Source: a virus
DNA: 64,000 bases
Reading direction: 5' to 3' (one strand)
Virus record (IMG/VR): IMGVR_UViG_3300042691_031577
Coordinates: 46,142-110,141 of that record
Below, in pieces: positions 1 to 64,000 of the stretch; position 1 is the first letter of the stretch; the number at the start of each line of letters is the position of its first letter. The position numbers were made by a program, and so were the translations under genes. The notes beneath the pieces were generated by a model. It was not told the DNA's origin, did not search any database, and was given only the letters and a program-made list of their open reading frames with translations.

Positions 1-1011
1 CATTAATGAGTCAGTATAATAAAATGGATTCTTTTTTAGATTCTTAATTGCGATTTTTGCGGCTTCTTTTTTGGTTAAATCGTTATTTTTTTCAATTTCA
101 TAATCTATACCGATTAAAACTTCTTGACCGTTTAAATTGTCGATTTCAGAAAATTTAGAATATAATTCTTTACCACTGGTGTTAGTAGTATAAGATTCAT
201 TCAATGACATTCTTTGCTCTAAGTCATCAATCATTTTCTTAATTTTCTCAGTTGGCGTTTTAGCATATATTTTCTTTAAGAAATTAAGCTCAGATTGGTC
301 TATTTTTTTATCAACACCATATTTTTCTTCTGGGGTTTGTTTAGGTTTGATACTCATACTAGCTGCTTTTCTTTCTGCTTCTGCTTCAGGGTCACCTGCT
401 ATTCCGTAGATATCAGCTTCTTTTAATGATTCGTATGGTGGTAAATCAAACTCAGTCCATCCTAACCATGAACCTGCTTTTAAAGCAGCATCGTAATATT
501 TTTCAGCTTTTAATAAATCACCTTCAGAGTATGCTTGTAATCCTTTTTCATAGTATTCTTCAGCTTGTACCATAGATTTCATATCAAAATCACGATCGCC
601 ATCAGTTGGATCAGATGAAAAATAAGGATTTTCGTTTTCTTCAGTATACATTCCTGTTTTACCTTTAATAGGATTTAATTCAACAACACCATTAACAGGT
701 TCTGATATTCTATATATAGTATCATCTAATTCTGCTTTTAGTATATTATCAAAAAAAGCTAATTCAGGAAATACTTCTTTACCATTTAAGGTATAAGTAT
801 ATTGATCATATTTTTCTAATTTTTCTTGATTTTTATCTTTAATATCAGCTTCAGTTAAGATAGCTTTATTTCTTAATATTTTAACAGTATCATCAAATGA
901 TGTTGTATTAGTAACTAAATGAGGTAAAGTCATACGAACGTTACGCATAAATTGCGCTTGATTCATTTTACCTTCTTTTAAATCTATAAATTGTTGTTTT
1001 ACACTTTTCAT
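1..1011 (-). CDS. Hypothetical virion-associated protein, partial (runs off the left edge), with a DUF5661-like segment
   Basis: ATG at 1011 (MKSVKQQFIDLKEGKMNQ...), preceded by the late motif at 1015-1023. The frame is open where checked and ends ...EVLIGIDYEIEKNNDLTKKEAAKIAIKNLKKNPFYYT. Not in the ORF track because it is truncated. Confidence 0.75.
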   Translation of the reverse strand, partial: MKSVKQQFIDLKEGKMNQAQFMRNVRMTLPHLVTNTTSFDDTVKILRNKAILTEADIKDKNQEKLEKYDQYTYTLNGKEVFPELAFFDNILKAELDDTIYRISEPVNGVVELNPIKGKTGMYTEENENPYFSSDPTDGDRDFDMKSMVQAEEYYEKGLQAYSEGDLLKAEKYYDAALKAGSWLGWTEFDLPPYESLKEADIYGIAGDPEAEAERKAASMSIKPKQTPEEKYGVDKKIDQSELNFLKKIYAKTPTEKIKKMIDDLEQRMSLNESYTTNTSGKELYSKFSEIDNLNGQEVLIGIDYEIEKNNDLTKKEAAKIAIKNLKKNPFYYTDSLM

Positions 1012-1027
1012 GCGTATAAATATTATG

Positions 1028-1414
1028 TTATATGTTAAAATACTGGCTTTTTAATTTGTCTACAGCTTCTACAATATGGTCTAAAGCTTCTTCTAATAAG
1101 TAAAGATCGTCATTTAAATTATCTAATTTAGTAACTAGATTATCTAATTTAGACACGTTATCTGGGTATTCAGCGACATCATACATTTCAACTACTTTGT
1201 AGTATTTTTGAGCTTTACTATCAAGAAATGATCTAGTTTGTTTTACTTTATCTAACAAAGAATTTATTTCATCTGGAGATTCAATGACGCTTTGTATGCT
1301 AATATCATATATTTTTGAACGTAATGTTCTAAATATATTTTCTGCTGTTGATTTTTCTTTTTCAGCAGATAATACAAATTCATCTATCTTTTCTGGTGTA
1401 TATGATATATCCAT
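1028..1414 (-). CDS. Hypothetical acidic coiled-coil protein
   Basis: 128-aa ORF, TAATG-coupled to the upstream small ORF. Confidence 0.7.
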   Translation of the reverse strand: MDISYTPEKIDEFVLSAEKEKSTAENIFRTLRSKIYDISIQSVIESPDEINSLLDKVKQTRSFLDSKAQKYYKVVEMYDVAEYPDNVSKLDNLVTKLDNLNDDLYLLEEALDHIVEAVDKLKSQYFNI

Positions 1415-1545
1415 TATCGTCCTTGTCCTCTATAGTTTTGTTCTGAGCTATCGTGTTTGTTAGTGCGTTTTTGAGCTTTGCCTTTTTTACGAACGCCAAA
1501 GCTTATTTTACGTGATTCTTTAGATGCTGCTTTTGCTTTTGCCAT
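1414..1545 (-). CDS. Small basic protein ending YRGQGR (43 aa)
   Basis: Hand translation: MAKAKAASKESRKISFGVRKKGKAQKRTNKHDSSEQNYRGQGR*. It fills the gap exactly, with TAATG overlaps on both sides. The YRGQGR terminus recurs in T4-like phage small proteins. Confidence 0.8.
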   Translation of the reverse strand: MAKAKAASKESRKISFGVRKKGKAQKRTNKHDSSEQNYRGQGR

Positions 1546-2654
1546 TACTGGTAGATTGATTTAATTTTATTGCTAATTTTATTTGATATTTCACTAATTT
1601 CATTTATAGCTTTTAAGCTACGCTTCCAATAGTTTGTACCATCTTCGTTTTCACTTAATTCTTGTTTAATACGAGTAGTATATTCAATTAATTGATCTAC
1701 TTCAGATAATTTACGTTTTACTTCACGAATACTTTTATGAAGCATTTCTGCTTTAGTTCTATATTTAACTTCGTTTTTAAATTTATTATACGATACTTCG
1801 TTTAATAATTCTTCTTTAATAAGATTATTCAACACTTCTTCTAAAGGATAATCAAATGGTTCTTCACCTGTTATTTTACTACTTTTAATATATTCTATTA
1901 AAGATTCAATATTATTAAAATAAGTATATCCTTCTTCTCTTCCTAAATTATCTATTTCTAAAACAAAATATGGTTTATCACCAGATGTAGTTTCTCCACA
2001 TATTAAAGTCATAAATCCAGAACCATCTGCATAATCAACAGGTATTTGTACTCTGGCTAAATTTTTATTTTTACCTGAATAAACTATTTTAGCTTCTTCA
2101 AAAATAGGTTTTATTGCTGATAGTATATTATTTGCAGATTCTTGGTATTTAATATTTTGTTCATTCATTGCTGATTTTTTACCTTTCCAAAGTTCTTTAT
2201 AATCTAACATTTTAGAATTTTTAGGCATACCTTTAACTGTTTTAAATCCCATTTTTTCAGCGTATTTAGTTGCTTTATTTTTCTTTTGTCCTTTAGGAGC
2301 AAAAGCATATGGGGTTTGAATAGGACCTGCTCCAACACCAATAGCGCCAGTAGCTGATTCTTCATTCATACCCATTAATTTTTTATACATAGATAAATCA
2401 GATAAGCTTTGACCTTCAGGATTCTTAGCTAAGTTATCTATTTGATCAATAGTTACTTCACCTGAATCAAGTGCTTTTTTTAACCAAGTACCATTTATTA
2501 TGTTATGTTTATATAAAAATGATTTAGCTTTATCATCATTTCTAGTATAAATATTTAACCAATTATATAATGTATCCCAGTTACTAGATTCATTTTCAAG
2601 AACATTTTCTAGTTCTTCTTTAATAATCTGTTTTAATAAAGATACTTTCATCAT
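1545..2654 (-). CDS. Hypothetical head-associated protein with LKQIIKEE leader
   Basis: 369-aa ORF in the portal cluster; modular sequence punctuated by L/I/M-x-E motifs. Confidence 0.7.
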   Translation of the reverse strand: MMKVSLLKQIIKEELENVLENESSNWDTLYNWLNIYTRNDDKAKSFLYKHNIINGTWLKKALDSGEVTIDQIDNLAKNPEGQSLSDLSMYKKLMGMNEESATGAIGVGAGPIQTPYAFAPKGQKKNKATKYAEKMGFKTVKGMPKNSKMLDYKELWKGKKSAMNEQNIKYQESANNILSAIKPIFEEAKIVYSGKNKNLARVQIPVDYADGSGFMTLICGETTSGDKPYFVLEIDNLGREEGYTYFNNIESLIEYIKSSKITGEEPFDYPLEEVLNNLIKEELLNEVSYNKFKNEVKYRTKAEMLHKSIREVKRKLSEVDQLIEYTTRIKQELSENEDGTNYWKRSLKAINEISEISNKISNKIKSIYQ

Positions 2655-3505
2655 TTAATAGAATTTAACTCGTTAATTAATTGGTGGTACTGGAGTAAAG
2701 AGATGATATTTTCGTCCTTTACGTTTTGATTTTTATTAAGAGGCTGTAGTAAATTAATTACTTCAGTTAATTTAATTTGAGTTGTTTTGTCATCAACACT
2801 TTTAACTAGTTCTGTTAATTCTTTAGTAATTAAAGCATACTGAGTGTTAACAAATTCTTTTAATGCTGTTGTGTTGGTAATATTGTTGATGTATTCTTTT
2901 AATACTGTTTTTTGCTTATTATTCAGAGTAGAATATTTTTTGTTAAATCTTTCTAGCAATACTCTGTAAGCTAGTAAACGAGTACCTTTATCCATCTTAG
3001 CATATTCTTCAAGAATACGGTCTTTAACCTGATCTTTATTTACTTCTTTACGTGTGATATGCTCCAGTAATGTTACTTTATTATCTATAATTTGATTAGG
3101 TTCAACAAACTCACTTGAGTTTTGAGCCTCTATTAAATTATACACAGCAGCATACTGTGAGTAGTGGTTGATTTTTGCTTTAAAAAATTCTTCTATATTG
3201 TAATGCTCGCGAATTTCTTTAATCAAATTATACTTTTCTTTACGTAAAGTAGATTTATTTAAACGCGATGATGCATTTAGAGTACTATTTATGAATATCT
3301 CCGCTTTACTTTCAGTAAGTGCTTTAGAGTTTACAAGAACTTGATACAATTTGTATTCTTTAGCTAATTCAGTTTTGTTAAAATATTTCTTAACTAAATC
3401 AATAGCTGCTGAGTCTTTGTTAGATATAGTATCGGATGCTATTTGTCTAACAAGTAGTTCAAATAATATGCCCGTGTTTTTAAATTTGTTGTGTTTAATT
3501 TTCAT
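2651..3505 (-). CDS. Hypothetical protein next to portal (possible head assembly protein)
   Basis: 284 aa, N-terminus MKIKHNKFKNTGILFELLVRQI; late motif at 3524-3532; directly downstream of portal. Confidence 0.65.
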   Translation of the reverse strand: MKIKHNKFKNTGILFELLVRQIASDTISNKDSAAIDLVKKYFNKTELAKEYKLYQVLVNSKALTESKAEIFINSTLNASSRLNKSTLRKEKYNLIKEIREHYNIEEFFKAKINHYSQYAAVYNLIEAQNSSEFVEPNQIIDNKVTLLEHITRKEVNKDQVKDRILEEYAKMDKGTRLLAYRVLLERFNKKYSTLNNKQKTVLKEYINNITNTTALKEFVNTQYALITKELTELVKSVDDKTTQIKLTEVINLLQPLNKNQNVKDENIISLLQYHQLINELNSIK

Positions 3506-3539
3506 AAAAAAGTGTACACTATCTATAAATATGTAATAA

Positions 3540-5444
3540 TTATATGTCCTTAATATTTTCTTCAGATAATAAGTCAGAATCTAAATCAGGATTATATACT
3601 ATATCTTTTCTTAAATGATTCATAGATTCAAGTAAATGCTTATTCTTATGTAGTTCAGTTAATGCTAATGGAGAACCACCTTTAGGTGTACCACTATCCA
3701 TATCATTACTAGGTTTATTAGCAGTATATAGAGTATTCATGCCTTTTTTACCTAATCTATCTTTACCTAATGGATCTTTCTGTGTGTTTATAATAGAAGA
3801 TTTTTCTTTTGGACGACCTATTGGTGCTTTTTCATCATATCCACCAGGTATGTTTTGTTGTGCTTCCATTCCTGTTCTACCACGACCATACAGTGCTGCT
3901 AAGTCATGAGGTGTTCCGTATGATTTACCTGATTTAGCTGGGTCATTACCCTCGTTTTCGATTTGGCCTAAACGGAATGTACGTTTTTTATCTTCCATTA
4001 CTAAATCACGTAATTCATCATATTGATCTTCTGATAGTTTAAATACATTATCATAAATCCAATCAGACGGGATTAAATTAGTATCTAATAAGTCTTTAGC
4101 TAATGCAACTTTTTCTTTCCATATAGCTATTTTCTCTTGATCATATATGATTGAAGGAGTAGTTAATGATAATTCAAAATTACCTAATGATTCACCATCG
4201 TATCCTTGAACATATAAATGAACTAATGCTATTTTATATAATTCGGATAATACAATACGTTGGATACGTTCTACTGTGCGAGCAAAACGAATATCTTCAG
4301 CTGCTAATGTTGCTTTACCTGTTAAATCTTTTTCAAATCCAAAAAACGCTTTAGGTACTTTAAGAGCAGCTAACATTTCATCACGTAAGAAATTTACGTC
4401 CTCAATAGCATTATACTCTAATCCTTTAATAGTATCGATTTTAGTATTTGAATTAGTACCACGTTGAGGTATATAGAAATCCTCCATAACATTCATCATG
4501 TTATATTTAAGATTATATTCACCTGTGTTTTGGTCAATATAAGGAGTTTTCTTCATTTTTTGCTTTAAACGCTCCATATAACCATCAACCTCATTTGGTG
4601 GCATATTTCCAATATCAACGTAAAATACACGTTTTTCTGGGGCGCGAGTAATACGATGTAGTAACATCGCATCTTTCATTAAAATATATTGTTTATATGT
4701 TTTACGAGCTGGCTCTATGTATGATCTACCATATGGAAGATAGTTAGCATCTGCTAATAATCTAAAGTGAGCTATTTCGTAGTTTTCAAATTTAATCTTT
4801 CCCTCTCTATCGTTTATACGGCTATTAATACCACCAGCAGCAATAACCATTGGATCTATCTTAAAGCATACATAATTAGGATTTTCAGGATCAGTTCCTT
4901 CTTCACGAACCATATCATAAACTGATAATGGAGATACATTATATACTCCAAATTTTTCAGCTATGTCTAAGTGTAAATAAAAATCACCATACTTACACAT
5001 ATTTCTAATCCATACCCATAAATTAAATTCAATATTTAAAATATCGTAGAATAAATTATACAATATGCGTTGAATATTTTCGTCTGAACTTCTAATTTGA
5101 ATTATTTCTCCTGTTTCATTTTTTAATGTAGCTTCATCAGCTACAATATCAAGAGCAGAGGCTATGATTGATTCTGTATCCATTGCTTCATAATCAGTAT
5201 ATAACTGAATACGAAGTGTTTGGTAATTCATTGTAGGATTATAAGGCATATTAGCTCCATATCTATGGAGTTTAGTAAACCTATCAATCAGGGCATTTGT
5301 TTTTACGTTACCATATGCTTGAATGCGGTCAACATCTGTTGTTTTTAGTTGTTTTCCGCCTACATTTCTAATGATAACATCAGTACTAAATAGACGTCTT
5401 AATTGCCCAAATAGTCCCGTGTTATTTATATTATTTTCTGCCAT
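3540..5444 (-). CDS. Portal protein (T4 gp20-like)
   Basis: gp20-type motifs: YEAMD..IASALDIVADE, DAMLLHRITRAPEKRVFYVDIGNMP, MEDFYIPQRG, ALKVPK, EDIRFARTVERIQ; adjacent to terminase. Confidence 0.95.
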   Translation of the reverse strand: MAENNINNTGLFGQLRRLFSTDVIIRNVGGKQLKTTDVDRIQAYGNVKTNALIDRFTKLHRYGANMPYNPTMNYQTLRIQLYTDYEAMDTESIIASALDIVADEATLKNETGEIIQIRSSDENIQRILYNLFYDILNIEFNLWVWIRNMCKYGDFYLHLDIAEKFGVYNVSPLSVYDMVREEGTDPENPNYVCFKIDPMVIAAGGINSRINDREGKIKFENYEIAHFRLLADANYLPYGRSYIEPARKTYKQYILMKDAMLLHRITRAPEKRVFYVDIGNMPPNEVDGYMERLKQKMKKTPYIDQNTGEYNLKYNMMNVMEDFYIPQRGTNSNTKIDTIKGLEYNAIEDVNFLRDEMLAALKVPKAFFGFEKDLTGKATLAAEDIRFARTVERIQRIVLSELYKIALVHLYVQGYDGESLGNFELSLTTPSIIYDQEKIAIWKEKVALAKDLLDTNLIPSDWIYDNVFKLSEDQYDELRDLVMEDKKRTFRLGQIENEGNDPAKSGKSYGTPHDLAALYGRGRTGMEAQQNIPGGYDEKAPIGRPKEKSSIINTQKDPLGKDRLGKKGMNTLYTANKPSNDMDSGTPKGGSPLALTELHKNKHLLESMNHLRKDIVYNPDLDSDLLSEENIKDI

Positions 5445-5473
5445 TTTATATACTTAATATATTAATAAATATG

Positions 5474-7072
5474 TTAGCCTAATAACCAGCTAATATCTTC
5501 TACTCCACCAACACCATTATCTAGTTGGTATGGATTTTGAAATCCCGGTTGCATGTTACTATACATTCCTGGGGTTTTAGTATTGCTTATATTTAAAACA
5601 GCTGCTCTAGTTAAATCTAAACCTTGAGCGCTAAATTTTAGACCAGTGTCACGAACAAATAAACCAATACCTAATGCCATTGCCAAATCATCATTATATC
5701 CATTTTGCGCTTGTGCTTTACCATTTTGCCAAATAAACACACGTAGCTCTTCTAATAGACGTTTAGAGTGAAAAATAAACGATCTTTCTCTAATGTACGT
5801 CTCCATCTTTGAGATGACAAGTGGTCTTGTACGAGTAGAGTTAGTAAAACCAGGAACTGTGTTATCGCTTTCCATTTTGGCCATCCATTTATCTATATTC
5901 ATTTCACCATATGATCTAGGTGAATAATATAGATTAGGATATCCTCGTTCTATAATTGTATTTACAACGTCCCATCCTATATTAGCGTTTTCTACTACGA
6001 GTAAAGCATTGTTGTATTCACCTGCTATAGAAACTAATACATGACCAAATTCACGGGTACTAACCTGAGATTTGTATTCGGCTACTTGCTCACAATTTTC
6101 TAAATCAATAACATGGAATGTAGAATAGTCAGTTCCATCACCACGAGCAACGTCAGCACATACTATATAGTTTTTAGAGTAATTTGGATATTGCCATATC
6201 CATAAATCACCCCCCATTAATCGTCTTTCTATAGGATCTTGAATATATGTTTGCTCGTAAAATCCTAAAATTTCTGATTCTATTACAGTATTACCTGATC
6301 CTAAAAAGTCACAATCATATTCTTGAGCAAATTCACGAGGCGACATATTAGATCGTTCTCTTTGTTCCCATTCAGGGTCTACAGGGGCAACACGATCAGG
6401 GTGTAAATTCCATGGTAATTTAATTGCTTTAAAGTCGTTGTCACCAACTTCTGCTTCAGTATACATTCTATGAAACCAGTTACCTACACCATTAGGTGAA
6501 GATAAAGCTATAATACCACCACCAGTAGCAATTGTAGGTTTAATACTCGTGTATATTTTATCAATACCCTCGATAAACGCAGCCTCATCCACTATTAGTA
6601 AAGATACTGCGTATGATCGACCAGCATCGGATGCTGCTGATGTAGCTACGATTTGAGAGTTATTAGCTAATTTAAGTGATAATTTGTTATCGGAAATAGG
6701 TTTTTGATTACCTCTTAACCAACTAGGAAGATTGTTATACATAAACTGTACTTTTTCAACCATGCCTTTAGCGGTTTCTTGTTTAGTAGCGATACATAGT
6801 ACTGTTTTATCTTTATGGAATAACATAGTCCATAATGAATATCCAGCTACTAGAGTTGATATACCTAACTGGCGAGATTTATTGATGATAGTAAATCTAT
6901 TATCTCGAATATCTTGTAATGTATCGGCCTGAAATGGATATAGGTGAAATAGTACTCGTCCTTTTACAGGATGGGTTATATAACAATATTTACGAAAAAA
7001 ATGGATTGGATCAGTAGCACATTTAATGTATTCTTGCTTTATGATCTCCTTAATTTGTTGTTGATTACTCAT
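5474..7072 (-). CDS. terL: Terminase large subunit (T4 gp17-like)
   Basis: Walker A KSRQLGIST, Walker B LLIVDEAAF, motif III SSPNG, nuclease motifs ADVARGDGTDYS, VVENAN and NDDLAMAL; no intein. Confidence 0.97.
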   Translation of the reverse strand: MSNQQQIKEIIKQEYIKCATDPIHFFRKYCYITHPVKGRVLFHLYPFQADTLQDIRDNRFTIINKSRQLGISTLVAGYSLWTMLFHKDKTVLCIATKQETAKGMVEKVQFMYNNLPSWLRGNQKPISDNKLSLKLANNSQIVATSAASDAGRSYAVSLLIVDEAAFIEGIDKIYTSIKPTIATGGGIIALSSPNGVGNWFHRMYTEAEVGDNDFKAIKLPWNLHPDRVAPVDPEWEQRERSNMSPREFAQEYDCDFLGSGNTVIESEILGFYEQTYIQDPIERRLMGGDLWIWQYPNYSKNYIVCADVARGDGTDYSTFHVIDLENCEQVAEYKSQVSTREFGHVLVSIAGEYNNALLVVENANIGWDVVNTIIERGYPNLYYSPRSYGEMNIDKWMAKMESDNTVPGFTNSTRTRPLVISKMETYIRERSFIFHSKRLLEELRVFIWQNGKAQAQNGYNDDLAMALGIGLFVRDTGLKFSAQGLDLTRAAVLNISNTKTPGMYSNMQPGFQNPYQLDNGVGGVEDISWLLG

Positions 7073-7129
7073 ATACTACACAATGTGTTGTATATAAATA
7101 TATAAGATTTATTATCTCAAATAAGATAT

Positions 7130-7792
7130 TTATTTTACTACAAGTATTACAGTTAAAATAGCAGCAACAGCAGTTACGGCCTTAGTACTTAATTTTAAAA
7201 GCTTATTTTGAGTATTTACTTTAGTATACTCTTTATTTAAAGTATTATACTTTACATCTTGTAAAGATATGATATTTTGTTGTGCTGTATCTTTTATTTG
7301 GAACGAGTGTATAGTACTGTCTTTAATGACTATCTGTTGACCTAATACAGTGTTAATACTATCAGCATATGATAAATCTTGTCTATCACCATCACAATAT
7401 AATAGATCACGAGCAGCACCTACTGCTGATTCCTTAGGTAAAGAAAATGCTGTTTTATCTTCAGTTGGGTATCTGTCTACAAAAAATTTATGTAATGTAT
7501 CTGAATTAGATAAATTAGGGTTATTTGCTTTTTTATTAGCTTCAGCTCTAGCTTTATTTCTTTCTTGGGCTAAATAAACTACTTGTTTTGCTAAAGCTGA
7601 GTCCTTTTTAGCTAAACCAGCAATAATTAAATTTTGTTCGTCTACAATTATTTTTTCAGAATCAATTACTTTATTCAAGCTATCTATTGTTTGTTGAAAT
7701 TTAGCGTCCGACGGACCATTACAAACAGAATAAGTAGTAAGTAAAATACCTACTACTATTCCTATTAATAACCATATTAATTTATTTGTCAT
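7130..7792 (-). CDS. Coiled-coil protein with hydrophobic segments at both ends (spanin-like candidate)
   Basis: N-terminal hydrophobic stretch followed by Cys24, helical core, C-terminal TM AVTAVAAILTVILVV. Confidence 0.5.
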   Translation of the reverse strand: MTNKLIWLLIGIVVGILLTTYSVCNGPSDAKFQQTIDSLNKVIDSEKIIVDEQNLIIAGLAKKDSALAKQVVYLAQERNKARAEANKKANNPNLSNSDTLHKFFVDRYPTEDKTAFSLPKESAVGAARDLLYCDGDRQDLSYADSINTVLGQQIVIKDSTIHSFQIKDTAQQNIISLQDVKYNTLNKEYTKVNTQNKLLKLSTKAVTAVAAILTVILVVK

Positions 7793-8685
7793 TTTATTAT
7801 ATTTGCTAACTTTTGGAACCGTTCCATTATTTCATCTTCAGATGGAGCGTTTTTTTCTTGTTCTACTTTATTTCTAACGTATTCGTTTGAATCAATTATA
7901 CTTTGAACACGTTGTTCAAGAGATGCTTTTAATTTAGTTAAACGTTCTACTTCGCTTGAACCTAATGATAAATCATCTCTACTTTTACCCATTTTTTTAG
8001 CTTGTGTTAATGCACTTTTAGTTCTAGCTAAACGTTCTTTAAATTTAGAATAATCCATCCAAGCATTATAATCTTCATCTGATAATCCTCCTACTGATGG
8101 TCTGTCCATTGGTAGTTCTGGCATTTCTGGCTCTTCCTCTTCTTCAGGTTGAGGCATACCAGATGGGAAAAATTCACCTGTTCTTCCACCTATGAAAAAA
8201 TCTTCCATACTGGGTGGTCCTGAGACTGTTTCAGGTTCACTAACTACTGTAGTCTCTCCCGTTTCATCATCCACTACTACTTCACCCATTTTAGCTATAA
8301 CACCGGCATCTTTCAAACCATTCATTAACGCATTTGCTATTTGTGGACGAATAAAGTTAAATTGATCTTGGATATCTTTCTTTTCTACACCTGGATTCTC
8401 TTTAATGTAATTAATAACATCAGCTACTGACACACCACTAATCATTTTAGTAGCATATGGTGTGGTATCAAATTCAGGATCAACAATTTGGTATCCTTTA
8501 GCTTTACGAGCCATTTCCGTTACTTTTTTATATTTTTGTTGAAAAGCAGAAGATTTTTCTGTATTATCATCAGGATCAATTACTGACGATAAACCTTTAG
8601 TGGCATCTGTTGGATTTTTTAATGTATATAATCCTACTTCTGATATTACTTCTTTAACTACGGCACGAATTTGTTTCGGGGTCAT
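7789..8685 (-). CDS. Hypothetical protein (probable start 8685, MTPKQIRAVVKEVISE)
   Basis: The late motif at 8711-8718 overlaps the track start at 8712, which favours the downstream ATG; leader motif; C-terminus ERFQKLANI. Confidence 0.7.
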   Translation of the reverse strand: MTPKQIRAVVKEVISEVGLYTLKNPTDATKGLSSVIDPDDNTEKSSAFQQKYKKVTEMARKAKGYQIVDPEFDTTPYATKMISGVSVADVINYIKENPGVEKKDIQDQFNFIRPQIANALMNGLKDAGVIAKMGEVVVDDETGETTVVSEPETVSGPPSMEDFFIGGRTGEFFPSGMPQPEEEEEPEMPELPMDRPSVGGLSDEDYNAWMDYSKFKERLARTKSALTQAKKMGKSRDDLSLGSSEVERLTKLKASLEQRVQSIIDSNEYVRNKVEQEKNAPSEDEIMERFQKLANIIK

Positions 8686-8717
8686 GATGTTTGCGTTTAT
8701 TTCTGTATACATAAATA

Positions 8718-9242
8718 TTAGTTTATTTGGGAAAGTATTGAATTGATGCGTTCTTCTGTAGAACCTTTAATTTCTATTAATTTTTTAGGTGGATATTGTT
8801 GTAGTAAACCTTTTATAACAAAATCAATTTTTTGACGATATTCTGCATCCGTTATGCGCACACCGTTGTCTTCAATATCAACGCCTTCAGGTGATACATA
8901 AATTATAACGTCATAATCACCTCTAATTATTAAAAATGATTCAATTAATTTTATTTTATCTTCCCAACTAATTGACTTAGCACTCATAGTAAATGCACAC
9001 ACATCATATATTGTTCTGTCTGTCAATAAATCATCATGCATTAATTCTAAACTGCGTTCTGCCGCAAACACAAATTGTCCTTTAGTTGTTGAGTCGTCAT
9101 TTAATAAGATTCCTTGATCACGTAAATATTTACTACGTTCTGTAGCTACATGATAATCTTTAAATTGTTCTAATTTGGCTAGCTCTTTAACTAAAGTGCT
9201 TTTGCCTACTGATACTGTTCCTGCTAATCCTATTCGTGCCAT
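8718..9242 (-). CDS. P-loop kinase/ATPase (NadR/AAA_28-like nucleotide kinase)
   Basis: Walker A GTVSVGKST, LLTDRTIYD, YDVIIYV..EDNGVR. Confidence 0.8.
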   Translation of the reverse strand: MARIGLAGTVSVGKSTLVKELAKLEQFKDYHVATERSKYLRDQGILLNDDSTTKGQFVFAAERSLELMHDDLLTDRTIYDVCAFTMSAKSISWEDKIKLIESFLIIRGDYDVIIYVSPEGVDIEDNGVRITDAEYRQKIDFVIKGLLQQYPPKKLIEIKGSTEERINSILSQIN

Positions 9243-9248
9243 ATTTTT

Positions 9249-9932
9249 TTATATTTTAAATTTCCAAATAAATCCTCCTGCTGTTTTTTGTTTACCTTTA
9301 CAGCAAGCCTGTATATCTCCTTTTCCTATATATTTTTTAGCTTCAACAATTGAAGGCCATTCTTGAATAAAATCACCTTCTAAATTATATTGGTTAATTG
9401 GTTTACTATTAGCTAATCTTACTCCTTTTATTATATTGTCTTTTTTTAATTTTATGTTATTTTTATGACTTTCAGATTTAAATTTTCCTATAGCTGATTT
9501 TCTCATTTTTTCTTTTGTTATCTCAGATGGAAACTTTCCTATCATTGATATTCTTTTTTTATTTTTAGTTTCATTAGAAACTATTTTTCCTTTATTAGAT
9601 TTACTAATTTTATTTTTAGTTTCTTCTGATCGAGGTCCTGTTCCTCTGTCGTATAATTCACAAAACAATACTTGTTTCCAATCTCCATTTACTTGATCTA
9701 AATAATATTGTTTCCAATATATTTCTCTTTCATTTAATTGTTCTAAATTGCATTCTTCAATTATTTCAAATATGTGTTGTTCCCAACCATATTTTTGATA
9801 TGAATTATATAGTTTAGAACCTATATGAGATTTACTTTTATGTTTATGTTGGTATTTTCTATTTTGTATATTAATAGATTGTCCTACATAAATTTTACCT
9901 TTAGGATTTGTTATTTTATATATTCCTGTCAT
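9249..9932 (-). CDS. Free-standing GIY-YIG homing endonuclease with NUMOD3 repeats and NUMOD1-like C-terminus
   Basis: GIYKITNPKGKIYVGQS, LNEREIYW, repeated SEETKNKIS-type units, C-terminus PINQYNLEG...ACCKGKQKTAGGFIWK. Confidence 0.92.
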   Translation of the reverse strand: MTGIYKITNPKGKIYVGQSINIQNRKYQHKHKSKSHIGSKLYNSYQKYGWEQHIFEIIEECNLEQLNEREIYWKQYYLDQVNGDWKQVLFCELYDRGTGPRSEETKNKISKSNKGKIVSNETKNKKRISMIGKFPSEITKEKMRKSAIGKFKSESHKNNIKLKKDNIIKGVRLANSKPINQYNLEGDFIQEWPSIVEAKKYIGKGDIQACCKGKQKTAGGFIWKFKI

Positions 9933-9956
9933 ATGATAATAAATATATAGGAATAC

Positions 9957-10205
9957 CTATTTCCCGTTAGAAGGAGAAGTAAGTCCCAAAGCTCTAGCTC
10001 TCTGGTAGGAAACATATTTACCATTTGCTGGGTTTAAATATTTTTTATCTGTTTTATTGTCTTTAGTATTTTCTACAGTTCCTAAATACTCTTTAGGATA
10101 AGACGTAGTTGTTTCAATAGGTCCACTAGTGGATTTATTTAAATCATATTTCCAAACACAAGTAGTACCATCATCATTAATAAACGTTCTTGTAAATTGT
10201 TTCAT
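9957..10205 (-). CDS. Hypothetical protein
   Basis: 82-aa ORF with its own hairpin-promoter at 10210-10239. Confidence 0.7.
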   Translation of the reverse strand: MKQFTRTFINDDGTTCVWKYDLNKSTSGPIETTTSYPKEYLGTVENTKDNKTDKKYLNPANGKYVSYQRARALGLTSPSNGK

Positions 10206-10209
10206 GTTA

Positions 10210-10239
10210 TAAAGATAAAAAAAGGGTCTTGACGACCCT
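10210..10239 (-). promoter_or_regulatory. Composite terminator hairpin / Bacteroidetes-type promoter
   Basis: Minus strand AGGGTC-GTCAA-GACCCT-TTTTT-TATCTTTA. Confidence 0.75.
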
Positions 10240-10244
10240 AATTT

Positions 10245-10487
10245 TTAAACTCTTGCTCCTGTATTTTTACCTATAGCGGTTTTAAACCATGGTAATCCAT
10301 TAGTATCACGTTTACGGTCTATCCAATCCTCTTTTGAATATTGAATACCGTAGATATAATATTCTGCTAATTTCATGTTACCTTGAGGGATTAAGGCTGG
10401 GCCATCCCAGTTATGGAGCTTATTTACTCCTGTTGTGTCACTATAATGTAATATAGTACCGTCTTTCGTTCTAAAAGTTCTTGTCAT
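10245..10487 (-). CDS. Hypothetical protein with LHxxDGPA motif
   Basis: KLHNWDGPALI...EYYIYG. Confidence 0.7.
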   Translation of the reverse strand: MTRTFRTKDGTILHYSDTTGVNKLHNWDGPALIPQGNMKLAEYYIYGIQYSKEDWIDRKRDTNGLPWFKTAIGKNTGARV

Positions 10488-10528
10488 ATTTTTACTTTCT
10501 TTTTTCGAAAGTTAATATTTCTTTTTCA

Positions 10529-11545
10529 CTAATCCAAGCCTGAAAGTTCGGTATCATCTTTCTTCAGATCTACCTCAATTTCTTTCATCGTGTCTGCTGC
10601 CCATTTCTTTTGAGCTGGGGTTAATTTATTATTAATGATGTTTTCTATAAATAGAAGGAAATTTTTATCGTCTAATTTATATACTTCAGCAAAGAATAAT
10701 TCACGAACACGAGCATCTTCTATATTACTTTGGTTATATAAGTTTGATAAAGCATCATAAATAAATTTACCATATTGAAAATCACGAGGTTCGTTTGATA
10801 CTTTATCTACTTTACCAACAATAGCTTTATTTTGTTCTTTATCAGTTCCAAATCCTTCTGTTCCTACTATTTCATATAATCCTTTTACTATCTCATGAAA
10901 TAACATAGGAAAACATATAGCTCTTGCTTTAATAACAAATCTATCTTCTTCTTCATCATACACCATTTCAGATGATCCACCACTAATATTTTGTTTTTGA
11001 CCAAGAGCCGCTAACATCATAGCGATAGCATTCTCATCATCATATATACCAAAAACTAGTTTCATTATTTCGTTGTATTTTTCAACTAATTCCGGACTTA
11101 AATCATCTAAATGTTCTCTAAATAATAAGAAACCAAAAGTTCCACGTACTGATGCGCCTTGAGTGATACCGTTGATTATACGGCGTTTTTTCTCCATAGC
11201 TTCGGTATCAGTTGATGGTATTTCGTCTATAGATATTTCATCTTCATCTTCATTTTGTTGAACTTGACCCATACTTACTATTTTAGCATCTATTTTTACA
11301 TTAGCATAATCTAAAATAGGGTAAGCTTCTCTAGCCATAATTTCAGCTATCATTGCTAATTCAATACGGTAATCAGATTCAGCCTCAATAATTTGACTTA
11401 GTAATTCCTGAGAACGCATCATTGTTTGCATTAGATTTTTGTTACCTAACATAGCACGCAATGATTCACCTGACTTACCTTTTAAGGCAGCCATTGTTTC
11501 AGGGCTGAATATATCTTCGTATTCTACTTCTAATAAACGTTTCAT
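10529..11545 (-). CDS. Hypothetical protein
   Basis: 338-aa ORF, KKRRIINGITQGA..., coupled to the upstream gene. Confidence 0.7.
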   Translation of the reverse strand: MKRLLEVEYEDIFSPETMAALKGKSGESLRAMLGNKNLMQTMMRSQELLSQIIEAESDYRIELAMIAEIMAREAYPILDYANVKIDAKIVSMGQVQQNEDEDEISIDEIPSTDTEAMEKKRRIINGITQGASVRGTFGFLLFREHLDDLSPELVEKYNEIMKLVFGIYDDENAIAMMLAALGQKQNISGGSSEMVYDEEEDRFVIKARAICFPMLFHEIVKGLYEIVGTEGFGTDKEQNKAIVGKVDKVSNEPRDFQYGKFIYDALSNLYNQSNIEDARVRELFFAEVYKLDDKNFLLFIENIINNKLTPAQKKWAADTMKEIEVDLKKDDTELSGLD

Positions 11546-12018
11546 TATTTTGTTTTTTTAGCTTTCATAAAACGAGCAGTAATCTTATCAATCATTTCCT
11601 CTTCCTTTAAATTTTTAGGAGCAGGTTTTACATCAGGATTACCAATTCTTCTACGTTTAGGTTCGTCTGGAGTCACTTTAGGTCTAGGTAAAACTGCTGG
11701 TTCACTTGGTGTAGTAGCTGGTTTAGGTTGATTTTCGTTTAGTTCTTTACGAATTATTTCACGAATAGCTTCGCGTAGTTGTTTAATTTTCATATTTTCT
11801 TTTAATTTAGTTCTAGGTAATTTCATTCCTGCTACCGCAAAATTTGATGGAATTAGGTTTAGGCGTTGCTCTAATGCATTATCAGGAGCAATGGCGCGTT
11901 TTTCAACCCATAACCATTTAAGATATTGTGGATCAATTATCATTATATCAGATACTAATCGGTTTTTATATTTACCAAATGGTATTTTAGATGATAATGT
12001 TAAAGTAACAGGGATCAT
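11545..12018 (-). CDS. Fusion of a DUF3820/ExoX C-terminal-like domain and a leader-bearing Pro-rich module
   Basis: IPFGKYKN...DPQYLKWL, then an internal MKIKQLREAIREIIRKELNE starting at 11793. Confidence 0.6.
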   Translation of the reverse strand: MIPVTLTLSSKIPFGKYKNRLVSDIMIIDPQYLKWLWVEKRAIAPDNALEQRLNLIPSNFAVAGMKLPRTKLKENMKIKQLREAIREIIRKELNENQPKPATTPSEPAVLPRPKVTPDEPKRRRIGNPDVKPAPKNLKEEEMIDKITARFMKAKKTK

Positions 12019-13370
12019 GCCAATAAATATTCAGCAACATATATTCCATGCGCTCCTGATACTGTGATACCACGAGCTGATAAAGCATCACCAACAAAAT
12101 GCACATTTGGATATTCAGTTAATGCTAAACTATTATAATCAACTAATGGTTCAGGACTTAAATATTTTACCTCGGGTATATACATGCCCCAGTCATCACC
12201 AAAGTTAAATACTTCATTCATTTGTTCAATAAAGTTAGTTATATAAAATGCATACTTACCTAATACTTTATCAAAATCTTCTAAATCATCAGTTTGATAT
12301 GCTGATACAACTGCGCCTTCTGATGTTATACCTGGCGTACGAGTTTTATTTGGTGAATAATATAATCCTTTACCATCAACTTGTAACTGTCCTACTACAT
12401 GACGTGACCACTCAAACGGATTTTCAATACCTTTAATTTCCATTAATATACCAAAATTAGTCATATCATTGCGATACTCTTCACCTTTTTTCGCATGACC
12501 ATTGTAAGTAATATCACCATAAGTTTCTTCAACAGCCACATAGGCAGCGTTATTGTTAGTACAAAAACTACGCAAAGATACGTTATCAAATTTTTGATAT
12601 AGTTTAAAATCATAAGAGACATCAATTAATTTTTGGAAATATTTTTGTGGTGCTTCAAAACGAACACCTATTTGAACTGATTTGGGTTCAGTTGGTAATT
12701 TATAATCATTTGATAGCTGTTGAGCAAAGTCAATACCTGATTTACCTACAGCAAATATGAGAGTATCATATTCGATCTCAGTGTTAATATAAGGTCTAAA
12801 ATTAGCCAATCCGCTTTCTTTTCCTAATTTATCAAATCTATCTACTATTGTATTATCGACAAATAATACTATTTGTTTATCAAAATCAATAGATGTAACT
12901 TCACAATTCCAACAAAATTTAACACCTTTATCTAACAAATATTGATACCATGCTTTAGCAATCTCGTGCAAGAAATTGGATCCTATGTGCCATACAGGAA
13001 ACATTCTTAAACCAAAATATGGTTTAATAAATTCAGGTTCTTCCTGAGGATCAGACATGAATATTTCTTCTGGTTTAGGATGGAAACGAGTAAAATTATC
13101 TACTACTTGTTTCATTAATTCCATTGCTTTGTCCTCACCACAATATTTTGATAATTGACCTCCAATTGCTGTGTGATAAGTAAGTTTACCATCTGACCAC
13201 CCACCTGCTCCTAACATACCTGTCATTACCTCTTCAGGTAAACGATTATGTGGGTCGTTGCCTTTATCTATGATAGTGATTAATTCACCTGGGTATCCAT
13301 TGTCTACTAATTTGGTAGCGGCATTTATACCTGCAACACCAGCACCTACGATTACTATTTTTTTATTCAT
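12015..13370 (-). CDS. FAD-dependent oxidoreductase (COG2509-like)
   Basis: Rossmann motif IVIVGAGVAG, GAGGWSDGKLT, IGVRFE, RSFCTN, C-terminal FVGD...RGITVSGAHG. Confidence 0.88.
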   Translation of the reverse strand: MNKKIVIVGAGVAGINAATKLVDNGYPGELITIIDKGNDPHNRLPEEVMTGMLGAGGWSDGKLTYHTAIGGQLSKYCGEDKAMELMKQVVDNFTRFHPKPEEIFMSDPQEEPEFIKPYFGLRMFPVWHIGSNFLHEIAKAWYQYLLDKGVKFCWNCEVTSIDFDKQIVLFVDNTIVDRFDKLGKESGLANFRPYINTEIEYDTLIFAVGKSGIDFAQQLSNDYKLPTEPKSVQIGVRFEAPQKYFQKLIDVSYDFKLYQKFDNVSLRSFCTNNNAAYVAVEETYGDITYNGHAKKGEEYRNDMTNFGILMEIKGIENPFEWSRHVVGQLQVDGKGLYYSPNKTRTPGITSEGAVVSAYQTDDLEDFDKVLGKYAFYITNFIEQMNEVFNFGDDWGMYIPEVKYLSPEPLVDYNSLALTEYPNVHFVGDALSARGITVSGAHGIYVAEYLLA

Positions 13371-13412
13371 ACTTTATAAATTTAATATCTTTATTTTGAC
13401 TTTCAAACTAAG

Positions 13413-13485
13413 GTGGCCCACCTTTTAGGGGTGGGCCACAGCTCCATAATTTTATCTCTTACGAGCGACCGGCTATGAATCGGTC
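13413..13485 (-). ncRNA. Candidate structured small RNA
   Basis: GC-rich intergenic island with stems GACCG/CGGTC, CTC-GTAA-GAG and GTGGCCCACC/GGTGGGCCAC. Confidence 0.5.
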
Positions 13486-13501
13486 TATAAATTATTTATT
13501 T

Positions 13502-13873
13502 TTATATCATCTTTATATTAGCTACAAATTCTTTTACGTAATTATCTATTTTATTTTTCTGTTTTTCGGCTTCTTCTTTAGTAAATAATGTTACTTTAAT
13601 ATCCCCCATAGGATGATTAAATAAATCATTTTTAGTTTTATATTGAGCCGGGATACTACTCCCGTCTTTGTATGTACCTATAAAATATCGTCTAACTTTA
13701 TCTCCATATATTTTATCAACGTTTATATCGTTAATATTTACTTCTAAGTCTTTTAACTTATTTATAGTTTTTTCTACTTGTTGATATTTTTTAAGATCCT
13801 CTACAGGAATTAACTCAATGTAGTATTTTTTATTACTATCTATTTCTTGGATTATGTTTACTAACTTAATCAT
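13502..13873 (-). CDS. Hypothetical protein with MIKL leader
   Basis: MIKLVNIIQE N-terminus. Confidence 0.7.
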   Translation of the reverse strand: MIKLVNIIQEIDSNKKYYIELIPVEDLKKYQQVEKTINKLKDLEVNINDINVDKIYGDKVRRYFIGTYKDGSSIPAQYKTKNDLFNHPMGDIKVTLFTKEEAEKQKNKIDNYVKEFVANIKMI

Positions 13874-14310
13874 TATTGTACATTATATTCGTTATTACCA
13901 ATTTTTAGTTTAGTAATAGTATTAACGTTTATCATTCTGTATCCACCTGTTTTTACATCATATACAGGAATTAATCCTTTTTCATCTGGATTGTAAGGTA
14001 ATTCGCCACCTTTTAAATAAACTTTAACACCTAAACGAGCATTCATTACGCGAGTAGTACCATCTTTTTTAATAAAAGTTACAGTAAAAAACTTACCTTT
14101 AGTATCTTTAATTAATTGTTTAGCTTGTTCTTTAGTAATAGACCCAGCTGGGGTTTCAGGAGTTTCAGCTTCTGATGGTGCTTCTTCTGGTGAAGGAACA
14201 TTAGCTGGTTCTTGTCCCGGTCCTGGGGTAATAGGAGGTAAATCTTCTTGTTCTTTAAGATATTGAGATATAGTTTCTCTGATTAATTGGCGTAATACTT
14301 TGCTGTTCAT
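13873..14310 (-). CDS. Leader, Pro-rich linker and SH3/WYL_2-like beta-barrel protein
   Basis: KFFTVTFIKKDGTTRVMNARLG...LIPVYDVKTGGYRMIN. Confidence 0.6.
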   Translation of the reverse strand: MNSKVLRQLIRETISQYLKEQEDLPPITPGPGQEPANVPSPEEAPSEAETPETPAGSITKEQAKQLIKDTKGKFFTVTFIKKDGTTRVMNARLGVKVYLKGGELPYNPDEKGLIPVYDVKTGGYRMINVNTITKLKIGNNEYNVQ

Positions 14311-14357
14311 TTTTATTGTTTTTTACAAAGATAATAAAGGTACCTTGCCAATAAATA

Positions 14358-15095
14358 TTATAAAGCTATATTCTCAGCTGTTTTTTCAGATACAGTGTGA
14401 TATCTACCGCATTTTTTACATTGCATTTGTACACGAATTGTTCCTAATGCTGACATTCTACGTTTAGAGAATGTCCATTTATTTGAACCGCATGTAGGGC
14501 AATCTGTTTTGTCTTCACTAACGCTACTTTTTTCAGGAAAATGTGGTGCTAATTTATTGTATACTTTTTCTAACAATTCAACATCACCTTTACAATATTC
14601 TACCATTTTTTCCATGGCTTCTTTATCTTTATTTAAGACAATGTCTTTCCATAAATTAAAACCAGTGCTGATTTTAGCACCTAAACCTAAAAACTGAGCA
14701 ATGTAATCTAATTTATTGCTATTAAATTTAAATTTAGATCTGGCGTATTTTAACGTATCTATTGTAGTATATGACGGAAATAAAGAGATGCCATGATATA
14801 GGCATCTAGTTCTAACCCACGGTAAATCGTATTTATCACCGTTATGTCCTACTAATTCATCAGCTTCATTAGCTATTTTAATGAATTTTTCTAGTAGACT
14901 TTTATCGTTTTGTTTAGCATCCCAAGTTAAAGAGTGTACTTCTTTTTCGTCAGCCCATTTGTAACAAATACAAATGATAGCTCTTTCTTTTATAATATTG
15001 TCGTGACCTATATTTAATCTATAACCTGCGGTCCAAAACAAACCAATGTTTGGGCTTGTTTCAATATCAAAAAAGAGTCTTTTTACTTTACTCAT
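14358..15095 (-). CDS. RNase H-fold 3'-5' exonuclease (RNase_H_2/YprB-like) with C-terminal Zn ribbon
   Basis: FFDIET (Exo I), GHNGDKYDLP (Exo II), YCKGDV (Exo III), CPTC...CKKC. Confidence 0.88.
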   Translation of the reverse strand: MSKVKRLFFDIETSPNIGLFWTAGYRLNIGHDNIIKERAIICICYKWADEKEVHSLTWDAKQNDKSLLEKFIKIANEADELVGHNGDKYDLPWVRTRCLYHGISLFPSYTTIDTLKYARSKFKFNSNKLDYIAQFLGLGAKISTGFNLWKDIVLNKDKEAMEKMVEYCKGDVELLEKVYNKLAPHFPEKSSVSEDKTDCPTCGSNKWTFSKRRMSALGTIRVQMQCKKCGRYHTVSEKTAENIAL

Positions 15096-15141
15096 ATGAT
15101 TTTTTTTAAAATATAAAACTTATTTTTTGCCTATCCAAATT

Positions 15142-15669
15142 TTAGGCAGCAGGAGTTTCCTCAGGTGCTGGCGTTTCTTCAGGGGTAGGTACTTCTGAAG
15201 GTGGGGCTTCAGGTGTTGGAGGAATACTTCCTGCTTCTAAATCAGCTTTAATATCAGTATTACGTTGTGATGCTAATTCTTCTGCTGACTCTTTAGGAGC
15301 ATAATTTAGTTCAAGTAAATCTGCTATTGCTTGTGATGCTCTTTCAGATTCTCCTATGTTAATTGGATTATATTTTTTTCCAGATACTTTTACAACAAAA
15401 TTATTTTTTCCTAAATATATCATTGTAAAGTCTTGTCCATTAATTAACCCAATACCAAATGTAGTTGGTTTAGGAGCTATTAATGAAACATCTGCTATAT
15501 ATCGTCCAAAAGCAGGTGACATTAATTCTTCTAATGTTTTCTTCAAACCAGGAAAGCGATGTATTAAATACATTGCTTTTTCAGCTTGTTTTTGTTGCTG
15601 TTCTTCTTCCTTTAAAGCCATACGAACAGCTTTTTTAATATATTTTTCTAATAACAGAGTCTTATTCAT
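15142..15669 (-). CDS. Hypothetical protein
   Basis: 175 aa; leader-like N-terminus; acidic Pro-rich tail. Confidence 0.7.
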
Positions 15670-16129
15670 CGTCTCTTAATTCATGAAAACCTTGAGCTGC
15701 TTGCTCAATATAGTTTTCAGCATTGGTAATATGATCTTGAATCCATCCTGGGATGTTACGTTCTACTGTTCCTATCTTTTGAGACAATTCCATAGCTGCT
15801 TTAGCAATAGCTTCTAAACTATTTTGAGCCATAGCAACTTCATGATCCATACCTTCTTTTTTAATATTTTTAGATATTGTCTTACGGCGATTTAAAAGAT
15901 ATTTATCTGTTTTATCAACTTTACCGTCATTGTTTATATCTTTATCTTCTTTACCTACTGGGTCTAAAGCTTCTTCTTTTTTACCTTTACCCATGGCTTT
16001 AGCTGTAGCTATAGGACCTGCTTTTTCAGGAGACATCCCTGAGTCAACTAAGGCATCGTAAATTTCTCCACGCTTTTTCTTTTGGCTAGGAGTCATTTTT
16101 TTCTCTAGTAAATCGATTAATTTTATCAT
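15662..16129 (-). CDS. Hypothetical protein with MIKL leader and EF-hand/dockerin-like loop
   Basis: MIKLIDLLE; [14 protein letters not shown]. Confidence 0.7.
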
Positions 16130-16503
16130 TTTAAAAAGCGTAATTTATAGATGGTTGAATTAATAAGAGCAACAACTTCATCAATTTGATTTTGAATATA
16201 TGAATCTTGGCAAAGCATTGTTCTACTTTTTTCAATATAAGAACAAAGTACAGTAAAATACATAATGATACCTTCACAGCTTTGATATTCTTGTAAAGCA
16301 ACATTTGTATACCCAGTAACGATACCGTATTTACCTTGATATGATTCTACTATACCGTCAGTTATACCTACAATTTCATCATAATATTCATTTAATGCTT
16401 TATGAGCAGCAAATGAAGGTGTTTGTAGATGAAATACATGAGCCTGCGTACGAGACGCCATTAACGTAGAAACAAATTGACCCATTAATGCGTTATGTTC
16501 CAT
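16126..16503 (-). CDS. Ferritin/Dps-like four-helix protein (DUF5856-like)
   Basis: [22 protein letters not shown]...ESYQGKYG...NQIDE...YKLRFL. Confidence 0.78.
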
Positions 16504-16507
16504 TATT

Positions 16508-17191
16508 TTATTTTTTAACTACTTTTTTTAGTATAGCACCAGCTACTTTTTGACCTGCTTCTTTTGAACCGTATTTTTTAGCTGCTGATTTAGCTATTTT
16601 GGCAAATCCTTTACCAGGTTTACCTACGTCTTCACCTTTTTCAAAGCGAGCTTCTTCCATTTTTTTATCATCGCCTTTTGGTAGACCTTTTTTGTAACTT
16701 CTATATGCGCTACCTATTGCTGCTCCTATTCCACCTACAGTTCCAGCAGCTGCTGCAATTTGTCCTATGAGTTCTCCTACTGAGATATTCATGGATTTGG
16801 CTAAATCTGTAAGAGGTCCCATAATTTCTGACGAGAGACCTTCGTTTATTTTTTTAGCTTCGTCTAATTCTTTTTTTTCAGATTTTTTAGGACCTTTAGA
16901 ATTTTTATCCATTGTTTTTTTCTGGTCTTCTAGATCTTTTTTCTTAGTTTGTAATTCTTTAATACTAGCTTCCATATCATCCATCATATCACCTATAATT
17001 TCTGAGGAAACATAATATTTTAAACCATCCATTGATGTTAATGCTGTTTTAACAGACATAGCATCTTTAATATCTTCGTCTACTTTTTTAATTTTAGCTT
17101 CCAAAGCAGCTATATCACCAGCCTCGTCTATCATTTTGATACGGTCAGCAATTGCTTCTTTAATTAATTTCTTTAATTCGGATTGTTTCAT
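16508..17191 (-). CDS. Hypothetical coiled-coil protein with leader
   Basis: MKQSELKKLIKEAI; late motif at 17207-17215. Confidence 0.7.
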   Translation of the reverse strand: MKQSELKKLIKEAIADRIKMIDEAGDIAALEAKIKKVDEDIKDAMSVKTALTSMDGLKYYVSSEIIGDMMDDMEASIKELQTKKKDLEDQKKTMDKNSKGPKKSEKKELDEAKKINEGLSSEIMGPLTDLAKSMNISVGELIGQIAAAAGTVGGIGAAIGSAYRSYKKGLPKGDDKKMEEARFEKGEDVGKPGKGFAKIAKSAAKKYGSKEAGQKVAGAILKKVVKK

Positions 17192-17214
17192 GGTATTGTT
17201 ATTTTATATAAATA

Positions 17215-19809
17215 TTAACTATTTTTTATTTCTTCAATATGTTTTTTCAATTCGTCAACTCTATCAGGATTACGTTCGATATATTCATTGAATATATAAT
17301 TGCGTATTTCTGTTAAATTACGTTGTCTTAATGCGGCTACCAAATTAGCAGGACTATCTAATTGAAATGCACCGTTTTGTGTTAATAACCAGTGGCTATT
17401 TCCTGGTTGGGCTACTATAGATGCTACTAAATTGCCTGATTCTAATTGGATACCATATATGGCACTAGGGCCTACTATTCGTACATAATCAACGTGACCC
17501 AAATTACCTAATAGATTATCGCGGCGTGATACTCCTCTATCTGTATTTAAATTTCCTCTAGTAGAATCACCGAAGAATTTAGCACGGATATTTACAGGTA
17601 ATTGGTTAAATGAATTTAATAAATTACTATTTTCTAAAGTAGTTTGTAAATCATCACTTATATTACCTTCAATTGGTCTATTAGCACCACCTGCTGGTCT
17701 TCCTCTTCTACCGGTTCCTGCTGCTGGTACTCGTTCACCTGCTCCTAATTGAGCTGGTGTTGGGCGAGGAGTAGTTGTTCTAGGAGCTCTAGCTTGTAAT
17801 ACTCTTCCTGTTTTTTCTGATATTCTAAAACTTTCTGCAGGGTTAGCTGTGTTTACAATGTATATTTTGTTATCTACTACTTTTAATCTATATGTAGAAT
17901 CTTCTGTGTATGGTAAATCAGGGATACTAGCTAATGCTAGTTTATCTTTATATCCTACTTGCCATTGGTTTTGTGAAAATATACTTCTAGTAGTATTGTT
18001 GTCCAATTTTATATTATTATCATTTAAAAATTGTTTATATGCTAAACCTACTTCAGGACTATAAGAAAATCTTATTTCTTCCATTTTATCTGTTTCATCC
18101 GAATATCTAAAAGCTTTAAACTTAAAAGAAGAAGGAATATCAAACACGTATAAGTTTCCATCATACGTAGATATACCTTCTACTCCTCTCATCAATTTAC
18201 TTTTAGGAACATTAGATAATATCTTAGAAGAAATTTCACTATTAAATAAAGGTGATTTATTAAAAATAGAAGTTATTAAATTATTTTGAACTTCTTCATT
18301 TGATGCTGCTTCTTCAACAAATTTATTTTTAGCAGCTATTACATTTTCATTACTAGTATCAGCAGGAATAATACTGTTTCCTTCAACTTGGTATATTTTA
18401 AGTCTATTTCCTGAGGTATCAAAAAGTACTTCAGTATCTCCTATTTTTATTATTTTCTTTGATATATCGTTAGATGTTCTAGCTTTATCAATAATTCCGC
18501 TTATTGCGGTATTATCTAAATTGTTTGCCTGTATAGCACGTGCTAGTGAATCTAAAGGTATATCACTTATGTTTGGGTAATCAAATAAATATTTTTGTGT
18601 TCTTTTAGATAATTTAACATCCTTATATGTTTCTTCTTCAGTAATAACGTCAATGTATGTTCCTGTTCTATCGTATGATATATTTACTATAGTTCTACCA
18701 TCTTCAGTTACATAAAGATTATAATTACTATCAGTAGGTACTTTACCAGTTTTAACTAAAGCTTTAGCAAAATCAAAGTTAAACTCTTTGTTCAAGATAT
18801 TTTCTCCAGTAACATTTATAGGATGACCGGGAGCATTAACTTTTGCTAATAATGATTTTTGGTATTCTGGTTTAAATATTTCTATCTGTTTTAATAAATT
18901 ATCAAAACCAAGAATCCACGGATTTTGAAATATCCATTCTGCTAATTTATCATATTTAGGAAGAACTTTAACAATAAATGAGTCAGTAGATAAATCCCTA
19001 AATAATTCATTGCTTGAATATCTACTTGCTATATAAGAACCTCTTACAGATATGTAAAGTTTTTTCTCTTCAAAATCTAAATCATTAGCCCATTCTCTAA
19101 AACTAATACCATTTTTAAATCTTTTTTCTACATTTATTTCTGCTTGACTTATAGGAATATGCTTAAGAATACTTTTTACATTATCTATAGAATTTAAATA
19201 AGGTACTTCATCAAGTAATTTATCAAAATCCATTTCTTTAGATTCATGAGGACTATTTTTACGATTAGTATAAACATATCGTCCATTATTTCTTGCTTGA
19301 ATAGCAACGAAACTAAGAGGATCACTATCTGGGAGATTGGTATTTCTAACTAAGTAAAAGTTAGGATATCCTCTTCCGGGGTCAAATCGATAATTTCCAA
19401 ATGATCCTCTAGTAATACACCATCTTTCTCCAGCACCATATCTTACACATTTTCCTTCTACATCACCGTTATATATAACAATACCATCTTCATTATACAC
19501 CATATCTGGAGTAGGTACTATAGTAACTTTTTCTTTTTCAAAGCCTGGTTTAGATGAAACTATTTTTAGTAGTTGTTTTAATGAGTACTTACTTAAATCT
19601 TTTTCAGAGACGTTTGGGTCTTGCTTAAATTTAGTATCAAAAACAGTAATAGCCTTTTTAATTTCATCATCAGAAATAGTTATATTAAAGTCTTCTGCTT
19701 CTTCCTTAAATTTCTGGGTTAATGCTTGTACCACTTTTTCACTCATTGCCTCAGTTAGAAAAGGCCAATTAAGTACTACATGTTCTATTAATATGTGTAT
19801 ATTATTCAT
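17215..19809 (-). CDS. Large hypothetical protein with a YG...WC domain and an RGRP motif
   Basis: 864 aa; KCVRYGAGERWCIT; GRRGRP near the C-terminus. Confidence 0.75.
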   Translation of the reverse strand: MNNIHILIEHVVLNWPFLTEAMSEKVVQALTQKFKEEAEDFNITISDDEIKKAITVFDTKFKQDPNVSEKDLSKYSLKQLLKIVSSKPGFEKEKVTIVPTPDMVYNEDGIVIYNGDVEGKCVRYGAGERWCITRGSFGNYRFDPGRGYPNFYLVRNTNLPDSDPLSFVAIQARNNGRYVYTNRKNSPHESKEMDFDKLLDEVPYLNSIDNVKSILKHIPISQAEINVEKRFKNGISFREWANDLDFEEKKLYISVRGSYIASRYSSNELFRDLSTDSFIVKVLPKYDKLAEWIFQNPWILGFDNLLKQIEIFKPEYQKSLLAKVNAPGHPINVTGENILNKEFNFDFAKALVKTGKVPTDSNYNLYVTEDGRTIVNISYDRTGTYIDVITEEETYKDVKLSKRTQKYLFDYPNISDIPLDSLARAIQANNLDNTAISGIIDKARTSNDISKKIIKIGDTEVLFDTSGNRLKIYQVEGNSIIPADTSNENVIAAKNKFVEEAASNEEVQNNLITSIFNKSPLFNSEISSKILSNVPKSKLMRGVEGISTYDGNLYVFDIPSSFKFKAFRYSDETDKMEEIRFSYSPEVGLAYKQFLNDNNIKLDNNTTRSIFSQNQWQVGYKDKLALASIPDLPYTEDSTYRLKVVDNKIYIVNTANPAESFRISEKTGRVLQARAPRTTTPRPTPAQLGAGERVPAAGTGRRGRPAGGANRPIEGNISDDLQTTLENSNLLNSFNQLPVNIRAKFFGDSTRGNLNTDRGVSRRDNLLGNLGHVDYVRIVGPSAIYGIQLESGNLVASIVAQPGNSHWLLTQNGAFQLDSPANLVAALRQRNLTEIRNYIFNEYIERNPDRVDELKKHIEEIKNS

Positions 19810-20018
19810 TGTGATTTGTTAACTTTAGAGCGCAATAAGAAATATAACCCAAGAAACAACCCCGCAGCTAGGTAAAAAAGTAAATCCGTAATCCAATAAG
19901 AACCGGTCAAGGTCATTATTAGTTTGAACAACACGTCGAATCCAAGAGGATTGAAAAACATTGCTGCCATTAGGCAGAAAGTTGCTAAGTTGCTTAAAAA
20001 TTGTTTTCTCCAGGTCAT
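19806..20018 (-). CDS. Small two-TM membrane protein
   Basis: Two hydrophobic helices flanking NPLGFD; ATGA overlap with the next gene. Confidence 0.65.
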   Translation of the reverse strand: MTWRKQFLSNLATFCLMAAMFFNPLGFDVLFKLIMTLTGSYWITDLLFYLAAGLFLGLYFLLRSKVNKSQ

Positions 20019-20049
20019 TAATTTTGTTTCTACTACCAGGTTCCATATA

Positions 20050-20472
20050 TTATTTATTTAAACGAACAGTAGCAGCTTTAGTATTTTTTACAAACTGTTT
20101 GCCTTTTTTGCTACCGGCTACTTTTTTTCGTGATGTAGCAGCACGTTCGGCTTTAGTTAAACTTTGAGCCTTTTTACGTGGTAAACAACGCGTGGTTGCT
20201 TTACCTTTTTTCATTGTCCCGCAAGGTCCCGTAATATTACCTTGTGTATCTATTCTTACCCAATCTTCTTTTTTAAACCAATCACGAAGTGATTCATGCA
20301 TGTCCAAATCATCTTCTTCCATTAAACCTTTACATACTTTAACAGCACGACCAGAAAGATAAGCGGATGGTTTTTCACCAGCAGCTATACGACGATTATA
20401 ATAAGCTTTGCCTTTAGGGCATAGCTTTTTTTCTGTTAATATTTCGTTTAGTATGTCTGTTAGTTTAATCAT
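20050..20472 (-). CDS. Basic hypothetical protein (DUF5872-like) with MIKL leader
   Basis: MIKLTDILNE; SLRDWFKKEDWVRID...CG...CLP. Confidence 0.7.
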   Translation of the reverse strand: MIKLTDILNEILTEKKLCPKGKAYYNRRIAAGEKPSAYLSGRAVKVCKGLMEEDDLDMHESLRDWFKKEDWVRIDTQGNITGPCGTMKKGKATTRCLPRKKAQSLTKAERAATSRKKVAGSKKGKQFVKNTKAATVRLNK

Positions 20473-20729
20473 GATTTATGTATCTTTAGTTTTAACGTAC
20501 CTGTACCTTTAATAACGCGATGCCAAGTATGTCTCTCAATAAATATTGGCTGATTCATGGAAGTCGGCAGCTGGTTATCAAGCTGTATTTTCCAGTCAGT
20601 TTCACCTATAATTTGCAGTGTGCGATTTTCATCATCGCGATGCCACATTAATTCGATAGGATCTATATTTTCGTTAAATTCACGAATAATGTAGGTATCT
20701 GTAGTTTCTAAATCAGTATAGGGATGCAT
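20469..20729 (-). CDS. Small cupin-like protein
   Basis: ELMWHRD...IFIERHTWHRVIKG resembles the two-motif cupin pattern. Confidence 0.65.
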   Translation of the reverse strand: MHPYTDLETTDTYIIREFNENIDPIELMWHRDDENRTLQIIGETDWKIQLDNQLPTSMNQPIFIERHTWHRVIKGTGTLKLKIHKS

Positions 20730-20974
20730 TACTTCTTAGGATGAAACCAATTACTACAATATTTTGATGGGTCTTTGATAGATTCTTTGGTTTTTGGATT
20801 TATTAAATCCTCAGTACCCATAAGTTTTTGGTAATACTTATTTTTACATTTGTGTTTACCTTCTTCCTGATAATGGTATTCACATACGTGACAACCAAAG
20901 CCTATGGATGAATACATGTATGATGGGTATTCCTCACCTTCATGTTCTTTTAATATATCTGTTAGTTTAATCAT
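20729..20974 (-). CDS. Small Cys-rich protein with MIKL leader
   Basis: MIKLTDILKE; CxxC...C...CSNW. Confidence 0.7.
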   Translation of the reverse strand: MIKLTDILKEHEGEEYPSYMYSSIGFGCHVCEYHYQEEGKHKCKNKYYQKLMGTEDLINPKTKESIKDPSKYCSNWFHPKK

Positions 20975-21318
20975 TTGTTTAATCGTTTAGTTTTTTCTTT
21001 AGATGCTTCTTTACGTTTAGTAATATATTCTAATCCTCTTTTTAATCTTGCTTTTACTTCAGGATCTTTTGCTTTACCATAAGCTGCTCTAACACGTTGG
21101 TGAATTAAATTAATAATTTGTGATTGTCTAGCGTGTGATTTAGATTTGAATGATGTTTTAGATAATGTATCTTTTATATCTTGAACTGTTTTAAATTTAA
21201 CACGAACAGTATCAGATGGATCTTCATCTGTGTATAAGCGACGACCTGATCCTTTAGGTTTTTTACCTGTGCCTACTTTAGGGTCTCTTTCTAATAATAA
21301 ATCTGTTAGTTTGATCAT
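20971..21318 (-). CDS. Basic hypothetical protein with MIKL leader
   Basis: MIKLTDLLLE; DPKVGTGKKPKGSGRRLYTDE. Confidence 0.75.
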   Translation of the reverse strand: MIKLTDLLLERDPKVGTGKKPKGSGRRLYTDEDPSDTVRVKFKTVQDIKDTLSKTSFKSKSHARQSQIINLIHQRVRAAYGKAKDPEVKARLKRGLEYITKRKEASKEKTKRLNK

Positions 21319-21330
21319 TTGTTTATTTAT

Positions 21331-21945
21331 TTAAATACTGTATAAATGCTCTACTACAGTACGTTTTACTATTCTTCTAACAGCATTTACCTGTTCTATT
21401 TTACTTTTAGCAGTTATATCACCATTTTTCCAATAATTAACAGCTTGTTGATATGATTCATTTATATGTTCCATTCGTTTTTGAATATTGGCTTCTGCTA
21501 CATCTTCAATACGATTCATAACTACTGAATATTCAGGTGTATTATCAATTTTATATTGGTTATTGAATAAATCTTGTAATTTATTTATAAATGATTGTGA
21601 TTTATAAATATTGGTTTTGGTATCAGTATTACCTGATATCTCTATAGATTTAGGATGTTTATTTTGAATAAAATCTGCTAATATTTTATATGAAGTAGCA
21701 GTTATTTGTTTCCACGCTTCTGGTGTAGTGTTTTGATTATTATCTGTAAAAGACCAAGCTATGGTCCATTTATTGTTTTGTATATCTATTCTTCTAAAGT
21801 AATATTCTGCTTCAATATCTTGTCCATTTCCTACAACGTATTTAGTATCAGATATTTTTTCTATATTAGGTAAAGGTTTATCGAACATTTCTAATATTCG
21901 ACTTAACTCTTCTTTAATATATTTTTTTAAATATGTTACTTTCAT
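21331..21945 (-). CDS. Hypothetical protein with leader
   Basis: MKVTYLKKYIKEEL; late motif at 21950-21958. Confidence 0.7.
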   Translation of the reverse strand: MKVTYLKKYIKEELSRILEMFDKPLPNIEKISDTKYVVGNGQDIEAEYYFRRIDIQNNKWTIAWSFTDNNQNTTPEAWKQITATSYKILADFIQNKHPKSIEISGNTDTKTNIYKSQSFINKLQDLFNNQYKIDNTPEYSVVMNRIEDVAEANIQKRMEHINESYQQAVNYWKNGDITAKSKIEQVNAVRRIVKRTVVEHLYSI

Positions 21946-21959
21946 TACTTATAAATATC

Positions 21960-22607
21960 CTACCAATAACCGCTAAAGCTGGTCTTAAAACCCAAGAGCT
22001 TGCTGTACCTGGGGAGCCTACAACTCCAATACGACGCCTTAGTTCTGTCTTTTTTATTTTTACAATCATGACGAGCAGCAAACGCTTTACGTGCTTTTGG
22101 GTTATTTAATTTAGCACGTAATCCTGTAGTATCACCAAACGATACTTTTTTAATTCCGCCTCCTGGTTTACGAACGTAAACGTAGAATTTTTTAGATCCA
22201 CCACGTTTTGGTTTACCAATAGGCGGTGTTTTTTTCTTTTGTTTAGCGGCCTCAGTAATTAATTCATCAATACTGATTGGATAATCAAGTGGAACAGTTA
22301 TCCCATTATATTCACCAAACTCACCTATATTAGATTCTAATAATTCAGCATCGTCTTCAACTACAGATAATAAACCTTTGTTGTATAATTCACGTGCTTC
22401 ACGGAATAATTCAAAATAATTTTTAGATAATGGGCGGTAAACATTATGAATTAACATTTTACCTTCTCTGATGTGGTATTTTAATCCTTCAGATAAAACT
22501 AAATTATTAGTAGATTCTGTTAGGACTAATTTAGGACCATTACACCCACAATCATCTTCTTTAAATAATTCTTCTTGTATTATTTGGCGTAGTGTTGATA
22601 TTTTCAT
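21960..22607 (-). CDS. Hypothetical protein with leader and a basic C-terminal domain (DUF5754/DUF6321-like)
   Basis: MKISTLRQIIQEE; KKFYVYV...KKVSFGD...RKAFAARHDC...YWSC. Confidence 0.7.
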   Translation of the reverse strand: MKISTLRQIIQEELFKEDDCGCNGPKLVLTESTNNLVLSEGLKYHIREGKMLIHNVYRPLSKNYFELFREARELYNKGLLSVVEDDAELLESNIGEFGEYNGITVPLDYPISIDELITEAAKQKKKTPPIGKPKRGGSKKFYVYVRKPGGGIKKVSFGDTTGLRAKLNNPKARKAFAARHDCKNKKDRTKASYWSCRLPRYSKLLGFKTSFSGYW

Positions 22608-22620
22608 ACCAATAAATATA

Positions 22621-23205
22621 TTACTTAATACTGTCCTTAAGTTTTTGTATGTATTCTTGAATATCTTTAATTATTTCTTGCTCATCTACACCTTTACCTT
22701 TCCATTCTTCAACATCTCCACTTTCAGTTACGAATGAACCTTCGTTAATACCTAATGATAATTCAAGTAGTATATCTTCCATTTCTTTAATATGTACTTC
22801 AACACCGCGAGATAATATGCTTTTTTGGTATTCCTCAAATTTACCTATGCGTTTTAGTTCGGTTTCATGCGCTATAACGCAATCAGAACATTTTTTATGG
22901 ATACTGTACATATGTTTATCTAAACGGCCTTTATTCATGGCTCGTTTACATTCAGGGCATGTTAGCGGCATTTGTAATATACTCTTAACCAAATCTAGTT
23001 TAGTTATGGTCATCTTTATACCATTTTTAATGGTCCATGTTTTGCCATTTTCTTCCCACACATCACCCTCTTTATAGTCTGTTTGTGCTTTGGTATAACC
23101 TACTTGTGTTACAGTTTTATCTGTATAATTTTTAGAAACTAAGTTACGCAAACGTTGCACATCGCGTTCCTTAAATTCTTTTTTCAATAACGATTCATTG
23201 CTCAT
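22621..23205 (-). CDS. Hypothetical Zn-finger protein
   Basis: CPEC...CSDC. Confidence 0.7.
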   Translation of the reverse strand: MSNESLLKKEFKERDVQRLRNLVSKNYTDKTVTQVGYTKAQTDYKEGDVWEENGKTWTIKNGIKMTITKLDLVKSILQMPLTCPECKRAMNKGRLDKHMYSIHKKCSDCVIAHETELKRIGKFEEYQKSILSRGVEVHIKEMEDILLELSLGINEGSFVTESGDVEEWKGKGVDEQEIIKDIQEYIQKLKDSIK

Positions 23206-23209
23206 AACT

Positions 23210-24073
23210 TTATTTTATAAATTTCTTTATAGGAGTATCATATATTCCCTCATATTTTTTTCCAAAATCTCTTAACAATACACCTGCTTTAGCATTTGCT
23301 TCATTTTCGATATCACTACCAGTCTTACCACTTTCATAATTTATTTTTCCATCTTCATCTTGTTTACGATGGATTAATTCATGAGCTAATGTACGAAAAA
23401 TATCAGCCATGTTTCTATCGCCTACGTAAACCCATATTTCATTAGTATTAGGAGAAAAATACCCAAACGAACGTTGTTTTTTAACATGATCAGTATCGTC
23501 TGAGAATTGTATCTTAGGGATTTGGGCTAATCCTAAGTCTTCTTTAACGTAATTAATAAATTCGTTTACTAAATTAACTTCATCTTCTTGGCTTCCATCT
23601 TCCTTTATTTTAGGATTAATAATAGCTACTAATGCCTCAGGAATAAGATTTAATGCTTTATGTAATGATAATATAAATTCACCATTAACCAAATAATACT
23701 TATCACTATCATAATTTAGTATTAATGCTTTAGGTAGTGGTTTTAAATTTTTAACAGCCTTTAAATAAGGAACAGGGTCTATTTTATGTTCTTTAGCGTA
23801 TAGCAATGCTTGACCCAAGCTTTTAATATTGTACGAATTAGTATTTTCTAATTTAGACCAAACGTCATCAATTAATACTACGTCATTAGCACCGTTAAAA
23901 GCTAATTGTAAATCCTCTACAGGAAAATTAAAAACTAATGCTGCTTTATTTAAAGCACTTAAATTATCCTCAACATATTGGTGATTATCATCATCTTCAA
24001 AATTATTTGGGGGAGATTCATGTAATTGAAATGCTTTATTCCACCACTCTTTACTAAATATATTTTTATCCAT
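23210..24073 (-). CDS. Protein with C-terminal HExxH zincin metallopeptidase domain
   Basis: RTLAHELIHRKQ followed by ENEANAKAG. Confidence 0.7.
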   Translation of the reverse strand: MDKNIFSKEWWNKAFQLHESPPNNFEDDDNHQYVEDNLSALNKAALVFNFPVEDLQLAFNGANDVVLIDDVWSKLENTNSYNIKSLGQALLYAKEHKIDPVPYLKAVKNLKPLPKALILNYDSDKYYLVNGEFILSLHKALNLIPEALVAIINPKIKEDGSQEDEVNLVNEFINYVKEDLGLAQIPKIQFSDDTDHVKKQRSFGYFSPNTNEIWVYVGDRNMADIFRTLAHELIHRKQDEDGKINYESGKTGSDIENEANAKAGVLLRDFGKKYEGIYDTPIKKFIK

Positions 24074-24098
24074 AAATAATTAATATGGTATAAATATA

Positions 24099-24887
24099 CT
24101 ACTCTGCTAGTTTAACGGATACAGGCAATGACTGGCTATAAGGTACATCATCTGGGTTTTCTAATTTATATATATCGTATATTTTGGTAAACATTTCAAA
24201 ATTTTTATCAATATCACCAATTACTTTTAATTGCCACCCAGCTCCTTGTATTTTTTCACCTTTTTTATCCTCGCCACGAGTAGCTGCTTTTAACCATATG
24301 ATTCCCGTATCAGTTACATGCTCATCATGAGTCTCGTTCCATGCTTTAGTGTAGGCAGCTAACTGTAAATCGTAGCTAGTGTGTAGTGAATTGGATGTTT
24401 TAATATCTAATAACCATAATTTACCACGTAATCTTACAATTAAGTCGGCTGTTCCTGCGTATTCATGTTGATCTGAGAATAAATGGTATTCTGCTGCTAC
24501 TAACTCAGGTTTTTCACGGTTCCAAAATTCAGTAAAACGTAAGATCATTTTCCAAACATCTAGCGCATAGTTAACGTGACCGTTTTCTTCAATCCACACT
24601 ATTTCTTCACCGTTTATAAATTTTTCAACAGCATTGTGTACTTGTGTACCTTCAGCAGCGGCTTTAGATGCTATAATATCACTATTATGACCTACATCTT
24701 TTAACCAATTATGAAAAAATTGATTTTTAGGAAAGTAATTTAATATCGTTGATACTGAAGGGTAATATTTGTCATTGCGTTTATAAAAACGTTGGTCTAA
24801 AATATTAATTTGTTTATTGTCTTCACTGTATTGAATAATGCGTTTAATTTTGGGATCTTTGATCACATTGAAATTTTTATCTATCAT
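24099..24887 (-). CDS. PD-(D/E)xK exonuclease
   Basis: YPSVSTIL, GTQVH, YAGTADL, LLDIKTS, LQLAAY. Confidence 0.88.
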   Translation of the reverse strand: MIDKNFNVIKDPKIKRIIQYSEDNKQINILDQRFYKRNDKYYPSVSTILNYFPKNQFFHNWLKDVGHNSDIIASKAAAEGTQVHNAVEKFINGEEIVWIEENGHVNYALDVWKMILRFTEFWNREKPELVAAEYHLFSDQHEYAGTADLIVRLRGKLWLLDIKTSNSLHTSYDLQLAAYTKAWNETHDEHVTDTGIIWLKAATRGEDKKGEKIQGAGWQLKVIGDIDKNFEMFTKIYDIYKLENPDDVPYSQSLPVSVKLAE

Positions 24888-25837
24888 ATATTATCTAATT
24901 TTTTTACTAATAAACTTTGGAATGTTAGTGGTAATGTATTTTCTATAATATTAAGAAAATTTTCAAATCCTATTGTGTTTGCATCTTTACCATCTAACTC
25001 TACCAAGTATACTTCTTTACCAAAGGACATTAACATTTCACAATGTTTTAAAGCATCCTTAATAGCATCTTTATCTAATGCTATGTATATTTTTTGTACA
25101 TCAGACGATACTAATTTTTTCATTAGTATTTCATGTATTACCTTACCAAATAATGGAATACAATTACGTTTAATTGTTAGAAAATCAAACATACCTTCTA
25201 CTAATATTATAGGAGCACTCCAATTAATGTATAGTTCCATACCAATTATATTTTTAACAGGTACAGATGGGTTATCATATTTTCTACTTAAGGTATCTGA
25301 GTAGTCTCGTGCTATAAAATAATTTAGTTGACCTAATCCATCATAAGACGGTATAATAATTCTATTAGTATACTTGCCTTCTGCACAAAATCCAATATTG
25401 TATTTTAAAATATCCATCTCCGTCAATCCTCTATTTTTAATGTATTTAATCGCATGTTTTGCGGCTAATTTTATGGATTTATCGGTTGTATTAACATTAT
25501 AAAGAGGAATAAATTCAGCAGGTAATTTTGTATTAGTTTCTGTAGTTTGTTTAGTTTTACCTGGTCTAATTATTAGGTTTAGTTCTTTAGTTTTATCTTC
25601 AGGCGCGTCTAATTTCTTTAATAATGATTTTATTGTTTTACCTTTAGAACTATTTTTTGGTGGGCACGTCCAACAATGCCATGGATTTTCATTTTTTTCA
25701 TTGGTGTCAAGTTGAACCTCTAGTTTACGTTTGTGGTGATTACAAAAGGGACAATGAAATGCTACATTGCCCTTACTAGTAGGATGACCTTTACCTAGTA
25801 CGGATTCAAGTAATATAAGTAAAGCTTGATTTTCCAT
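24884..25837 (-). CDS. DNA primase (Zn finger + TOPRIM)
   Basis: CPFC...WHCWTC, RIIIPSY..YFIAR, LVEGMFD, IALDKDA, KDAN. Confidence 0.92.
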   Translation of the reverse strand: MENQALLILLESVLGKGHPTSKGNVAFHCPFCNHHKRKLEVQLDTNEKNENPWHCWTCPPKNSSKGKTIKSLLKKLDAPEDKTKELNLIIRPGKTKQTTETNTKLPAEFIPLYNVNTTDKSIKLAAKHAIKYIKNRGLTEMDILKYNIGFCAEGKYTNRIIIPSYDGLGQLNYFIARDYSDTLSRKYDNPSVPVKNIIGMELYINWSAPIILVEGMFDFLTIKRNCIPLFGKVIHEILMKKLVSSDVQKIYIALDKDAIKDALKHCEMLMSFGKEVYLVELDGKDANTIGFENFLNIIENTLPLTFQSLLVKKLDNI

Positions 25838-25861
25838 TTTGATGGAATATACAAACTTTAT

Positions 25862-26323
25862 TTAGCCAATCAAATCTTTTGTGTAAAACTTTCCAAGAAT
25901 ATTATCATTAATCCATTTGGTTGAATCTTCTAATACTCCATACTGGAATAGGTATTTGCACTCGTAATATGTTAATTCTTTCTTGGTTTTGCAAAGTTTT
26001 AATATTACTCGTATGAATTTATCTTTAGGATATTTCTTTAGATCCTCTTTTATTTCTTGTGACGAACCATAATATGTTTTCCAGTCACTTGGTTTTACTA
26101 CTAATTTAGTTTGTTTAGTTCTACCACGTGTAACTGGTAAGTTGGCTAATTCTTTTTTACCTAATTTAACATTATTTTTATGAAAGAAATTTTTCTTACC
26201 AATATAACTACGACCTGTTTCTAAGTTAGTAGTCATGTAAATATAACCCTCATATTGGGTTGGGTCAAATGATTCGTCGTTAATTAAATCTTCAACTGTC
26301 AAAACTAATTGTATTTGAAACAT
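25862..26323 (-). CDS. GIY-YIG family nuclease
   Basis: GYIYMTTNLETGRSYIGKK...WKTYYGSS...LTYYE. Confidence 0.75.
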   Translation of the reverse strand: MFQIQLVLTVEDLINDESFDPTQYEGYIYMTTNLETGRSYIGKKNFFHKNNVKLGKKELANLPVTRGRTKQTKLVVKPSDWKTYYGSSQEIKEDLKKYPKDKFIRVILKLCKTKKELTYYECKYLFQYGVLEDSTKWINDNILGKFYTKDLIG

Positions 26324-26324
26324 A

Positions 26325-26873
26325 TTATATATCTAATATTTTTATATTGTCTTGTTTATCATATCCAAAATTTTCTCTGTTTGCATCAATTCCATACATT
26401 TCTCTTTTAACTTTAGATAATTTAGATAAATACGTAATTAATTTATTATAAAATTTTTTATTATTATTATCTTTTAAAATATCTTTAATAACTTTTATAG
26501 CATCTTTATTATTATTTTCTAAATGTCTAAATAAATAAGCTACTATATCTATATTACTAAAACTAGGAGTCTCAAACACTATTTCTTGTTTAAGACTATC
26601 AACGTCTTTTCTAAATTTATCTACATCTAGTTTTTGTTGAATCATATATCCTTTTTCGTAGTTTACTTTTTCAATTTTAGCAAACAGATCAGGATATTTT
26701 TTACCTAATTGTTCTTCTTCTTGAACATCATATATACTTTCATTACTTAATCTATCAAATACTTTTATAACTAAATCAGGACGGGTTGATAGGTTGTATA
26801 CGTCTTTATACGTACCGCTACCCATTCTTGGTTTTTGTTTTGTATTTAATTCATTAAACATCATATTTAACAA
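26325..26873 (-). CDS. Minimal protein-kinase-like protein
   Basis: Gly loop MGSGTYKDVY, VIKV lysine, helix-C Glu, catalytic loop DANRENFG, C-terminal ILD. Confidence 0.72.
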   Translation of the reverse strand: MLNMMFNELNTKQKPRMGSGTYKDVYNLSTRPDLVIKVFDRLSNESIYDVQEEEQLGKKYPDLFAKIEKVNYEKGYMIQQKLDVDKFRKDVDSLKQEIVFETPSFSNIDIVAYLFRHLENNNKDAIKVIKDILKDNNNKKFYNKLITYLSKLSKVKREMYGIDANRENFGYDKQDNIKILDI

Positions 26874-27873
26874 TAAAAGCCATGTCTGTATTTGGTGATA
26901 TAAGAATAGGTTTGGCTAATTTAGCTACCGCTAATAAATCATCATCATCGTTATATAAACCAATAGATGTTACATAAGGAGAAAAATCAGATCCCGTAGC
27001 AAAATCTTTTAAAGTTCCATCATTATAATAAAATACTGAACTAGATATGCTAGCGCTTGTTATTGTTCCAGCTTGCATTGATGGATTATAACTAGCATTA
27101 AATTCACTTTCCTTAACTATACACCTTACTTCAGTTTCATAAATAGTGTAATCATTTTGAAATTCAACTCCAATAGGAAATACAGGAGAACTTAAGAAAT
27201 TAATATAATCGTTGTTAGTTATAACACACATTCCTTGACCATAAAATATATTACCTATATGAATAGGAACAAAATCACTTCCGTCTTCGGTTAGATATGA
27301 TGATGTAAGATAGCTAGATGATATATAACCTGTAGATAAAGCATAATATGGGTTTACATATAAACTATCTACATATAATGTAGGAATATAAGTAACATCG
27401 TATAAATTACCTTGTCCATCATCAATCATTACTATTAAAGATGAAGATACTCTAAAACTATATGGCAAAATACTGTTACCGTATAAATCACTACTAATAC
27501 CTAATAGACCTATTCTATCTCCAGAACTTGAAGGAAAATTTTTAATTATATTTAATTCTCCATATTTGTAATAAGATGAAGTAGGTCTTTGAGAAGAGGC
27601 TGATTCGTAATATACTGATACCGCTAATGATTGTGTGTTTAGTGAACTAGTATAAGATTGGTAATAAAGTTGGTTAGCTATTGTATAAACTAAAGATTGG
27701 TATTCTCCATTAGTTGTAGTTGAACCACTAGTTGAAAATGATGTATTAGTACCTATATAGTAGGTAATATATCCATCATTGGGAGTAGCATTATAAGAGA
27801 ATGACCATAGCTTATTAGCTGTGTAGGGGGTTACTGTAGTATCCGATTTGAAAAGCTGTTTGAACGCGCTCAT
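26854..27873 (-). CDS. Tail/baseplate structural protein
   Basis: Ser/Thr/Tyr-rich; C-terminal PYVTSIGLYNDDDDLLAVAKLAKPI shared with the neighbouring gene. Confidence 0.7.
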   Translation of the reverse strand: MSAFKQLFKSDTTVTPYTANKLWSFSYNATPNDGYITYYIGTNTSFSTSGSTTTNGEYQSLVYTIANQLYYQSYTSSLNTQSLAVSVYYESASSQRPTSSYYKYGELNIIKNFPSSSGDRIGLLGISSDLYGNSILPYSFRVSSSLIVMIDDGQGNLYDVTYIPTLYVDSLYVNPYYALSTGYISSSYLTSSYLTEDGSDFVPIHIGNIFYGQGMCVITNNDYINFLSSPVFPIGVEFQNDYTIYETEVRCIVKESEFNASYNPSMQAGTITSASISSSVFYYNDGTLKDFATGSDFSPYVTSIGLYNDDDDLLAVAKLAKPILISPNTDMAFIVKYDV

Positions 27874-27882
27874 GCATTTTTA

Positions 27883-28869
27883 TTAGTAATCTAATTTAAT
27901 TCTAATTAATGCCTCTTTAGTAAAATCTTTAACTAATGGTCTTGATAATTTAGCTACAGCTAATAATTCATTATTATCATTGTACATACCAACAGTTGTA
28001 ATATACGTTTGTGGATTATTAACTAAGCTAGTATATAATAAATTACCATTTGAATCTATAATAGAAGGATTAGTAGTATAATTAAATTCACTATTTTTTA
28101 CACGAGTAAAGAAATAACGAGAAGATACTGTTTCTGCTGATTTAGCAGTCATTGGATTTCCTGCTACTCCTGAAGCTGAAATAGCATTAAATATTTTTCC
28201 TTGATTGTTATTACTAGCAAATGATTTAGTAACAGGTGCAACAAAAGATGCTACTGAGTTAGACCCACTTGCTTTTAAAACTACAATGTTAAGATCAGGA
28301 AACATAAATCCATAATATGTTGAAGCAGCACTTGAAGTAAAAGCTGATCCATTACTACCACTGATTATATTGTAATATCTGTTTTCGCCAATAAAATTAG
28401 CTGTACTAGATTCGTTACTGTCATCTGTTAAAAATATTTGAGCACTACCTGATCTAAGCCTTATATTTAAGGCTCCAGGAAGTAATGATTCTTTATATCT
28501 AGCTCTTGAATAATTAATAACATATATATCTTCTGCTGTTGTAGTTCCATCAAAACTAAAATTTACAGTTTCAGTACCGTAAACTAAATTTCTATACTGT
28601 CCGTAAACAATACGACTTGGAGATGAGCCTGTTACAGATGAATTAATTAAAGCTGAGCCTGAACCGTATAAATTACCATATTGTACAGTAAATTGAACAG
28701 ATGATGAAGGATTAGAAGTAACTAAATCGTATACATTCAAATAATATTCTGTGTTACTACTTGCTGTAAAGAATGTAGATAATGTATTAGCATCATTACT
28801 AAATAAACCTCTTACTACGGTTTCTGAACTTACTACTGAATCGTCTTGTGCGTATCTTATAAATGACAT
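27883..28869 (-). CDS. Tail/baseplate structural protein (paralogous C-terminal domain)
   Basis: TYITTVGMYNDNNELLAVAKLSRPL. Confidence 0.7.
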   Translation of the reverse strand: MSFIRYAQDDSVVSSETVVRGLFSNDANTLSTFFTASSNTEYYLNVYDLVTSNPSSSVQFTVQYGNLYGSGSALINSSVTGSSPSRIVYGQYRNLVYGTETVNFSFDGTTTAEDIYVINYSRARYKESLLPGALNIRLRSGSAQIFLTDDSNESSTANFIGENRYYNIISGSNGSAFTSSAASTYYGFMFPDLNIVVLKASGSNSVASFVAPVTKSFASNNNQGKIFNAISASGVAGNPMTAKSAETVSSRYFFTRVKNSEFNYTTNPSIIDSNGNLLYTSLVNNPQTYITTVGMYNDNNELLAVAKLSRPLVKDFTKEALIRIKLDY

Positions 28870-28881
28870 ATTTTATTATTT

Positions 28882-29535
28882 TTAGATTTTATTTACAACT
28901 AAAGGAATAGTAATTCTAGCACCACTATCTCTACCTACTACTGTAATAGTTGTAGTTAATGATGTCAATGTTGTGCCATATAATGTATTGATTGTTGTAC
29001 CTGTAATGGTAAACGATGTTCCTACTTGGGTTACAGATAATGTAGCTCCAGTTGTTGTATTTAAAGTAGTTCCAGGAGTTGTTGTGGTTATACCAGTACC
29101 TTGGAAAGATGATAATAATCTTCCGTCTGCTACAGTAACTGTGTATCCACTACTTTCAAATGTACTAGTGGCTCCTAGATAATTTAATGTTTGAGGAGTA
29201 ATAGTTAATGAAGCTCCTTGTTTAATGGTAATACTATTGTACCCAATATTAATAACAGGTAATTTAGCTGTTCCACGTGGAAGTGTTACTAATTTATATC
29301 TCATCATTTGAGTATCATTAGGTATAGCTTCTAATACAGGGGTAGCCTCAATAGCTTGTCCATAATATGCTGAGCCTGATGGATGATCAGGATTATATAA
29401 TGTATAATCAATCTCGTCATCTGCTAAAGCAAATTGAGTTATTTGAAATGAACCATCATTACGCGCTAATAATTGGCGTCCTTTTGTGGTTAAAATTGCG
29501 TCTACTGTTATTGTTGTAGGATTTAATATAGCCAT
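28882..29535 (-). CDS. Structural protein (baseplate/fibre attachment-like)
   Basis: DAILTTKGRQLLA...ITQFALADDEIDY; Thr-rich; late motif at 29555-29563. Confidence 0.7.
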   Translation of the reverse strand: MAILNPTTITVDAILTTKGRQLLARNDGSFQITQFALADDEIDYTLYNPDHPSGSAYYGQAIEATPVLEAIPNDTQMMRYKLVTLPRGTAKLPVINIGYNSITIKQGASLTITPQTLNYLGATSTFESSGYTVTVADGRLLSSFQGTGITTTTPGTTLNTTTGATLSVTQVGTSFTITGTTINTLYGTTLTSLTTTITVVGRDSGARITIPLVVNKI

Positions 29536-29562
29536 TTGTGTATATTTTTACTGTTATAAATA

Positions 29563-32500
29563 TTATAATATTCCGTTTTCTTTTAAAGTTTCAACAACGC
29601 CATTTAAATTAGTGGCTAATTCAGGAGACATATATTGTGGTGTCATATACCCTGGGGCATTACCTACTAATTTGGGGGCGTTTATTACTAGTTTAGATGG
29701 GTCTATTTGATATTCTCTAATTAAATATCCATTATTAATAGTAGTTGCTGTTAAATTAGTTGAAATTGATTTATCTAAATAAAGATAAAGATAAAAAAAT
29801 GCTGGGGTAAATATTACAGGAGGAGTCATATCAAAAGATATTATATTGTATACATAATCTTCATTTTGTAAAAATCTAATTTCTTGACCTACTTTAGGTA
29901 TAGTTGGTATAGGAGTGTCGTATCCACCAACTCCAGCAAAACTTTGAGATGTTATATCTTGAGCCCATGGATAATTTAAATCACTATAAATTGTTCCAGC
30001 ATTTTTTGAATAATAAAATATAGACGCTAAATCACTAGAAGCTGTTAATACATTTCTACTATTAGCTCCAAAAGACCAAGATGCCTCTAATCGAGTAAGT
30101 TGTCTTTTATTAATAATACTACCAGTACTATTACTTTCATAAAATGCTAAAGAAGCGGTCACCCACTGAGGATATCCAAGAGTAGTATTACTTCCTGATT
30201 CATTAGTTAATATGACTTTAGGCCATAATAAAGCAGGTCTATATACTGTTGTTGATTGATCTAAATCTGTTTGAGATGACCCAGCTGGGAGTGTAGTGAT
30301 TTGTAAGTTAACAACACTATCTTTTACAAAATTATTAATTAAATTATAATAGTATGCTGAGCCTGTACTAAAATTTACAGTTGTTTGATTACCATCTTTA
30401 TCAACTAAACTATTAATCCATAATGTTGATTTATTTACTAACTCAGGATAAGCACCTCTAATTTCTTTAAATGTTAAGAAAAATGCTTGAAATTTATCTA
30501 TAGCTGATGTTAGACCAAAAGAACCTGAGTCACCGTTTGTAAATTCATTATATCGAGACGATATTATTTTGCTACCATCGTGTCTAGAATTTTTATATGA
30601 TGTTAAAGATAAATACGAATCTTGTAGTTCAGCTGAAGAAGATATAGAGCTTGTTTTTTGTTCTAAAACAATATCTGGTAATCCTGGATTTTCTATTATT
30701 TTTCTAACACTAGATGTTACACTGCTAGATACATTATTAAATAATACATTATAATCAGATAAAGCAAATTTTTCAAGACTTATACTTTCAGTAACATCAT
30801 GTTGTGAATTCCAAACATCAATATCTGTTAAGTATGGATTTTCATTACTTGGTATAAAGTAAGTATCGTATAAATTAACTTTACTACCGCTTATTTCTCC
30901 ATCATAATATGCTGCTTTATCATCTGGTAGATTATCATATAAAAATCCATATTCTGATCCTATGCTTCCACTATTGATTTCACCCTCATGTATACTTTCA
31001 GTTGTGCTCGTAGTAGGGTTAGCATATGCAAACTTATTCCTTTCTAAAACAGGTGAATTAATTGTAATACCAGTAGATAAACTTGTACGAGCAGGTACAA
31101 AACTTTCTAGTGTTTTAAACAATGAATTATCAAAGAACTGAATTAAACGGATAAATCCGTTGTAATCTAAATAAGATGAAGTAAAACCAGAATATGAACC
31201 TGTTCCCTGTTCAAAATATATTTTGCGTTGAATATCTAAATCAGGATAAGTGTTGTAATATTGTTGTCTAGGATCTCCTATATATTCATCCATATCCCAT
31301 GAAGGATTACTAGAAGATATAGATTGAGATATATATAAATCTATCTGTGTTTGGGGTGAAAACGATATATCTACAAACTGCAAATCATTATCTAAGTAAT
31401 CTACAGACGATGTTGGAATTTGTTGGATAGTAGTTAAAGGAGATAAAACGCTTCCTGTACTTATAGTATCAGATAATCTAACTTTGTTTGTACTATACCC
31501 TTTTAAATATTCAGTTTTTGACTCACCTCCATATTCTTTAACATTTAAAATACTACTAGTTACACCAAACATAGTTATTATGTTTTGTAAACCAGCTGTT
31601 GTTCCTTTAGTTTTAACTAATAGAGGTAAATTATGATATATTCGTTTATATAATTCGTATGTTAAGTCTTTTCTAGGTATATTATTTAAGTAGCTACTTG
31701 TAGCCGAGAAATCAGTTAATGAACCACTATATATAAAACTACCGGTATTATTACCTACTATATATTGTTCTAAACTTTCTCCTTCATTACTGTTAAATAA
31801 ATCTATCCCTAATGATTTTAAAACTTGGTAAACTAAATCATTAGATATGCCTTTATTTGGATTATTATTAGCTAAATTAATGTCAGTTACTGATTTTAGT
31901 AGAATCCAAATATTATCAAAATAATGGCCTATCATATTTAGGAAAAGTAAATACTGGTTATTATCCGGATCATCTCTTAAGTATGTAGGTATCCCATTGA
32001 TTAAGTTATTTGCATTTAATTCATCATATATAGAAGCAGATGATATAGCATTATTAAACCATACTGATGCTGATGTTGACCCTGTTGGAAATAACGTGTA
32101 TGGTAGTGTTGAAGTGGATTTAGGCCAAGCGTATGATGTAGATTCAAAATAAAGATATGTTTCGTATCCATCAAAATTAGAAATAATATTATTAATACTA
32201 GCTGAGTATTTGTTAATCTCTAATTTAAGATAAGGATTAAAAGAGGCACTAGATGAATAATTTAAAATAAGATTACTGTAGTCTTCTATATCTTTTACTT
32301 TATTGTAAAATCCATCCAAACGTTGTTCTACAGAACCAAAAAAGCTAAAATTATCATAATCAGTATAATCAACATTAATAGCAATACTATTTGATGTTAA
32401 AGCATTTGATAATTTATTATAAGTATTAGATTGTGTGAGTTGTAATGATGAAAATAAGTTATTATATCCTGAGTATTGAGTAGATATTGTATTTATTTCT

Positions 32501-33318
32501 TTAGAAATAGGGATACTAAAATTAGCTCCTCTTAACATTAATGGTGGTGGAGGAGAGATTAAAGTATCTAAATTAATACTAAAAGCATATGGGCTTACTT
32601 TTTCTTCAACTACCCATAAATCTGCTTTTTCAATAATATTATCTGGTAGAGGGTCATAAAGTTTAAATAGGATCTCATACCCAGCATCTATTTTATCTAA
32701 AGCTATGTTTACCGTTATAACTTGAGTATTTAAACCAAAGTTAACAAGATAATTAATAAAATAAGGAGATGAATTTATTTCATCTATTAAACTATTAGCA
32801 ATAGTTTCTATTTCTTCATTTGATTTAGAAGTAGAAGCTATACTAATTTCTGTTCTATCAGCTGATATTCTTTTTAAGAAAAATGTATCATCAGGTGAAC
32901 CTACTTTATTTTTAAAGAAATTATATTGTGTTCTAAATTCACCTGATCTATACCCAGAATCTTGTAAATCTTTTACAGGATCGATTTCAATAGAGGTAAA
33001 TGAAGAACCGGTATCCGGTGTATTAGAGTTTAATGTTCCTAAATCACTATTTGTTATTTGATTTTCTGAGTTAGGAGCAGGAGTAAATGCTGGGGTTAAA
33101 CCTGAATCTGTTGGAAGTTTAAATTTACTGTAAGCGTAATCTAATCCTAATAATGAAGCCCCACTAACATCGTATATAAAATATTCTATATAATCTGTAT
33201 CAGGATCAAAATAGTTTTGAATTTCTTGTACTCCAATTAATCTAATATCATCTATTGAGTATCTACTGACAATATCAGTATCTGTTATATTTCCTATTAT
33301 CTGAATATTATTGGCCAT
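29563..33318 (-). CDS. Large baseplate/tail protein
   Basis: 1251 aa in the tail cluster; FLNMIGHYFD and LLVKTKGT..GL motifs are baseplate-wedge-like. Confidence 0.7.
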   Translation of the reverse strand: MANNIQIIGNITDTDIVSRYSIDDIRLIGVQEIQNYFDPDTDYIEYFIYDVSGASLLGLDYAYSKFKLPTDSGLTPAFTPAPNSENQITNSDLGTLNSNTPDTGSSFTSIEIDPVKDLQDSGYRSGEFRTQYNFFKNKVGSPDDTFFLKRISADRTEISIASTSKSNEEIETIANSLIDEINSSPYFINYLVNFGLNTQVITVNIALDKIDAGYEILFKLYDPLPDNIIEKADLWVVEEKVSPYAFSINLDTLISPPPPLMLRGANFSIPISKEINTISTQYSGYNNLFSSLQLTQSNTYNKLSNALTSNSIAINVDYTDYDNFSFFGSVEQRLDGFYNKVKDIEDYSNLILNYSSSASFNPYLKLEINKYSASINNIISNFDGYETYLYFESTSYAWPKSTSTLPYTLFPTGSTSASVWFNNAISSASIYDELNANNLINGIPTYLRDDPDNNQYLLFLNMIGHYFDNIWILLKSVTDINLANNNPNKGISNDLVYQVLKSLGIDLFNSNEGESLEQYIVGNNTGSFIYSGSLTDFSATSSYLNNIPRKDLTYELYKRIYHNLPLLVKTKGTTAGLQNIITMFGVTSSILNVKEYGGESKTEYLKGYSTNKVRLSDTISTGSVLSPLTTIQQIPTSSVDYLDNDLQFVDISFSPQTQIDLYISQSISSSNPSWDMDEYIGDPRQQYYNTYPDLDIQRKIYFEQGTGSYSGFTSSYLDYNGFIRLIQFFDNSLFKTLESFVPARTSLSTGITINSPVLERNKFAYANPTTSTTESIHEGEINSGSIGSEYGFLYDNLPDDKAAYYDGEISGSKVNLYDTYFIPSNENPYLTDIDVWNSQHDVTESISLEKFALSDYNVLFNNVSSSVTSSVRKIIENPGLPDIVLEQKTSSISSSAELQDSYLSLTSYKNSRHDGSKIISSRYNEFTNGDSGSFGLTSAIDKFQAFFLTFKEIRGAYPELVNKSTLWINSLVDKDGNQTTVNFSTGSAYYYNLINNFVKDSVVNLQITTLPAGSSQTDLDQSTTVYRPALLWPKVILTNESGSNTTLGYPQWVTASLAFYESNSTGSIINKRQLTRLEASWSFGANSRNVLTASSDLASIFYYSKNAGTIYSDLNYPWAQDITSQSFAGVGGYDTPIPTIPKVGQEIRFLQNEDYVYNIISFDMTPPVIFTPAFFYLYLYLDKSISTNLTATTINNGYLIREYQIDPSKLVINAPKLVGNAPGYMTPQYMSPELATNLNGVVETLKENGIL

Positions 33319-33655
33319 TTCTACCCGATGTTAATGTCTGTATTGTTTGTTGTGCTGTTAAAACTTCTTGTCTTAAAGTAGTTATTTCTGCTAGTAACGC
33401 CTGAACGTCATCTGTGTTTAAATTAATTCCTAAATATTCCGCTTCTTTTTCTAAGATAAATCTATGAGAATCTGCATCTCCTTCTTTAGGAATTTGAAAA
33501 AATAATTGTTCATATAACGTAAAAAAATCCTCTAATGTAAAACTAAGAGTATCTTCTCCTTGTGTAGTATCAATTAATTGAGAAAATTGAGTATCTACTA
33601 CTTTAGGAAAATTATCTTTGTCAAATATCTGTTTTTGTATAGGTATTTTAGACAT
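33308..33655 (-). CDS. Hypothetical structural protein
   Basis: 115 aa, coupled within the tail operon. Confidence 0.65.
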   Translation of the reverse strand: MSKIPIQKQIFDKDNFPKVVDTQFSQLIDTTQGEDTLSFTLEDFFTLYEQLFFQIPKEGDADSHRFILEKEAEYLGINLNTDDVQALLAEITTLRQEVLTAQQTIQTLTSGRNGQ

Positions 33656-34746
33656 TATCTTATAACTTTAAAATAATAATCTTGGTTTAAAACTAAAACT
33701 TCTTTATTAGACAATACTGTTTTAACTAGTAATTGATAATAACGTTCTGGTTGTAATCCATTCATATAAACATCAAAATAATTGCCTTGTGAATCAGCAC
33801 TTATTTTTGTATAATTAGTGTCGAAATCTACAATAATTTCTTCAGTATCCAAATCTTTTATTGACCAATATGAAGAAGAAGGTAATATTTTATTATTCAA
33901 ATATACGGAAGCAGTTTGGAAAGTCCTAGTAGGAAATTTATCTCTTACATTTACTCTAAAACGTTGTACTGAGTCTTGCTGATATTCGCTCTGATTATTT
34001 GTTATAGTAGCTACTATTAAATCAGATGTGATTTGCGTTAATGAACTACTATAAACTGAGTCATTCCAACGAATTTCTAAACAAGGTGGGTATATAGTAT
34101 GAGTCTCTGCTGAAAAGTATTTAGTTTCAAATTTAGAAGCAGTGGTAAATTCTATAGAATTTGAATGTTTTACTATAAATCCTTCATTAGAAATAGAAGA
34201 GCTTGACCATGCATTTACAGTATTGGTTACCTTTAATTCAATATCTTTTGAACTATTGTGACTGAAGGATTGGCTAGTTTCATATGACCCAGTAAACCAT
34301 AATCCACCACCTGAATTAGAACCTGTGTATGAACCTGTTGTTCCTGCTGGGAATCCTATGCCAAACCATGTACTTCCACTTATTTCATCTCTATATTTCC
34401 AACTAACACCATCAGTAGTTATGGGTGAATCAGCTAATTTACCAGTACCCACATTCCAACTTCCGGATATAGGATAACCATATATTGTATAATCTAATGG
34501 AATTTCACTAGCATATGCTAGATATAGTTTTAGGTAGGCATCATACGTGCTTCCTGAAATTTTATTGCTTATTACGTCTGTAATTTCGCTTTGTGGAAAT
34601 TTTAATAACAAACGTGATACCTCATTGGTACTTGTTATTGTGTAAAATGTACTTAATTCTAATATTTCATCTAATCCTGAATTAAGACTATTATAATATG
34701 AATACAACGTGGCGCTTTTTTCAGGAAATATTTTATAAACTGCCAT
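33655..34746 (-). CDS. Beta-rich virion protein (DNRLRE-like)
   Basis: ATLYS...NSGLDEILE...SRLLLKF...NEGFIVK...KYFSAETHTIYPPCLE. Confidence 0.6.
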   Translation of the reverse strand: MAVYKIFPEKSATLYSYYNSLNSGLDEILELSTFYTITSTNEVSRLLLKFPQSEITDVISNKISGSTYDAYLKLYLAYASEIPLDYTIYGYPISGSWNVGTGKLADSPITTDGVSWKYRDEISGSTWFGIGFPAGTTGSYTGSNSGGGLWFTGSYETSQSFSHNSSKDIELKVTNTVNAWSSSSISNEGFIVKHSNSIEFTTASKFETKYFSAETHTIYPPCLEIRWNDSVYSSSLTQITSDLIVATITNNQSEYQQDSVQRFRVNVRDKFPTRTFQTASVYLNNKILPSSSYWSIKDLDTEEIIVDFDTNYTKISADSQGNYFDVYMNGLQPERYYQLLVKTVLSNKEVLVLNQDYYFKVIR

Positions 34747-34785
34747 AAATATAGTTTTTATACATATAAATATGGCAGTTATAAA
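34732..34785 (-). promoter_or_regulatory. Start-codon-sequestering inverted repeat enclosing a late promoter motif
   Basis: Arms AACTGCCATA at 34738-34747 and TATGGCAGTT at 34771-34780; motif at 34765-34773. Confidence 0.65.
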
Positions 34786-34857
34786 TTTTTATTTATATAT
34801 CGTAATTATCTATAAAATCAGGATATTCTTCCTCTATTACTTCCATAATTTGGTCAC

Positions 34858-34959
34858 TTAGTTAGCTTTTAAAGAAGCAATTACTTTACGATTTTCTTGT
34901 ATACGTTTTATATTTTTTAAAACGTTTTTTCTGTTGCGTTTTTTAGGTTGACTTTTCAT
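34858..34959 (-). CDS. Small basic peptide (33 aa)
   Basis: MKSQPKKRNRKNVLKNIKRIQENRKVIASLKAN*; TAATG overlap with the lysin stop. Confidence 0.5.
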   Translation of the reverse strand: MKSQPKKRNRKNVLKNIKRIQENRKVIASLKAN

Positions 34960-35549
34960 TACTTAATATCAGCACTTTCAATTAAAGTATAAGTAAATGA
35001 TGGGCCATGGATTTTAGCTGCTTCACGAGCAATAACCATGAATGCTTCAAAATCAGCTGCTTTTTTAAACACTTGACATCCTTCAGACCAGTTTTCTACA
35101 TAAGTAGAATCAACACCTGCTTTATGAATATTAATACCAAAAATACCTTCTTGTATTTTAGTTTCATCATAAGTCATGTCTTTGTTTGCATCACGATAAA
35201 CTTTAACTGGTTTAGCTTGTTTTAAAGCCTCATATTTACCTTGGTGTAAACCTAAAGTGTGTGAACCACGATATTGTCCTTCAACTAAACGAGCAACACC
35301 TGCTGCGTTGTGAAATTCTTTTACACCTTTAGTACCTGGATCAGTTGTGCACTGCCATTGTTTAAATACCCAGTTACCACCTACTTTGTAAGATACAGTC
35401 ATTGTATCATCAAATACGTTTGTAACTTTGTTACCTGTTGCTGAGTTACGAACACCAACAATATTTAGATCGTAATCTTTAGTTCCTTCGAACCATACAT
35501 AACCTTTTGCTTTTACAGCTGCTTCGATTTGTTCTTTTGTGTATGCCAT
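34959..35549 (-). CDS. Putative endolysin with L,D-transpeptidase (YkuD)-like catalytic motif
   Basis: GINIHKAG...NWSEGCQV (H...SxGC); probable start MAYTKEQ at 35549, after the late motif at 35570-35578. Confidence 0.65.
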   Translation of the reverse strand: MAYTKEQIEAAVKAKGYVWFEGTKDYDLNIVGVRNSATGNKVTNVFDDTMTVSYKVGGNWVFKQWQCTTDPGTKGVKEFHNAAGVARLVEGQYRGSHTLGLHQGKYEALKQAKPVKVYRDANKDMTYDETKIQEGIFGINIHKAGVDSTYVENWSEGCQVFKKAADFEAFMVIAREAAKIHGPSFTYTLIESADIK

Positions 35550-35592
35550 AATTATAAGATTTATTTTCCTATAAATATGGTATATACATGTT

Positions 35593-36249
35593 TTATTCAA
35601 AAATTACTTTCATCTCGTAATTCTTAATTTCTTGACGACCAAAATCACTATTGAAAACAACTCTCATAAAAATAGTAGCAGTATCCCCAATCATTTCATC
35701 ATCTAAAAATATATTAATTCCCGGTTGATACGTGTACTTACTGTAAACTGCTAATATTGTACGAGCATATGGTTTTTCCCATCCTGTGAATTTTTTAGGT
35801 ATTTGATATCCAACAATATTAGTGGGAGACATAAAATCAGATAAACCAGCCATTGTGTAAGTACGTGTCCCAACAGGAATTGGATCTTTAAAACGCTTAT
35901 CCGTGTATAGTCCTAAAAATGAATATACTGGGTATCTATATCTAACTGTGTCAAACAATACAAAATAATCCGAATCAAAACCTACTTCAATTAATGGAAC
36001 TTCATTGATTACGTATTTTGGAATTAATTCTGATAGTTCTCCTCTTATTGTAAAGTAATTTAATCCAATATATTTTATATGGTGATATCCATTTAAATCA
36101 ATTGAATCTTCTCCAGGACCTGAAATGTAAAAGAAGCCTTCACAGTTTCCATTTAAACAAGGGTAAGGCCCTTTTTCTTCTTCATCTTCTGGTTTAACAC
36201 AAGAAAATAAACTAATGCTTAGTAAAGCAAATAAAATAATTTTTTTCAT
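35593..36249 (-). CDS. Lipoprotein
   Basis: Signal peptide II with lipobox, MKKIILFALLSISLFSC, then an acidic stretch; own hairpin promoter at 36262-36291. Confidence 0.8.
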   Translation of the reverse strand: MKKIILFALLSISLFSCVKPEDEEEKGPYPCLNGNCEGFFYISGPGEDSIDLNGYHHIKYIGLNYFTIRGELSELIPKYVINEVPLIEVGFDSDYFVLFDTVRYRYPVYSFLGLYTDKRFKDPIPVGTRTYTMAGLSDFMSPTNIVGYQIPKKFTGWEKPYARTILAVYSKYTYQPGINIFLDDEMIGDTATIFMRVVFNSDFGRQEIKNYEMKVIFE

Positions 36250-36295
36250 AACCTTTTTTTGTAAACATAAGAAGAGGACTTTGCCCTCCTCATAT

Positions 36296-38119
36296 TTAAA
36301 GTATTACTACTCTTCCTTGTATGTCTGTATTAGGGTATCTAATCTCAAAAATAGAAGGATCTAATGAAGGATAAATAACTCCATTACTTGTAGCTCCAGG
36401 AATATCATATCCATATAAAGAATAAGTAGCTCCTGTTGAATCTTGTTTATTTATTATTTCAACCTTTACTACTGACTGTACACCTCTTACTCTTAATAAT
36501 TTAGATGTTATTTCAGATAATATAATAGGTTGATTAATTTGCCATTTATCTATATTAAAATGATCTTGTAATGTTGATATACAGTTACTAATTACTTCGT
36601 TATTATTAGAACCAGCGGCGGTAGTGATATCAAAATTAACACCTATATTAATATAAAATGCATCTTTAATATTAATAGCATCAGTTGTCATTCTGTACTC
36701 ATTAATATAAGTAACTAAATTATTTTTTAAATTACTGGTTGCGTTGATTAATTGCTTGCTAGAATTATATGCTAGAACGTGCATATCTAATGCTAGTGAA
36801 TTAGGTGTATTACCACTATTATCTGATGATAATGGTTGAGTGGCATATACTTTAGCTATACTTCCGTATTCTGAAGGTAAAGATAAGGCTCTTACTATGT
36901 AGTCTGTTTTAGTTACAGCTCTCATTTGAGATGAATAAGCATATAAAGCATTATTTCTAATTTCTTCAACTTGATCTCCATCTCTACCACCAGTAGCAGG
37001 AGCAGGATTATTACTAACCACGCTTTGTAACACTTGGGTAGGTAAACCTATACCTGGTGGAGTTCCATTCTTAAAATATACTCCAGCGGTATCTATACGT
37101 GTTAAATCATTTGATGGTACGTTTGATGTTATACCACCACCAACTAAATATCTAACTTGTAGTGTAGTATTAGATGGAGCTAAACCATATTCTCTAGTAA
37201 AAAATACAGATGCTTTATTATAGTTATTAGACAAATCCGAAATTCCAGGAACTAATCCTAATTGAATATTATCTGGTGTAGGAATAATATTAGTATCAGA
37301 AGTATTAGATATTCCAGCTCCAAACTCTAGTTGTACTGTATTATCAGATAATAATCTAGATACAAATCGTCTTGGGGTTCTTTGTAGTTGTAATAAATAA
37401 GGAACTTGAGAAGCATCTGATCCGGTATTGGCTATCTTTTGGTATACTGTTCCTTGAGCTAGATAAGGTACTTCATACCATTGGTTACTATCACTTCCTG
37501 TTACGTCTAAAATTTGTAATATATTAGTATCAGTTAAAGTAACAGTTTGAAATTTTTGTGGTGTGGTAAAAGTAGAAGTAGAAGTTTTTATTTCAGCTGA
37601 TATAGCTTTAACTGTTTTTTTAATTAAAAAGAAATTACTATCTACAAAACTTACCTCAGCTCCTGTTAAATCAGTAAAGTCTACCGCTTCAGTTGTTATA
37701 AAATTTATTCCGGTAGAGGTTGAAGTTATATTTGTATTAGCTGGGATTATTAAACCATATACTGTATTATTAGGTACAGTTTCTCCTGTTACTACATTTA
37801 TAGTAGAAGGCATTATTTGATATACATCTAAGTCAACAGAAGAAGCATATGATGCTTTAGGTCTATATCCCATAACATAAGACATGGCATATAAATTTTC
37901 TTTTTCCTTAGCATATAATAAAAAGTTTTCTTGAATTTGTGTATCTAAATAAAATGACATTACATCACCTACATAAGAGGCTAGTTCAATGAACATATTT
38001 CCTGGAGACGCATCCGAAAAATCGTTGTATGTATTTGGAAAATATGTTTTAGCGTAATTTATTAAATTCGCTTTAAAATCACCAAAACTCTTATTTATGT
38101 ATGATATATTATTTGCCAT
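36296..38119 (-). CDS. Baseplate wedge subunit (T4 gp6-like)
   Basis: KSFGDFKANLINY...DFSDASPG.MFIEL.SYVGD; LEFGAG; ATGGRD...EEIR...RAVTKTDY. Confidence 0.9.
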   Translation of the reverse strand: MANNISYINKSFGDFKANLINYAKTYFPNTYNDFSDASPGNMFIELASYVGDVMSFYLDTQIQENFLLYAKEKENLYAMSYVMGYRPKASYASSVDLDVYQIMPSTINVVTGETVPNNTVYGLIIPANTNITSTSTGINFITTEAVDFTDLTGAEVSFVDSNFFLIKKTVKAISAEIKTSTSTFTTPQKFQTVTLTDTNILQILDVTGSDSNQWYEVPYLAQGTVYQKIANTGSDASQVPYLLQLQRTPRRFVSRLLSDNTVQLEFGAGISNTSDTNIIPTPDNIQLGLVPGISDLSNNYNKASVFFTREYGLAPSNTTLQVRYLVGGGITSNVPSNDLTRIDTAGVYFKNGTPPGIGLPTQVLQSVVSNNPAPATGGRDGDQVEEIRNNALYAYSSQMRAVTKTDYIVRALSLPSEYGSIAKVYATQPLSSDNSGNTPNSLALDMHVLAYNSSKQLINATSNLKNNLVTYINEYRMTTDAINIKDAFYINIGVNFDITTAAGSNNNEVISNCISTLQDHFNIDKWQINQPIILSEITSKLLRVRGVQSVVKVEIINKQDSTGATYSLYGYDIPGATSNGVIYPSLDPSIFEIRYPNTDIQGRVVIL

Positions 38120-38121
38120 TT

Positions 38122-38532
38122 TTATTGAAATTCTATAGTAACTTGATCTGGGGTTCCTGAAATATTTAAGGTATAATTAACTGTTACGTTTATGGTATTT
38201 GTATCTTCGCTAAAAACCACATCAACATTGCTTATACTTGCTTGTGGGATATAAGTTGTAAATGAAGCAGCTACTCTATCTTGAATTATACTTTTAAGAT
38301 TATCTGTCATCCCCTCAAATAATAGATCTTTTATATCAGCCCCAAAATTAGGGTTCATTATTCTTTCACCTCTATTTGTTAATAAAAGATTAATAACGTT
38401 AGATTTTATTTGATCTTTAGTACTATATGTTTTATTAAATACCCCGGGTCCATTAAAAGGTAGAGATACCCCAATAGCAATATTTTTTTGCAAATCTAAG
38501 GGATCTATACGTGTTACTTGAGGTATGGGCAT
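38122..38532 (-). CDS. Baseplate wedge subunit (T4 gp25-like)
   Basis: QIKSNVINLLLTNRGERIMNPNFGADIKDLLFE. Confidence 0.92.
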   Translation of the reverse strand: MPIPQVTRIDPLDLQKNIAIGVSLPFNGPGVFNKTYSTKDQIKSNVINLLLTNRGERIMNPNFGADIKDLLFEGMTDNLKSIIQDRVAASFTTYIPQASISNVDVVFSEDTNTINVTVNYTLNISGTPDQVTIEFQ

Positions 38533-38533
38533 G

Positions 38534-38875
38534 TTATCCTAAATTACTTAAACCGGCTTTATCCTGAGCAGTCATACTTAATGCAGCATCCATTATAAAA
38601 TTAGTAAATGGATTTTCATTGGTTTTATCAACAACTAACGGTACACCGTTATTAGATACAGTAGGTTGTTCAAAACCAAACATGGCTCCCATTTTACTTC
38701 TCAATTGTGCTCTTACATCACCTGCGGCTGAAACATCATTGCTAGTAAAATTAAATGTTTTATTTTCTTGCAATGGTTTTGCTGGTTTATTTTCATTTAA
38801 AATAGCATGTAATTCCTCGCGAACTGCTTCGGCTACTGCCTCTTTGATTAAATTTTTAAATGTTTTTACATTCAT
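38534..38875 (-). CDS. Hypothetical protein with leader
   Basis: MNVKTFKNLIKEAVAEAVREE; late motif at 38879-38887. Confidence 0.7.
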   Translation of the reverse strand: MNVKTFKNLIKEAVAEAVREELHAILNENKPAKPLQENKTFNFTSNDVSAAGDVRAQLRSKMGAMFGFEQPTVSNNGVPLVVDKTNENPFTNFIMDAALSMTAQDKAGLSNLG

Positions 38876-38888
38876 ACGTATAAATATT

Positions 38889-40094
38889 TTAAGCTTGTAA
38901 ATTTCGTTGGTCTATAATTATTTTTAATTGATCTATTAATATTTGTGGTTCTAATGTATACGAATAATCACTTTTAACTACTTCTACATTATCTTTATCA
39001 AACGCAGCTGCATAGTGGCGTTTAATGCTGTCTTTAACAAAAGTACGAGGATCTTGATCTTCTTTAATTCTTAATCTAAATCCTTTATAAATTTCATCTT
39101 TTGGTTGTTTAATATCATTTAATAATGCATTGAGATTATCAAGTGAATTTGTGTTTATAGTTTCTATATCTAATTTATTATCAACAGTTTTTAATTGAGC
39201 TTTTAAATCATTTAATTCATCAATTATAGGAATTAAAAGAGCAGTCAGTGTTGCTAATACAATTTGGGCTAACGATAATTTCTTTTGAAGTTCTTCAATT
39301 AGCGGTAAAGGAGGAACTGGGAGTAGGAATAATAAAGGAATTAATATTTGAGTTACTGTGATTATAATTTGAATAATTTGTAAACTTTCTTGAATTCTTG
39401 TAAATGTTCTTTCATTATTATCTAAAACATTATAAGCTGAGTTACGACTTACCCGAGCATTATCTAATTGTTCTGGGGTTTGAGCGTTATCTATTATATC
39501 GTTAGTATTGTCTACTAAAGTTTGAAGACTACTATTTTGAACTGCTAATTTAGAAATTAAAATAGTTCCACTCAATATTAAAAGAGGGGCAAATGATTTA
39601 GTTGTACTGCTTATTAAAGCAGAAATAGCTTTTGTTTTATTTGCTTTATTTCTAATATCTTTTCGTTTTTGTTTGTCCTTTTGTTTTTTCTGTTTATCTT
39701 TTCTACGTTTTTTAGGATCTTTAGTTATGCTTTGAATCTGATTTTCAGTATTTTGCTGTTGGTTATTTAATGATTCTTTTTCAGCAGCGTATCTAGCATT
39801 TTCACTTGCTACTGCTTCTTTATATTCTTCCTCGGTTAATGTAGGTTTAGTTGGAGGTTTAGGTTGATACTGATTTTCTAATTTATTTAGATTAGATTTA
39901 TGTGTTACTTCTAATTCTAATTTTTTCTTTATTATATCTTCTAATTTTTGTTGAAGAATTTGAACCTGTCCTAAAGCAGCAGATATTATTTTTTTCTTTG
40001 CTGCTTCTTTAACTTGATCACCAAAAGCACTAGGTAAGCCAGTACTGGTTAAAGTTTTAGTTATTCCTGGTGATATTAAAGATGATACGTTCAT
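38889..40094 (-). CDS. Hypothetical coiled-coil protein with hydrophobic segments
   Basis: 401 aa between the hub and wedge genes. Confidence 0.65.
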   Translation of the reverse strand: MNVSSLISPGITKTLTSTGLPSAFGDQVKEAAKKKIISAALGQVQILQQKLEDIIKKKLELEVTHKSNLNKLENQYQPKPPTKPTLTEEEYKEAVASENARYAAEKESLNNQQQNTENQIQSITKDPKKRRKDKQKKQKDKQKRKDIRNKANKTKAISALISSTTKSFAPLLILSGTILISKLAVQNSSLQTLVDNTNDIIDNAQTPEQLDNARVSRNSAYNVLDNNERTFTRIQESLQIIQIIITVTQILIPLLFLLPVPPLPLIEELQKKLSLAQIVLATLTALLIPIIDELNDLKAQLKTVDNKLDIETINTNSLDNLNALLNDIKQPKDEIYKGFRLRIKEDQDPRTFVKDSIKRHYAAAFDKDNVEVVKSDYSYTLEPQILIDQLKIIIDQRNLQA

Positions 40095-41314
40095 TATGAT
40101 ATGAATACTTGGTTAGAAGCTATATATTTGTCAGTATTTTCAGGTTTAAACATATCTTTTACCTTTTCCAAATCAGTATTAAGACGGTCAGCAGCTGCTT
40201 TTAAAGTAGGAATAGGTGCTCCTGTACTATCAACTGATGGAGAAGCAGTAGTAGTAAATGTTTGTAATGCTTTTACTAAATCAGATAATAAATCTATTAC
40301 TTTAAAACCTAATAAAACGGGTTCAAGAGGTAAAGAACCATCTGTGTTTTTACCTAAATATATATCATTTGAAGTAAGTTGAATAGAATTTCCTACTAAA
40401 TTAATTCCATTTCCTTTTAAGATAGTATTTGTTTTAGAAAATAACATCACTTCATCCTTTTTAGAATTAATTAATATTCTATCACCATTTAGTACAACTT
40501 GTGAACTATTATAAGAATCAGGTGATGTTGGTTCTCCAATTAATGGAGATTTTAAACCGGTAGAATCTATTTCTATAGGTAAAGCCTGAGTTGACGTTAA
40601 ATAAATGGAAGAAGCATCTTTATTTATTCGTTCTGAGTATAAAGGTTGTGGGGTACTATTAAAACTTAATCCGTTGGAAAGTATTAAAATAGGACTTCCA
40701 TTGTCTCCTATTTTACTCCATTCGTTATAATTTGGGTTATCAGGATTACTATATAATCCAACGGTACTACCGAAACGAATAGATTGGCCTGTTCGACCAG
40801 ATAATATATAATCGCCTTCATATGTTATTAAATTTTTTATATTTCCATTTTCATTATATGTTTTTCCTAAAGGAGAATTACTATCAGAAGATTGAGCATT
40901 TTGTTCACTGTTTCCCCAAAGATTAACAGTACATAGCCAATATGATATATCTCCTTTAGTATCTTTTTTTGTTTGAGACCCTATAGATGCTCCTGGTAGT
41001 ATAAGAATTATTTCACTTAATAAAGGATAGTCTTGAATATTACTGTAGAAAGGGTAAGCAATATCACATGTATTTAAAAAATCATCTGTCAAACTTCCAT
41101 TTTCAGTTCGGCTAGCATAATAGTCTTTATAAAATACGGCTCCTACCCTTTTATTTGCTTTTTCATACATCTTGGCAGTAGGCAGATTAATACCAGTAAC
41201 TACCCCAAAAACCTTTCCATATGAAGAAATAGAAGCTTCATTTTGCTCTGTAGTTTTTTTCTTTACAGGGTTGCTTATTTGGTTACTACCTTTTAAACCG
41301 TATTTTAAAGCCAT
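40094..41314 (-). CDS. Baseplate hub/spike protein (gp5/VgrG-like)
   Basis: YEGDYILSGRTGQSIRFGS, SQVVLNGDRILINSK, IYLG...EPVLLG; upstream of gp25/gp6-like genes. Confidence 0.65.
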   Translation of the reverse strand: MALKYGLKGSNQISNPVKKKTTEQNEASISSYGKVFGVVTGINLPTAKMYEKANKRVGAVFYKDYYASRTENGSLTDDFLNTCDIAYPFYSNIQDYPLLSEIILILPGASIGSQTKKDTKGDISYWLCTVNLWGNSEQNAQSSDSNSPLGKTYNENGNIKNLITYEGDYILSGRTGQSIRFGSTVGLYSNPDNPNYNEWSKIGDNGSPILILSNGLSFNSTPQPLYSERINKDASSIYLTSTQALPIEIDSTGLKSPLIGEPTSPDSYNSSQVVLNGDRILINSKKDEVMLFSKTNTILKGNGINLVGNSIQLTSNDIYLGKNTDGSLPLEPVLLGFKVIDLLSDLVKALQTFTTTASPSVDSTGAPIPTLKAAADRLNTDLEKVKDMFKPENTDKYIASNQVFIS

Positions 41315-41315
41315 T

Positions 41316-41705
41316 TTATTCTAAACGTTTTTGTAAATCTTTCTGAGCAGCCTCTAACAGTTTTGTACCTTCTTCCTTAATAGCATTTTGTTCGTCTAAC
41401 AATAATTGAATTTCGCTCATATCTATCAACGATTCACTAGTTGAAGACGAATTATTAGTAGCTCGCTGTGCTATCCCAGCCATTTTTATTAATTGATCAT
41501 TATTTTTTACGTTAACATCAATTAGATCTTTTATAGTAGGCATTAACATTACAGCAGAACCAGCATTAGATGATGCAAGAGGCTTGATAGCCCCTATTAA
41601 TTCATTGATCTGACTATCAACAGATTTATTATTTTTATGTATCTGCTTAAATATGTCTGACAATGAAGTATTACCAAAAAGCGTTATATCATCAAAATTG
41701 GTCAT
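41316..41705 (-). CDS. Hypothetical helical protein
   Basis: 129 aa; late motif at 41719-41727. Confidence 0.65.
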   Translation of the reverse strand: MTNFDDITLFGNTSLSDIFKQIHKNNKSVDSQINELIGAIKPLASSNAGSAVMLMPTIKDLIDVNVKNNDQLIKMAGIAQRATNNSSSTSESLIDMSEIQLLLDEQNAIKEEGTKLLEAAQKDLQKRLE

Positions 41706-41734
41706 AATCGTTGTTTATTATAAATATGAGTTAT

Positions 41735-42439
41735 TTAGAACTTTATATATCCTGTAGAATAATATTCATTATATAATTTAACTCTTAGGGTATTTAATTT
41801 TTTAGTTACCTTAGTTATTTGAGGAGTAGAGGCATCTGTTATTTCACGAATGTATATATATAAAGCTTTTTTATTAAATATTTCCAACGATTCTCTTTTT
41901 CGGAACAATTCCATAACGGCGTCTGCTGTTTTAGCATCCTGTGGTTTGGGGAATAATTTATAAAGATACTTATCAACGTATTTTACGTATAAATCTATAA
42001 ATAAGTTTAAATTGATATCATCTTCAGATTCCCTTATAGTCCTATCTAAAAACGATTTATCTTCCTCAATTTCATCCATTTCTCCATGTTTCTGGAGTTT
42101 TTTATAATTATTGTTATTGTATATAATTAGGTATCGTTTAGCGATAGTTCCAAAATATGAATACGCTTTACCTTTTCCCTGAGCATATAGATGAAGTTTC
42201 TCTAGTAGAAATGTAACCACCTCGTGTTTTAATTCCTCAATAGTGTTTATATCTGTATAGTAGAATTTGAAGGTATGTATAATGTTTTCTGCTAATTTAT
42301 AGAAAGCATACCTAATCTTATCATTGTAGATTCTATTCCTTTCGATTTCATCTGTAGTTTGTAAAAACTCCAGAATGGCGTCCTCAGTTTCTTGGGTAAA
42401 ATATACACTAGGACCTGTCTTGTTTTGATTATTTTCCAT
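41735..42439 (-). CDS. Late-transcription sigma factor (T4 gp55-like)
   Basis: AFYKLAENIIHTFKFYY...GKAYSYFGTIAKRYLI matches the gp55/sigma region-2 pattern; short, with no clear region 4. Confidence 0.72.
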   Translation of the reverse strand: MENNQNKTGPSVYFTQETEDAILEFLQTTDEIERNRIYNDKIRYAFYKLAENIIHTFKFYYTDINTIEELKHEVVTFLLEKLHLYAQGKGKAYSYFGTIAKRYLIIYNNNNYKKLQKHGEMDEIEEDKSFLDRTIRESEDDINLNLFIDLYVKYVDKYLYKLFPKPQDAKTADAVMELFRKRESLEIFNKKALYIYIREITDASTPQITKVTKKLNTLRVKLYNEYYSTGYIKF

Positions 42440-42477
42440 TAATTACGATGGTAATAAGGAAAGATGTGGTAGCCAAG

Positions 42478-42750
42478 TTATTTTTTAGAAACGTTTTCTA
42501 AAAGTTCTTTTAGATCACTTATATCCTTAAATACTTCTTCTAGCTCGGCATCGCCTTCAACGTACATACGTTCATCTATTTTAGATAAACTAGATATTAG
42601 CTGAGATGAAATAAAATCTATATTCTCAATATATTGTTGTTGTTGAATAACAACTTTTTCTAAAGTAGTATTTTTTCTAATTAAAAAATAAACACCTACT
42701 CCCAACAATTCAGCTAGGTGTACTCCTAATACCCATAAAAATATTTCCAT
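42478..42750 (-). CDS. Small membrane-anchored protein
   Basis: N-terminal TM plus coiled coil. Confidence 0.65.
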   Translation of the reverse strand: MEIFLWVLGVHLAELLGVGVYFLIRKNTTLEKVVIQQQQYIENIDFISSQLISSLSKIDERMYVEGDAELEEVFKDISDLKELLENVSKK

Positions 42751-42752
42751 AA

Positions 42753-42962
42753 TTATCCGTTATATGTTTGGTTAAAAGCAAAATCAAAATCGTCATGCTC
42801 AGTACTAACCAATTCTTTAACTTTTTCTAAGTGTTCTTTTAATTGTTCTACGGTTTCAATAAGTTCCTCTTGGGACATACCGCGATTAACTTGAACTTGT
42901 AATTTATGTCCAATGTTTTGGGCTTGTGTTAAGCCGTCTATAACTTGATTTTTAAATCTCAT
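42753..42962 (-). CDS. Hypothetical protein
   Basis: 69 aa; motif at 42980-42988 upstream. Confidence 0.65.
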   Translation of the reverse strand: MRFKNQVIDGLTQAQNIGHKLQVQVNRGMSQEELIETVEQLKEHLEKVKELVSTEHDDFDFAFNQTYNG

Positions 42963-43071
42963 AATTGTATATGTTTATATATAAATATACGTCGTTCCCC
43001 GTCCCCACTGTCTGTCTCTCCCTTTCCTACCTTTTTAACCAAACCCGTAGGCAAAAAATACTAAAAATCTT

Positions 43072-43260
43072 TTAGGTATCCAAACTTCCTTCATAGAAAG
43101 TAAGAAAAAGTTTAAAATCTTCTTCTAACTCGCTCATTGTTATATTTTCGTAGGCATCTTCATTATCATAATCGTAAATGCCACTAACATATTCCTTAAT
43201 CTGTAGATCACGATCAACGAACATGTTTTTTAAATTTGATTCAACTTCAGGTAAAGTCAT
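43072..43260 (-). CDS. Hypothetical acidic protein
   Basis: 62-aa ORF in operon context. Confidence 0.55.
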   Translation of the reverse strand: MTLPEVESNLKNMFVDRDLQIKEYVSGIYDYDNEDAYENITMSELEEDFKLFLTFYEGSLDT

Positions 43261-43263
43261 ATT

Positions 43264-44193
43264 TTAATTAGCTACGGTAAGTGTATCTCCATCAACATCA
43301 GTAATATAATACCCATCAAGCCCTGTGTTAAATAAGGTACATTCCATTTCATAAATAACACCTCTACTATCTATAGCCCGACAAATACCTCCGGTATCTT
43401 CATTTAGGCCTACTTCTTCTCCCACATCTTCTAAACTAAACGATATTGTTTCCTCTTCTCCATTCACAGTTAATATTTTACATTTAACAGAGTCACCTCT
43501 ATCTAATTCCCCTACCCCTAATAATTCAGGATCAATTTCCCACTCATATTCTTCAGGATTAAAATCCTCCATCATTTTTTTAGATATAATTTTATTATAG
43601 TCATTCATATTCAATGTTCGTCCTTCAGAGGCCATACTAATTATATTTTCGGCTACATCATGAAGATCCATATCTGTTTTAGCATCTTCACGAGCATACT
43701 CAAGTAAACGAATAAATAAAGGTACATCTAATTTAATAACGTCTTTTGGATTTTCCACCTCTTTTAGCGCACTGCCTTTCCCATTCGCCTTTTTATCCGT
43801 ATATACGCTTTTAGGCGATTTAACTTGGTTTATTTTAGAGGAACGCCTCAACACTTGATTAACCATGTCGATAGCTTGAGGATCAATAAATTCAATTGAG
43901 AAAGTACCATTCAATTTATCATCTTCAATAGCATAGCTATCAATAGCTATTCCTAATTTTTCAAGGCGATTGATGAATGCTGCTTTATCTTCGGATTTAA
44001 TAGTGAATTTTTTAATTTCACTTAATCCCTGTTTTTTCTGGGATAAATAATTTTTAACCCCATCTTTGTACATGTTGTACATTTTAATAACCTCAACTGG
44101 ATTATTTTTAATTTGTTGGAGCTTTTCAAGTGGACCAGCCAAACTAGGGGTATTTGACATGTATTGGAATAATTCCTCGTAATAATTCTTCAT
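43264..44193 (-). CDS. Multi-module hypothetical protein
   Basis: Modules separated by LSE/LKE/MME; contains DVPLFIRLLEYAREDAKTDMDLH; late motif at 44198-44205. Confidence 0.7.
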   Translation of the reverse strand: MKNYYEELFQYMSNTPSLAGPLEKLQQIKNNPVEVIKMYNMYKDGVKNYLSQKKQGLSEIKKFTIKSEDKAAFINRLEKLGIAIDSYAIEDDKLNGTFSIEFIDPQAIDMVNQVLRRSSKINQVKSPKSVYTDKKANGKGSALKEVENPKDVIKLDVPLFIRLLEYAREDAKTDMDLHDVAENIISMASEGRTLNMNDYNKIISKKMMEDFNPEEYEWEIDPELLGVGELDRGDSVKCKILTVNGEEETISFSLEDVGEEVGLNEDTGGICRAIDSRGVIYEMECTLFNTGLDGYYITDVDGDTLTVAN

Positions 44194-44204
44194 ATTAATA
44201 AATA

Positions 44205-44245
44205 TTTGGAGACTTAAAGAAAAAATTTTATCTTTACATCATAAT
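44205..44245 (+). promoter_or_regulatory. Bacteroidetes-type promoter driving tRNA-like RNA 1
   Basis: TTTG (44205-44208), 20 nt, TATCTTTA (44229-44236), then CATCATAAT. Confidence 0.7.
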
Positions 44246-44254
44246 AAATAAAAT

Positions 44255-44372
44255 AGTCAGGTGGCGAAAGGATCGGGATATCCCGGTCGTGGTAGACGCA
44301 GGTCGTAGGTAGCACCGTTTGCAAACAGCCTTAACGTGGTAAACATTACAGGTTCGAATCCTGTCCTGACTA
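44255..44372 (+). ncRNA. tRNA-like RNA 1 (118 nt; Leu-type D arm with an inserted hairpin; no canonical anticodon arm)
   Basis: Acceptor AGTCAGG/CCTGACT+A; T-arm ACAGG-TTCGAAT-CCTGT; D arm GCGAAA...TGGTAGACGC. Confidence 0.85.
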
Positions 44373-44745
44373 CAATATAAGTATATACTTTTGTCGACAC
44401 AAAAAGATCGTTTAAAAGAGTTCTTTGACATCTTGCAAAATTTCCCAAAAGGGGTTAGTCCGAAAATGCGAACGCAAAAATTGGAGATATACGTATATAC
44501 TGTCGATGGCGAAGAGGTGTTTGCGAGTTGTGAATACGTCACATTAAATTTTGTACCAACATCATCCCGCGCATGGACCGCGGCTAGCATGGGGACAGAT
44601 CGCTATTAGATCGCCGGCGGGCCGCTATCGCCTGCACTTCCCTAGATCTCTTTTGCCCGGCGGGTGATTTTTTATCGAGCGCGCTAGCTCGCGTAAATAT
44701 TGCTTTATACTAGCACACCTGCGATCATATGCGATAGAGACAAAA

Positions 44746-44775
44746 GAGCGCATGCTTTTATGTTCGCATGCGCTC
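44746..44775 (-). terminator. Intrinsic terminator closing the early cluster
   Basis: Perfect 10-bp stem GAGCGCATGC/GCATGCGCTC, followed by TTTTG on the minus strand. Confidence 0.7.
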
Positions 44776-44799
44776 AATCGTTTAAACCGTATGTTCTTA

Positions 44800-45195
44800 T
44801 TATCCGAATATAATGTCTTGATAGAATACGGTCTGCAGCATTACATCAGCTGTTTCCGCATCATCATTTTCAGTAATCATATTCGTCAGATGTTCTATTG
44901 GTGTCTGAGCTACTCTCTCATGAACGTCCGATAGATCAATTGTACTATTCATTTCACCATCACCTTCTTCATCTATTATAGTTAATGATTTACCTAAACG
45001 AAGTACCTCTAATAAAACATCCTCGTAACAGATTCCTTGATCGGGATTCTTTGATTTGAGGCTCTGCTTAGCGGCTTGATAATCTTGCTCATCTGTTTCT
45101 AAGATGAGACCGTAGCCTGAAATGTAAGACAATCCGTTACATAATGCATTGTGGAACATTTCTTCTGATTCTTGTGGTGTTAAAATTATTTTCAT
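44800..45195 (-). CDS. Hypothetical acidic protein (probable start 45195)
   Basis: MKIILTPQESEEM follows the hairpin promoter at 45218-45249; C-terminus DAETADVMLQTVFYQDIIFG. Confidence 0.7.
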   Translation of the reverse strand: MKIILTPQESEEMFHNALCNGLSYISGYGLILETDEQDYQAAKQSLKSKNPDQGICYEDVLLEVLRLGKSLTIIDEEGDGEMNSTIDLSDVHERVAQTPIEHLTNMITENDDAETADVMLQTVFYQDIIFG

Positions 45196-45369
45196 TTGTT
45201 TGTTAATTATTATGAGATAAAGATAGTGGACGAGCTTTGCCCGTCCACTTTTCCTTAAAACAACTAAACAATAATCAAACAAACAATCAATTATTAAACA
45301 TTATGAAATTGAATTTCGGTGTGATAAATGCTACTATAGCTAAGTTTTCCGGATCCGCTATTATTTTTA

Positions 45370-45585
45370 TCATTGCATTAGCCCTTTCATTCTTAGGATC
45401 TGATGTCTTAATTTCTCGATCTCCTCTTTCTGCTCGCCCATAATCATAAAACACATAAATGTAATTGCCATCATCAATACTAAGAAACCAATGATAAAAT
45501 CTTGATCGCTTTGTGCTTTAACAAACATTAAATACAGTGAGATAAAGCCTAATACTACACTGATAATTCCGTTTAAAATTTTCAT
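45370..45585 (-). CDS. Small two-TM membrane protein
   Basis: Two hydrophobic helices; own promoter cassette. Confidence 0.7.
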   Translation of the reverse strand: MKILNGIISVVLGFISLYLMFVKAQSDQDFIIGFLVLMMAITFMCFMIMGEQKEEIEKLRHQILRMKGLMQ

Positions 45586-45644
45586 ATCGTTTTGTTTTTA
45601 ATTGTGATGTAAAGGTAAGTGGCGAGCTTTGACTCGCCAAACAA

Positions 45645-45833
45645 TTAGTACATTTGATTTTTACAAAAGCGAGTAGTTCGGAATTTTGATTTACTCGTTG
45701 AACAAGAAGACATTACCGCAATACCTAGTATAAGTAAAACCCATACTACAAATAAAGCTTTAGCTTTGAATTGATGATTTTTTGTTACTTCGAAATCACC
45801 GTTCTCTAATTTTGTTACGTTAAAATCTGACAT
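45645..45833 (-). CDS. Small membrane or lipoprotein-like protein
   Basis: Hydrophobic helix ending MSSC. Confidence 0.6.
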   Translation of the reverse strand: MSDFNVTKLENGDFEVTKNHQFKAKALFVVWVLLILGIAVMSSCSTSKSKFRTTRFCKNQMY

Positions 45834-45895
45834 AATATTTTTGTTTTAATTGTGATATAAATGTAATAAAAAAGGCTCTGACGAGCCTTAAATAA

Positions 45896-46075
45896 TTAAC
45901 CTTGAATCATTATTCCGTTTTCAAATATAACCCAAGCATAATTTGAATAATGATCATTGGGTTCCATTAACTCTAACTCAGTTAGAACATCATTTAATTC
46001 TTCTCTAGTACATGTAGTAGTTAAATTAGAATAAATGTCACTTGGATTTGGGAAAATTAGATAAGTGTTTTTCAT
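45896..46075 (-). CDS. Hypothetical protein (59 aa, not in track)
   Basis: MKNTYLIFPNPSDIYSNL...FENGIMIQG*, between two cassette boundaries. Confidence 0.65.
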   Translation of the reverse strand: MKNTYLIFPNPSDIYSNLTTTCTREELNDVLTELELMEPNDHYSNYAWVIFENGIMIQG

Positions 46076-46132
46076 ATCGTTATTAATTGTGATATAAAAA
46101 TAAATGGGTAGTCTTGACTACCCAAATATTAA

Positions 46133-46366
46133 TTAATAATCTAAATTAAATGTAATGACTTTAGGTCCTATATACTTACCTTCATCATCGAAGATATCAT
46201 CATCGTCTTCATCAAAATTATCACAACATAAGTCATCGTCTAAATCAATGTCTTCTTCTTGTAATTCTAATTTGACTGTGTAATCAGTAGGATCAGTGTT
46301 TTTTAAACATATTACTGTTTCTGGATCTTGTTGAGATAGTATCTCAATTAATTCTTTTACTTTCAT
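46133..46366 (-). CDS. Small acidic protein
   Basis: MKVKELIEILSQQDPET; Asp-rich. Confidence 0.7.
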   Translation of the reverse strand: MKVKELIEILSQQDPETVICLKNTDPTDYTVKLELQEEDIDLDDDLCCDNFDEDDDDIFDDEGKYIGPKVITFNLDY

Positions 46367-46424
46367 TGTTTTATTTATTTAATTGTGATGTAAATATAAA
46401 CAACGAATTTTGACTAAACAACAA

Positions 46425-46586
46425 TTATTTCAATCGATATTGAAGTGTATCATTTACATTGTACTTAGCTGTGCTATAAACAGTGTATGTTAAGGTATCA
46501 TTCGCTGATTTAGCCTCATACTGGAAACTACCATTGCTGTACCCACAGCATGATATTATGATTATTTTTGCTATTAATATTTTCAT
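46425..46586 (-). CDS. Small protein (53 aa), paralog of 52468-52632
   Basis: MKILIAKIIIISCCGYSNGSFQYEAKSANDTLTYTVYSTAKYNVNDTLQYRLK*. Confidence 0.75.
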   Translation of the reverse strand: MKILIAKIIIISCCGYSNGSFQYEAKSANDTLTYTVYSTAKYNVNDTLQYRLK

Positions 46587-46598
46587 GATATAAAGATA

Positions 46599-46787
46599 TT
46601 ATCCTTTACCTTCTTCATAGATATCATAACTAGGATCATTATCATTTTCTTCTAGTTCTTGATCTAGAGACAAAAAATCACCTTTGAGTGCTTTATCTAA
46701 AGCTTCTTCTTCATTGTTTGCTTCAACAACATAAGTGTAAATAGACGTTATAGGTCTAATTTCATTTACAATAAATCTTTTTGACAT
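46599..46787 (-). CDS. Hypothetical protein
   Basis: VVEANNEEEALDKA motif; own promoter. Confidence 0.7.
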   Translation of the reverse strand: MSKRFIVNEIRPITSIYTYVVEANNEEEALDKALKGDFLSLDQELEENDNDPSYDIYEEGKG

Positions 46788-46896
46788 AGTATTTTTATTT
46801 AATTGTGATGTAAAAATAACAAAAAAATCTTGACAAACAACAAAAAAAGCGCCTCATTTCTGAGACGCTCTGTCTAATAAAAAACAACTATAACAA

Positions 46897-47292
46897 TCAA
46901 GAAACAACTTCTGCTTTAACTACCTTAGGCCTACCCGGTTTGATCTGAATACCGGCTGCTAGCTTCTCAGCGCGCGCCTGCATTCTTTGTTGACGGGCTG
47001 ATCCCTCTACAGCTGGCCTACCTCTGCGCAACAAACCTTCTTCACGCAAACGAGTTTTTTCAGCAATACGAATCTGTCTAGGTGAATTTGGATCCACCGG
47101 TCTACCTTTTTTCTTGGTAACACCCTCGTTTGTGATGTTGATGACAACATTCTCAGTTTGGGGTTCCACCTCTTGTTTGCCTGCGATTGCAGCTTCGATT
47201 TCGGCTTTTTTCATTCCGGTAATGTCAATACCTAATGATTTTGCTTCTGCTTTCATTGCGTTGAATAACGCTAATCCGTTTTGATTTTTCAT
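46897..47292 (-). CDS. Tandem GRP (AT-hook-like) repeat DNA-binding protein
   Basis: KKGRP, RRGRP and KPGRP; the first two are followed by SxRQ helices. Confidence 0.7.
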   Translation of the reverse strand: MKNQNGLALFNAMKAEAKSLGIDITGMKKAEIEAAIAGKQEVEPQTENVVINITNEGVTKKKGRPVDPNSPRQIRIAEKTRLREEGLLRRGRPAVEGSARQQRMQARAEKLAAGIQIKPGRPKVVKAEVVS

Positions 47293-47333
47293 AACCTTTA
47301 TTTTTTTATTAATTGTGATTTAAATGTACAAAA

Positions 47334-47510
47334 TTAGTTTTGACCATCAAGTTCTTTTCGCTCAGCAACTAGATACTCGATTTGATCAACAGGCATAGTC
47401 ATGATCAATTGTCTTAACATTTGATCTTCCATCCCTACTTCTCTGATGATGTTTTCCATTGTTTCACCATCTACTTCTTTTAATGCGTTGATAATTTCTT
47501 GTGTGTTCAT
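47334..47510 (-). CDS. Hypothetical protein (58 aa, not in track)
   Basis: MNTQEIINALKEVDGETMENIIREVGMEDQMLRQL...; promoter upstream. Confidence 0.65.
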   Translation of the reverse strand: MNTQEIINALKEVDGETMENIIREVGMEDQMLRQLIMTMPVDQIEYLVAERKELDGQN

Positions 47511-47589
47511 AATCGTTTTTATTTATGATATAAAGATAATACAAATAACTGTGCCTGACACAAAAAAAGCGCTCATAGAGCGCTTTAAT

Positions 47590-48003
47590 TTAAATTACTT
47601 CGTGCCATCCGTGAACGTTCCAATCTTTTTCTGTTTGACGATTTTCACTGAATTGAGTTAGATCATCTACTAGATAAAGACAACTGTCGCCACTCACGTA
47701 GATGTAGGCTTTGTCTTTAGGTACGGAAAAATCACTATCGATGTGCAAAACGCAATACATATCTTTTTTGATTTTGTATTCTTCTCCGAATATCTCTTTA
47801 CCTATCTTCTTGAGCAATGATTTGAATTCTTGATTGTCTTTTAAAAATTGTTCCCATTGTTTGCCTATACAATCATAACGATTATGCTCGTAATTTAATG
47901 CAGGCAAATTCTCAATTTTGATTAATTCAGTAAATGATAATTTACTTTTTCCGTGACCTAAAAAGGCCTTAGCAGCAGTGCTGCTGTTGATTGCTGTTGT
48001 CAT
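47590..48003 (-). CDS. Hypothetical protein
   Basis: 137 aa; promoter upstream; terminator AAAGCGCTC/GAGCGCTTT downstream. Confidence 0.7.
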   Translation of the reverse strand: MTTAINSSTAAKAFLGHGKSKLSFTELIKIENLPALNYEHNRYDCIGKQWEQFLKDNQEFKSLLKKIGKEIFGEEYKIKKDMYCVLHIDSDFSVPKDKAYIYVSGDSCLYLVDDLTQFSENRQTEKDWNVHGWHEVI

Positions 48004-48291
48004 AATTCAAAGAACTTATTAATTGTGATGTAAATATAATAAAATTACTTTGATCTACCAATATTTCTGAAGCTGCTTCGTTGTTTAAAAAATTTACTGT
48101 CGGACAAAGGAGCCCTCTTTGGAGCTGGAGCCCCAGGCCCTCCAGACCATCCTTCCCTCAGCTTCCCTCTTCTACACGCCGGACAAGGATCCCCAGGATC
48201 GTACGATAAAAATTGCTTAGAGCATTTATTACACTTAGTTCTCACCATAATACATAATAAAAATGGCGCTCAGATAAGCGCCAAAACCGTA

Positions 48292-48528
48292 CTAATAATC
48301 ATCAAATAGATCATCATCCTCATCTACATCGTCCCATACACCTTCTTCGGCGTCCGTCTCTAATTCATCGATCTCTTCTAATTCAGCAATCATGCTATTT
48401 ACTTGCTGACCCATGTATTCTAAGTCAATGTTGGTGATTACGGTATTAGATTCCATCGCTTCATCTAATATGTTATTGATTTCCTCTTCTGCTTTACGCA
48501 GGTGTCTTAATATTTTTTCCTTATTCAT
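48292..48528 (-). CDS. Small very acidic protein
   Basis: 78 aa with an Asp/Glu-rich tail. Confidence 0.65.
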   Translation of the reverse strand: MNKEKILRHLRKAEEEINNILDEAMESNTVITNIDLEYMGQQVNSMIAELEEIDELETDAEEGVWDDVDEDDDLFDDY

Positions 48529-48630
48529 GGTACAAAATTTTAGATAAATATAATAAAAAGGAATAAAAAAACAAAGAAAAAACCGCCTGCAGGCAAAAAG
48601 TCTACAGGCGATTTAGGTAAAAAACCGTTA

Positions 48631-48894
48631 CTAAGCAGCAACGGTTTCGGTTTGTTTTTTCGGACGTCCGGGACCTACTTTCTCACCGTTAGCAATACGC
48701 GCTGCGCGATCAGCTAATTTTTGCTGGCGTTTGCTTGTAGTTGATGCTGGACGACCTCTTTTAATTTGATCACCATTAGCGATTCGCTCTGCGCGAGCAG
48801 CTAATACTTGTTGACGCTTTGAACCTTCAACTGTTGGACGACCTTTACGTTTTGATTCTGTTGCAGTAGCAACTGTTGTGTTTTCTGTACTCAT
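48631..48894 (-). CDS. Tandem GRP (AT-hook-like) repeat protein, paralog of 46897-47292
   Basis: KRKGRPTVEGSKRQQ / KRGRPASTTSKRQQ / GPGRPKK. Confidence 0.75.
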   Translation of the reverse strand: MSTENTTVATATESKRKGRPTVEGSKRQQVLAARAERIANGDQIKRGRPASTTSKRQQKLADRAARIANGEKVGPGRPKKQTETVAA

Positions 48895-49342
48895 AACCTT
48901 TATTATTTATTTTTTAAATTTAACGATGTAAATATACGACTTGAGTTTTGCCTTCCAACATTTTTTGTTGCAAAAAATTCGTAGTAAAAAGAAATTGGCT
49001 ACAAGATACAAACAAAAGCTTTGCCAAGCACAAAGATAGCCTGCACAAAAGTGCTAGGTTTTCTAAAAATTTGTTCGTACATTGGTAATCATTTTCTGGA
49101 TTACTACAGTTGCTAAATTGTTTGTTGGTGATTATTGTCTGAACCTACCACAGTTTACATATTTGTTTGTTCGTACTGACTATAACCGTTGGCGGTGCTA
49201 CAAAGGGCTGTGCTACTAGGTTGAGTAACTCACGGGCTACTTAGACGAATTCATCGTTTGAACAACAATAAATATACGAGAACAAAAAAAGACAACCATT
49301 ACAGTTGTCTTTCCTTAACTAAATTTGCGCGTTTGCTTTGCG

Positions 49343-49606
49343 TTATCTGTGCGGCTTATATTCCTTCGCCATCCTATCCGCTCCTAATCCTTCATACTTA
49401 AGTAATGCGTTAGCAATATACATTTGAAAACGTTGAATTGTTTTACATTCATTAATTGCTTTTAAAATTGACTGTTTGTCTTTGTCGTTGATGTTTTTTG
49501 ACTGAACAAATTCGATTGTGTTTTGCTTTGCAAAATTCAGATCGGCTGTGTTGAATACTACTTCTGAAATCTGTTCAAAAATAGACTTGATTTGTACTTT
49601 TGACAT
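49343..49606 (-). CDS. Hypothetical protein
   Basis: 87 aa; promoter cassette upstream. Confidence 0.7.
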   Translation of the reverse strand: MSKVQIKSIFEQISEVVFNTADLNFAKQNTIEFVQSKNINDKDKQSILKAINECKTIQRFQMYIANALLKYEGLGADRMAKEYKPHR

Positions 49607-49971
49607 GTTGTTTGTTGTTTATGATGTAAATGTAGGCAAAAAATCTTGCCAAAACAACAAAAAAGAACAAAAAGAACGTAAAAAATTGGTACAAAATGCG
49701 TGAAAAGTATATCTGGATATATGGTCGAGTTGTAAGATGGGTGTTGGTGTGTACAATTTTCTCGATCTGCACCAATTCATCACCACCAATCACCACAACT
49801 CATTCCACCCATCACCCTAATCTTATTTTTCGAGCGCCCGAAACTCTCTTTTCAATTTCCCTACACTCTAGTTTTTGTCATCCGTTACTACCTTTTCGTA
49901 TCACCTAACCTCCATTACCTTCAGCGCCACTTTGCGCATCTTTAGTGCATCTAACACATTTGTTATTTTAG

Positions 49972-50054
49972 TAGTCAGGACAGGATTCGAACCTGCTTTA
50001 GGGCTTACGACCTATGATATTCTATTTACGACAACACCATGTCGCCACCTGACT
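49972..50054 (-). ncRNA. tRNA-like RNA 2 (83 nt)
   Basis: AGTCAGG/CCTGACT+A; T-arm GCAGG-TTCGAAT-CCTGT; 6-bp D stem GCGACA/TGTCGT; no anticodon stem. Confidence 0.82.
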
Positions 50055-50071
50055 ATTTTATTATTCTGGAT

Positions 50072-50263
50072 TTATATTATTCTCCATTTAAATTCATTTG
50101 TTTGTCCTATCTCATCTCCCACATCATTACTCCAAAGTATCAACATAGTATTTTCCTTATCATTTAACAATGATTTGAACCATTCCAATTCTTCCACATC
50201 ATTGTGGCTATACCACAACTCATCATCTATTTCTATTTCACACTCTATTTTTAGTTTTGCCAT
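50072..50263 (-). CDS. Hypothetical protein (probable start MAKLKIEC)
   Basis: Track ORF 50072-50287; the internal ATG is more plausible. Confidence 0.6.
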   Translation of the reverse strand: MAKLKIECEIEIDDELWYSHNDVEELEWFKSLLNDKENTMLILWSNDVGDEIGQTNEFKWRII

Positions 50264-50495
50264 AGGTTTCGTTGTAATATTGTTCAAATTCTTCTTTATG
50301 AAACTTTAATGAATTTTCTCCATTAACATAGTTCTTTTTAATATATTCAAACATCTCTTCCTTCTCCATTGCTTTGGCTTGTTGGAATTCTTCTTTAAAA
50401 GCTACATAAAAAGACATGGCAATAAAACTATCACTATCTTTTGTGGCTATTTTTTCCATTAACCATTCTACTGCTGTCTGTTTTTTATTTTCCAT
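50238..50495 (-). CDS. Hypothetical protein of the KQTAVEWL...EQYYNETY type
   Basis: KQTAVEWL, AKAMEKE and EQYYNETY motifs, recalled from Flavobacteria-type phages; probable start MENKKQ. Confidence 0.7.
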   Translation of the reverse strand: MENKKQTAVEWLMEKIATKDSDSFIAMSFYVAFKEEFQQAKAMEKEEMFEYIKKNYVNGENSLKFHKEEFEQYYNETYGKTKNRV

Positions 50496-50505
50496 TGTTA
50501 CCTCC

Positions 50506-52001
50506 TTATTGTTTTGTTTCATCTTCACCCTCATCTAACCCAAACTCATCATACACATGTTCCATAACATTATATGCTTGTTCACCCGATAGAAAATGAC
50601 TTATAATCAGATCTAGTATTTGTGAATCCTGATAACCAAATTCTCTTAGGTTATCTAACATTGCAATAGCATTGTTTCTGTTTCGTAGTGTTGCCATTGT
50701 TATTTATTCATTAGGGACAGTAAAAATACCTATGTCAACTACTTGTACTTGTTTACCAACAAGATCATCAATAAAATATTTACAACCCCGTTCATCATAA
50801 AACATCATATCATCATTCCAATCCATTGGATTGTTCAAAACGGAAAATATATTATGGCCCTTTGCTGAGCTTTCTGTTCTACCCCAGTTATCAATAACCT
50901 CCGAGTAGTAAACAATTTTGATTGGTGTCATCGTTACTTAATTTTACCTTCTAAATGTGAAATAGCTACTTCAATTGCACCCTGTAAATAACCTACTATT
51001 TGAGCGTGTGGTATTTTATTATCCCACTGTTGTTCAGATGAAGCTAAACCTGTTTTTAACGCTTCAATTACTGCTTCAATTTCTTGTTTTGACATAACCT
51101 TAATTTATTAATTGTGATGTAAATGTATAAAGGAGGGCTTTGCCCTCCTAATCAACTTGAGTTTTAACCCAATCATGCAATGCTATTATTTCTTCGTAGA
51201 ATTGATAAACATCCATATCACCATCTTTAATAGCATCACGAAAATTTTCAATATCGTTTATTAACGTATTTAGTAAATATTCTTGTTCTGACATATTATT
51301 TATTTATTATTACTTAGTAAATATAACATCCTACTTCTCAGAAGCCAAACATGTTTTAACTTTTGATAAAACAAATTCATAAATATCTTGTTCATCAAAA
51401 CCTTCTTCAATCCAATTTTTACTTAGGATTTTAATAGTTTGTTCTAAAATTTCTACATGTTTAGTAGGACTCATACCTTCCATGTAATCTAATTTTTCTA
51501 AAAACATATTATTTATTAATTGTGACATTGTAAATATAACATTCTACTCCTCAGAAGCCAAATATTCATTTAACCCTACTAAATAACCTACTAACTCAGC
51601 TTCAACTACTTCATTAAAGATATTACTATTAACCAAACCATCAATTGTATCTTTAATATAAAGTAAGGCATTATAATTTTGTTTTTCAAAATCCTCACCA
51701 TTCCAAGTATCAATAAATTGTTCTGCTACAGCCCAACCATGTTTACTTTCAATAATTCCTGAGGTAATCGTTTCTATTCTCATATTATTTATTTATTAGA
51801 GTTAAACATATTGGAATAAACCTTATTACACACCTCACAATTGGCCTCAGTCAATCCCTCAATACGAGCCCAATTAGTTGCTAATGCAGGGGTACCACAT
51901 AAGTTACCTTTACCTGATTCATAGATGTGAGCGTTGTTACTCCATACTGTGCCTTTGTTTCCGTAAATACTAAACTGTGATTTTAATTCTGCTACTTTCA
52001 T
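50506..52001 (-). CDS. Run of short early hypothetical ORFs (50506-50697, 50704-50931, 50934-51095, 51148-51294, 51331-51528, 51544-51783, 51789-52001)
   Basis: Track ORFs plus two hand-translated ORFs (53 and 48 aa); tightly packed, several with promoter cassettes. Confidence 0.6.
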
Positions 52002-52193
52002 GTTTTAATTTATTAATTGTGATGTAAATGTACGAATAGTAGTCTTGCCAAACAAATAAACATTTTTTATGTTATACAGATAATAAAATTAATGTTAATG
52101 GTAAAAATGTTAAGATAATGCTTACAATAGCACTAAATAAATCTTCATGTTTCTTGATAAATTGTTTCATTTCAGTTTTGTTTTTAAAGTTAG

Positions 52194-52300
52194 TAGTCAG
52201 GACAGGATTCGAACCTGTATGCGTAACTTTCTTGGCCCCTCCCCAATGGCACGCTGTCCACTCGTTAATATAAGCGTCTAACCAATTCCGCCACCTGACT
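52194..52300 (-). ncRNA. tRNA-like RNA 3 (107 nt; tRNA-Leu-type D arm; expanded non-canonical interior)
   Basis: AGTCAGG-TG-GCGGAATTGGTTAGACGC...ACAGG-TTCGAAT-CCTGT-CCTGACT-A. Confidence 0.85.
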
Positions 52301-52467
52301 ATGTTTTTTACATAAAGATTGCCATTAATAAACAAGCAATCAATATAATGGTTATTCCAACTGTTCCTCCAAATGATTTAGTTTCCAATTGGTTTATTAT
52401 GAACTTTTTCATATTATTTAATTTTTATTATGATGTAAATATATAAACAATAATCTTGCCAATCAAA

Positions 52468-52632
52468 CTATCTTACAGTGTATTGGATCGTATCACCAAC
52501 ATTGTACTTTGTAGTGCTATAAACACTGTACGTAGTACTGTCTTTTGGTGATTTAGCCTCGTAGTGATAAGTACCATTACTGTACTCACCACAACATACA
52601 ATTACAAATAATTTTATGATAAGTGTTTTCAT
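52468..52632 (-). CDS. Small protein (54 aa), paralog of 46425-46586
   Basis: MKTLIIKLFVIVCCGEYSNGTYHYEAKSPKDSTTYSVYSTTKYNVGDTIQYTVR*. Confidence 0.75.
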   Translation of the reverse strand: MKTLIIKLFVIVCCGEYSNGTYHYEAKSPKDSTTYSVYSTTKYNVGDTIQYTVR

Positions 52633-52892
52633 AGCGCCTCAATTTGAGTTAATAATTCATCAACTTCATTATCCTGCAAATAACCTAACACATCACTTGT
52701 TATTGGTGTAGTGTAACATATGTCCCATTCTTCCTCATTACCTTTAATTACGGCTAGCTCCCACAATCCCCTATTTCCACCATATGAGAATTCATGTTGA
52801 ACAATTGATGCTCCATATCCGTTTGGATAGAAAACTAAATACTGAATACCGGTGTCGTATACAACACGACTTGGCAATGATTTAAATGACAT
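52629..52892 (-). CDS. Phage hypothetical protein
   Basis: PNGYGASIV...SYGG..GLWELAV...TPITSDVLGYL. Confidence 0.75.
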   Translation of the reverse strand: MSFKSLPSRVVYDTGIQYLVFYPNGYGASIVQHEFSYGGNRGLWELAVIKGNEEEWDICYTTPITSDVLGYLQDNEVDELLTQIEAL

Positions 52893-52946
52893 ATTGTTTT
52901 AATTTATTGATGTAAAGATAATATTTTAGCTTTGCCAATCCACCAT

Positions 52947-53900
52947 TTAAATTTCTGCAATAACATCATTCTCATCAATGTCAGTTGGAGTTGGTGTACG
53001 ATTAGCCCATTCTGATATAGCTTGTTGGAGATGAGCTCTTGCTTCTTGTACTGGGTTTGGGCGAGGTTCTGCTATCTCGTTCTCTAATAATGTATATTTG
53101 CTCATAATTAGACGTTCTTCTGCTTCAACTAATTCCTCACTACGTAAATCAGCGTTTGTAACCTTATTAGCTATTTGTTCTTTGATAATGTCTAATACAA
53201 AACTAGGTAAATCTGATTCCATTGAATCTATACGATCGTCTTTAGCATTCCAAAAACTAGTTTCCTTATCATAATCAGAGTTAATATTATGGAAAAATGC
53301 TACTTTATCACCTGTTTTTGTGTTTATACAATAAATCAATATACCACGACGTATGTACCTAAAAAAGTGTTCACTTTCATTTTTCATTGCAGTACACCAT
53401 TTAGTACCATAACCATATTTGACTGATGATTCGTGTGACAGCGGTTTGATAACCAGCCAATCTCTATCATCATTTAAAACGATAATTTGTTTTTCTAATT
53501 CCTTATCATTTAATCTTAACTCAGCCAAACCAATAGCTTTACTTAAATCAGAAAGAGTTGAGTAAGTTGATATATCGTTATTGGCAATAAGTTGTCTTTC
53601 ATTTAACTCATGGAATTTGTAAACATTAGACAAATCGCTGTGTTCAAAAAGACGTAAAAACTCATGAAACAATACTTTGGTAAAACGATCTTGATTTTTT
53701 ATTGTTTGAGGACATCCTACCTCTATGAATTCATCAAGATATGAATCTATATCTCTAAGTCCTAAAAATCTTTGTTTGATACTTGCTACAAACAAATCAA
53801 CATATTTTGATTTACCTGATGGGTCTATCATTTGGATAACATCCATCAATGTTAAATTCAAAAAATCATGTTGTTTTTTTAATGTTTTAACTTTGCTCAT
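52947..53900 (-). CDS. Hypothetical protein with YG.GTKWC domain
   Basis: WLVIKPLSHESSVKYGYGTKWCT. Confidence 0.75.
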   Translation of the reverse strand: MSKVKTLKKQHDFLNLTLMDVIQMIDPSGKSKYVDLFVASIKQRFLGLRDIDSYLDEFIEVGCPQTIKNQDRFTKVLFHEFLRLFEHSDLSNVYKFHELNERQLIANNDISTYSTLSDLSKAIGLAELRLNDKELEKQIIVLNDDRDWLVIKPLSHESSVKYGYGTKWCTAMKNESEHFFRYIRRGILIYCINTKTGDKVAFFHNINSDYDKETSFWNAKDDRIDSMESDLPSFVLDIIKEQIANKVTNADLRSEELVEAEERLIMSKYTLLENEIAEPRPNPVQEARAHLQQAISEWANRTPTPTDIDENDVIAEI

Positions 53901-54433
53901 ATTCTGATGTTTAGAATATCTTTTTTAATGTAACTAAGTTTAAGTTGATTTGTTTTAACAAAACTAGATTGAATATCGATTAACTCACAGACAATAAACT
54001 TATCTTCAACTTCAACCGACTTAAGAGCATAACTGAGTTGACATTTAAGTAAATTATCAGGAGTATATCTTATCTTGAATTTAATCACTTTCTTTTTCTA
54101 GGTTTGTAATTGAATTCGGCTTCGTCTTCAACAATAATTTGTTTTTTGGGTTTACCATACTTATTGTTCTTTTTCATTTGCTCTAACCAAGCACTTAAGC
54201 ATTCCCATTTTAATCTTTGACTCATATATTAGTTATTAATAGGTGTATATTGACGAATTTTAATACCAGCATACTTTGACTCTAACATAGCCTTAGCATA
54301 CGACCATTGAGAGGCCTCAACTACTTCTGTAAGTGACCTACCGTTAGCGGCAGGTGTAGTGAATGTAACTTTCCATTTATACATAATCTTCTTTATTTAT
54401 TGATTTAAAGATAATAAAATCGTTTTGCCTTCC

Positions 54434-54991
54434 CTAATCTAAGGCATAATAAAATCGTTGTTGATTGTATTTGGCAACCTGATTTGACTCAGCCAATACA
54501 CGATACGCTTGATTTGTATTATCATACACTCGCTCGAGTGATGATTCAGCCAGTAGTTGTTGACCTAATATTTGAGCAAACATATCATTTGATTCATTTA
54601 CTTGTTCTTGAGTTGAAGGTATCCCACAATAAACAGACTCACCTACTTCAGATACAAACATACCTGAATATATTCCATTCAAACCATACCAATCAACAAA
54701 TTTATCTGCATTACACCAAATAAACACGCTATTGTCTTTCTTTCTAAGAACCCCTACTACATTGTGGTCTATGATAAATCCATTTGTATTTTTAAATTTT
54801 CCAACTGAAAATAATCCAAATGGTGCTCCATGCCCCATCATCATAACTTGATCATGTTGGTCAATCATATCTATAACCTGCTCTTTGGTTACCCCACCTG
54901 TAACTACAGTTGTATTAGGTAACTGTTGATATATAGGGCGTAGAAAATCTGTAGACCTATCATCAGGATGTATTACTAAAATCTTTTTCAT
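54434..54991 (-). CDS. Hypothetical alpha/beta protein with a possible caspase/gingipain-fold His-Cys dyad
   Basis: VMMMGHG...VFIWCNA; hairpin promoter at 55003-55032. Confidence 0.5.
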   Translation of the reverse strand: MKKILVIHPDDRSTDFLRPIYQQLPNTTVVTGGVTKEQVIDMIDQHDQVMMMGHGAPFGLFSVGKFKNTNGFIIDHNVVGVLRKKDNSVFIWCNADKFVDWYGLNGIYSGMFVSEVGESVYCGIPSTQEQVNESNDMFAQILGQQLLAESSLERVYDNTNQAYRVLAESNQVAKYNQQRFYYALD

Positions 54992-55259
54992 ATTATAAAG
55001 TATAAAGATAAGAAAGGGGTTTTGACAACCCCAATCTTACACAATTAAAAACTAAAACACATGTGCCACAAACAAAGCACAGTTTCTTTATTCGAAATAC
55101 AACATTTCAACGCACGCTTGGTGATCAAACATACCCATATCTTCAAACATTGAATATGCACCATCTGGGTCTGATACAGATACAACTTCAATTACTTCGT
55201 GAACTACGTTTGCGCCAAATTCCTCTATAGCGTCTTGTATTTTATTATCTGTTGTCATA

Positions 55260-57344
55260 TTATTCTCTCCACCATTTATAGTGATCGGGTGATGTATTTA
55301 ATATACGTTTAGAGGGTTTTGGTTTGCGACCTCGTTTTGGACGACGTTCCTCCAAATCCTCTGGTTCTATTTTAGGCCATTTTGAAGCTGGGTTTTCGTA
55401 AAATGCTTTTTTACGTTCTTCATATGGAATATCATTCATTTCATTTTCCATGATTTAAATATACAAACTTTATTTTGCCTTCCAAAATATATTTTAAATT
55501 AATGCTGTTAACCATTTTGCAAACAAATAACCACTATATGCTCCTAAAGCAGCGGCCATAGGTAATACTATAAACTTGCCTAATTTAGTTTCATACTTAT
55601 TCCTATTCAATATAAATGAAATTAAAGTATAGTACAGTATGAAATTAATAAACACAGCTATGTCTATTTGTTTAGCCATAAACACTACAATACTATTACC
55701 TAAAAATCCCCAACCATAATTAACTAATGATTCTTGAATAATTTCTAGTGGTGTTGTTTTGGCGTCTAGTATTTTGATTTTTTTATTTATATGTTTTTTC
55801 ATTTATTTAAACTATTAGAAATACCACATTTGTGTTTATGTTGAACATACCATAATATCCTAAATGTCCCTAAAACAAAAAAGTAAGTATCAAATTCATT
55901 TATCTCATCTGTTGATTTACATATACCTGTATGGTAAGCTGGTATTTTTGTTTTAATAGTCTTAGCTGATTTAGGGAAAGTTTCAAATGATATACTATAT
56001 CGCTTTGTTAATTTGAATGATTTATACATAATTTACTTATTGTTATTAAATTTATAAATATAAGTTGTATCACATTTACCATCAACACATTCAATTTTTA
56101 TTGATGGTGTGATTTGTTTTTTAATTTCAAATGATTGCTTATCATTCCAACCCACATACATACTTAATATTACTAACGCAAATAAAGCAAATATAAATGT
56201 TCCTATATAATCATTATATCTATCTATAATAAACATTGCTATAAGTAAACATACTAATACAAATACTATTATTAATTCTATCATAATTTTTCTATTTCTT
56301 GTTTTACCAATTGCCAATAATGCATTACCATATCTTCATTTACCAAATTGAATTTTAGTAGCACATTCCTTTCTGCTTTTTCTATTTCATCTACTGCTAT
56401 TAAAGCACATTGTTTTACTCTTTGATTACTACCACCCAATGCAGTATCCAAAACAACTAAATTATATTTTTGAATCAGCTCTATTGCTTTTTCTCTCGGT
56501 GTCATAATCTCTTTTAATTTTTTCATTTATCGCCTCAGCGATGAATTTACCTACTTCATCCTGAAATTTAGCAGCCTCATCTTCTGTATCAAATTCATGT
56601 TGTAAAGCACCCCAACCTCTAACTTCTCCAATCATTTGACTCCCACCATCATCATCTTGTTTACTCCATAGGTACTGACCAAATGGATCATAATAAACAT
56701 CTTTAAGCCATTCTTTTAATTTCATATTTCAACTTCATATTTTGTATGTGGATAATAATCTAAACAATACACTTTAACCTTATCTTTTATAATCTCACCT
56801 CCAAATAAAAACTCATACTCATAATATCCCTCATAAGCATCACCATATTTAGATTGGTAAGGTATAAATCCTAAACATTTTGCTGTTTCATCTTTACCTA
56901 TACCATACCATTCATCTAATGCTAATCTTAAATCTCCAAATGTTGATGCTGTTGTTAATGGTATATTTTCATCTGAATCAACTGCTAAGTATGTTACTTT
57001 AATTCTTGTTTGTTTCATAATTTATTCAAATCTTCTTTTAATCGTCTTAAAAATGATTCTTCACCATCATCACCACTCACCAACCAATCTATTCGTTGAG
57101 CATAGATTTCAGCTTTTCTAAGTATGTCTAATCCCTCTTTAAACTTATCAATTACTTCATCAGAGTATTTATGATGATACAATTCATTGGGGTGTCGTTC
57201 ATAAAAATCATCTCCATACCATCGTTGATTTTCTTTAATCAACTCATCATCTATTTTCTTACCATTCTTTTCAATAAGTCGTTCTACACTATCAGCTATT
57301 TCTCTGATACGGTATTGATTATAATCAAAATGTCCTCCACTCAT
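55260..57344 (-). CDS. Run of short hypothetical ORFs (55260-55451, 55494-55802 membrane, 55799-56029, 56033-56317 membrane, 56281-56526, 56462-56725, 56722-57018, 57015-57344)
   Basis: Contiguous minus-strand ORFs, several with ATGA overlaps; no recognisable catalytic motifs. Confidence 0.6.
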
Positions 57345-57378
57345 ATTATTATTTTCTTACATTGTAAATGTAACAAAC

Positions 57379-57966
57379 TTATTTTGATGAGCCAAATCTC
57401 ATTTTTAAATTTTCTCTATTAATCATATCCTTTAATATTGAAACATAATTAGGATTCTCAGCGTATGATTGAGATAAATAATCAAAATACAGTTCTTCAG
57501 TTGTAATGTTTGATAGATATTTACATTGATAAAATGAGTAATCTAAAACTGATTCATACCATGTATGATAATAAGCATGGTTATTTTCAGTTCCTTTAGC
57601 AGTTGTTATACGTTGATGTGCTTCACGCATACCGAACAGATTATTATTTTCCCTAAATACTTTACTTGTAAAATTACCTGTTTCAAGTTTTGCTTGAGCT
57701 AATACTATGTGAGGGAATTTAATGTTTAATTCTTTTAGTTTTTCAATTAATTTGTCTTCTGAGAATTTATTATACTCTTGAATAACAATCAATTTTTCTT
57801 CCTCAGATAAACTGAGTAAAACATTTTTACCCAATTTATAGCCTGAGTAAAATAAAATAGAACCTAATACTGTTGTCACAATAATAGTGATGACAATAAT
57901 TTTACCTACTACATTAATTGGTTTTGGTTGTAGTGTTTTGGGATCAATTCTAAAGATGTTTTTCAT
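57379..57966 (-). CDS. GH73 glucosaminidase (peptidoglycan hydrolase) with N-terminal TM anchor
   Basis: VLAQAKLETG...NNLFGM...YAENPNY; start MKNIFRID at 57966, after the hairpin promoter at 57981-58011. Confidence 0.85.
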   Translation of the reverse strand: MKNIFRIDPKTLQPKPINVVGKIIVITIIVTTVLGSILFYSGYKLGKNVLLSLSEEEKLIVIQEYNKFSEDKLIEKLKELNIKFPHIVLAQAKLETGNFTSKVFRENNNLFGMREAHQRITTAKGTENNHAYYHTWYESVLDYSFYQCKYLSNITTEELYFDYLSQSYAENPNYVSILKDMINRENLKMRFGSSK

Positions 57967-58015
57967 ATTATTTGTTTTTATAAAGATAATAAAGGGGCTT
58001 TGACAGCCCCTATCT

Positions 58016-59176
58016 TTAGTGTGAATCTCCAACATCATGTTTTTCACTCCAAATTAAATAATCTGGGTTAATACACTTGTACACTTTATTTCGTTCTCCT
58101 GATGTATGTTTAATAACAATACCTTCATGTGGTACTTTAGTATCTTCAATATTATTATTGAATGTATATTTGTCTTGCATTTCTTGATTCCAATAACCTA
58201 TATATAAAACAGGTACGTGTGGTAAATCAATACCACCGATAAAATCAAAAGCCTTCCCAGCCATTGTGTAGTAAGTTTGCTCAGTAGATAAATAATTACC
58301 ATTCCATATAATATCAAACCCAGCAAACTCTAATTCTTTTAATCCGTAATCATAATTCTTTTGAATACCAGGACCATATATCTCACCATAAACCACTATC
58401 CCATTTCCAATTTCTGATGGTTTATGATTTTTAACAAACGCCCATAATTTATTTTTAATGTCGTATTTTTCAGCTACTGTTCTCCATACGTCTGTATCAT
58501 AGAAACCTTGTGAGTCACTACCTTTTTCTACATTATGAGAACCATAAACATATTCATAGTCAATCCATTTATCAGCTAAACCAAAGAATTTCTTTAACTT
58601 ATCCCAGAATGATAATTTATTTTTCTTAACAATACCATAACGAGCATTAGTACCATGTAACTTACGGGTGATTTGAACTTCATCTTCTTCAGTAAACATA
58701 CCGCTAACATTTTTAGCATTAGGAAATTTATAGTATACTTGGAAGTTTGGATTCTGGTGGTATTTAATTTTACGACCTGAAGACAATTGTACTTGTACTG
58801 CTGGTGGTTCGTATTTATAGATTTTAAATAAATCCATCATATCAGCACCTTCAGCCCATTTAGCTTTAGGATGTGTTAATTTCTCAGCATATCTAAATGG
58901 AATAATTAAACATTCACTATATACTCCTCTCAATTTAACAGTACGTACACGTTGACCTTTTCTTAAATAATTAGTCACGCCCATACTATCTGATAACTCT
59001 TGAGGTATAACAGCATCGGTAGTAGCTATGATTACTAAATCACCTACACTGTATTCACCTTTTTTAGTAATACAATTCCATCCACCAGCAACAACTTGTT
59101 CAATGTTGTCTGCACCTGGGATTGGTTTTACTTCGTTGATTGTTGTAACATAACAAACACTATTATTATTTTCCAT
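58016..59176 (-). CDS. RNA ligase, DRB0094/Rnl5-like (N-terminal OB fold + nucleotidyltransferase)
   Basis: PIPGADNIE...VKLRGVYSE, motif I TRKLHGTN, YGEIYGPGIQKN, FAGFDI, EGIVIK, YKCIN. Confidence 0.9.
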   Translation of the reverse strand: MENNNSVCYVTTINEVKPIPGADNIEQVVAGGWNCITKKGEYSVGDLVIIATTDAVIPQELSDSMGVTNYLRKGQRVRTVKLRGVYSECLIIPFRYAEKLTHPKAKWAEGADMMDLFKIYKYEPPAVQVQLSSGRKIKYHQNPNFQVYYKFPNAKNVSGMFTEEDEVQITRKLHGTNARYGIVKKNKLSFWDKLKKFFGLADKWIDYEYVYGSHNVEKGSDSQGFYDTDVWRTVAEKYDIKNKLWAFVKNHKPSEIGNGIVVYGEIYGPGIQKNYDYGLKELEFAGFDIIWNGNYLSTEQTYYTMAGKAFDFIGGIDLPHVPVLYIGYWNQEMQDKYTFNNNIEDTKVPHEGIVIKHTSGERNKVYKCINPDYLIWSEKHDVGDSH

Positions 59177-59202
59177 AACTTAAAGTTTTATTTCAAATCT
59201 AT

Positions 59203-60285
59203 TTACTCATAAGAATCTCTATCAATTTTAATTACATATGGAAATCTTGGAACACCATCAGGTGTTAAATTAAAATACTTAACTGTTGCTTGTTTACCTA
59301 TTAATGTGTCTTTTTGTTTCCACATTTCAGTACATTCTTCCCAATTGAATTTAGGTGAGGCATTAAATCGTTTACCATCTTTATTTTCAAATACAAATGA
59401 TCCTATCATACCTGTTTTATTACCACCACCTTCTTCAATATCAAGTATAGTATATTCTTCATCAATAAATGATTTATGTTTGAGTAATGATTTAGAACGT
59501 TTGTTTTCATATTCATTATCTAAACGAATCATTTGACCTTCATAACCTTGTTCAACATACTCAAAATAATAATTTTCTATATCTTCATCATCAAAACATT
59601 GATGAGTATCAACTAATACACAACATTCAGGTAATTGTAAACTCCACAATTTATTATATCTATCTGAAAATACTCCACTATATGAAGGTAAATCATAAAT
59701 GTGATACTGGATTGATTCAGCGCTTTTTTCTAAATCTTGTGCTGTTGGTTTAGTTTTCTTAACTAACGAGCATATAGCATTGAAATCATTTGCGAATTTA
59801 TCTGCGTATAACTCGCCGTCAAATATAAGGTCAGGGTTTGTGTCAAATAATGAAGACAACGCGTTAAAAATGTGAGGAGCCGATATAATCTTCTTACCAT
59901 TTCTACTCCACATACCGTCTGCTCTTACAATACAACGAATACCATCTAATTTAGGTTGTGAGTAAACTGGGTATTTGATTTTACTTTTATAATCATTGAA
60001 GTCTTGTGCTAACATTGGTTTGAAGAACACAGGTGTGTCGATGTCGTTTATATTTTCAAACGAACCTAATTCAATACGTTTACGATGTATTGCTTGTGCT
60101 TCTTTAAGTGCTTGCTCTTCTGCTGTGCAATATGATTTGGCTTCACAACACGTCCATTCACTTGTTGTTTTAATACCATCAGTATAACCTGATATTGTTC
60201 TATAGCAGTTATTCTCAACTTCAATAGTCCATTGAGTAACTTTACCTGTTGTTGATCGTTTGTATAGTGTGTTTAATAGTACCAT
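59203..60285 (-). CDS. ATP-dependent DNA ligase
   Basis: PMLA, QPKLDGIRC, FDGELY, YHIYD, GYEGQMIR, LLKHK, PRFP. Confidence 0.95.
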   Translation of the reverse strand: MVLLNTLYKRSTTGKVTQWTIEVENNCYRTISGYTDGIKTTSEWTCCEAKSYCTAEEQALKEAQAIHRKRIELGSFENINDIDTPVFFKPMLAQDFNDYKSKIKYPVYSQPKLDGIRCIVRADGMWSRNGKKIISAPHIFNALSSLFDTNPDLIFDGELYADKFANDFNAICSLVKKTKPTAQDLEKSAESIQYHIYDLPSYSGVFSDRYNKLWSLQLPECCVLVDTHQCFDDEDIENYYFEYVEQGYEGQMIRLDNEYENKRSKSLLKHKSFIDEEYTILDIEEGGGNKTGMIGSFVFENKDGKRFNASPKFNWEECTEMWKQKDTLIGKQATVKYFNLTPDGVPRFPYVIKIDRDSYE

Positions 60286-60286
60286 A

Positions 60287-62048
60287 TTAATTACTTGCTC
60301 TATGTGGTTGATTATCGTTTACGTTTTCAGTTGTTTTTGGTGGTGGAGGTGGTGGTGTTGATTCTTTAGATTTTATAATAAAGTAAAATTTATCATTATT
60401 TTCTAATCCGTACTCTGCCACTTCATATATATCCAAATCAACTACTTTACGTTCATGTATTAAAAAACGAGCTATAATATCAATACGCTCTGTACCTTGA
60501 AGTTCATAAGTGACTTTTGTTTTTTTATCTTTATAAAACAAACTAATAAATCTTTTACCCCAATCCATAACCTTTATTTTTAATTAATTAAGGAAATCTA
60601 ATATAATTTCCTTGCCAAAAGAACCTCTTTTGATCGTCTCAAATTGCTCGATGTTAGTAAGTGGTTTGGCATCAGATAATTCAAATGACCATCTAAATTT
60701 ACCTCCGTTATGTAGCCCAGCAAAATAACCATCATCGCTTATCACAATAAATTCTTTGGGTGGAATCCATTTTTTACGTTTCTTTACCATCTGCTGCCTT
60801 TTAGTTGACCTTCTGTTATCTCAGCATTCAAATATAATATAACATTATCTGTTAGTTTTTTAAGTGCTTGTGCTCTTTCTTCTATCTCAATCCTTAGCTC
60901 AGCACCATATTTTTCTAATAAACGTTCTTTAGCCATTTCCTTTAATTCAGGTATTGGTCTTAGTTCATCGGCCCAACGTGCAATTAAATACTTATCACAT
61001 ATTGATTCTGTGGTACCATAGTAATCAAAACCTACAGTCTCAGCATAGTTTTTAGCTTGTTCACTTGAATCAAACAACATATCTTTATTGTTTGTATCTT
61101 TAAGACGATTATATGATTTATTGTATGGAGTCCATTTTTGTACATAACCTACAGCAAATGGATCAGGTGATTTATCATCATACCATATTTCAATTTTAGT
61201 GAAATGTTTTTCTTTTACTGAGTATCCTATTTGCCTAAGTACCTCAAGAGGTATAGTTGTTTTACTATACGTCTTAAAATCAGTACTTGCAGGACATAAT
61301 GTTTTAAAAATAAGATTCATTGAATTGTTAATGTGAGGATATGGAATAGGTGATTCTGCTTTTCTAACAAAATCTAATTGAGATTCCATCCCCAATTCAT
61401 TAGCTAACTCTTTCCATTCATCTAATGCTTCAATTTGAAACATGATGTCATTTAATTCTTCGTTTTGGTAAATTTGTACGGCCATAACATTTATTTTTGT
61501 AAATATAAGTAAAGTATTTTGCCTACTATAATCCTTTTTTCGAAAGATGTTTTAATGTTTCTAAATCATCATTACTAATGAATCTTCTATTATCCCATAC
61601 TTTATCAAGTATATCAGCTAATTCTTTTTCTAAATTAGTTTGAGGTATTCTACTTTCCCAAATAGCAACCTCAGCATTAAGTTCTTTAGGTATAATACCT
61701 TCCTCATATAACGCCTCAGCCATTTCTTGTTTTTCATACTTAGACATATCCCACATCAAATCGTCTATGTCTATGTCAACTGTGATACTTGCCATACTAT
61801 GCTTCTCCTTTTATTTTATTGTGATTATATAATTTATTTAATTGTTCAATTTCAGATGCTTCTTTAAGTGCTTGAACTAGTGTCATATGAGCAATCATTA
61901 TGTTTCTGATGTCCTCATTCTGACGAGATTGTTCTTCACTTATTGCATTTAATTCACTATTAATTTTATTAATGTGTATTACACAATATATCGCAAGCGA
62001 GGTAACTATCGCTAATAATGTTGAGAGAATTGTTATCGCTATAATCAT
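60287..62048 (-). CDS. Run of hypothetical ORFs (60287-60568, 60584-60790, 60784-61485, 61526-61795, 61797-62048)
   Basis: Contiguous minus-strand track ORFs; no function recognisable. Confidence 0.6.
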
Positions 62049-62061
62049 ATTTTGATGTTAG

Positions 62062-62130
62062 TAGTCAGGACAGGAATCGAACCTGTGTCTCCCATACCAA
62101 TATGGGGCGTTACCACTACGCTACCTGACT
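62062..62130 (-). ncRNA. tRNA-like RNA 4 (69 nt; shortened anticodon arm)
   Basis: AGTCAGG-TA-GCGT-AGTGGTA-ACGC-CCCATA-TTGG-TATGGG-AGAC-ACAGG-TTCGATT-CCTGT-CCTGACT-A; only 20 nt between D and T stems, against 22-23 canonical. Confidence 0.85.
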
Positions 62131-62262
62131 AATGATCCTGCAGGACCTGCCTTTTTCTGTTTATTGACGGATTACAAAAGACAAACGTCATCCGTTCTCA
62201 CCCACCTTGAAAATCCTTCCTGTGCACAGAACAAGAAAATGGGGCGGGGTTGTTTCTACTTA

Positions 62263-62424
62263 TTATTTGATGAATTGATGTATAAAGTCTGCTATAAAAA
62301 TACCAACAGCAATACTTGTTAATACTAAATTTGTTCCTAAACGCTTACGTTCATCCTTGATAAATGGTTTTGGAATCCATGAGGCTATAATAAACAGCCA
62401 ACCGATAATAAATACTATACTCAT
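62263..62424 (-). CDS. Small two-TM membrane protein (probable start MSIVFII)
   Basis: The promoter motif lies inside the longer track ORF. Confidence 0.6.
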   Translation of the reverse strand: MSIVFIIGWLFIIASWIPKPFIKDERKRLGTNLVLTSIAVGIFIADFIHQFIK

Positions 62425-62476
62425 AACTTTAAATTTTAATTTACTTAAATATAATATTTTTGTTTTGCCCTCCAAA

Positions 62477-62866
62477 CTAATCCCACCAATAGTTAAAATA
62501 TTTTTCCATCATTCTACAAAACAATCTCCAATCTCTTTCTTCTAACTGGCTTGACAATAATAGGTCTTCATGTGTTTGACCTCTACTCCACCAATACTCA
62601 GTATAATAATTATTTTTTCTACGCTCAAGTATTTGAATACATAATTTTAATGCTTTAAGTGCTTTACTAGCATAATATGACTCCCAATTAACATAAGTGG
62701 TATCTGGGTTAGAGAATCGTTTATACATGTTATTTAACTTAAATAACAACATATCCTCAATATAACCATGATCCCAGTCTCTATCATTCCATATTACTGA
62801 AAACCACTTAATTAAGTTTTTAATACTTCTATAAATGTAATATATGTTGGTATTAAGTTTATTCAT
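62477..62866 (-). CDS. Hypothetical protein
   Basis: IWNDRDWDHGY...NYWWD. Confidence 0.7.
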   Translation of the reverse strand: MNKLNTNIYYIYRSIKNLIKWFSVIWNDRDWDHGYIEDMLLFKLNNMYKRFSNPDTTYVNWESYYASKALKALKLCIQILERRKNNYYTEYWWSRGQTHEDLLLSSQLEERDWRLFCRMMEKYFNYWWD

Positions 62867-63294
62867 TTATTTTCTTCTATTTCAATTACAGTAATTTTAC
62901 CTGTTGTTTGTTCTAAAAATATAGTATAATATCTTATTGCAATATCAGGATCTTTACCATATTGACCAATAACAAGTACATACCCATTATTGGTTTCAGA
63001 ATGTAGTTTAAAAATTTTCTCCTCAGGTTTATAATAACGTTTAGTTAAATAGGTTCTTATTTCAGAATAAGTTACATATTTATTTTTTACTTTATTACCA
63101 TTAATATGAGTTATTAAAATATTATCTAAACATAATGTATCAAATTTAAACATACGATTCATTGCTTTAACATACATAGTTGGGTCAATAGCAGCATATG
63201 TTTTTATAGCTTCATACTCAGTGTCATTAGTTTGAGCACTTACATTTGTTGCTAAAACTAAAGCAACAATCATTGTTTTTAAATAATCTTTCAT
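62863..63294 (-). CDS. Secreted hypothetical protein
   Basis: Signal peptide MKDYLKTMIVALVLATNVSA-Q (Gln after the cleavage site, typical of Bacteroidetes). Confidence 0.7.
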   Translation of the reverse strand: MKDYLKTMIVALVLATNVSAQTNDTEYEAIKTYAAIDPTMYVKAMNRMFKFDTLCLDNILITHINGNKVKNKYVTYSEIRTYLTKRYYKPEEKIFKLHSETNNGYVLVIGQYGKDPDIAIRYYTIFLEQTTGKITVIEIEENK

Positions 63295-63317
63295 AATCTT
63301 ATTTTAAATATAATATA

Positions 63318-63470
63318 TTATCTTGACATAGAAAAAGACTCTTTCGAGTCTTTACTATTTTTTCTTGAATATATCTTACCACTTGGTTTTACTTTAGAGA
63401 GCATCCGTCGCCTAATTAATTGGGCCAGGTGTCGTTCGTTGTATCCCTCTATTTTGTTCTTGTTTTTCAT
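63318..63470 (-). CDS. Small basic ArfA-like protein (50 aa) with an internal terminator
   Basis: MKNKNKIEGYNERHLAQLIRRRMLSKVKPSGKIYSRKNSKDSKESFSMSR*; promoter motif at 63474-63482. Confidence 0.6.
   Translation of the reverse strand: MKNKNKIEGYNERHLAQLIRRRMLSKVKPSGKIYSRKNSKDSKESFSMSR
63331..63353 (-). terminator. Intrinsic terminator inside the ArfA-like ORF
   Basis: AAAGACTC-GAAA-GAGTCTTTTTC. Confidence 0.7.
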
Positions 63471-63524
63471 ACATATAAATATACAAAACGAGTTGTGCCG
63501 ACACTATTAATTTGATAAAGTGAT

Positions 63525-64000
63525 TTAATTATTATGATAATCTATTAATTTCCACTCTCCATGTTTTTTTTCTACTAATGCTGTACAATTTTCACACCAA
63601 TCTCCTGAATTGAGGTATTCTTTTTTTATTGCTGGTTGATGGATATGACCACAAATAGCTATGTCACATCCTTTTTGTTTTGCTAATCGTGTAGCATTAT
63701 CTTCAAAATCATTTATAAAATTAGTTGCTTTTTTTATACCGTTTTTAATATCTTTAGATATAGAATAATAAGGTAATCCTTTAAATGATCTCCATCTATT
63801 ATACCATCTATTTATCCAAAGTGCAATGTCATATCCAATACTACCGATATATGCTAACCATTTTACTTTTGTGATAAAAATATCTAACACATCCCCATGA
63901 AAAATATAATAACGTGTTTTATTTGATTGGTGAATCCAATCCTCTACAATTTTAATATTTCCAAGATGAAATGGAAGAAAATCTTTTAAAAACTCATCAT
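63525..64000 (-). CDS. Calcineurin-like metallophosphoesterase, LpxH (UDP-2,3-diacylglucosamine hydrolase)-like, partial
   Basis: Frame open to the window edge: DEFL...IFHGDVLD...ICGHIHQP...YLNSGDWCEN. Confidence 0.85.
   Translation of the reverse strand, partial: DEFLKDFLPFHLGNIKIVEDWIHQSNKTRYYIFHGDVLDIFITKVKWLAYIGSIGYDIALWINRWYNRWRSFKGLPYYSISKDIKNGIKKATNFINDFEDNATRLAKQKGCDIAICGHIHQPAIKKEYLNSGDWCENCTALVEKKHGEWKLIDYHNN

Follow-up and report, generated by a model that had tools for sequence, protein, structure and literature searches.

Phage RNAs that join a constant tRNA-like frame to unrelated interiors

The window analysed here, a 64,000-nt stretch of a 110-kb virus contig from an uncultured lake phage, contains four genes whose predicted RNA products have the acceptor and T arms of a tRNA and are very unlikely to read codons, since none has a 7-nt anticodon loop. 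Judged by sequence, they belong to a large, apparently phage-only family in which a nearly invariant frame surrounds interiors that differ from one member to the next. We propose that these are non-decoding RNAs that are probably matured through the tRNA pathway, with the frame serving as a maturation and stability handle and the interior as the effector.

A 25-nt motif of the 3′ end matched the window exactly four times, at 44349-44373 (+), 49971-49995 (-), 52193-52217 (-) and 62061-62085 (-), with 0 matches expected from 100 shuffles, and the 5′ motif occurred at four places matching these sites. Each of the four agrees without mismatch with the acceptor stem AGUCAGG/CCUGACU, A73 and the T arm RCAGG-UUCRANU-CCUGY, and unconstrained folds as well as Rfam alignments show an acceptor stem of 7 bp and a T stem of 5 bp closed by a 7-nt loop. 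The contig holds six copies in total, the other two (G000:C1:63-205 and 327-469, both on the - strand and 143 nt long) lying upstream of the window. All six combine this acceptor stem, A73 and one T arm with unrelated interiors, and a decoding anticodon arm is present in none. The acceptor stem is present in the unconstrained minimum-energy fold of all six and the T arm in that of five, the exception being the extra copy at 63-205. These two extra copies, at the contig start, adjoin tRNA-Glu and tRNA-Leu genes; the four in the window are dispersed among early genes.

Copy 1 (44255-44372, + strand, 118 nt) has the acceptor stem, A73 and T arm common to the family, and in its fold the D stem is GCG/CGC, the D loop holds an additional 7-bp hairpin and the 48-nt interior is branched. 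No other copy lies on the + strand, and copy 1 is antisense to the flanking genes; an 18-mer of its insert found no family relative in IMG/VR. Copy 2 (49972-50054, - strand, 83 nt), with the common acceptor and T arm, has a 6-bp D stem, a 13-nt single-stranded linker and a short hairpin, and it lacks an anticodon arm; its A15 faces A48, a non-standard pair. The same insert type is carried on the same frame by about 10 other viral contigs, and in the alignment of this type (A2) pairs 1:72 and 12:26 are changed on both sides. Copy 3 (52194-52300, - strand, 107 nt) has a canonical Leu-type D arm with A15:U48, followed by a linker of about 19 nt and a two-part hairpin at the position of a long variable arm, again without an anticodon arm; its insert type is found in 40 viral contigs. 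Copy 4 (62062-62130, - strand, 69 nt) is a near-canonical cloverleaf with G15:C48, whose anticodon arm can be drawn as a 6-bp stem closed by UUGG or as 5 bp with a 6-nt loop. Its 18-nt arm recurs in tRNA-like genes whose acceptor stems are different (L292 and L293) and in a further gene that has the AGTCAGG acceptor (L294). With A1 and A73 taken as the ends, these coordinates and the four lengths are exactly those given by a first-pass annotation made from the sequence alone. The minimum-energy folds likewise reproduce the D-loop hairpin it described in copy 1, the 6-bp D stem in copy 2 and, in copy 4, a 6-bp stem with a 4-nt loop.

ARAGORN called copy 4 alone, with a 2-nt "anticodon", and left copies 1-3 uncalled, so that the search proposed at the outset yielded no valid anticodon in any copy. 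Against the Rfam tRNA model (RF00005, gathering threshold 29 bits), copies 4 and 3 scored above the threshold (56.8 and 36.1 bits) and copy 2 below it (26.9 bits), and copy 1 gave no match. The corresponding alignments pass over the anticodon arm of copies 2 and 3 and have a shortened anticodon loop for copy 4, and a 5-bp stem with a 7-nt loop containing U33 and a 3-nt anticodon was found in none of the four copies by ARAGORN or Rfam. ARAGORN calls were obtained for only 42 of 143 family members, with scattered identities and often with "anticodons" of 2 or 4 nt. We also rejected tmRNA as an identity, because the pair here is U3:A70 rather than G3:U70 and the ARAGORN tmRNA search was negative on the contig.

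The combination of a constant tRNA frame with unrelated interiors, first noticed in the four copies, extends to at least 219 distinct sequences, 54-203 nt long, that come from over 160 contigs of uncultured phages. At least 164 elements were found in at least 119 IMG/VR contigs, and 28 further family-bearing contigs were found among binned genomes. The family was absent from the 50,697 cultured-phage records searched and from Rfam, and a fixed-frame family with AGUCAGG was not found in the papers or catalogues searched. The constant frame comprises AGUCAGG/CCUGACU, A73, usually a Leu-type D arm, the 15:48 pair and the T arm ACAGG-UUCGAAU-CCUGU. A count of distinct interiors, which had been suggested as a check, gave 151 singletons without a detectable relative among the first 190 sequences. 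No common motif was found among the interiors, and the complementarity of the six on the contig to the phage genome did not exceed that of shuffles.

Family elements are often part of tRNA arrays, where 273 canonical tRNAs share their strand. Close relatives carry between 0 and 8 copies, and 2 of 10 complete related genomes have none, which indicates that the family is dispensable. A conserved neighbouring protein was not found, the best candidates reaching 16 of 148 family loci and 8 of 41 loci with the copy 3 insert. The RNA ligase gene at 58016-59176 showed no link to the family, with 1 weak match among 8 complete family-bearing genomes.

Base-pair changes argue that the elements are maintained as structured RNAs. 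In an alignment of 22 sequences of the copy 3 type (A1), pairing holds in 99.6% of cells, and both partners have changed at 10 pairs; shuffles give 1.2 such pairs (none of 500 reached 10), and a control in which the partners were slid gives at most 3. Four of the 10 pairs belong to the acceptor stem, four to the T stem and two to the interior, where the helix of columns 48-53/75-81, at the variable-arm position, is the only one that covaries; the position of the anticodon arm is single-stranded. The 15:48 pair covaries as well: 173 members have A:U, and where position 15 is G, as in 11 members, 10 have G:C (Fisher p = 3e-11). One and the same insert is found with varied stems, including the T stems ACAAG/CUUGU and ACAUG/CAUGU and the acceptor AGUGGUA/UGCCGCU. 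When related phages are compared with the window, the element alone is common at the DNA level (92-94% identity), with flanks that cannot be aligned. The early argument that the interiors are not decaying pseudogenes is thus borne out by compensatory changes in both frame and insert and by the retention of inserts across unalignable flanks. Taken together, the alignments indicate that the interior is a separate structured module under its own selection.

The flanks resemble those of genuine tRNAs. T at -1 and C at 74 are present in all four copies; as the first-pass annotation stated, none encodes CCA, and A73-C74 is followed by A or T in each. Across the family, U-1 occurs in 84% (160/190) and C74 in 98%, followed by an A-rich stretch without CCA; the U-1 proposed to extend the acceptor stem is therefore common to the four copies and frequent elsewhere, but not invariant. 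Among 519 canonical tRNAs of the same phages the values are 97% for C74 and 75% for U-1. By this comparison, the family's flank signals appear equal to those of the phages' real tRNAs, which makes excision by RNase P and 3′ trimming the most likely route.

Four lake metatranscriptome runs provide weak evidence in the same direction. Bins with elements are among the deepest, and matches to contigs from the RNA libraries end at A1 and at A73/C74; this evidence consists of assembled contigs from libraries that may contain DNA, and depths are summed over relatives that share the ends. For copy 1, RNA contigs match 44254-44375 and 44255-44339, with breaks at 44254/44255 and 44375, and at a depth of 251 the joint after C74 (44373) carries an extra CAC, for which CCA addition is one possible reading. 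For copy 2, an RNA contig ends at 49972.

From these data we infer a pathway in which the frame would fold into a tRNA elbow and acceptor-T helix, RNase P would free the 5′ end from longer transcripts, and the 3′ tRNA-trimming pathway would cut the 3′ end before CCA is added. The frame would thereby act as a built-in maturation and stability handle, perhaps also docking a conserved cellular tRNA-binding factor, and the interior would act as the effector.

A pure handle role leaves the near-fixed acceptor and T-stem sequences unexplained, since these are conserved beyond pairing. Among genes with a Leu-type D arm and no anticodon, 94 have exactly AGTCAGG and 8 depart from it at a single position; canonical tRNA-Leu genes of these loci, 23 in number, have about 21 different acceptor stems. 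The frame is thus constrained in sequence, and its uniformity goes far beyond what the structure by itself would demand. One extension of our reading, which we consider possible without counting on it, is a natural modular RNA platform in which a phage-private frame, with no tRNA-sized counterpart in the bacterial genomes searched, is fixed by a conserved cellular or viral factor that reads the acceptor-T helix, and presents hundreds of interchangeable modules, such as aptamers or decoys. If so, the frame would serve the expression, maturation and protection of the modules, whose targets would be host defences or regulators; this would account for the fast turnover of the modules and for copy numbers that vary between sister phages.

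The uniformity of the frame also speaks for an explanation in which the frame alone matters, as a decoy or sponge for a binder of the tRNA top half or 3′ end (a synthetase, a toxin targeting the CCA end or acceptor, or a tRNA-sensing defence), and the interior merely folds away. The range of 0 to 8 copies among close relatives would suit such accessory arms-race genes, and A73, A14, A15:U48 and G18G19 are kept in most members. E. coli LeuRS reportedly charges tRNA-Leu without anticodon and variable arms, according to work on minimalist tRNA-Leu. This LeuRS identity set, with G18G19 properly placed, is complete in copies 1 and 3. The pattern noted there at first sight, a D arm of the Leu type together with A15, U48 and A73, holds for most of the family; it does not extend to copy 2, which has A48 and a 6-bp D stem, or to copy 4, which has G15:C48 and a non-Leu D arm. 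Since the Leu-type D arm is missing from about one third of members, leucine charging cannot be the common denominator. Nor does the acceptor copy a tRNA of the 201 Bacteroidota genomes searched, where the search gave no tRNA-sized match with this stem (1 hit, against 6 in the reversed control); these genomes are a search set, the hosts of these phages not being established. Predicted EF-Tu affinity from the T stem, using the values of Table 2 of PMC3239215, is ordinary (+0.4 kcal/mol, with 54% of canonical phage tRNAs at or above it). A mere spacer would not be expected to remain 92-94% conserved beside unalignable flanks or to keep its stems by compensatory change, and we regard the frame-only explanation as unlikely.

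The elements could instead punctuate mRNA, with RNase P and RNase Z cutting polycistronic early transcripts at each one and the RNA left as a by-product. Punctuation of transcripts by tRNAs has a mitochondrial precedent, five of the six contig copies lie between same-strand small ORFs, the ATG of the next gene follows the 3′ end of copy 4 by 14 nt, and the flank signals are those of real tRNAs. An ordinary tRNA would suffice for this purpose, however, and punctuation leaves the insert conservation and covariation unexplained. Copy 1 runs antisense to its neighbours, and many members lie in pure tRNA arrays, where there is no mRNA in need of cutting. Such a role is improbable as the explanation of the family.

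It is more doubtful still that the genes encode unusual working tRNAs, either with introns whose removal restores an anticodon arm or decoding through odd loops, such as a 6-nt loop in copy 4 reading two bases. Copy 4 keeps all arms at its 56.8 bits, its arm is conserved across different acceptor stems as in a true isoacceptor family, and a few members have regular 5-bp/7-nt arms (for example L059, with a UUU loop). ARAGORN in intron mode does propose introns, giving Leu for copy 1, Val for copy 3 and Gly for the extra copy at 327-469, but it places them at 31, 39 and 33 rather than at 37/38, and such identities are inconsistent with one common acceptor stem. Removal of these introns restored no consistent cloverleaf, whose restoration had been named as an outcome that would overturn the non-decoding interpretation, and we rejected intron-containing tRNA. 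The scattered anticodon calls across the family, and in copy 3 a covarying helix at the variable-arm position beside a single-stranded anticodon-arm position, further make decoding very improbable. Scarcely credible is a DNA-level role for the ends, as recombination or homing sites or as termini of a small mobile element with a historical tRNA likeness: the ends form an 8-bp inverted repeat in most copies, inserts vary like cassettes, homing endonuclease genes occur in the T4 and T5 tRNA regions and one Hymenobacter genome has a tRNA-Arg-like body fused to the family's 3′ end, but no recombinase or endonuclease was found consistently near family loci, and the compensated stems and the covarying tertiary 15:48 pair place the constraints at the RNA level.

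The reading of a tRNA-matured RNA with an effector interior can be compared with several known systems. In tmRNA, the two ends of the molecule pair into an acceptor-T helix that encloses a large non-tRNA interior, and maturation is by the tRNA pathway; the family differs in its full tRNA D arm and in its interiors, which are far shorter and mutually unrelated. In the engineered "tRNA scaffold", a tRNA frame is said to ensure that an RNA put in place of the anticodon region is correctly processed and resists nucleases. That scaffold is man-made, whereas in the natural family the acceptor sequence is private and, where a closed anticodon stem would be, there is often a single-stranded linker with a hairpin like a variable arm. 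Class-II tRNA-Leu (RF00005) shares with the family the acceptor, D and T arms, A73, A14, A15:U48, G18G19 and processing-type flanks, and the hairpins of copies 2 and 3 lie at its variable-arm position; the family departs from it in lacking the 5-bp/7-nt anticodon arm and in having one fixed acceptor in place of about 21.

The nearest known cousins are the stable RNAs of T4 and T5. The T4 species 1 and 2 RNAs (rnaC and rnaD; NC_000866 70908-71171) are small stable RNAs that end the T4 tRNA cluster. Like the family, rnaC has a canonical T arm beside its 3′ end, but it is without a clear 7-bp acceptor stem or Leu-type D arm; in the fold of rnaD no tRNA arm is seen, and neither has frame sequence in common with the family. 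T5 RNA1 and RNA2 (NC_005859 30501-30644 and 32959-33083) lie in the tRNA region and are annotated as "tRNA-like stable RNA with unknown functions". RNA1 shares with the family a Leu-type D arm with an identical loop, a T arm and paired 5′ and 3′ ends; its interior, about 80 nt long, forms three hairpins. In RNA2 the T arm agrees letter for letter with copy 2, the terminal stem is 8 bp long and, as in several family members, a second T-loop-like hairpin lies inside. The acceptor stems of both differ from the family's, and inspection by eye, without alignment, revealed no similarity of inserts. They are single genes of one cultured coliphage with experimentally known stability; the family, whose stability we infer, reuses a fixed frame for hundreds of inserts. 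The suggestion of an undescribed system therefore stands in part: the fixed-frame family was not found in the literature and catalogues searched, but T4 rnaC and T5 RNA1 and RNA2 have the same architecture. This kind of RNA is thus already known from T4 and T5.

Four tRNA-shaped genes without an anticodon are dispersed over the window: copy 1 at 44255-44372 (+, 118 nt), copy 2 at 49972-50054 (-, 83 nt), copy 3 at 52194-52300 (-, 107 nt) and copy 4 at 62062-62130 (-, 69 nt), each counted from A1 to A73. They share a constant frame, consisting of the acceptor stem AGUCAGG/CCUGACU, A73 and the T arm, around a variable interior, the insert. A 25-nt motif of the 3′ end occurs four times in the window and in none of 100 shuffles, and the 5′ motif was found at the four matching places, which confirms the positions and lengths of the first-pass annotation. 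In all four copies position -1 is T and the base after A73-C74 is A or T, so CCA is not encoded in any of them. Acceptor stem and T arm already appear in the unconstrained folds of the four copies, as do the hairpin within the D loop of copy 1 and the 6-bp D stem of copy 2, both described in the first reading; copy 4 folds a 6-bp stem closed by a UUGG loop. The expectation that tRNA finders would see no valid anticodon was borne out, ARAGORN calling copy 4 alone, with a 2-nt anticodon. The Rfam tRNA model scores copy 4 at 56.8, copy 3 at 36.1 and copy 2 at 26.9 bits, skipping the anticodon region each time, and does not match copy 1. At permissive thresholds, the elements of ten related loci match only tRNA or tRNA-Sec in Rfam.

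Two further copies of 143 nt each lie on the minus strand at the start of the 110-kb record, outside the window (G000:C1:63-205 and 327-469). A normal tRNA-Glu(UUC) (G000:C1:703-775) and a tRNA-Leu(UAA) truncated at the end of the contig (G000:C1:1-55) adjoin them, 45 kb upstream of the window, and the contig start is thus a tRNA array. Open frames of 118 codons (44234-44590, -) and 87 codons (52072-52335, -) cross copies 1 and 3 and might be taken for genes. We judge both to be spurious; the sole similarities of the 118-codon frame are antisense translations of the element in other phages.

The phage, a T4-like myovirus, encodes a portal, a large terminase and a baseplate wedge; its contig of 110,141 bp has about 30% G+C and an estimated 66% completeness. 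Its nearest cultured relative by terminase (TerL) is Flavobacterium phage immuto (55% identical), in which the 3′ T-arm/acceptor motif of the family is not found even when three mismatches are allowed. Many freshwater metagenome runs contain near-identical DNA.

Genes sharing this frame form a large family in environmental phages. At least 119 IMG/VR contigs carry exact matches to the 22-nt T-arm/acceptor motif, in at least 164 elements. The motif also occurs in 28 binned-genome contigs, most likely mis-binned phage DNA, with around half of them in Bacteroidota bins. Motif matches, together with elements from relatives reached via the RNA ligase gene, amount to 219 distinct sequences of 54-203 nt (median ~106). 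The family is absent from 50,697 cultured-phage records. Complete genomes carrying it measure 40-271 kb. Of ten complete genomes related to the window's phage, eight have 1-8 copies and two have none. The elements are co-stranded with, and often placed between, canonical tRNAs, 273 of which were found in 61 of 147 loci. Two phage tRNA arrays related to these also hold, between tRNA genes, matches to the Rfam freshwater-1 RNA (RF02979) at 70.1 bits (L023:4124-4186) and 68.3 bits (L084:6709-6771), below the threshold of 72. The isolate genome of Hymenobacter montanus BT664 contains a tRNA-Arg(CCU)-like body whose T-stem and acceptor 3′ strands are replaced by the family 3′ end (L138:6790-6881); it has no matching 5′ acceptor strand and no ARAGORN call, and may be a recombination or integration scar.

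Compensatory changes indicate that the elements act as RNA with a tRNA core. Relatives of copy 3 were picked by their insert, which leaves the frame free to vary, and the 22 distinct sequences obtained keep standard pairs in 99.6% of pair cells. Both partners are altered in ten pairs; the 500 shuffles gave 1.2 such pairs and never 10, and slid partners gave at most 3. Four of these compensated pairs are in the acceptor stem, four in the T stem and two in an interior helix; one relative has the acceptor AGUGGUA/UGCCGCU, and T-stem variants include ACAAG/CUUGU and ACAUG/CAUGU. In the copy-2 type, pairs are compensated at 1:72 and within the long D stem. The tertiary 15:48 pair covaries across the family, being A:U in 173 members and, among those with G15, G:C in 10 of 11 (1.0 expected; p = 3e-11), copy 4 among them. 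Such constraints on stems and on the 15:48 pair operate at the RNA level and speak against a role confined to DNA.

The inserts combine great diversity with local conservation. Among the first 190 interiors compared, 151 have no detectable relative in the rest, and k-mer enrichment over them returned no common k-mer, only weak stem-like words. An 18-mer of the copy 1 insert has no family relative in IMG/VR. Viral contigs with the copy-3 insert number 40, those with the copy-2 insert about 10. In related loci with either insert the element is 92-94% identical and is the sole DNA-level likeness to the window, the flanking genes being unalignable. Copies 2 and 3 and a small cluster (L060/L018/L065) share a layout of D arm, conserved 12-19-nt single-stranded linker, hairpin and T arm. 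The hairpin stands where a long variable arm would be, and the whole resembles a class-II tRNA with its anticodon arm replaced by a single strand. These sequence comparisons provide evidence that the inserts are functional units, maintained as selected modules. The architecture proposed at first reading, a conserved tRNA handle displaying variable cargo, is supported by the frame/insert split, the covariation and the conserved inserts. The 18-nt arm of copy 4 (6-bp stem, UUGG) recurs letter for letter at L292:7350-7420 and L293:1690-1760, which have other acceptor stems, and on the minus strand of L294, with AGUCAGG. The L292 gene lies inside a tight array, between tRNA-Ile and tRNA-Val, and genes with this arm may be a distinct tRNA class with a 6-nt anticodon loop.

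The puzzle of the family is that its acceptor sequence is fixed while the real tRNAs of the same genomes vary. Of the Leu-type D-arm genes in the fetched loci, AGTCAGG is exact in 94 and one letter off in 8, and these are the variable-length, anticodon-less ones. By comparison, 23 ARAGORN tRNA-Leu genes with a valid anticodon in the same loci have ~21 different acceptor stems, which informs on the diversity of canonical genes and not on frequencies, as most loci were chosen for the frame's 3′ motif. The acceptor stem thus drifts freely in real tRNA-Leu, and ordinary tRNA enzymes do not explain the frozen sequence. Mimicry of a host tRNA acceptor is unsupported in 201 evenly sampled Bacteroidota genomes, where there was no tRNA-sized match with the family acceptor stem (1 hit vs 6 in the reversed control); the frame therefore copies no tRNA of those genomes. 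Evasion of EF-Tu through the T stem was likewise rejected: using affinity values from PMC3239215 and, for comparison, non-proteogenic tRNA-Gly (PMC7826273), the predicted +0.4 kcal/mol does not stand out from the values of these phages' tRNAs.

The neighbourhood did not reveal a partner protein. When 2,923 ORFs from 148 loci were clustered all against all, no cluster reached more than 16 loci; annotated clusters among the commonest neighbours were terminase, DUF932 and unknowns. In loci with the copy-3 insert, the only ORF cluster common to most loci was a spurious antisense frame over the element itself. The window encodes an RNA ligase (PF09414 with a PHA02142 OB fold; 58016-59176, -), adjacent to an ATP-dependent DNA ligase (59203-60285, -) and with at least 216 relatives in IMG/VR. 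A link to it was rejected: an element lies within 10 kb in only 19 of 80 ligase loci, and one of eight complete family-bearing genomes has a weak match to the ligase, the rest none. Synteny with the closest ligase relatives was too mosaic for comparison of orthologous positions. Antisense targets within the phage genome were dismissed because blastn-short of the six interiors against the 110-kb contig gave best scores of 20-24 bits and no complementarity beyond that of shuffled interiors.

Flanks of 190 elements show U-1 in 84% and C74 in 98%, followed by A-rich sequence. The 519 canonical tRNAs of these phages have U-1 in 75% and C74 in 501 (97%), then AA or TA, with CCA in 31. This uniform 3′ flank of canonical tRNAs across loci L006-L295, seldom CCA, is noteworthy by itself. 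Since their flanks are the same, the elements most likely share the route of canonical tRNAs and would be matured by RNase P, 3′ trimming and CCA addition. No CCA-adding enzyme or L/F-transferase was found on this 66% complete contig.

Four lake metatranscriptome runs cover parts of the 9-kb stretch 44000-53000. The data consist of contigs assembled from libraries in which DNA may be present, and depths include relatives with the same ends; in the two best runs, the bin with copy 1 reaches 195/106, copy 3 54/37 and copy 2 37/20, vs mostly <25, all three being among the four deepest in both. Assembled contigs cannot rank genes, and depth outside element bins was not used. RNA-contig matches of copy 1 (44254-44375 and 44255-44339) stop at predicted ends, and one match of copy 2 ends at 49972. 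Right after C74 of copy 1, a joint of depth 251 has the letters CAC where the genome has AAT, which can be read, not uniquely, as a hint of A73-C74 plus non-templated C-A. Together, the libraries offer a hint of the predicted ends and of possible CCA. The bin 44903-45203, which has no tRNA-like element, reaches a comparable depth of 48/20, and a joint going back 95 (45148 -> 45054) has depth 144/54 in two runs. Downstream of copy 1, the segment 44391-44677 (+) holds an ORF of 72 codons that starts with TTG and lacks relatives among the fetched loci; it is followed by a terminator-like hairpin with a T run (44653-44677, +). As RNA contigs cover 44349-44570, this may be a short plus-strand unit among minus-strand genes. 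Promoter and terminator scans around the four copies gave no excess over shuffles.

The literature searched held no description of the fixed-frame family, whose genes are labelled tRNA, pseudo-tRNA or nothing in annotation practice, with spurious ORFs called across them. Its hundreds of natural variants, with fixed frame clearly set apart from selected inserts, lend themselves to comparative study. Should the inserts turn out to be effectors, the family would represent nature's version of the engineered tRNA scaffold and add a new level to the RNA biology of phages and their hosts. The kind itself is old, given the precedents of T4 rnaC and T5 RNA1 and RNA2. In T5 RNA1, paired ends enclose an interior of ~80 nt, and both a T arm and a Leu-type D arm are present. 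The T arm of copy 2 recurs identically in T5 RNA2, which also contains a T-loop-like hairpin in its interior. The annotation of the two T5 genes reads tRNA-like stable RNA of unknown function. T4 rnaC has a canonical T arm at its end. To our knowledge, the stable tRNA-like RNAs of T4 and T5 have gone without a known function for decades since their discovery. The apparently novel aspects here are the family's scale, its frozen private frame and the evidence for inserts as selected modules. Rather than being confined to two coliphages, the tRNA-like design belongs to a class that is widespread, strongly conserved and highly diversified among environmental phages.

What the first reader, a model, noticed from the sequence alone, without database searches (positions are those of the whole stretch)
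63318..63470. ArfA-like ribosome-rescue peptide apparently encoded on a non-stop mRNA
Seen: a 50-codon ORF missing from the track. Its core LAQLIRRRMLSKVKPSGKIYSRK resembles the ArfA pattern (helix, then basic-V...GK..YxRK). The frame runs through a GAAA-tetraloop terminator with a U tract (63331-63353), so termination would fall about 10 nt before the TAA at 63320-63318. Knowledge: E. coli arfA and Bacillus brfA are made from stop-less mRNAs, so tmRNA destroys the product unless trans-translation is saturated. Inference: a phage-encoded, tmRNA-gated rescue factor. Together with the nearby RNA ligase and tRNA-like RNAs, it could form a package that keeps translation running when host defences cut mRNA or tRNA.
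Basis: partly seen in the sequence, partly recalled or inferred. Interest (0 to 1): 0.78.

Follow-up and report, generated by a model that had tools for sequence, protein, structure and literature searches.

The report
Stop-less candidate ribosome-rescue peptide gene

Summary
ORF 63318-63470 (-) is real. An intrinsic-terminator-like hairpin (63353-63334) plus T-run lies inside it, and the TAA comes 11 nt after the T-run. About a dozen other good terminators in this window start right after their stop codons.

The peptide belongs to a large unnamed family with core RH-AQ-IRR-M--KVKPSGK-Y-RK:
- 141 cluster representatives
- more than 100 phage or metagenome loci
- a single-copy chromosomal gene in streamlined Cytophagales
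- a single-copy chromosomal gene in 44 of 114 Leptospiraceae genomes

It is not a recognisable ArfA member. No Pfam, NCBIfam or PDB match was found, and hhalign probability is below 7%. It does align colinearly with the ArfA core better than 99% of column-shuffled controls.

Most phage copies have an ordinary stop and no hairpin, so gating is not a family-wide trait. In all 27 Leptospira loci examined, however, a covarying hairpin starts at the Y-S-R-K codons and ends 18-60 nt before the stop, followed by an unconserved hydrophobic tail. That is the arfA/brfA gene plan.

Best reading (about 0.4 for both parts together): a release-factor-dependent rescue-factor analogue, tmRNA-gated in this phage lineage through a 24-nt in-frame terminator insertion. 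No function was shown. The scan had not noted this sequence elsewhere.

The parts
63318..63470 (-). Open reading frame of 50 codons plus TAA; member of the conserved 'KVKPSGK-Y-RK' small basic peptide family
   Evidence: single copy in the 110-kb phage record
63360..63446 (-). Conserved core, residues 9-37 (G-Y-N-E-R-H-L-A-Q-L-I-R-R ... K-V-K-P-S-G-K-I-Y-S-R-K). AlphaFold2 predicts a helix at 12-23 followed by an extended basic segment
   Evidence: invariant columns; AlphaFold2 mean pLDDT 77, 92 over residues 11-20
63334..63353 (-). 8-bp stem with GAAA loop inside the ORF (codons 40-46, K-D-S-K-E-S-F); intrinsic-terminator-like
   Evidence: It is part of a 24-nt in-frame insertion relative to the L002/L049/L051 clade. 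It is kept in L001 and L045, with an A-U to G-C compensatory change
63332..63336 (-). Run of five T (three of them pair in the stem), then C-T-A-T; the likely zone of transcript 3' ends is about 63333-63326, inside codons 46-49
   Evidence: position of termination inferred from general knowledge of intrinsic terminators
63318..63320 (-). TAA stop codon, 11 nt beyond the T-run
63476..63483 (-). TATATTTA box 5 nt upstream of the ATG. It is a promoter -7-like element, so the message would be leaderless or nearly so. The same box lies 4-17 nt before the start in many homologues

Best explanation
The gene encodes a roughly 46-50-residue basic peptide. [quoted passage not shown] An N-terminal helix would contact the decoding region or a release factor. 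[quoted passage not shown]

In this phage lineage a terminator hairpin has been inserted in frame, 4 codons before the stop. Most transcripts would then end without a stop codon, so host tmRNA would tag the peptide for degradation. The peptide would accumulate only when trans-translation is saturated, for example when host nucleases cut phage mRNA or tRNA.

Shown: the gene, the family, the hairpin geometry, and its recurrence and covariation in Leptospira homologues. Inferred: ribosome binding, release-factor recruitment, the real transcript ends, and tagging.
For: 1. Geometry in the window. The terminator-like hairpin plus T-run lies before the stop. It is of the same type as this phage's other terminators, which all follow their stops.

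2. Conservation of the hairpin. It is a 24-nt in-frame insertion kept in three diverged relatives (WIN, L045, L001), with one compensatory pair. The residues after it differ in sequence and length. Cluster relatives P0002-P0006 also end in unconserved tails.

3. Independent recurrence in Leptospira. The Leptospira subfamily is homologous (hhalign probability 97.3%, E 2e-11) and is a single-copy chromosomal gene in 44 of 114 Leptospiraceae genomes. In 27 of 27 loci a strong hairpin (region energies -13 to -28 kcal/mol) starts at the Y-S/T-R-K codons and ends 18-60 nt before the stop. In that hairpin 88.6% of cells pair, against 29-53% when the partner is slid. Five of 11 pairs show double changes, and 0 of 500 shuffles reach the covariation score. 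The residues after the hairpin are hydrophobic and unconserved. The hairpin persists although the convergent neighbour differs between clades, a Kef-type transporter in one and a TPR protein in another.

4. This gene plan is known only from arfA and brfA. arfA has a stem-loop giving termination or RNase III cleavage, and an unstable hydrophobic C-terminus (PMC8012679). brfA has an intrinsic terminator inside a 71-codon ORF, and its last 9 codons are not in the mRNA (PMC6881298).

5. Colinear similarity to the ArfA core. Family profile against an ArfA profile scores 15.4, with a column-shuffled null of 7.4 +/- 1.8 and 1 of 200 shuffles as high. The Leptospira subfamily gives an ungapped 21-column alignment (l-F..K.TKvKPS.KlYSRK.k with [21 protein letters not shown]), score 14.4 against 7.9 +/- 2.2, 2 of 200 as high. 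In the ESM Atlas feature search a cluster with ArfA (PF03889) on 23% of its members ranks 19th (score 0.90, 188 of 256 features).

6. Size and shape fit. Family members are 38-50 residues, with a helix followed by an extended basic tail. Many members carry Y-x-R-K-x-K-H-K. A Lys-His contact with 16S U534 is shared by BrfA and ArfA.

7. Context. tRNA genes lie within 3 kb in 19 of 88 loci, and several copies sit 50 nt upstream of a tRNA array.

8. Phages do carry true ArfA genes. One of them, Citromicrobium phage RXM, keeps a -20.8 kcal/mol hairpin inside its ORF.
Against: No sequence method places the peptide in ArfA, BrfA or ArfT:
- Pfam ArfA matches 0 of 131 family members and 0 of 3 Leptospira proteins.
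- NCBIfam gives nothing.
- The PDB sequence search finds no ArfA or BrfA chain at E <= 10.
- hhalign probabilities are 0.7-6%.

The shuffle tests were done on a pair chosen because it looked similar, so P of about 0.005-0.01 overstates the case.

Most phage homologues and all Cytophagales chromosomal homologues have ordinary stops and no internal hairpin. Gating is therefore dispensable for the family, and in this phage it could be a neutral accident of a terminator insertion.

The window hairpin is modest: 8 bp with 3 G-C pairs and 5 T. Its efficiency, and whether a translating ribosome melts it, are unknown. The next gene starts 24 nt after the stop on the same strand (63294), so read-through transcripts probably exist.

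The family-positive Leptospira also have a third RF-1-domain gene, presumably ArfB, so no gap in rescue capacity argues for the family. In Cytophagales the lack of a third RF-1-domain gene tracks small genome size generally.

Conserved neighbours give no translation link beyond tRNAs.
Confidence: 0.42

Rival explanations
1. The peptide is a real, conserved small basic protein with some other job, such as a ribosome-associated or nucleic-acid-binding accessory, a translation modulator, or a tRNA- or DNA-binding peptide. The hairpin is just the gene's ordinary terminator. In this lineage it landed a few codons inside the ORF by an insertion, and it has no regulatory meaning.
For: Most phage copies (75 of 88 unique loci with no hairpin, 6 with the stop in the loop) and the Cytophagales copies end normally. 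There is no significant match to any rescue factor. This phage's early region is made of promoter-gene-terminator cassettes, so a terminator is expected here anyway. In AT-rich DNA any frame soon meets a stop, so an open frame through the hairpin costs nothing.
Against: This reading does not explain why every one of 27 Leptospira homologues keeps a covarying hairpin that begins at the most conserved codons and leaves 18-60 nt of unconserved ORF behind it, with different neighbouring genes. It also does not explain the colinear similarity to the ArfA core beyond composition.
Confidence: 0.3
2. The family is a rescue factor (or a true, very diverged ArfA homologue), but in this phage the hairpin is leaky or is melted by the translating ribosome. 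The peptide would then be made constitutively from read-through transcripts that include the stop, as in most phage homologues.
For: The stem is weak (3 G-C pairs). The downstream gene starts 24 nt after the stop on the same strand, with no strong promoter of its own detected. Most phage ArfA-type and family genes have normal stops.
Against: The hairpin has the same A-tract, G+C core and T-tract form as the phage's other terminators. It is conserved with a compensatory change, while the residues after it are not conserved.
Confidence: 0.2
3. The ORF is not translated; the conserved element is an RNA or DNA signal.
Against: Conservation is at the amino-acid level over very diverged DNA, with 141 clusters at <=50% identity sharing R-R, Y and R columns. 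Start and stop codons are kept at matching places, and lengths are 38-50 residues. No Rfam family matches there.
Confidence: 0.03

Closest known systems
ArfA (alternative ribosome-rescue factor A, Pfam PF03889; E. coli b4550)
   Same: Both are small basic peptides. The functional core ends in a Y-x-R-K(-x-K) motif that follows a short hydrophobic or helical segment. The colinear alignment to the core scores above shuffled controls. A hairpin lies inside the ORF ahead of the stop, followed by an unconserved hydrophobic tail (window; Leptospira homologues; ArfA facts from PMC8012679). In E. coli and in Leptospira the tail abuts a convergent gene. ArfA homologues also occur in phages.
   Different: No HMM or profile match reaches significance. 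K-G-K-G-S is replaced by K-P-S-G-K-x. An invariant R-R-x-M stands where ArfA has P-L-F-R. The hosts are Bacteroidota phages, Cytophagales and Leptospira rather than beta- and gamma-proteobacteria. Most members have no internal hairpin.
BrfA (Bacillus subtilis YqkK)
   Same: An intrinsic terminator lies inside the coding region, so the last codons are not in the mRNA (9 in brfA, about 3-4 here). The product is kept low by tmRNA. A positively charged C-terminal region sits in the mRNA channel (PMC6881298).
   Different: BrfA has two N-terminal helices, is about 62 residues long and is limited to Bacillus. No sequence similarity was detected: no BrfA chain appeared in the PDB sequence search at E <= 10.
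Phage-encoded ArfA homologues (pelagiphage HTVC027P gp30; Citromicrobium phage RXM gp10; Brevundimonas phage Bambus; Pseudoalteromonas phage J2-1)
   Same: These are small rescue-factor genes carried by phages, some next to tRNA genes (Salmonella phage Arash). RXM keeps an in-ORF hairpin right after Y-T-R-K-G-R.
   Different: They match PF03889 or E. coli ArfA directly. The window peptide does not.
Pfam DUF7230 (PF23876)
   Same: Ten of 131 family members give weak matches, the best at E 1.4e-4. They lie over the K-x-K-Y-x-R-K-x-K-H-K stretch. It is also a near neighbour in the ESM Atlas feature search.
   Different: All matches fall below the curated cut-off of 27 bits. The window peptide and its genome give no match. 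The function of DUF7230 is unknown, and no paper mentions it.
ArfT (Francisella; KGG-repeat-like charged helix family)
   Same: It is a small charged peptide that recruits RF1 or RF2 to non-stop ribosomes (PMC6514570).
   Different: No sequence match was found by any search here. ArfT is not known to be made from a non-stop mRNA.

Membership tests
ArfA (PF03889) | Match to the family profile at or above the curated cut-off | tested here: not met
   There was no hit for the window peptide, for 131 family members at E <= 10, for 3 Leptospira proteins, or in six-frame searches of the phage record and 3 Leptospira genomes. hhalign probability is 0.7-6%.
ArfA (PF03889) | Conserved core L-F-R-x-R-V-E-K-x-K-K-G-K-G-S-Y-x-R-K with a basic tail | tested here: inconclusive
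   Y-x-R-K, two lysines and (in Leptospira) the F at -14 from Y align without gaps. Scores exceed 99-99.5% of column-shuffled ArfA profiles. K-G-K-G-S is not kept.
ArfA (PF03889) | Stem-loop inside the ORF that yields a stop-less mRNA; hydrophobic unconserved residues after it | tested here: met
   The feature is met at sequence level in the window and its close relatives and in 27 of 27 Leptospira homologues, with covariation. It is not met in most phage and Cytophagales homologues. Transcript ends were not measured.
ArfA (PF03889) | Recruits RF2 to ribosomes with an empty mRNA channel | not testable with these tools
   This needs biochemistry or cryo-EM.
ArfA (PF03889) | Distribution in beta- and gamma-proteobacteria (PMC8012679) | tested here: not met
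   The family was found in phage contigs from lakes and sea water, in Cytophagales and in Leptospiraceae.
BrfA | Rho-independent terminator within the coding region, product down-regulated by trans-translation | tested here: inconclusive
   A terminator-like hairpin lies within the ORF. Regulation by tmRNA is not testable here.
BrfA | Sequence relatedness to B. subtilis BrfA | tested here: not met
   A profile of the family searched against all PDB chain sequences, which include the BrfA complex according to PMC6881298, gave no such hit at E <= 10.
DUF7230 (PF23876) | Match to the profile at the curated cut-off (27 bits) | tested here: not met
   Only sub-threshold partial matches were found, in 10 of 131 members. 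The window and its genome gave none.

The most novel reading that the evidence does not exclude
This is a new family of release-factor-dependent ribosome-rescue peptides, either unrelated to ArfA or so far diverged that no profile sees the link. It is spread mainly by phages of Bacteroidota and fixed in Leptospira and in streamlined marine Cytophagales. In Leptospira it is wired to tmRNA by an in-ORF terminator, a third independent or very old instance of that circuit. In this phage lineage the same wiring was re-created by inserting a terminator, which would turn host tmRNA saturation into a sensor of RNA-cutting defence that switches the phage's own rescue factor on.
Probability: 0.35. Interest if true: 0.85.

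Novelty: new variant of a known kind. Interest (0 to 1): 0.74.

Why it matters
RF-dependent back-up rescue factors are known from only three narrow families: ArfA, BrfA and ArfT. Reviews state that it is unclear what backs up tmRNA in most phyla (PMC8012679).

A fourth candidate family would fill part of that gap. It has more than 140 sequence clusters, and in one bacterial genus it carries the tell-tale stop-less gene plan with covariation support. It is directly testable in Leptospira biflexa and in Flavobacterium or Cytophaga phage systems.

It would also show that phages of Bacteroidota, like those of Proteobacteria that carry true ArfA, invest in ribosome rescue. At least one lineage may couple that factor to the state of the host's trans-translation system. 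tmRNA and rescue pathways are also antibiotic targets, so unrecognised back-up factors matter for that work too.

Tried and rejected
- Complex prediction. The native pair from one Cytophagales genome was used: its RF2 (alignment A5) with its own copy of the peptide (alignment A6). The result was no verdict (score 0.00), so it counts neither way.
- Structure searches with the AlphaFold2 model. Foldseek against PDB gave no match. VIA-align wide gave only Z 2.1-2.3 to unrelated chains. A 50-residue helix plus tail is too small for these methods.
- Sequence libraries on the window peptide. Pfam, NCBIfam and PDB sequences gave nothing, and PHROGs gave only phrog_8868 at E 0.15. tblastn of the peptide against 50,697 GenBank phage records found no match, and blastn of the 2-kb region also found none.
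- Complementary distribution with ArfB. Family-positive Cytophagales have only two RF-1-domain genes, but so do all small genomes of the order. All Leptospiraceae have three, whether or not they carry the family. This gave no signal.
- Conserved neighbours in 88 loci. They are clade-specific only: T5orf172 endonuclease, Dam methylase, DnaJ, ClpP and small unknowns. There was no universal partner.
- Chromosomal neighbours in Cytophagales (DUF5640 protein, M20 peptidase) and in Leptospira (cyclophilin, Kef-type transporter or TPR protein) are uninformative.
- No RF-1-domain or peptidyl-tRNA-hydrolase gene and no tmRNA were found in the phage record, which is 66% complete.
- A sample of 401 Bacteroidota genomes gave only the seed genome as a clear hit.
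The DNA behind protein clusters P0005, P0006, P0017, P0019 and P0034, which have long odd tails, could therefore not be inspected. Scans of IMG/VR with three of them (P0017, P0019, P0034) returned only more distant members with normal stops.

Full report
**1. What is in the window**

On the minus strand, 63470-63318 is a 50-codon ORF ending in TAA. Codons 40-46 are written by an 8-bp stem with a GAAA loop (63353-63334). A run of five T follows (63336-63332), and the stop starts 11 nt after the last T.

The 66-nt region folds at -16.2 kcal/mol. Dinucleotide shuffles average -6.6 +/- 2.1 (z = -4.5), and none of 200 is as stable.

A scan of the whole window on that strand found about a dozen good hairpin-plus-T terminators of the same A-tract, G+C core and T-tract form. 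In each of these the stop codon lies just before or at the foot of the hairpin. Only this ORF has the stop 17 nt after the hairpin end. The one other case is a weak 6-bp hairpin in a doubtful ORF.

A TATATTTA box ends 5 nt before the ATG. The same box recurs 4-17 nt before the start of many homologues.

The window is the last 64 kb of a 110-kb IMG/VR virus record rated 66% complete. All genes in the window lie on this strand.

**2. The gene is real and the family is large**

Ten protein clusters at 56-88% identity share 20 invariant residues. Pattern scans returned 37 viral loci, 80 metagenome loci (mostly lake samples) and 25 loci in bacterial genome assemblies.

A profile search of 1.84 billion cluster representatives gave 141 hits at E <= 1e-3, and 39 at E <= 1e-10. 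Nearly all are 38-70 residues long.

The consensus is a variable lysine-rich start, then G-L-x-E-R-H-V-A-Q-I-I-R-R-K-M-I-x-K-V-K-P-S-G-K-x-Y-x-R-K, then 3-10 further residues and a stop. AlphaFold2 predicts a helix at residues 12-23 and an extended segment through the K-P-S-G-K-x-Y part (mean pLDDT 77).

No Pfam, NCBIfam or solved-structure sequence matches the peptide. Ten of 131 members touch Pfam DUF7230 below its threshold, over the K-x-K-Y-x-R-K-x-K-H-K stretch. The scan's own index holds no look-alike from other windows.

**3. Is the stop-after-terminator layout conserved?**

Among 88 unique phage or metagenome loci:
- 75 have no hairpin of -5 kcal/mol or better near the stop.
- 6 have the stop codon inside a strong terminator hairpin, mostly in the loop, so the stop would be transcribed.
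- 5 have a hairpin before the stop. Only the window and L001 are strong cases.

Eleven further sequences from three extra IMG/VR scans add no new strong case. One repeats L001's contig, one has a weak hairpin before its stop, and nine have plain stops.

The DNA alignment of the closest relatives is nevertheless informative. Relative to the L002/L049/L051 clade, whose tails read K-D-S-L-A-S-D-K-stop, the window, L045 and L001 carry a 24-nt in-frame insertion. That insertion is the hairpin plus its T-run.

The stem differs by a compensatory A-U to G-C change between the window and L001. The residues after the hairpin differ in sequence and length: S-M-S-R in the window, I-L-S-L-A in L001, and a 12-residue run in L045. 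The hairpin is under selection; what follows it is not.

**4. Cellular homologues**

Two groups of bacteria carry the gene on the chromosome.

*Cytophagales.* Nine of 151 sampled genomes have it, all 1.5-1.7 Mb and labelled Marinoscillum or Flammeovirgaceae in the source records. It is a single 40-residue copy in a non-phage neighbourhood, with an ordinary stop and no hairpin. A 401-genome sample of the phylum gave no other clear hit.

*Leptospiraceae.* Forty-four of 114 genomes have a single copy. This subfamily (N-Q-V-K-Q-I-K-x-x-S-R-x-x-F-x-x-K-P-T-K-V-K-P-S-x-K-L-Y-S-R-K) is homologous to the phage family (hhalign probability 97.3%, E 2e-11).

In all 27 Leptospira loci where the motif was located:
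- A strong hairpin begins at the Y-S/T-R-K codons and ends 18-60 nt before the stop.
- T-rich sequence usually follows it.
- The remaining codons spell unconserved, hydrophobic residues.

The arms differ between clades but stay complementary. For an 11-pair helix, 88.6% of cells pair, against 29-53% when the partner is slid by 1-3 columns. Five pairs show changes on both sides, and 0 of 500 shuffles reach the observed covariation score. The gene downstream, which is convergent, differs between clades: a Kef-type transporter in one and a TPR protein in another. The hairpin therefore belongs to the small gene.

**5. Why that matters**

A structured element inside the ORF that removes the stop codon, followed by a hydrophobic, unconserved reading frame, is the defining gene plan of arfA. 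There the stem-loop causes termination or RNase III cleavage, and the full-length product is unstable (PMC8012679).

It is also the plan of brfA. There an intrinsic terminator sits inside a 71-codon ORF, the last 9 codons are absent from the mRNA, and tmRNA tags the product and keeps it low (PMC6881298). In both, this wiring makes the back-up factor appear only when trans-translation fails. I know of no other gene class with this plan; that statement rests on my own knowledge.

E. coli arfA also abuts a convergent gene, mscL, as the Leptospira genes do.

**6. Similarity to ArfA itself**

Standard statistics do not support homology. hhalign probabilities are 0.7-6%. The Pfam ArfA model finds none of 131 members.

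The best alignment is nevertheless always the same colinear one, with the Y-x-R-K motifs in register. Against 200 column-shuffled ArfA profiles, which keep composition:
- The family scores 15.4 against 7.4 +/- 1.8, and 1 of 200 shuffles is as high.
- The Leptospira subfamily scores 14.4 against 7.9 +/- 2.2, and 2 of 200 are as high. This alignment is an ungapped 21-column stretch that also matches ArfA's F at 14 residues before the Y.

Because the pair was picked for looking alike, I treat this as suggestive only. The ESM Atlas feature search lists a cluster with ArfA (PF03889) on 23% of its members at rank 19 (0.90) and a DUF7230 cluster at rank 23. Those are leads, not tests.

**7. Phage ArfA is not new as such**

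E. coli ArfA finds homologues in 17 GenBank phage records, several annotated as ArfA. A paper reports an ArfA-domain gene in pelagiphage HTVC027P (PMC12753301).

Among these, Citromicrobium phage RXM keeps a -20.8 kcal/mol hairpin inside its ORF just after Y-T-R-K-G-R. Others (J2-1, pf16) end normally, and Bambus has its stop inside a hairpin. The mix of gated and ungated copies seen in the new family therefore also exists among true phage ArfA genes.

**8. Context**

tRNA genes lie within 3 kb in 19 of 88 loci. In one clade the gene sits 50 nt upstream of a tRNA array.

In the window a tRNA-like RNA lies 1.2 kb downstream. An RNA ligase (PF09414, 58016-59176) and a DNA ligase lie 4-5 kb downstream. 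These fit a translation or RNA-repair theme but are proximity only. The phage record holds one copy of the gene and no RF-like or peptidyl-tRNA hydrolase gene.

**9. Verdict**

The peptide is not a recognisable ArfA, and most phage relatives are not stop-less. Even so, the family as a whole carries strong circumstantial marks of an ArfA/BrfA-type rescue factor. This phage lineage has the gated form.

My estimates are:
- about 0.55 that the family acts in ribosome rescue
- about 0.55 that most transcripts here lack the stop
- about 0.42 for both together

Nothing functional was shown. The predicted-complex job gave no verdict, and the fold searches were uninformative (see the list of things tried).

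Noticed in passing
L005:3001-3132 (IMGVR_UViG_3300008339_000210) and L006: In this homologue the ORF's TAG stop is nucleotides 8-10 (U8-A9-G10) of a tRNA-Met(CAT) gene that starts 7 nt before the stop. RNase P processing of the tRNA 5' end would therefore cut the stop codon off the peptide's message, which would be another possible route to a stop-less mRNA.
   Followed up: partly
L009, L014, L017, L099 and 15 further loci: The peptide gene sits directly upstream of phage tRNA arrays, 50 nt upstream in several cases. The arrays read Leu-TAA, Arg-TCT, Met, Gln, Glu and so on, on the same strand. In that clade a T5orf172 (GIY-YIG-like) endonuclease gene lies just upstream.
   Followed up: partly
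L204-L233 (Leptospiraceae genomes G542, G543, G003, G585-G622): There is an unannotated-family small gene with a covarying in-ORF hairpin in 44 of 114 Leptospiraceae genomes. It is a candidate tmRNA-gated rescue factor of Leptospira. No paper in the library links Leptospira with ArfA-type rescue.
   Followed up: yes
L126-L145 (Marinoscillum/Flammeovirgaceae MAGs and SAGs; G001, G002): A 40-residue homologue lies as a single-copy chromosomal gene between a DUF5640 protein and an M20 peptidase in streamlined 1.5-1.7 Mb marine Cytophagales. These genomes have tmRNA and only two RF-1-domain genes (no ArfB).
   Followed up: partly
L041:1495-1638 (+) (Pseudomonas phage pf16, KU873925.1): A clear ArfA homologue (GTG start, 47 aa, core S-P-L-F-R ... 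K-G-K-G-S-Y-R-R) is not annotated. Its first 36 bases overlap the opposite-strand 'hypothetical protein' pf16_199 (1312-1530). In Salmonella phage Arash the ArfA homologue next to three tRNA genes is annotated 'ribosomal protein L2'.
   Followed up: no
L043:1483-1665 (Citromicrobium phage vB_CbaS-RXM): The annotated phage ArfA has a -20.8 kcal/mol hairpin inside the ORF right after the Y-T-R-K-G-R codons, about 50 nt before the stop. A phage-borne true ArfA thus keeps the stop-less gene plan.
   Followed up: partly
L073:1248-2183, L094:2855-3394: Phage contigs carrying the peptide also encode a full DnaJ (J domain, zinc-finger and C-terminal domains) 0.4 kb upstream in one clade, and a ClpP protease 0.2 kb downstream in another.
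   Followed up: no
window 63525-63998 (-), cut by the window and contig end: The gene upstream of the peptide is a calcineurin-like metallophosphoesterase fragment with weak Pfam matches only. The gene downstream (62863-63294) starts with a signal-peptide-like segment and has no family match.
   Followed up: no
window 58016-60285 (-): An ATP-dependent DNA ligase (59203-60285) and an RNA ligase with a PHA02142 OB fold (58016-59176) are adjacent. A glucosaminidase-domain protein (57379-58047) follows.
   Followed up: no
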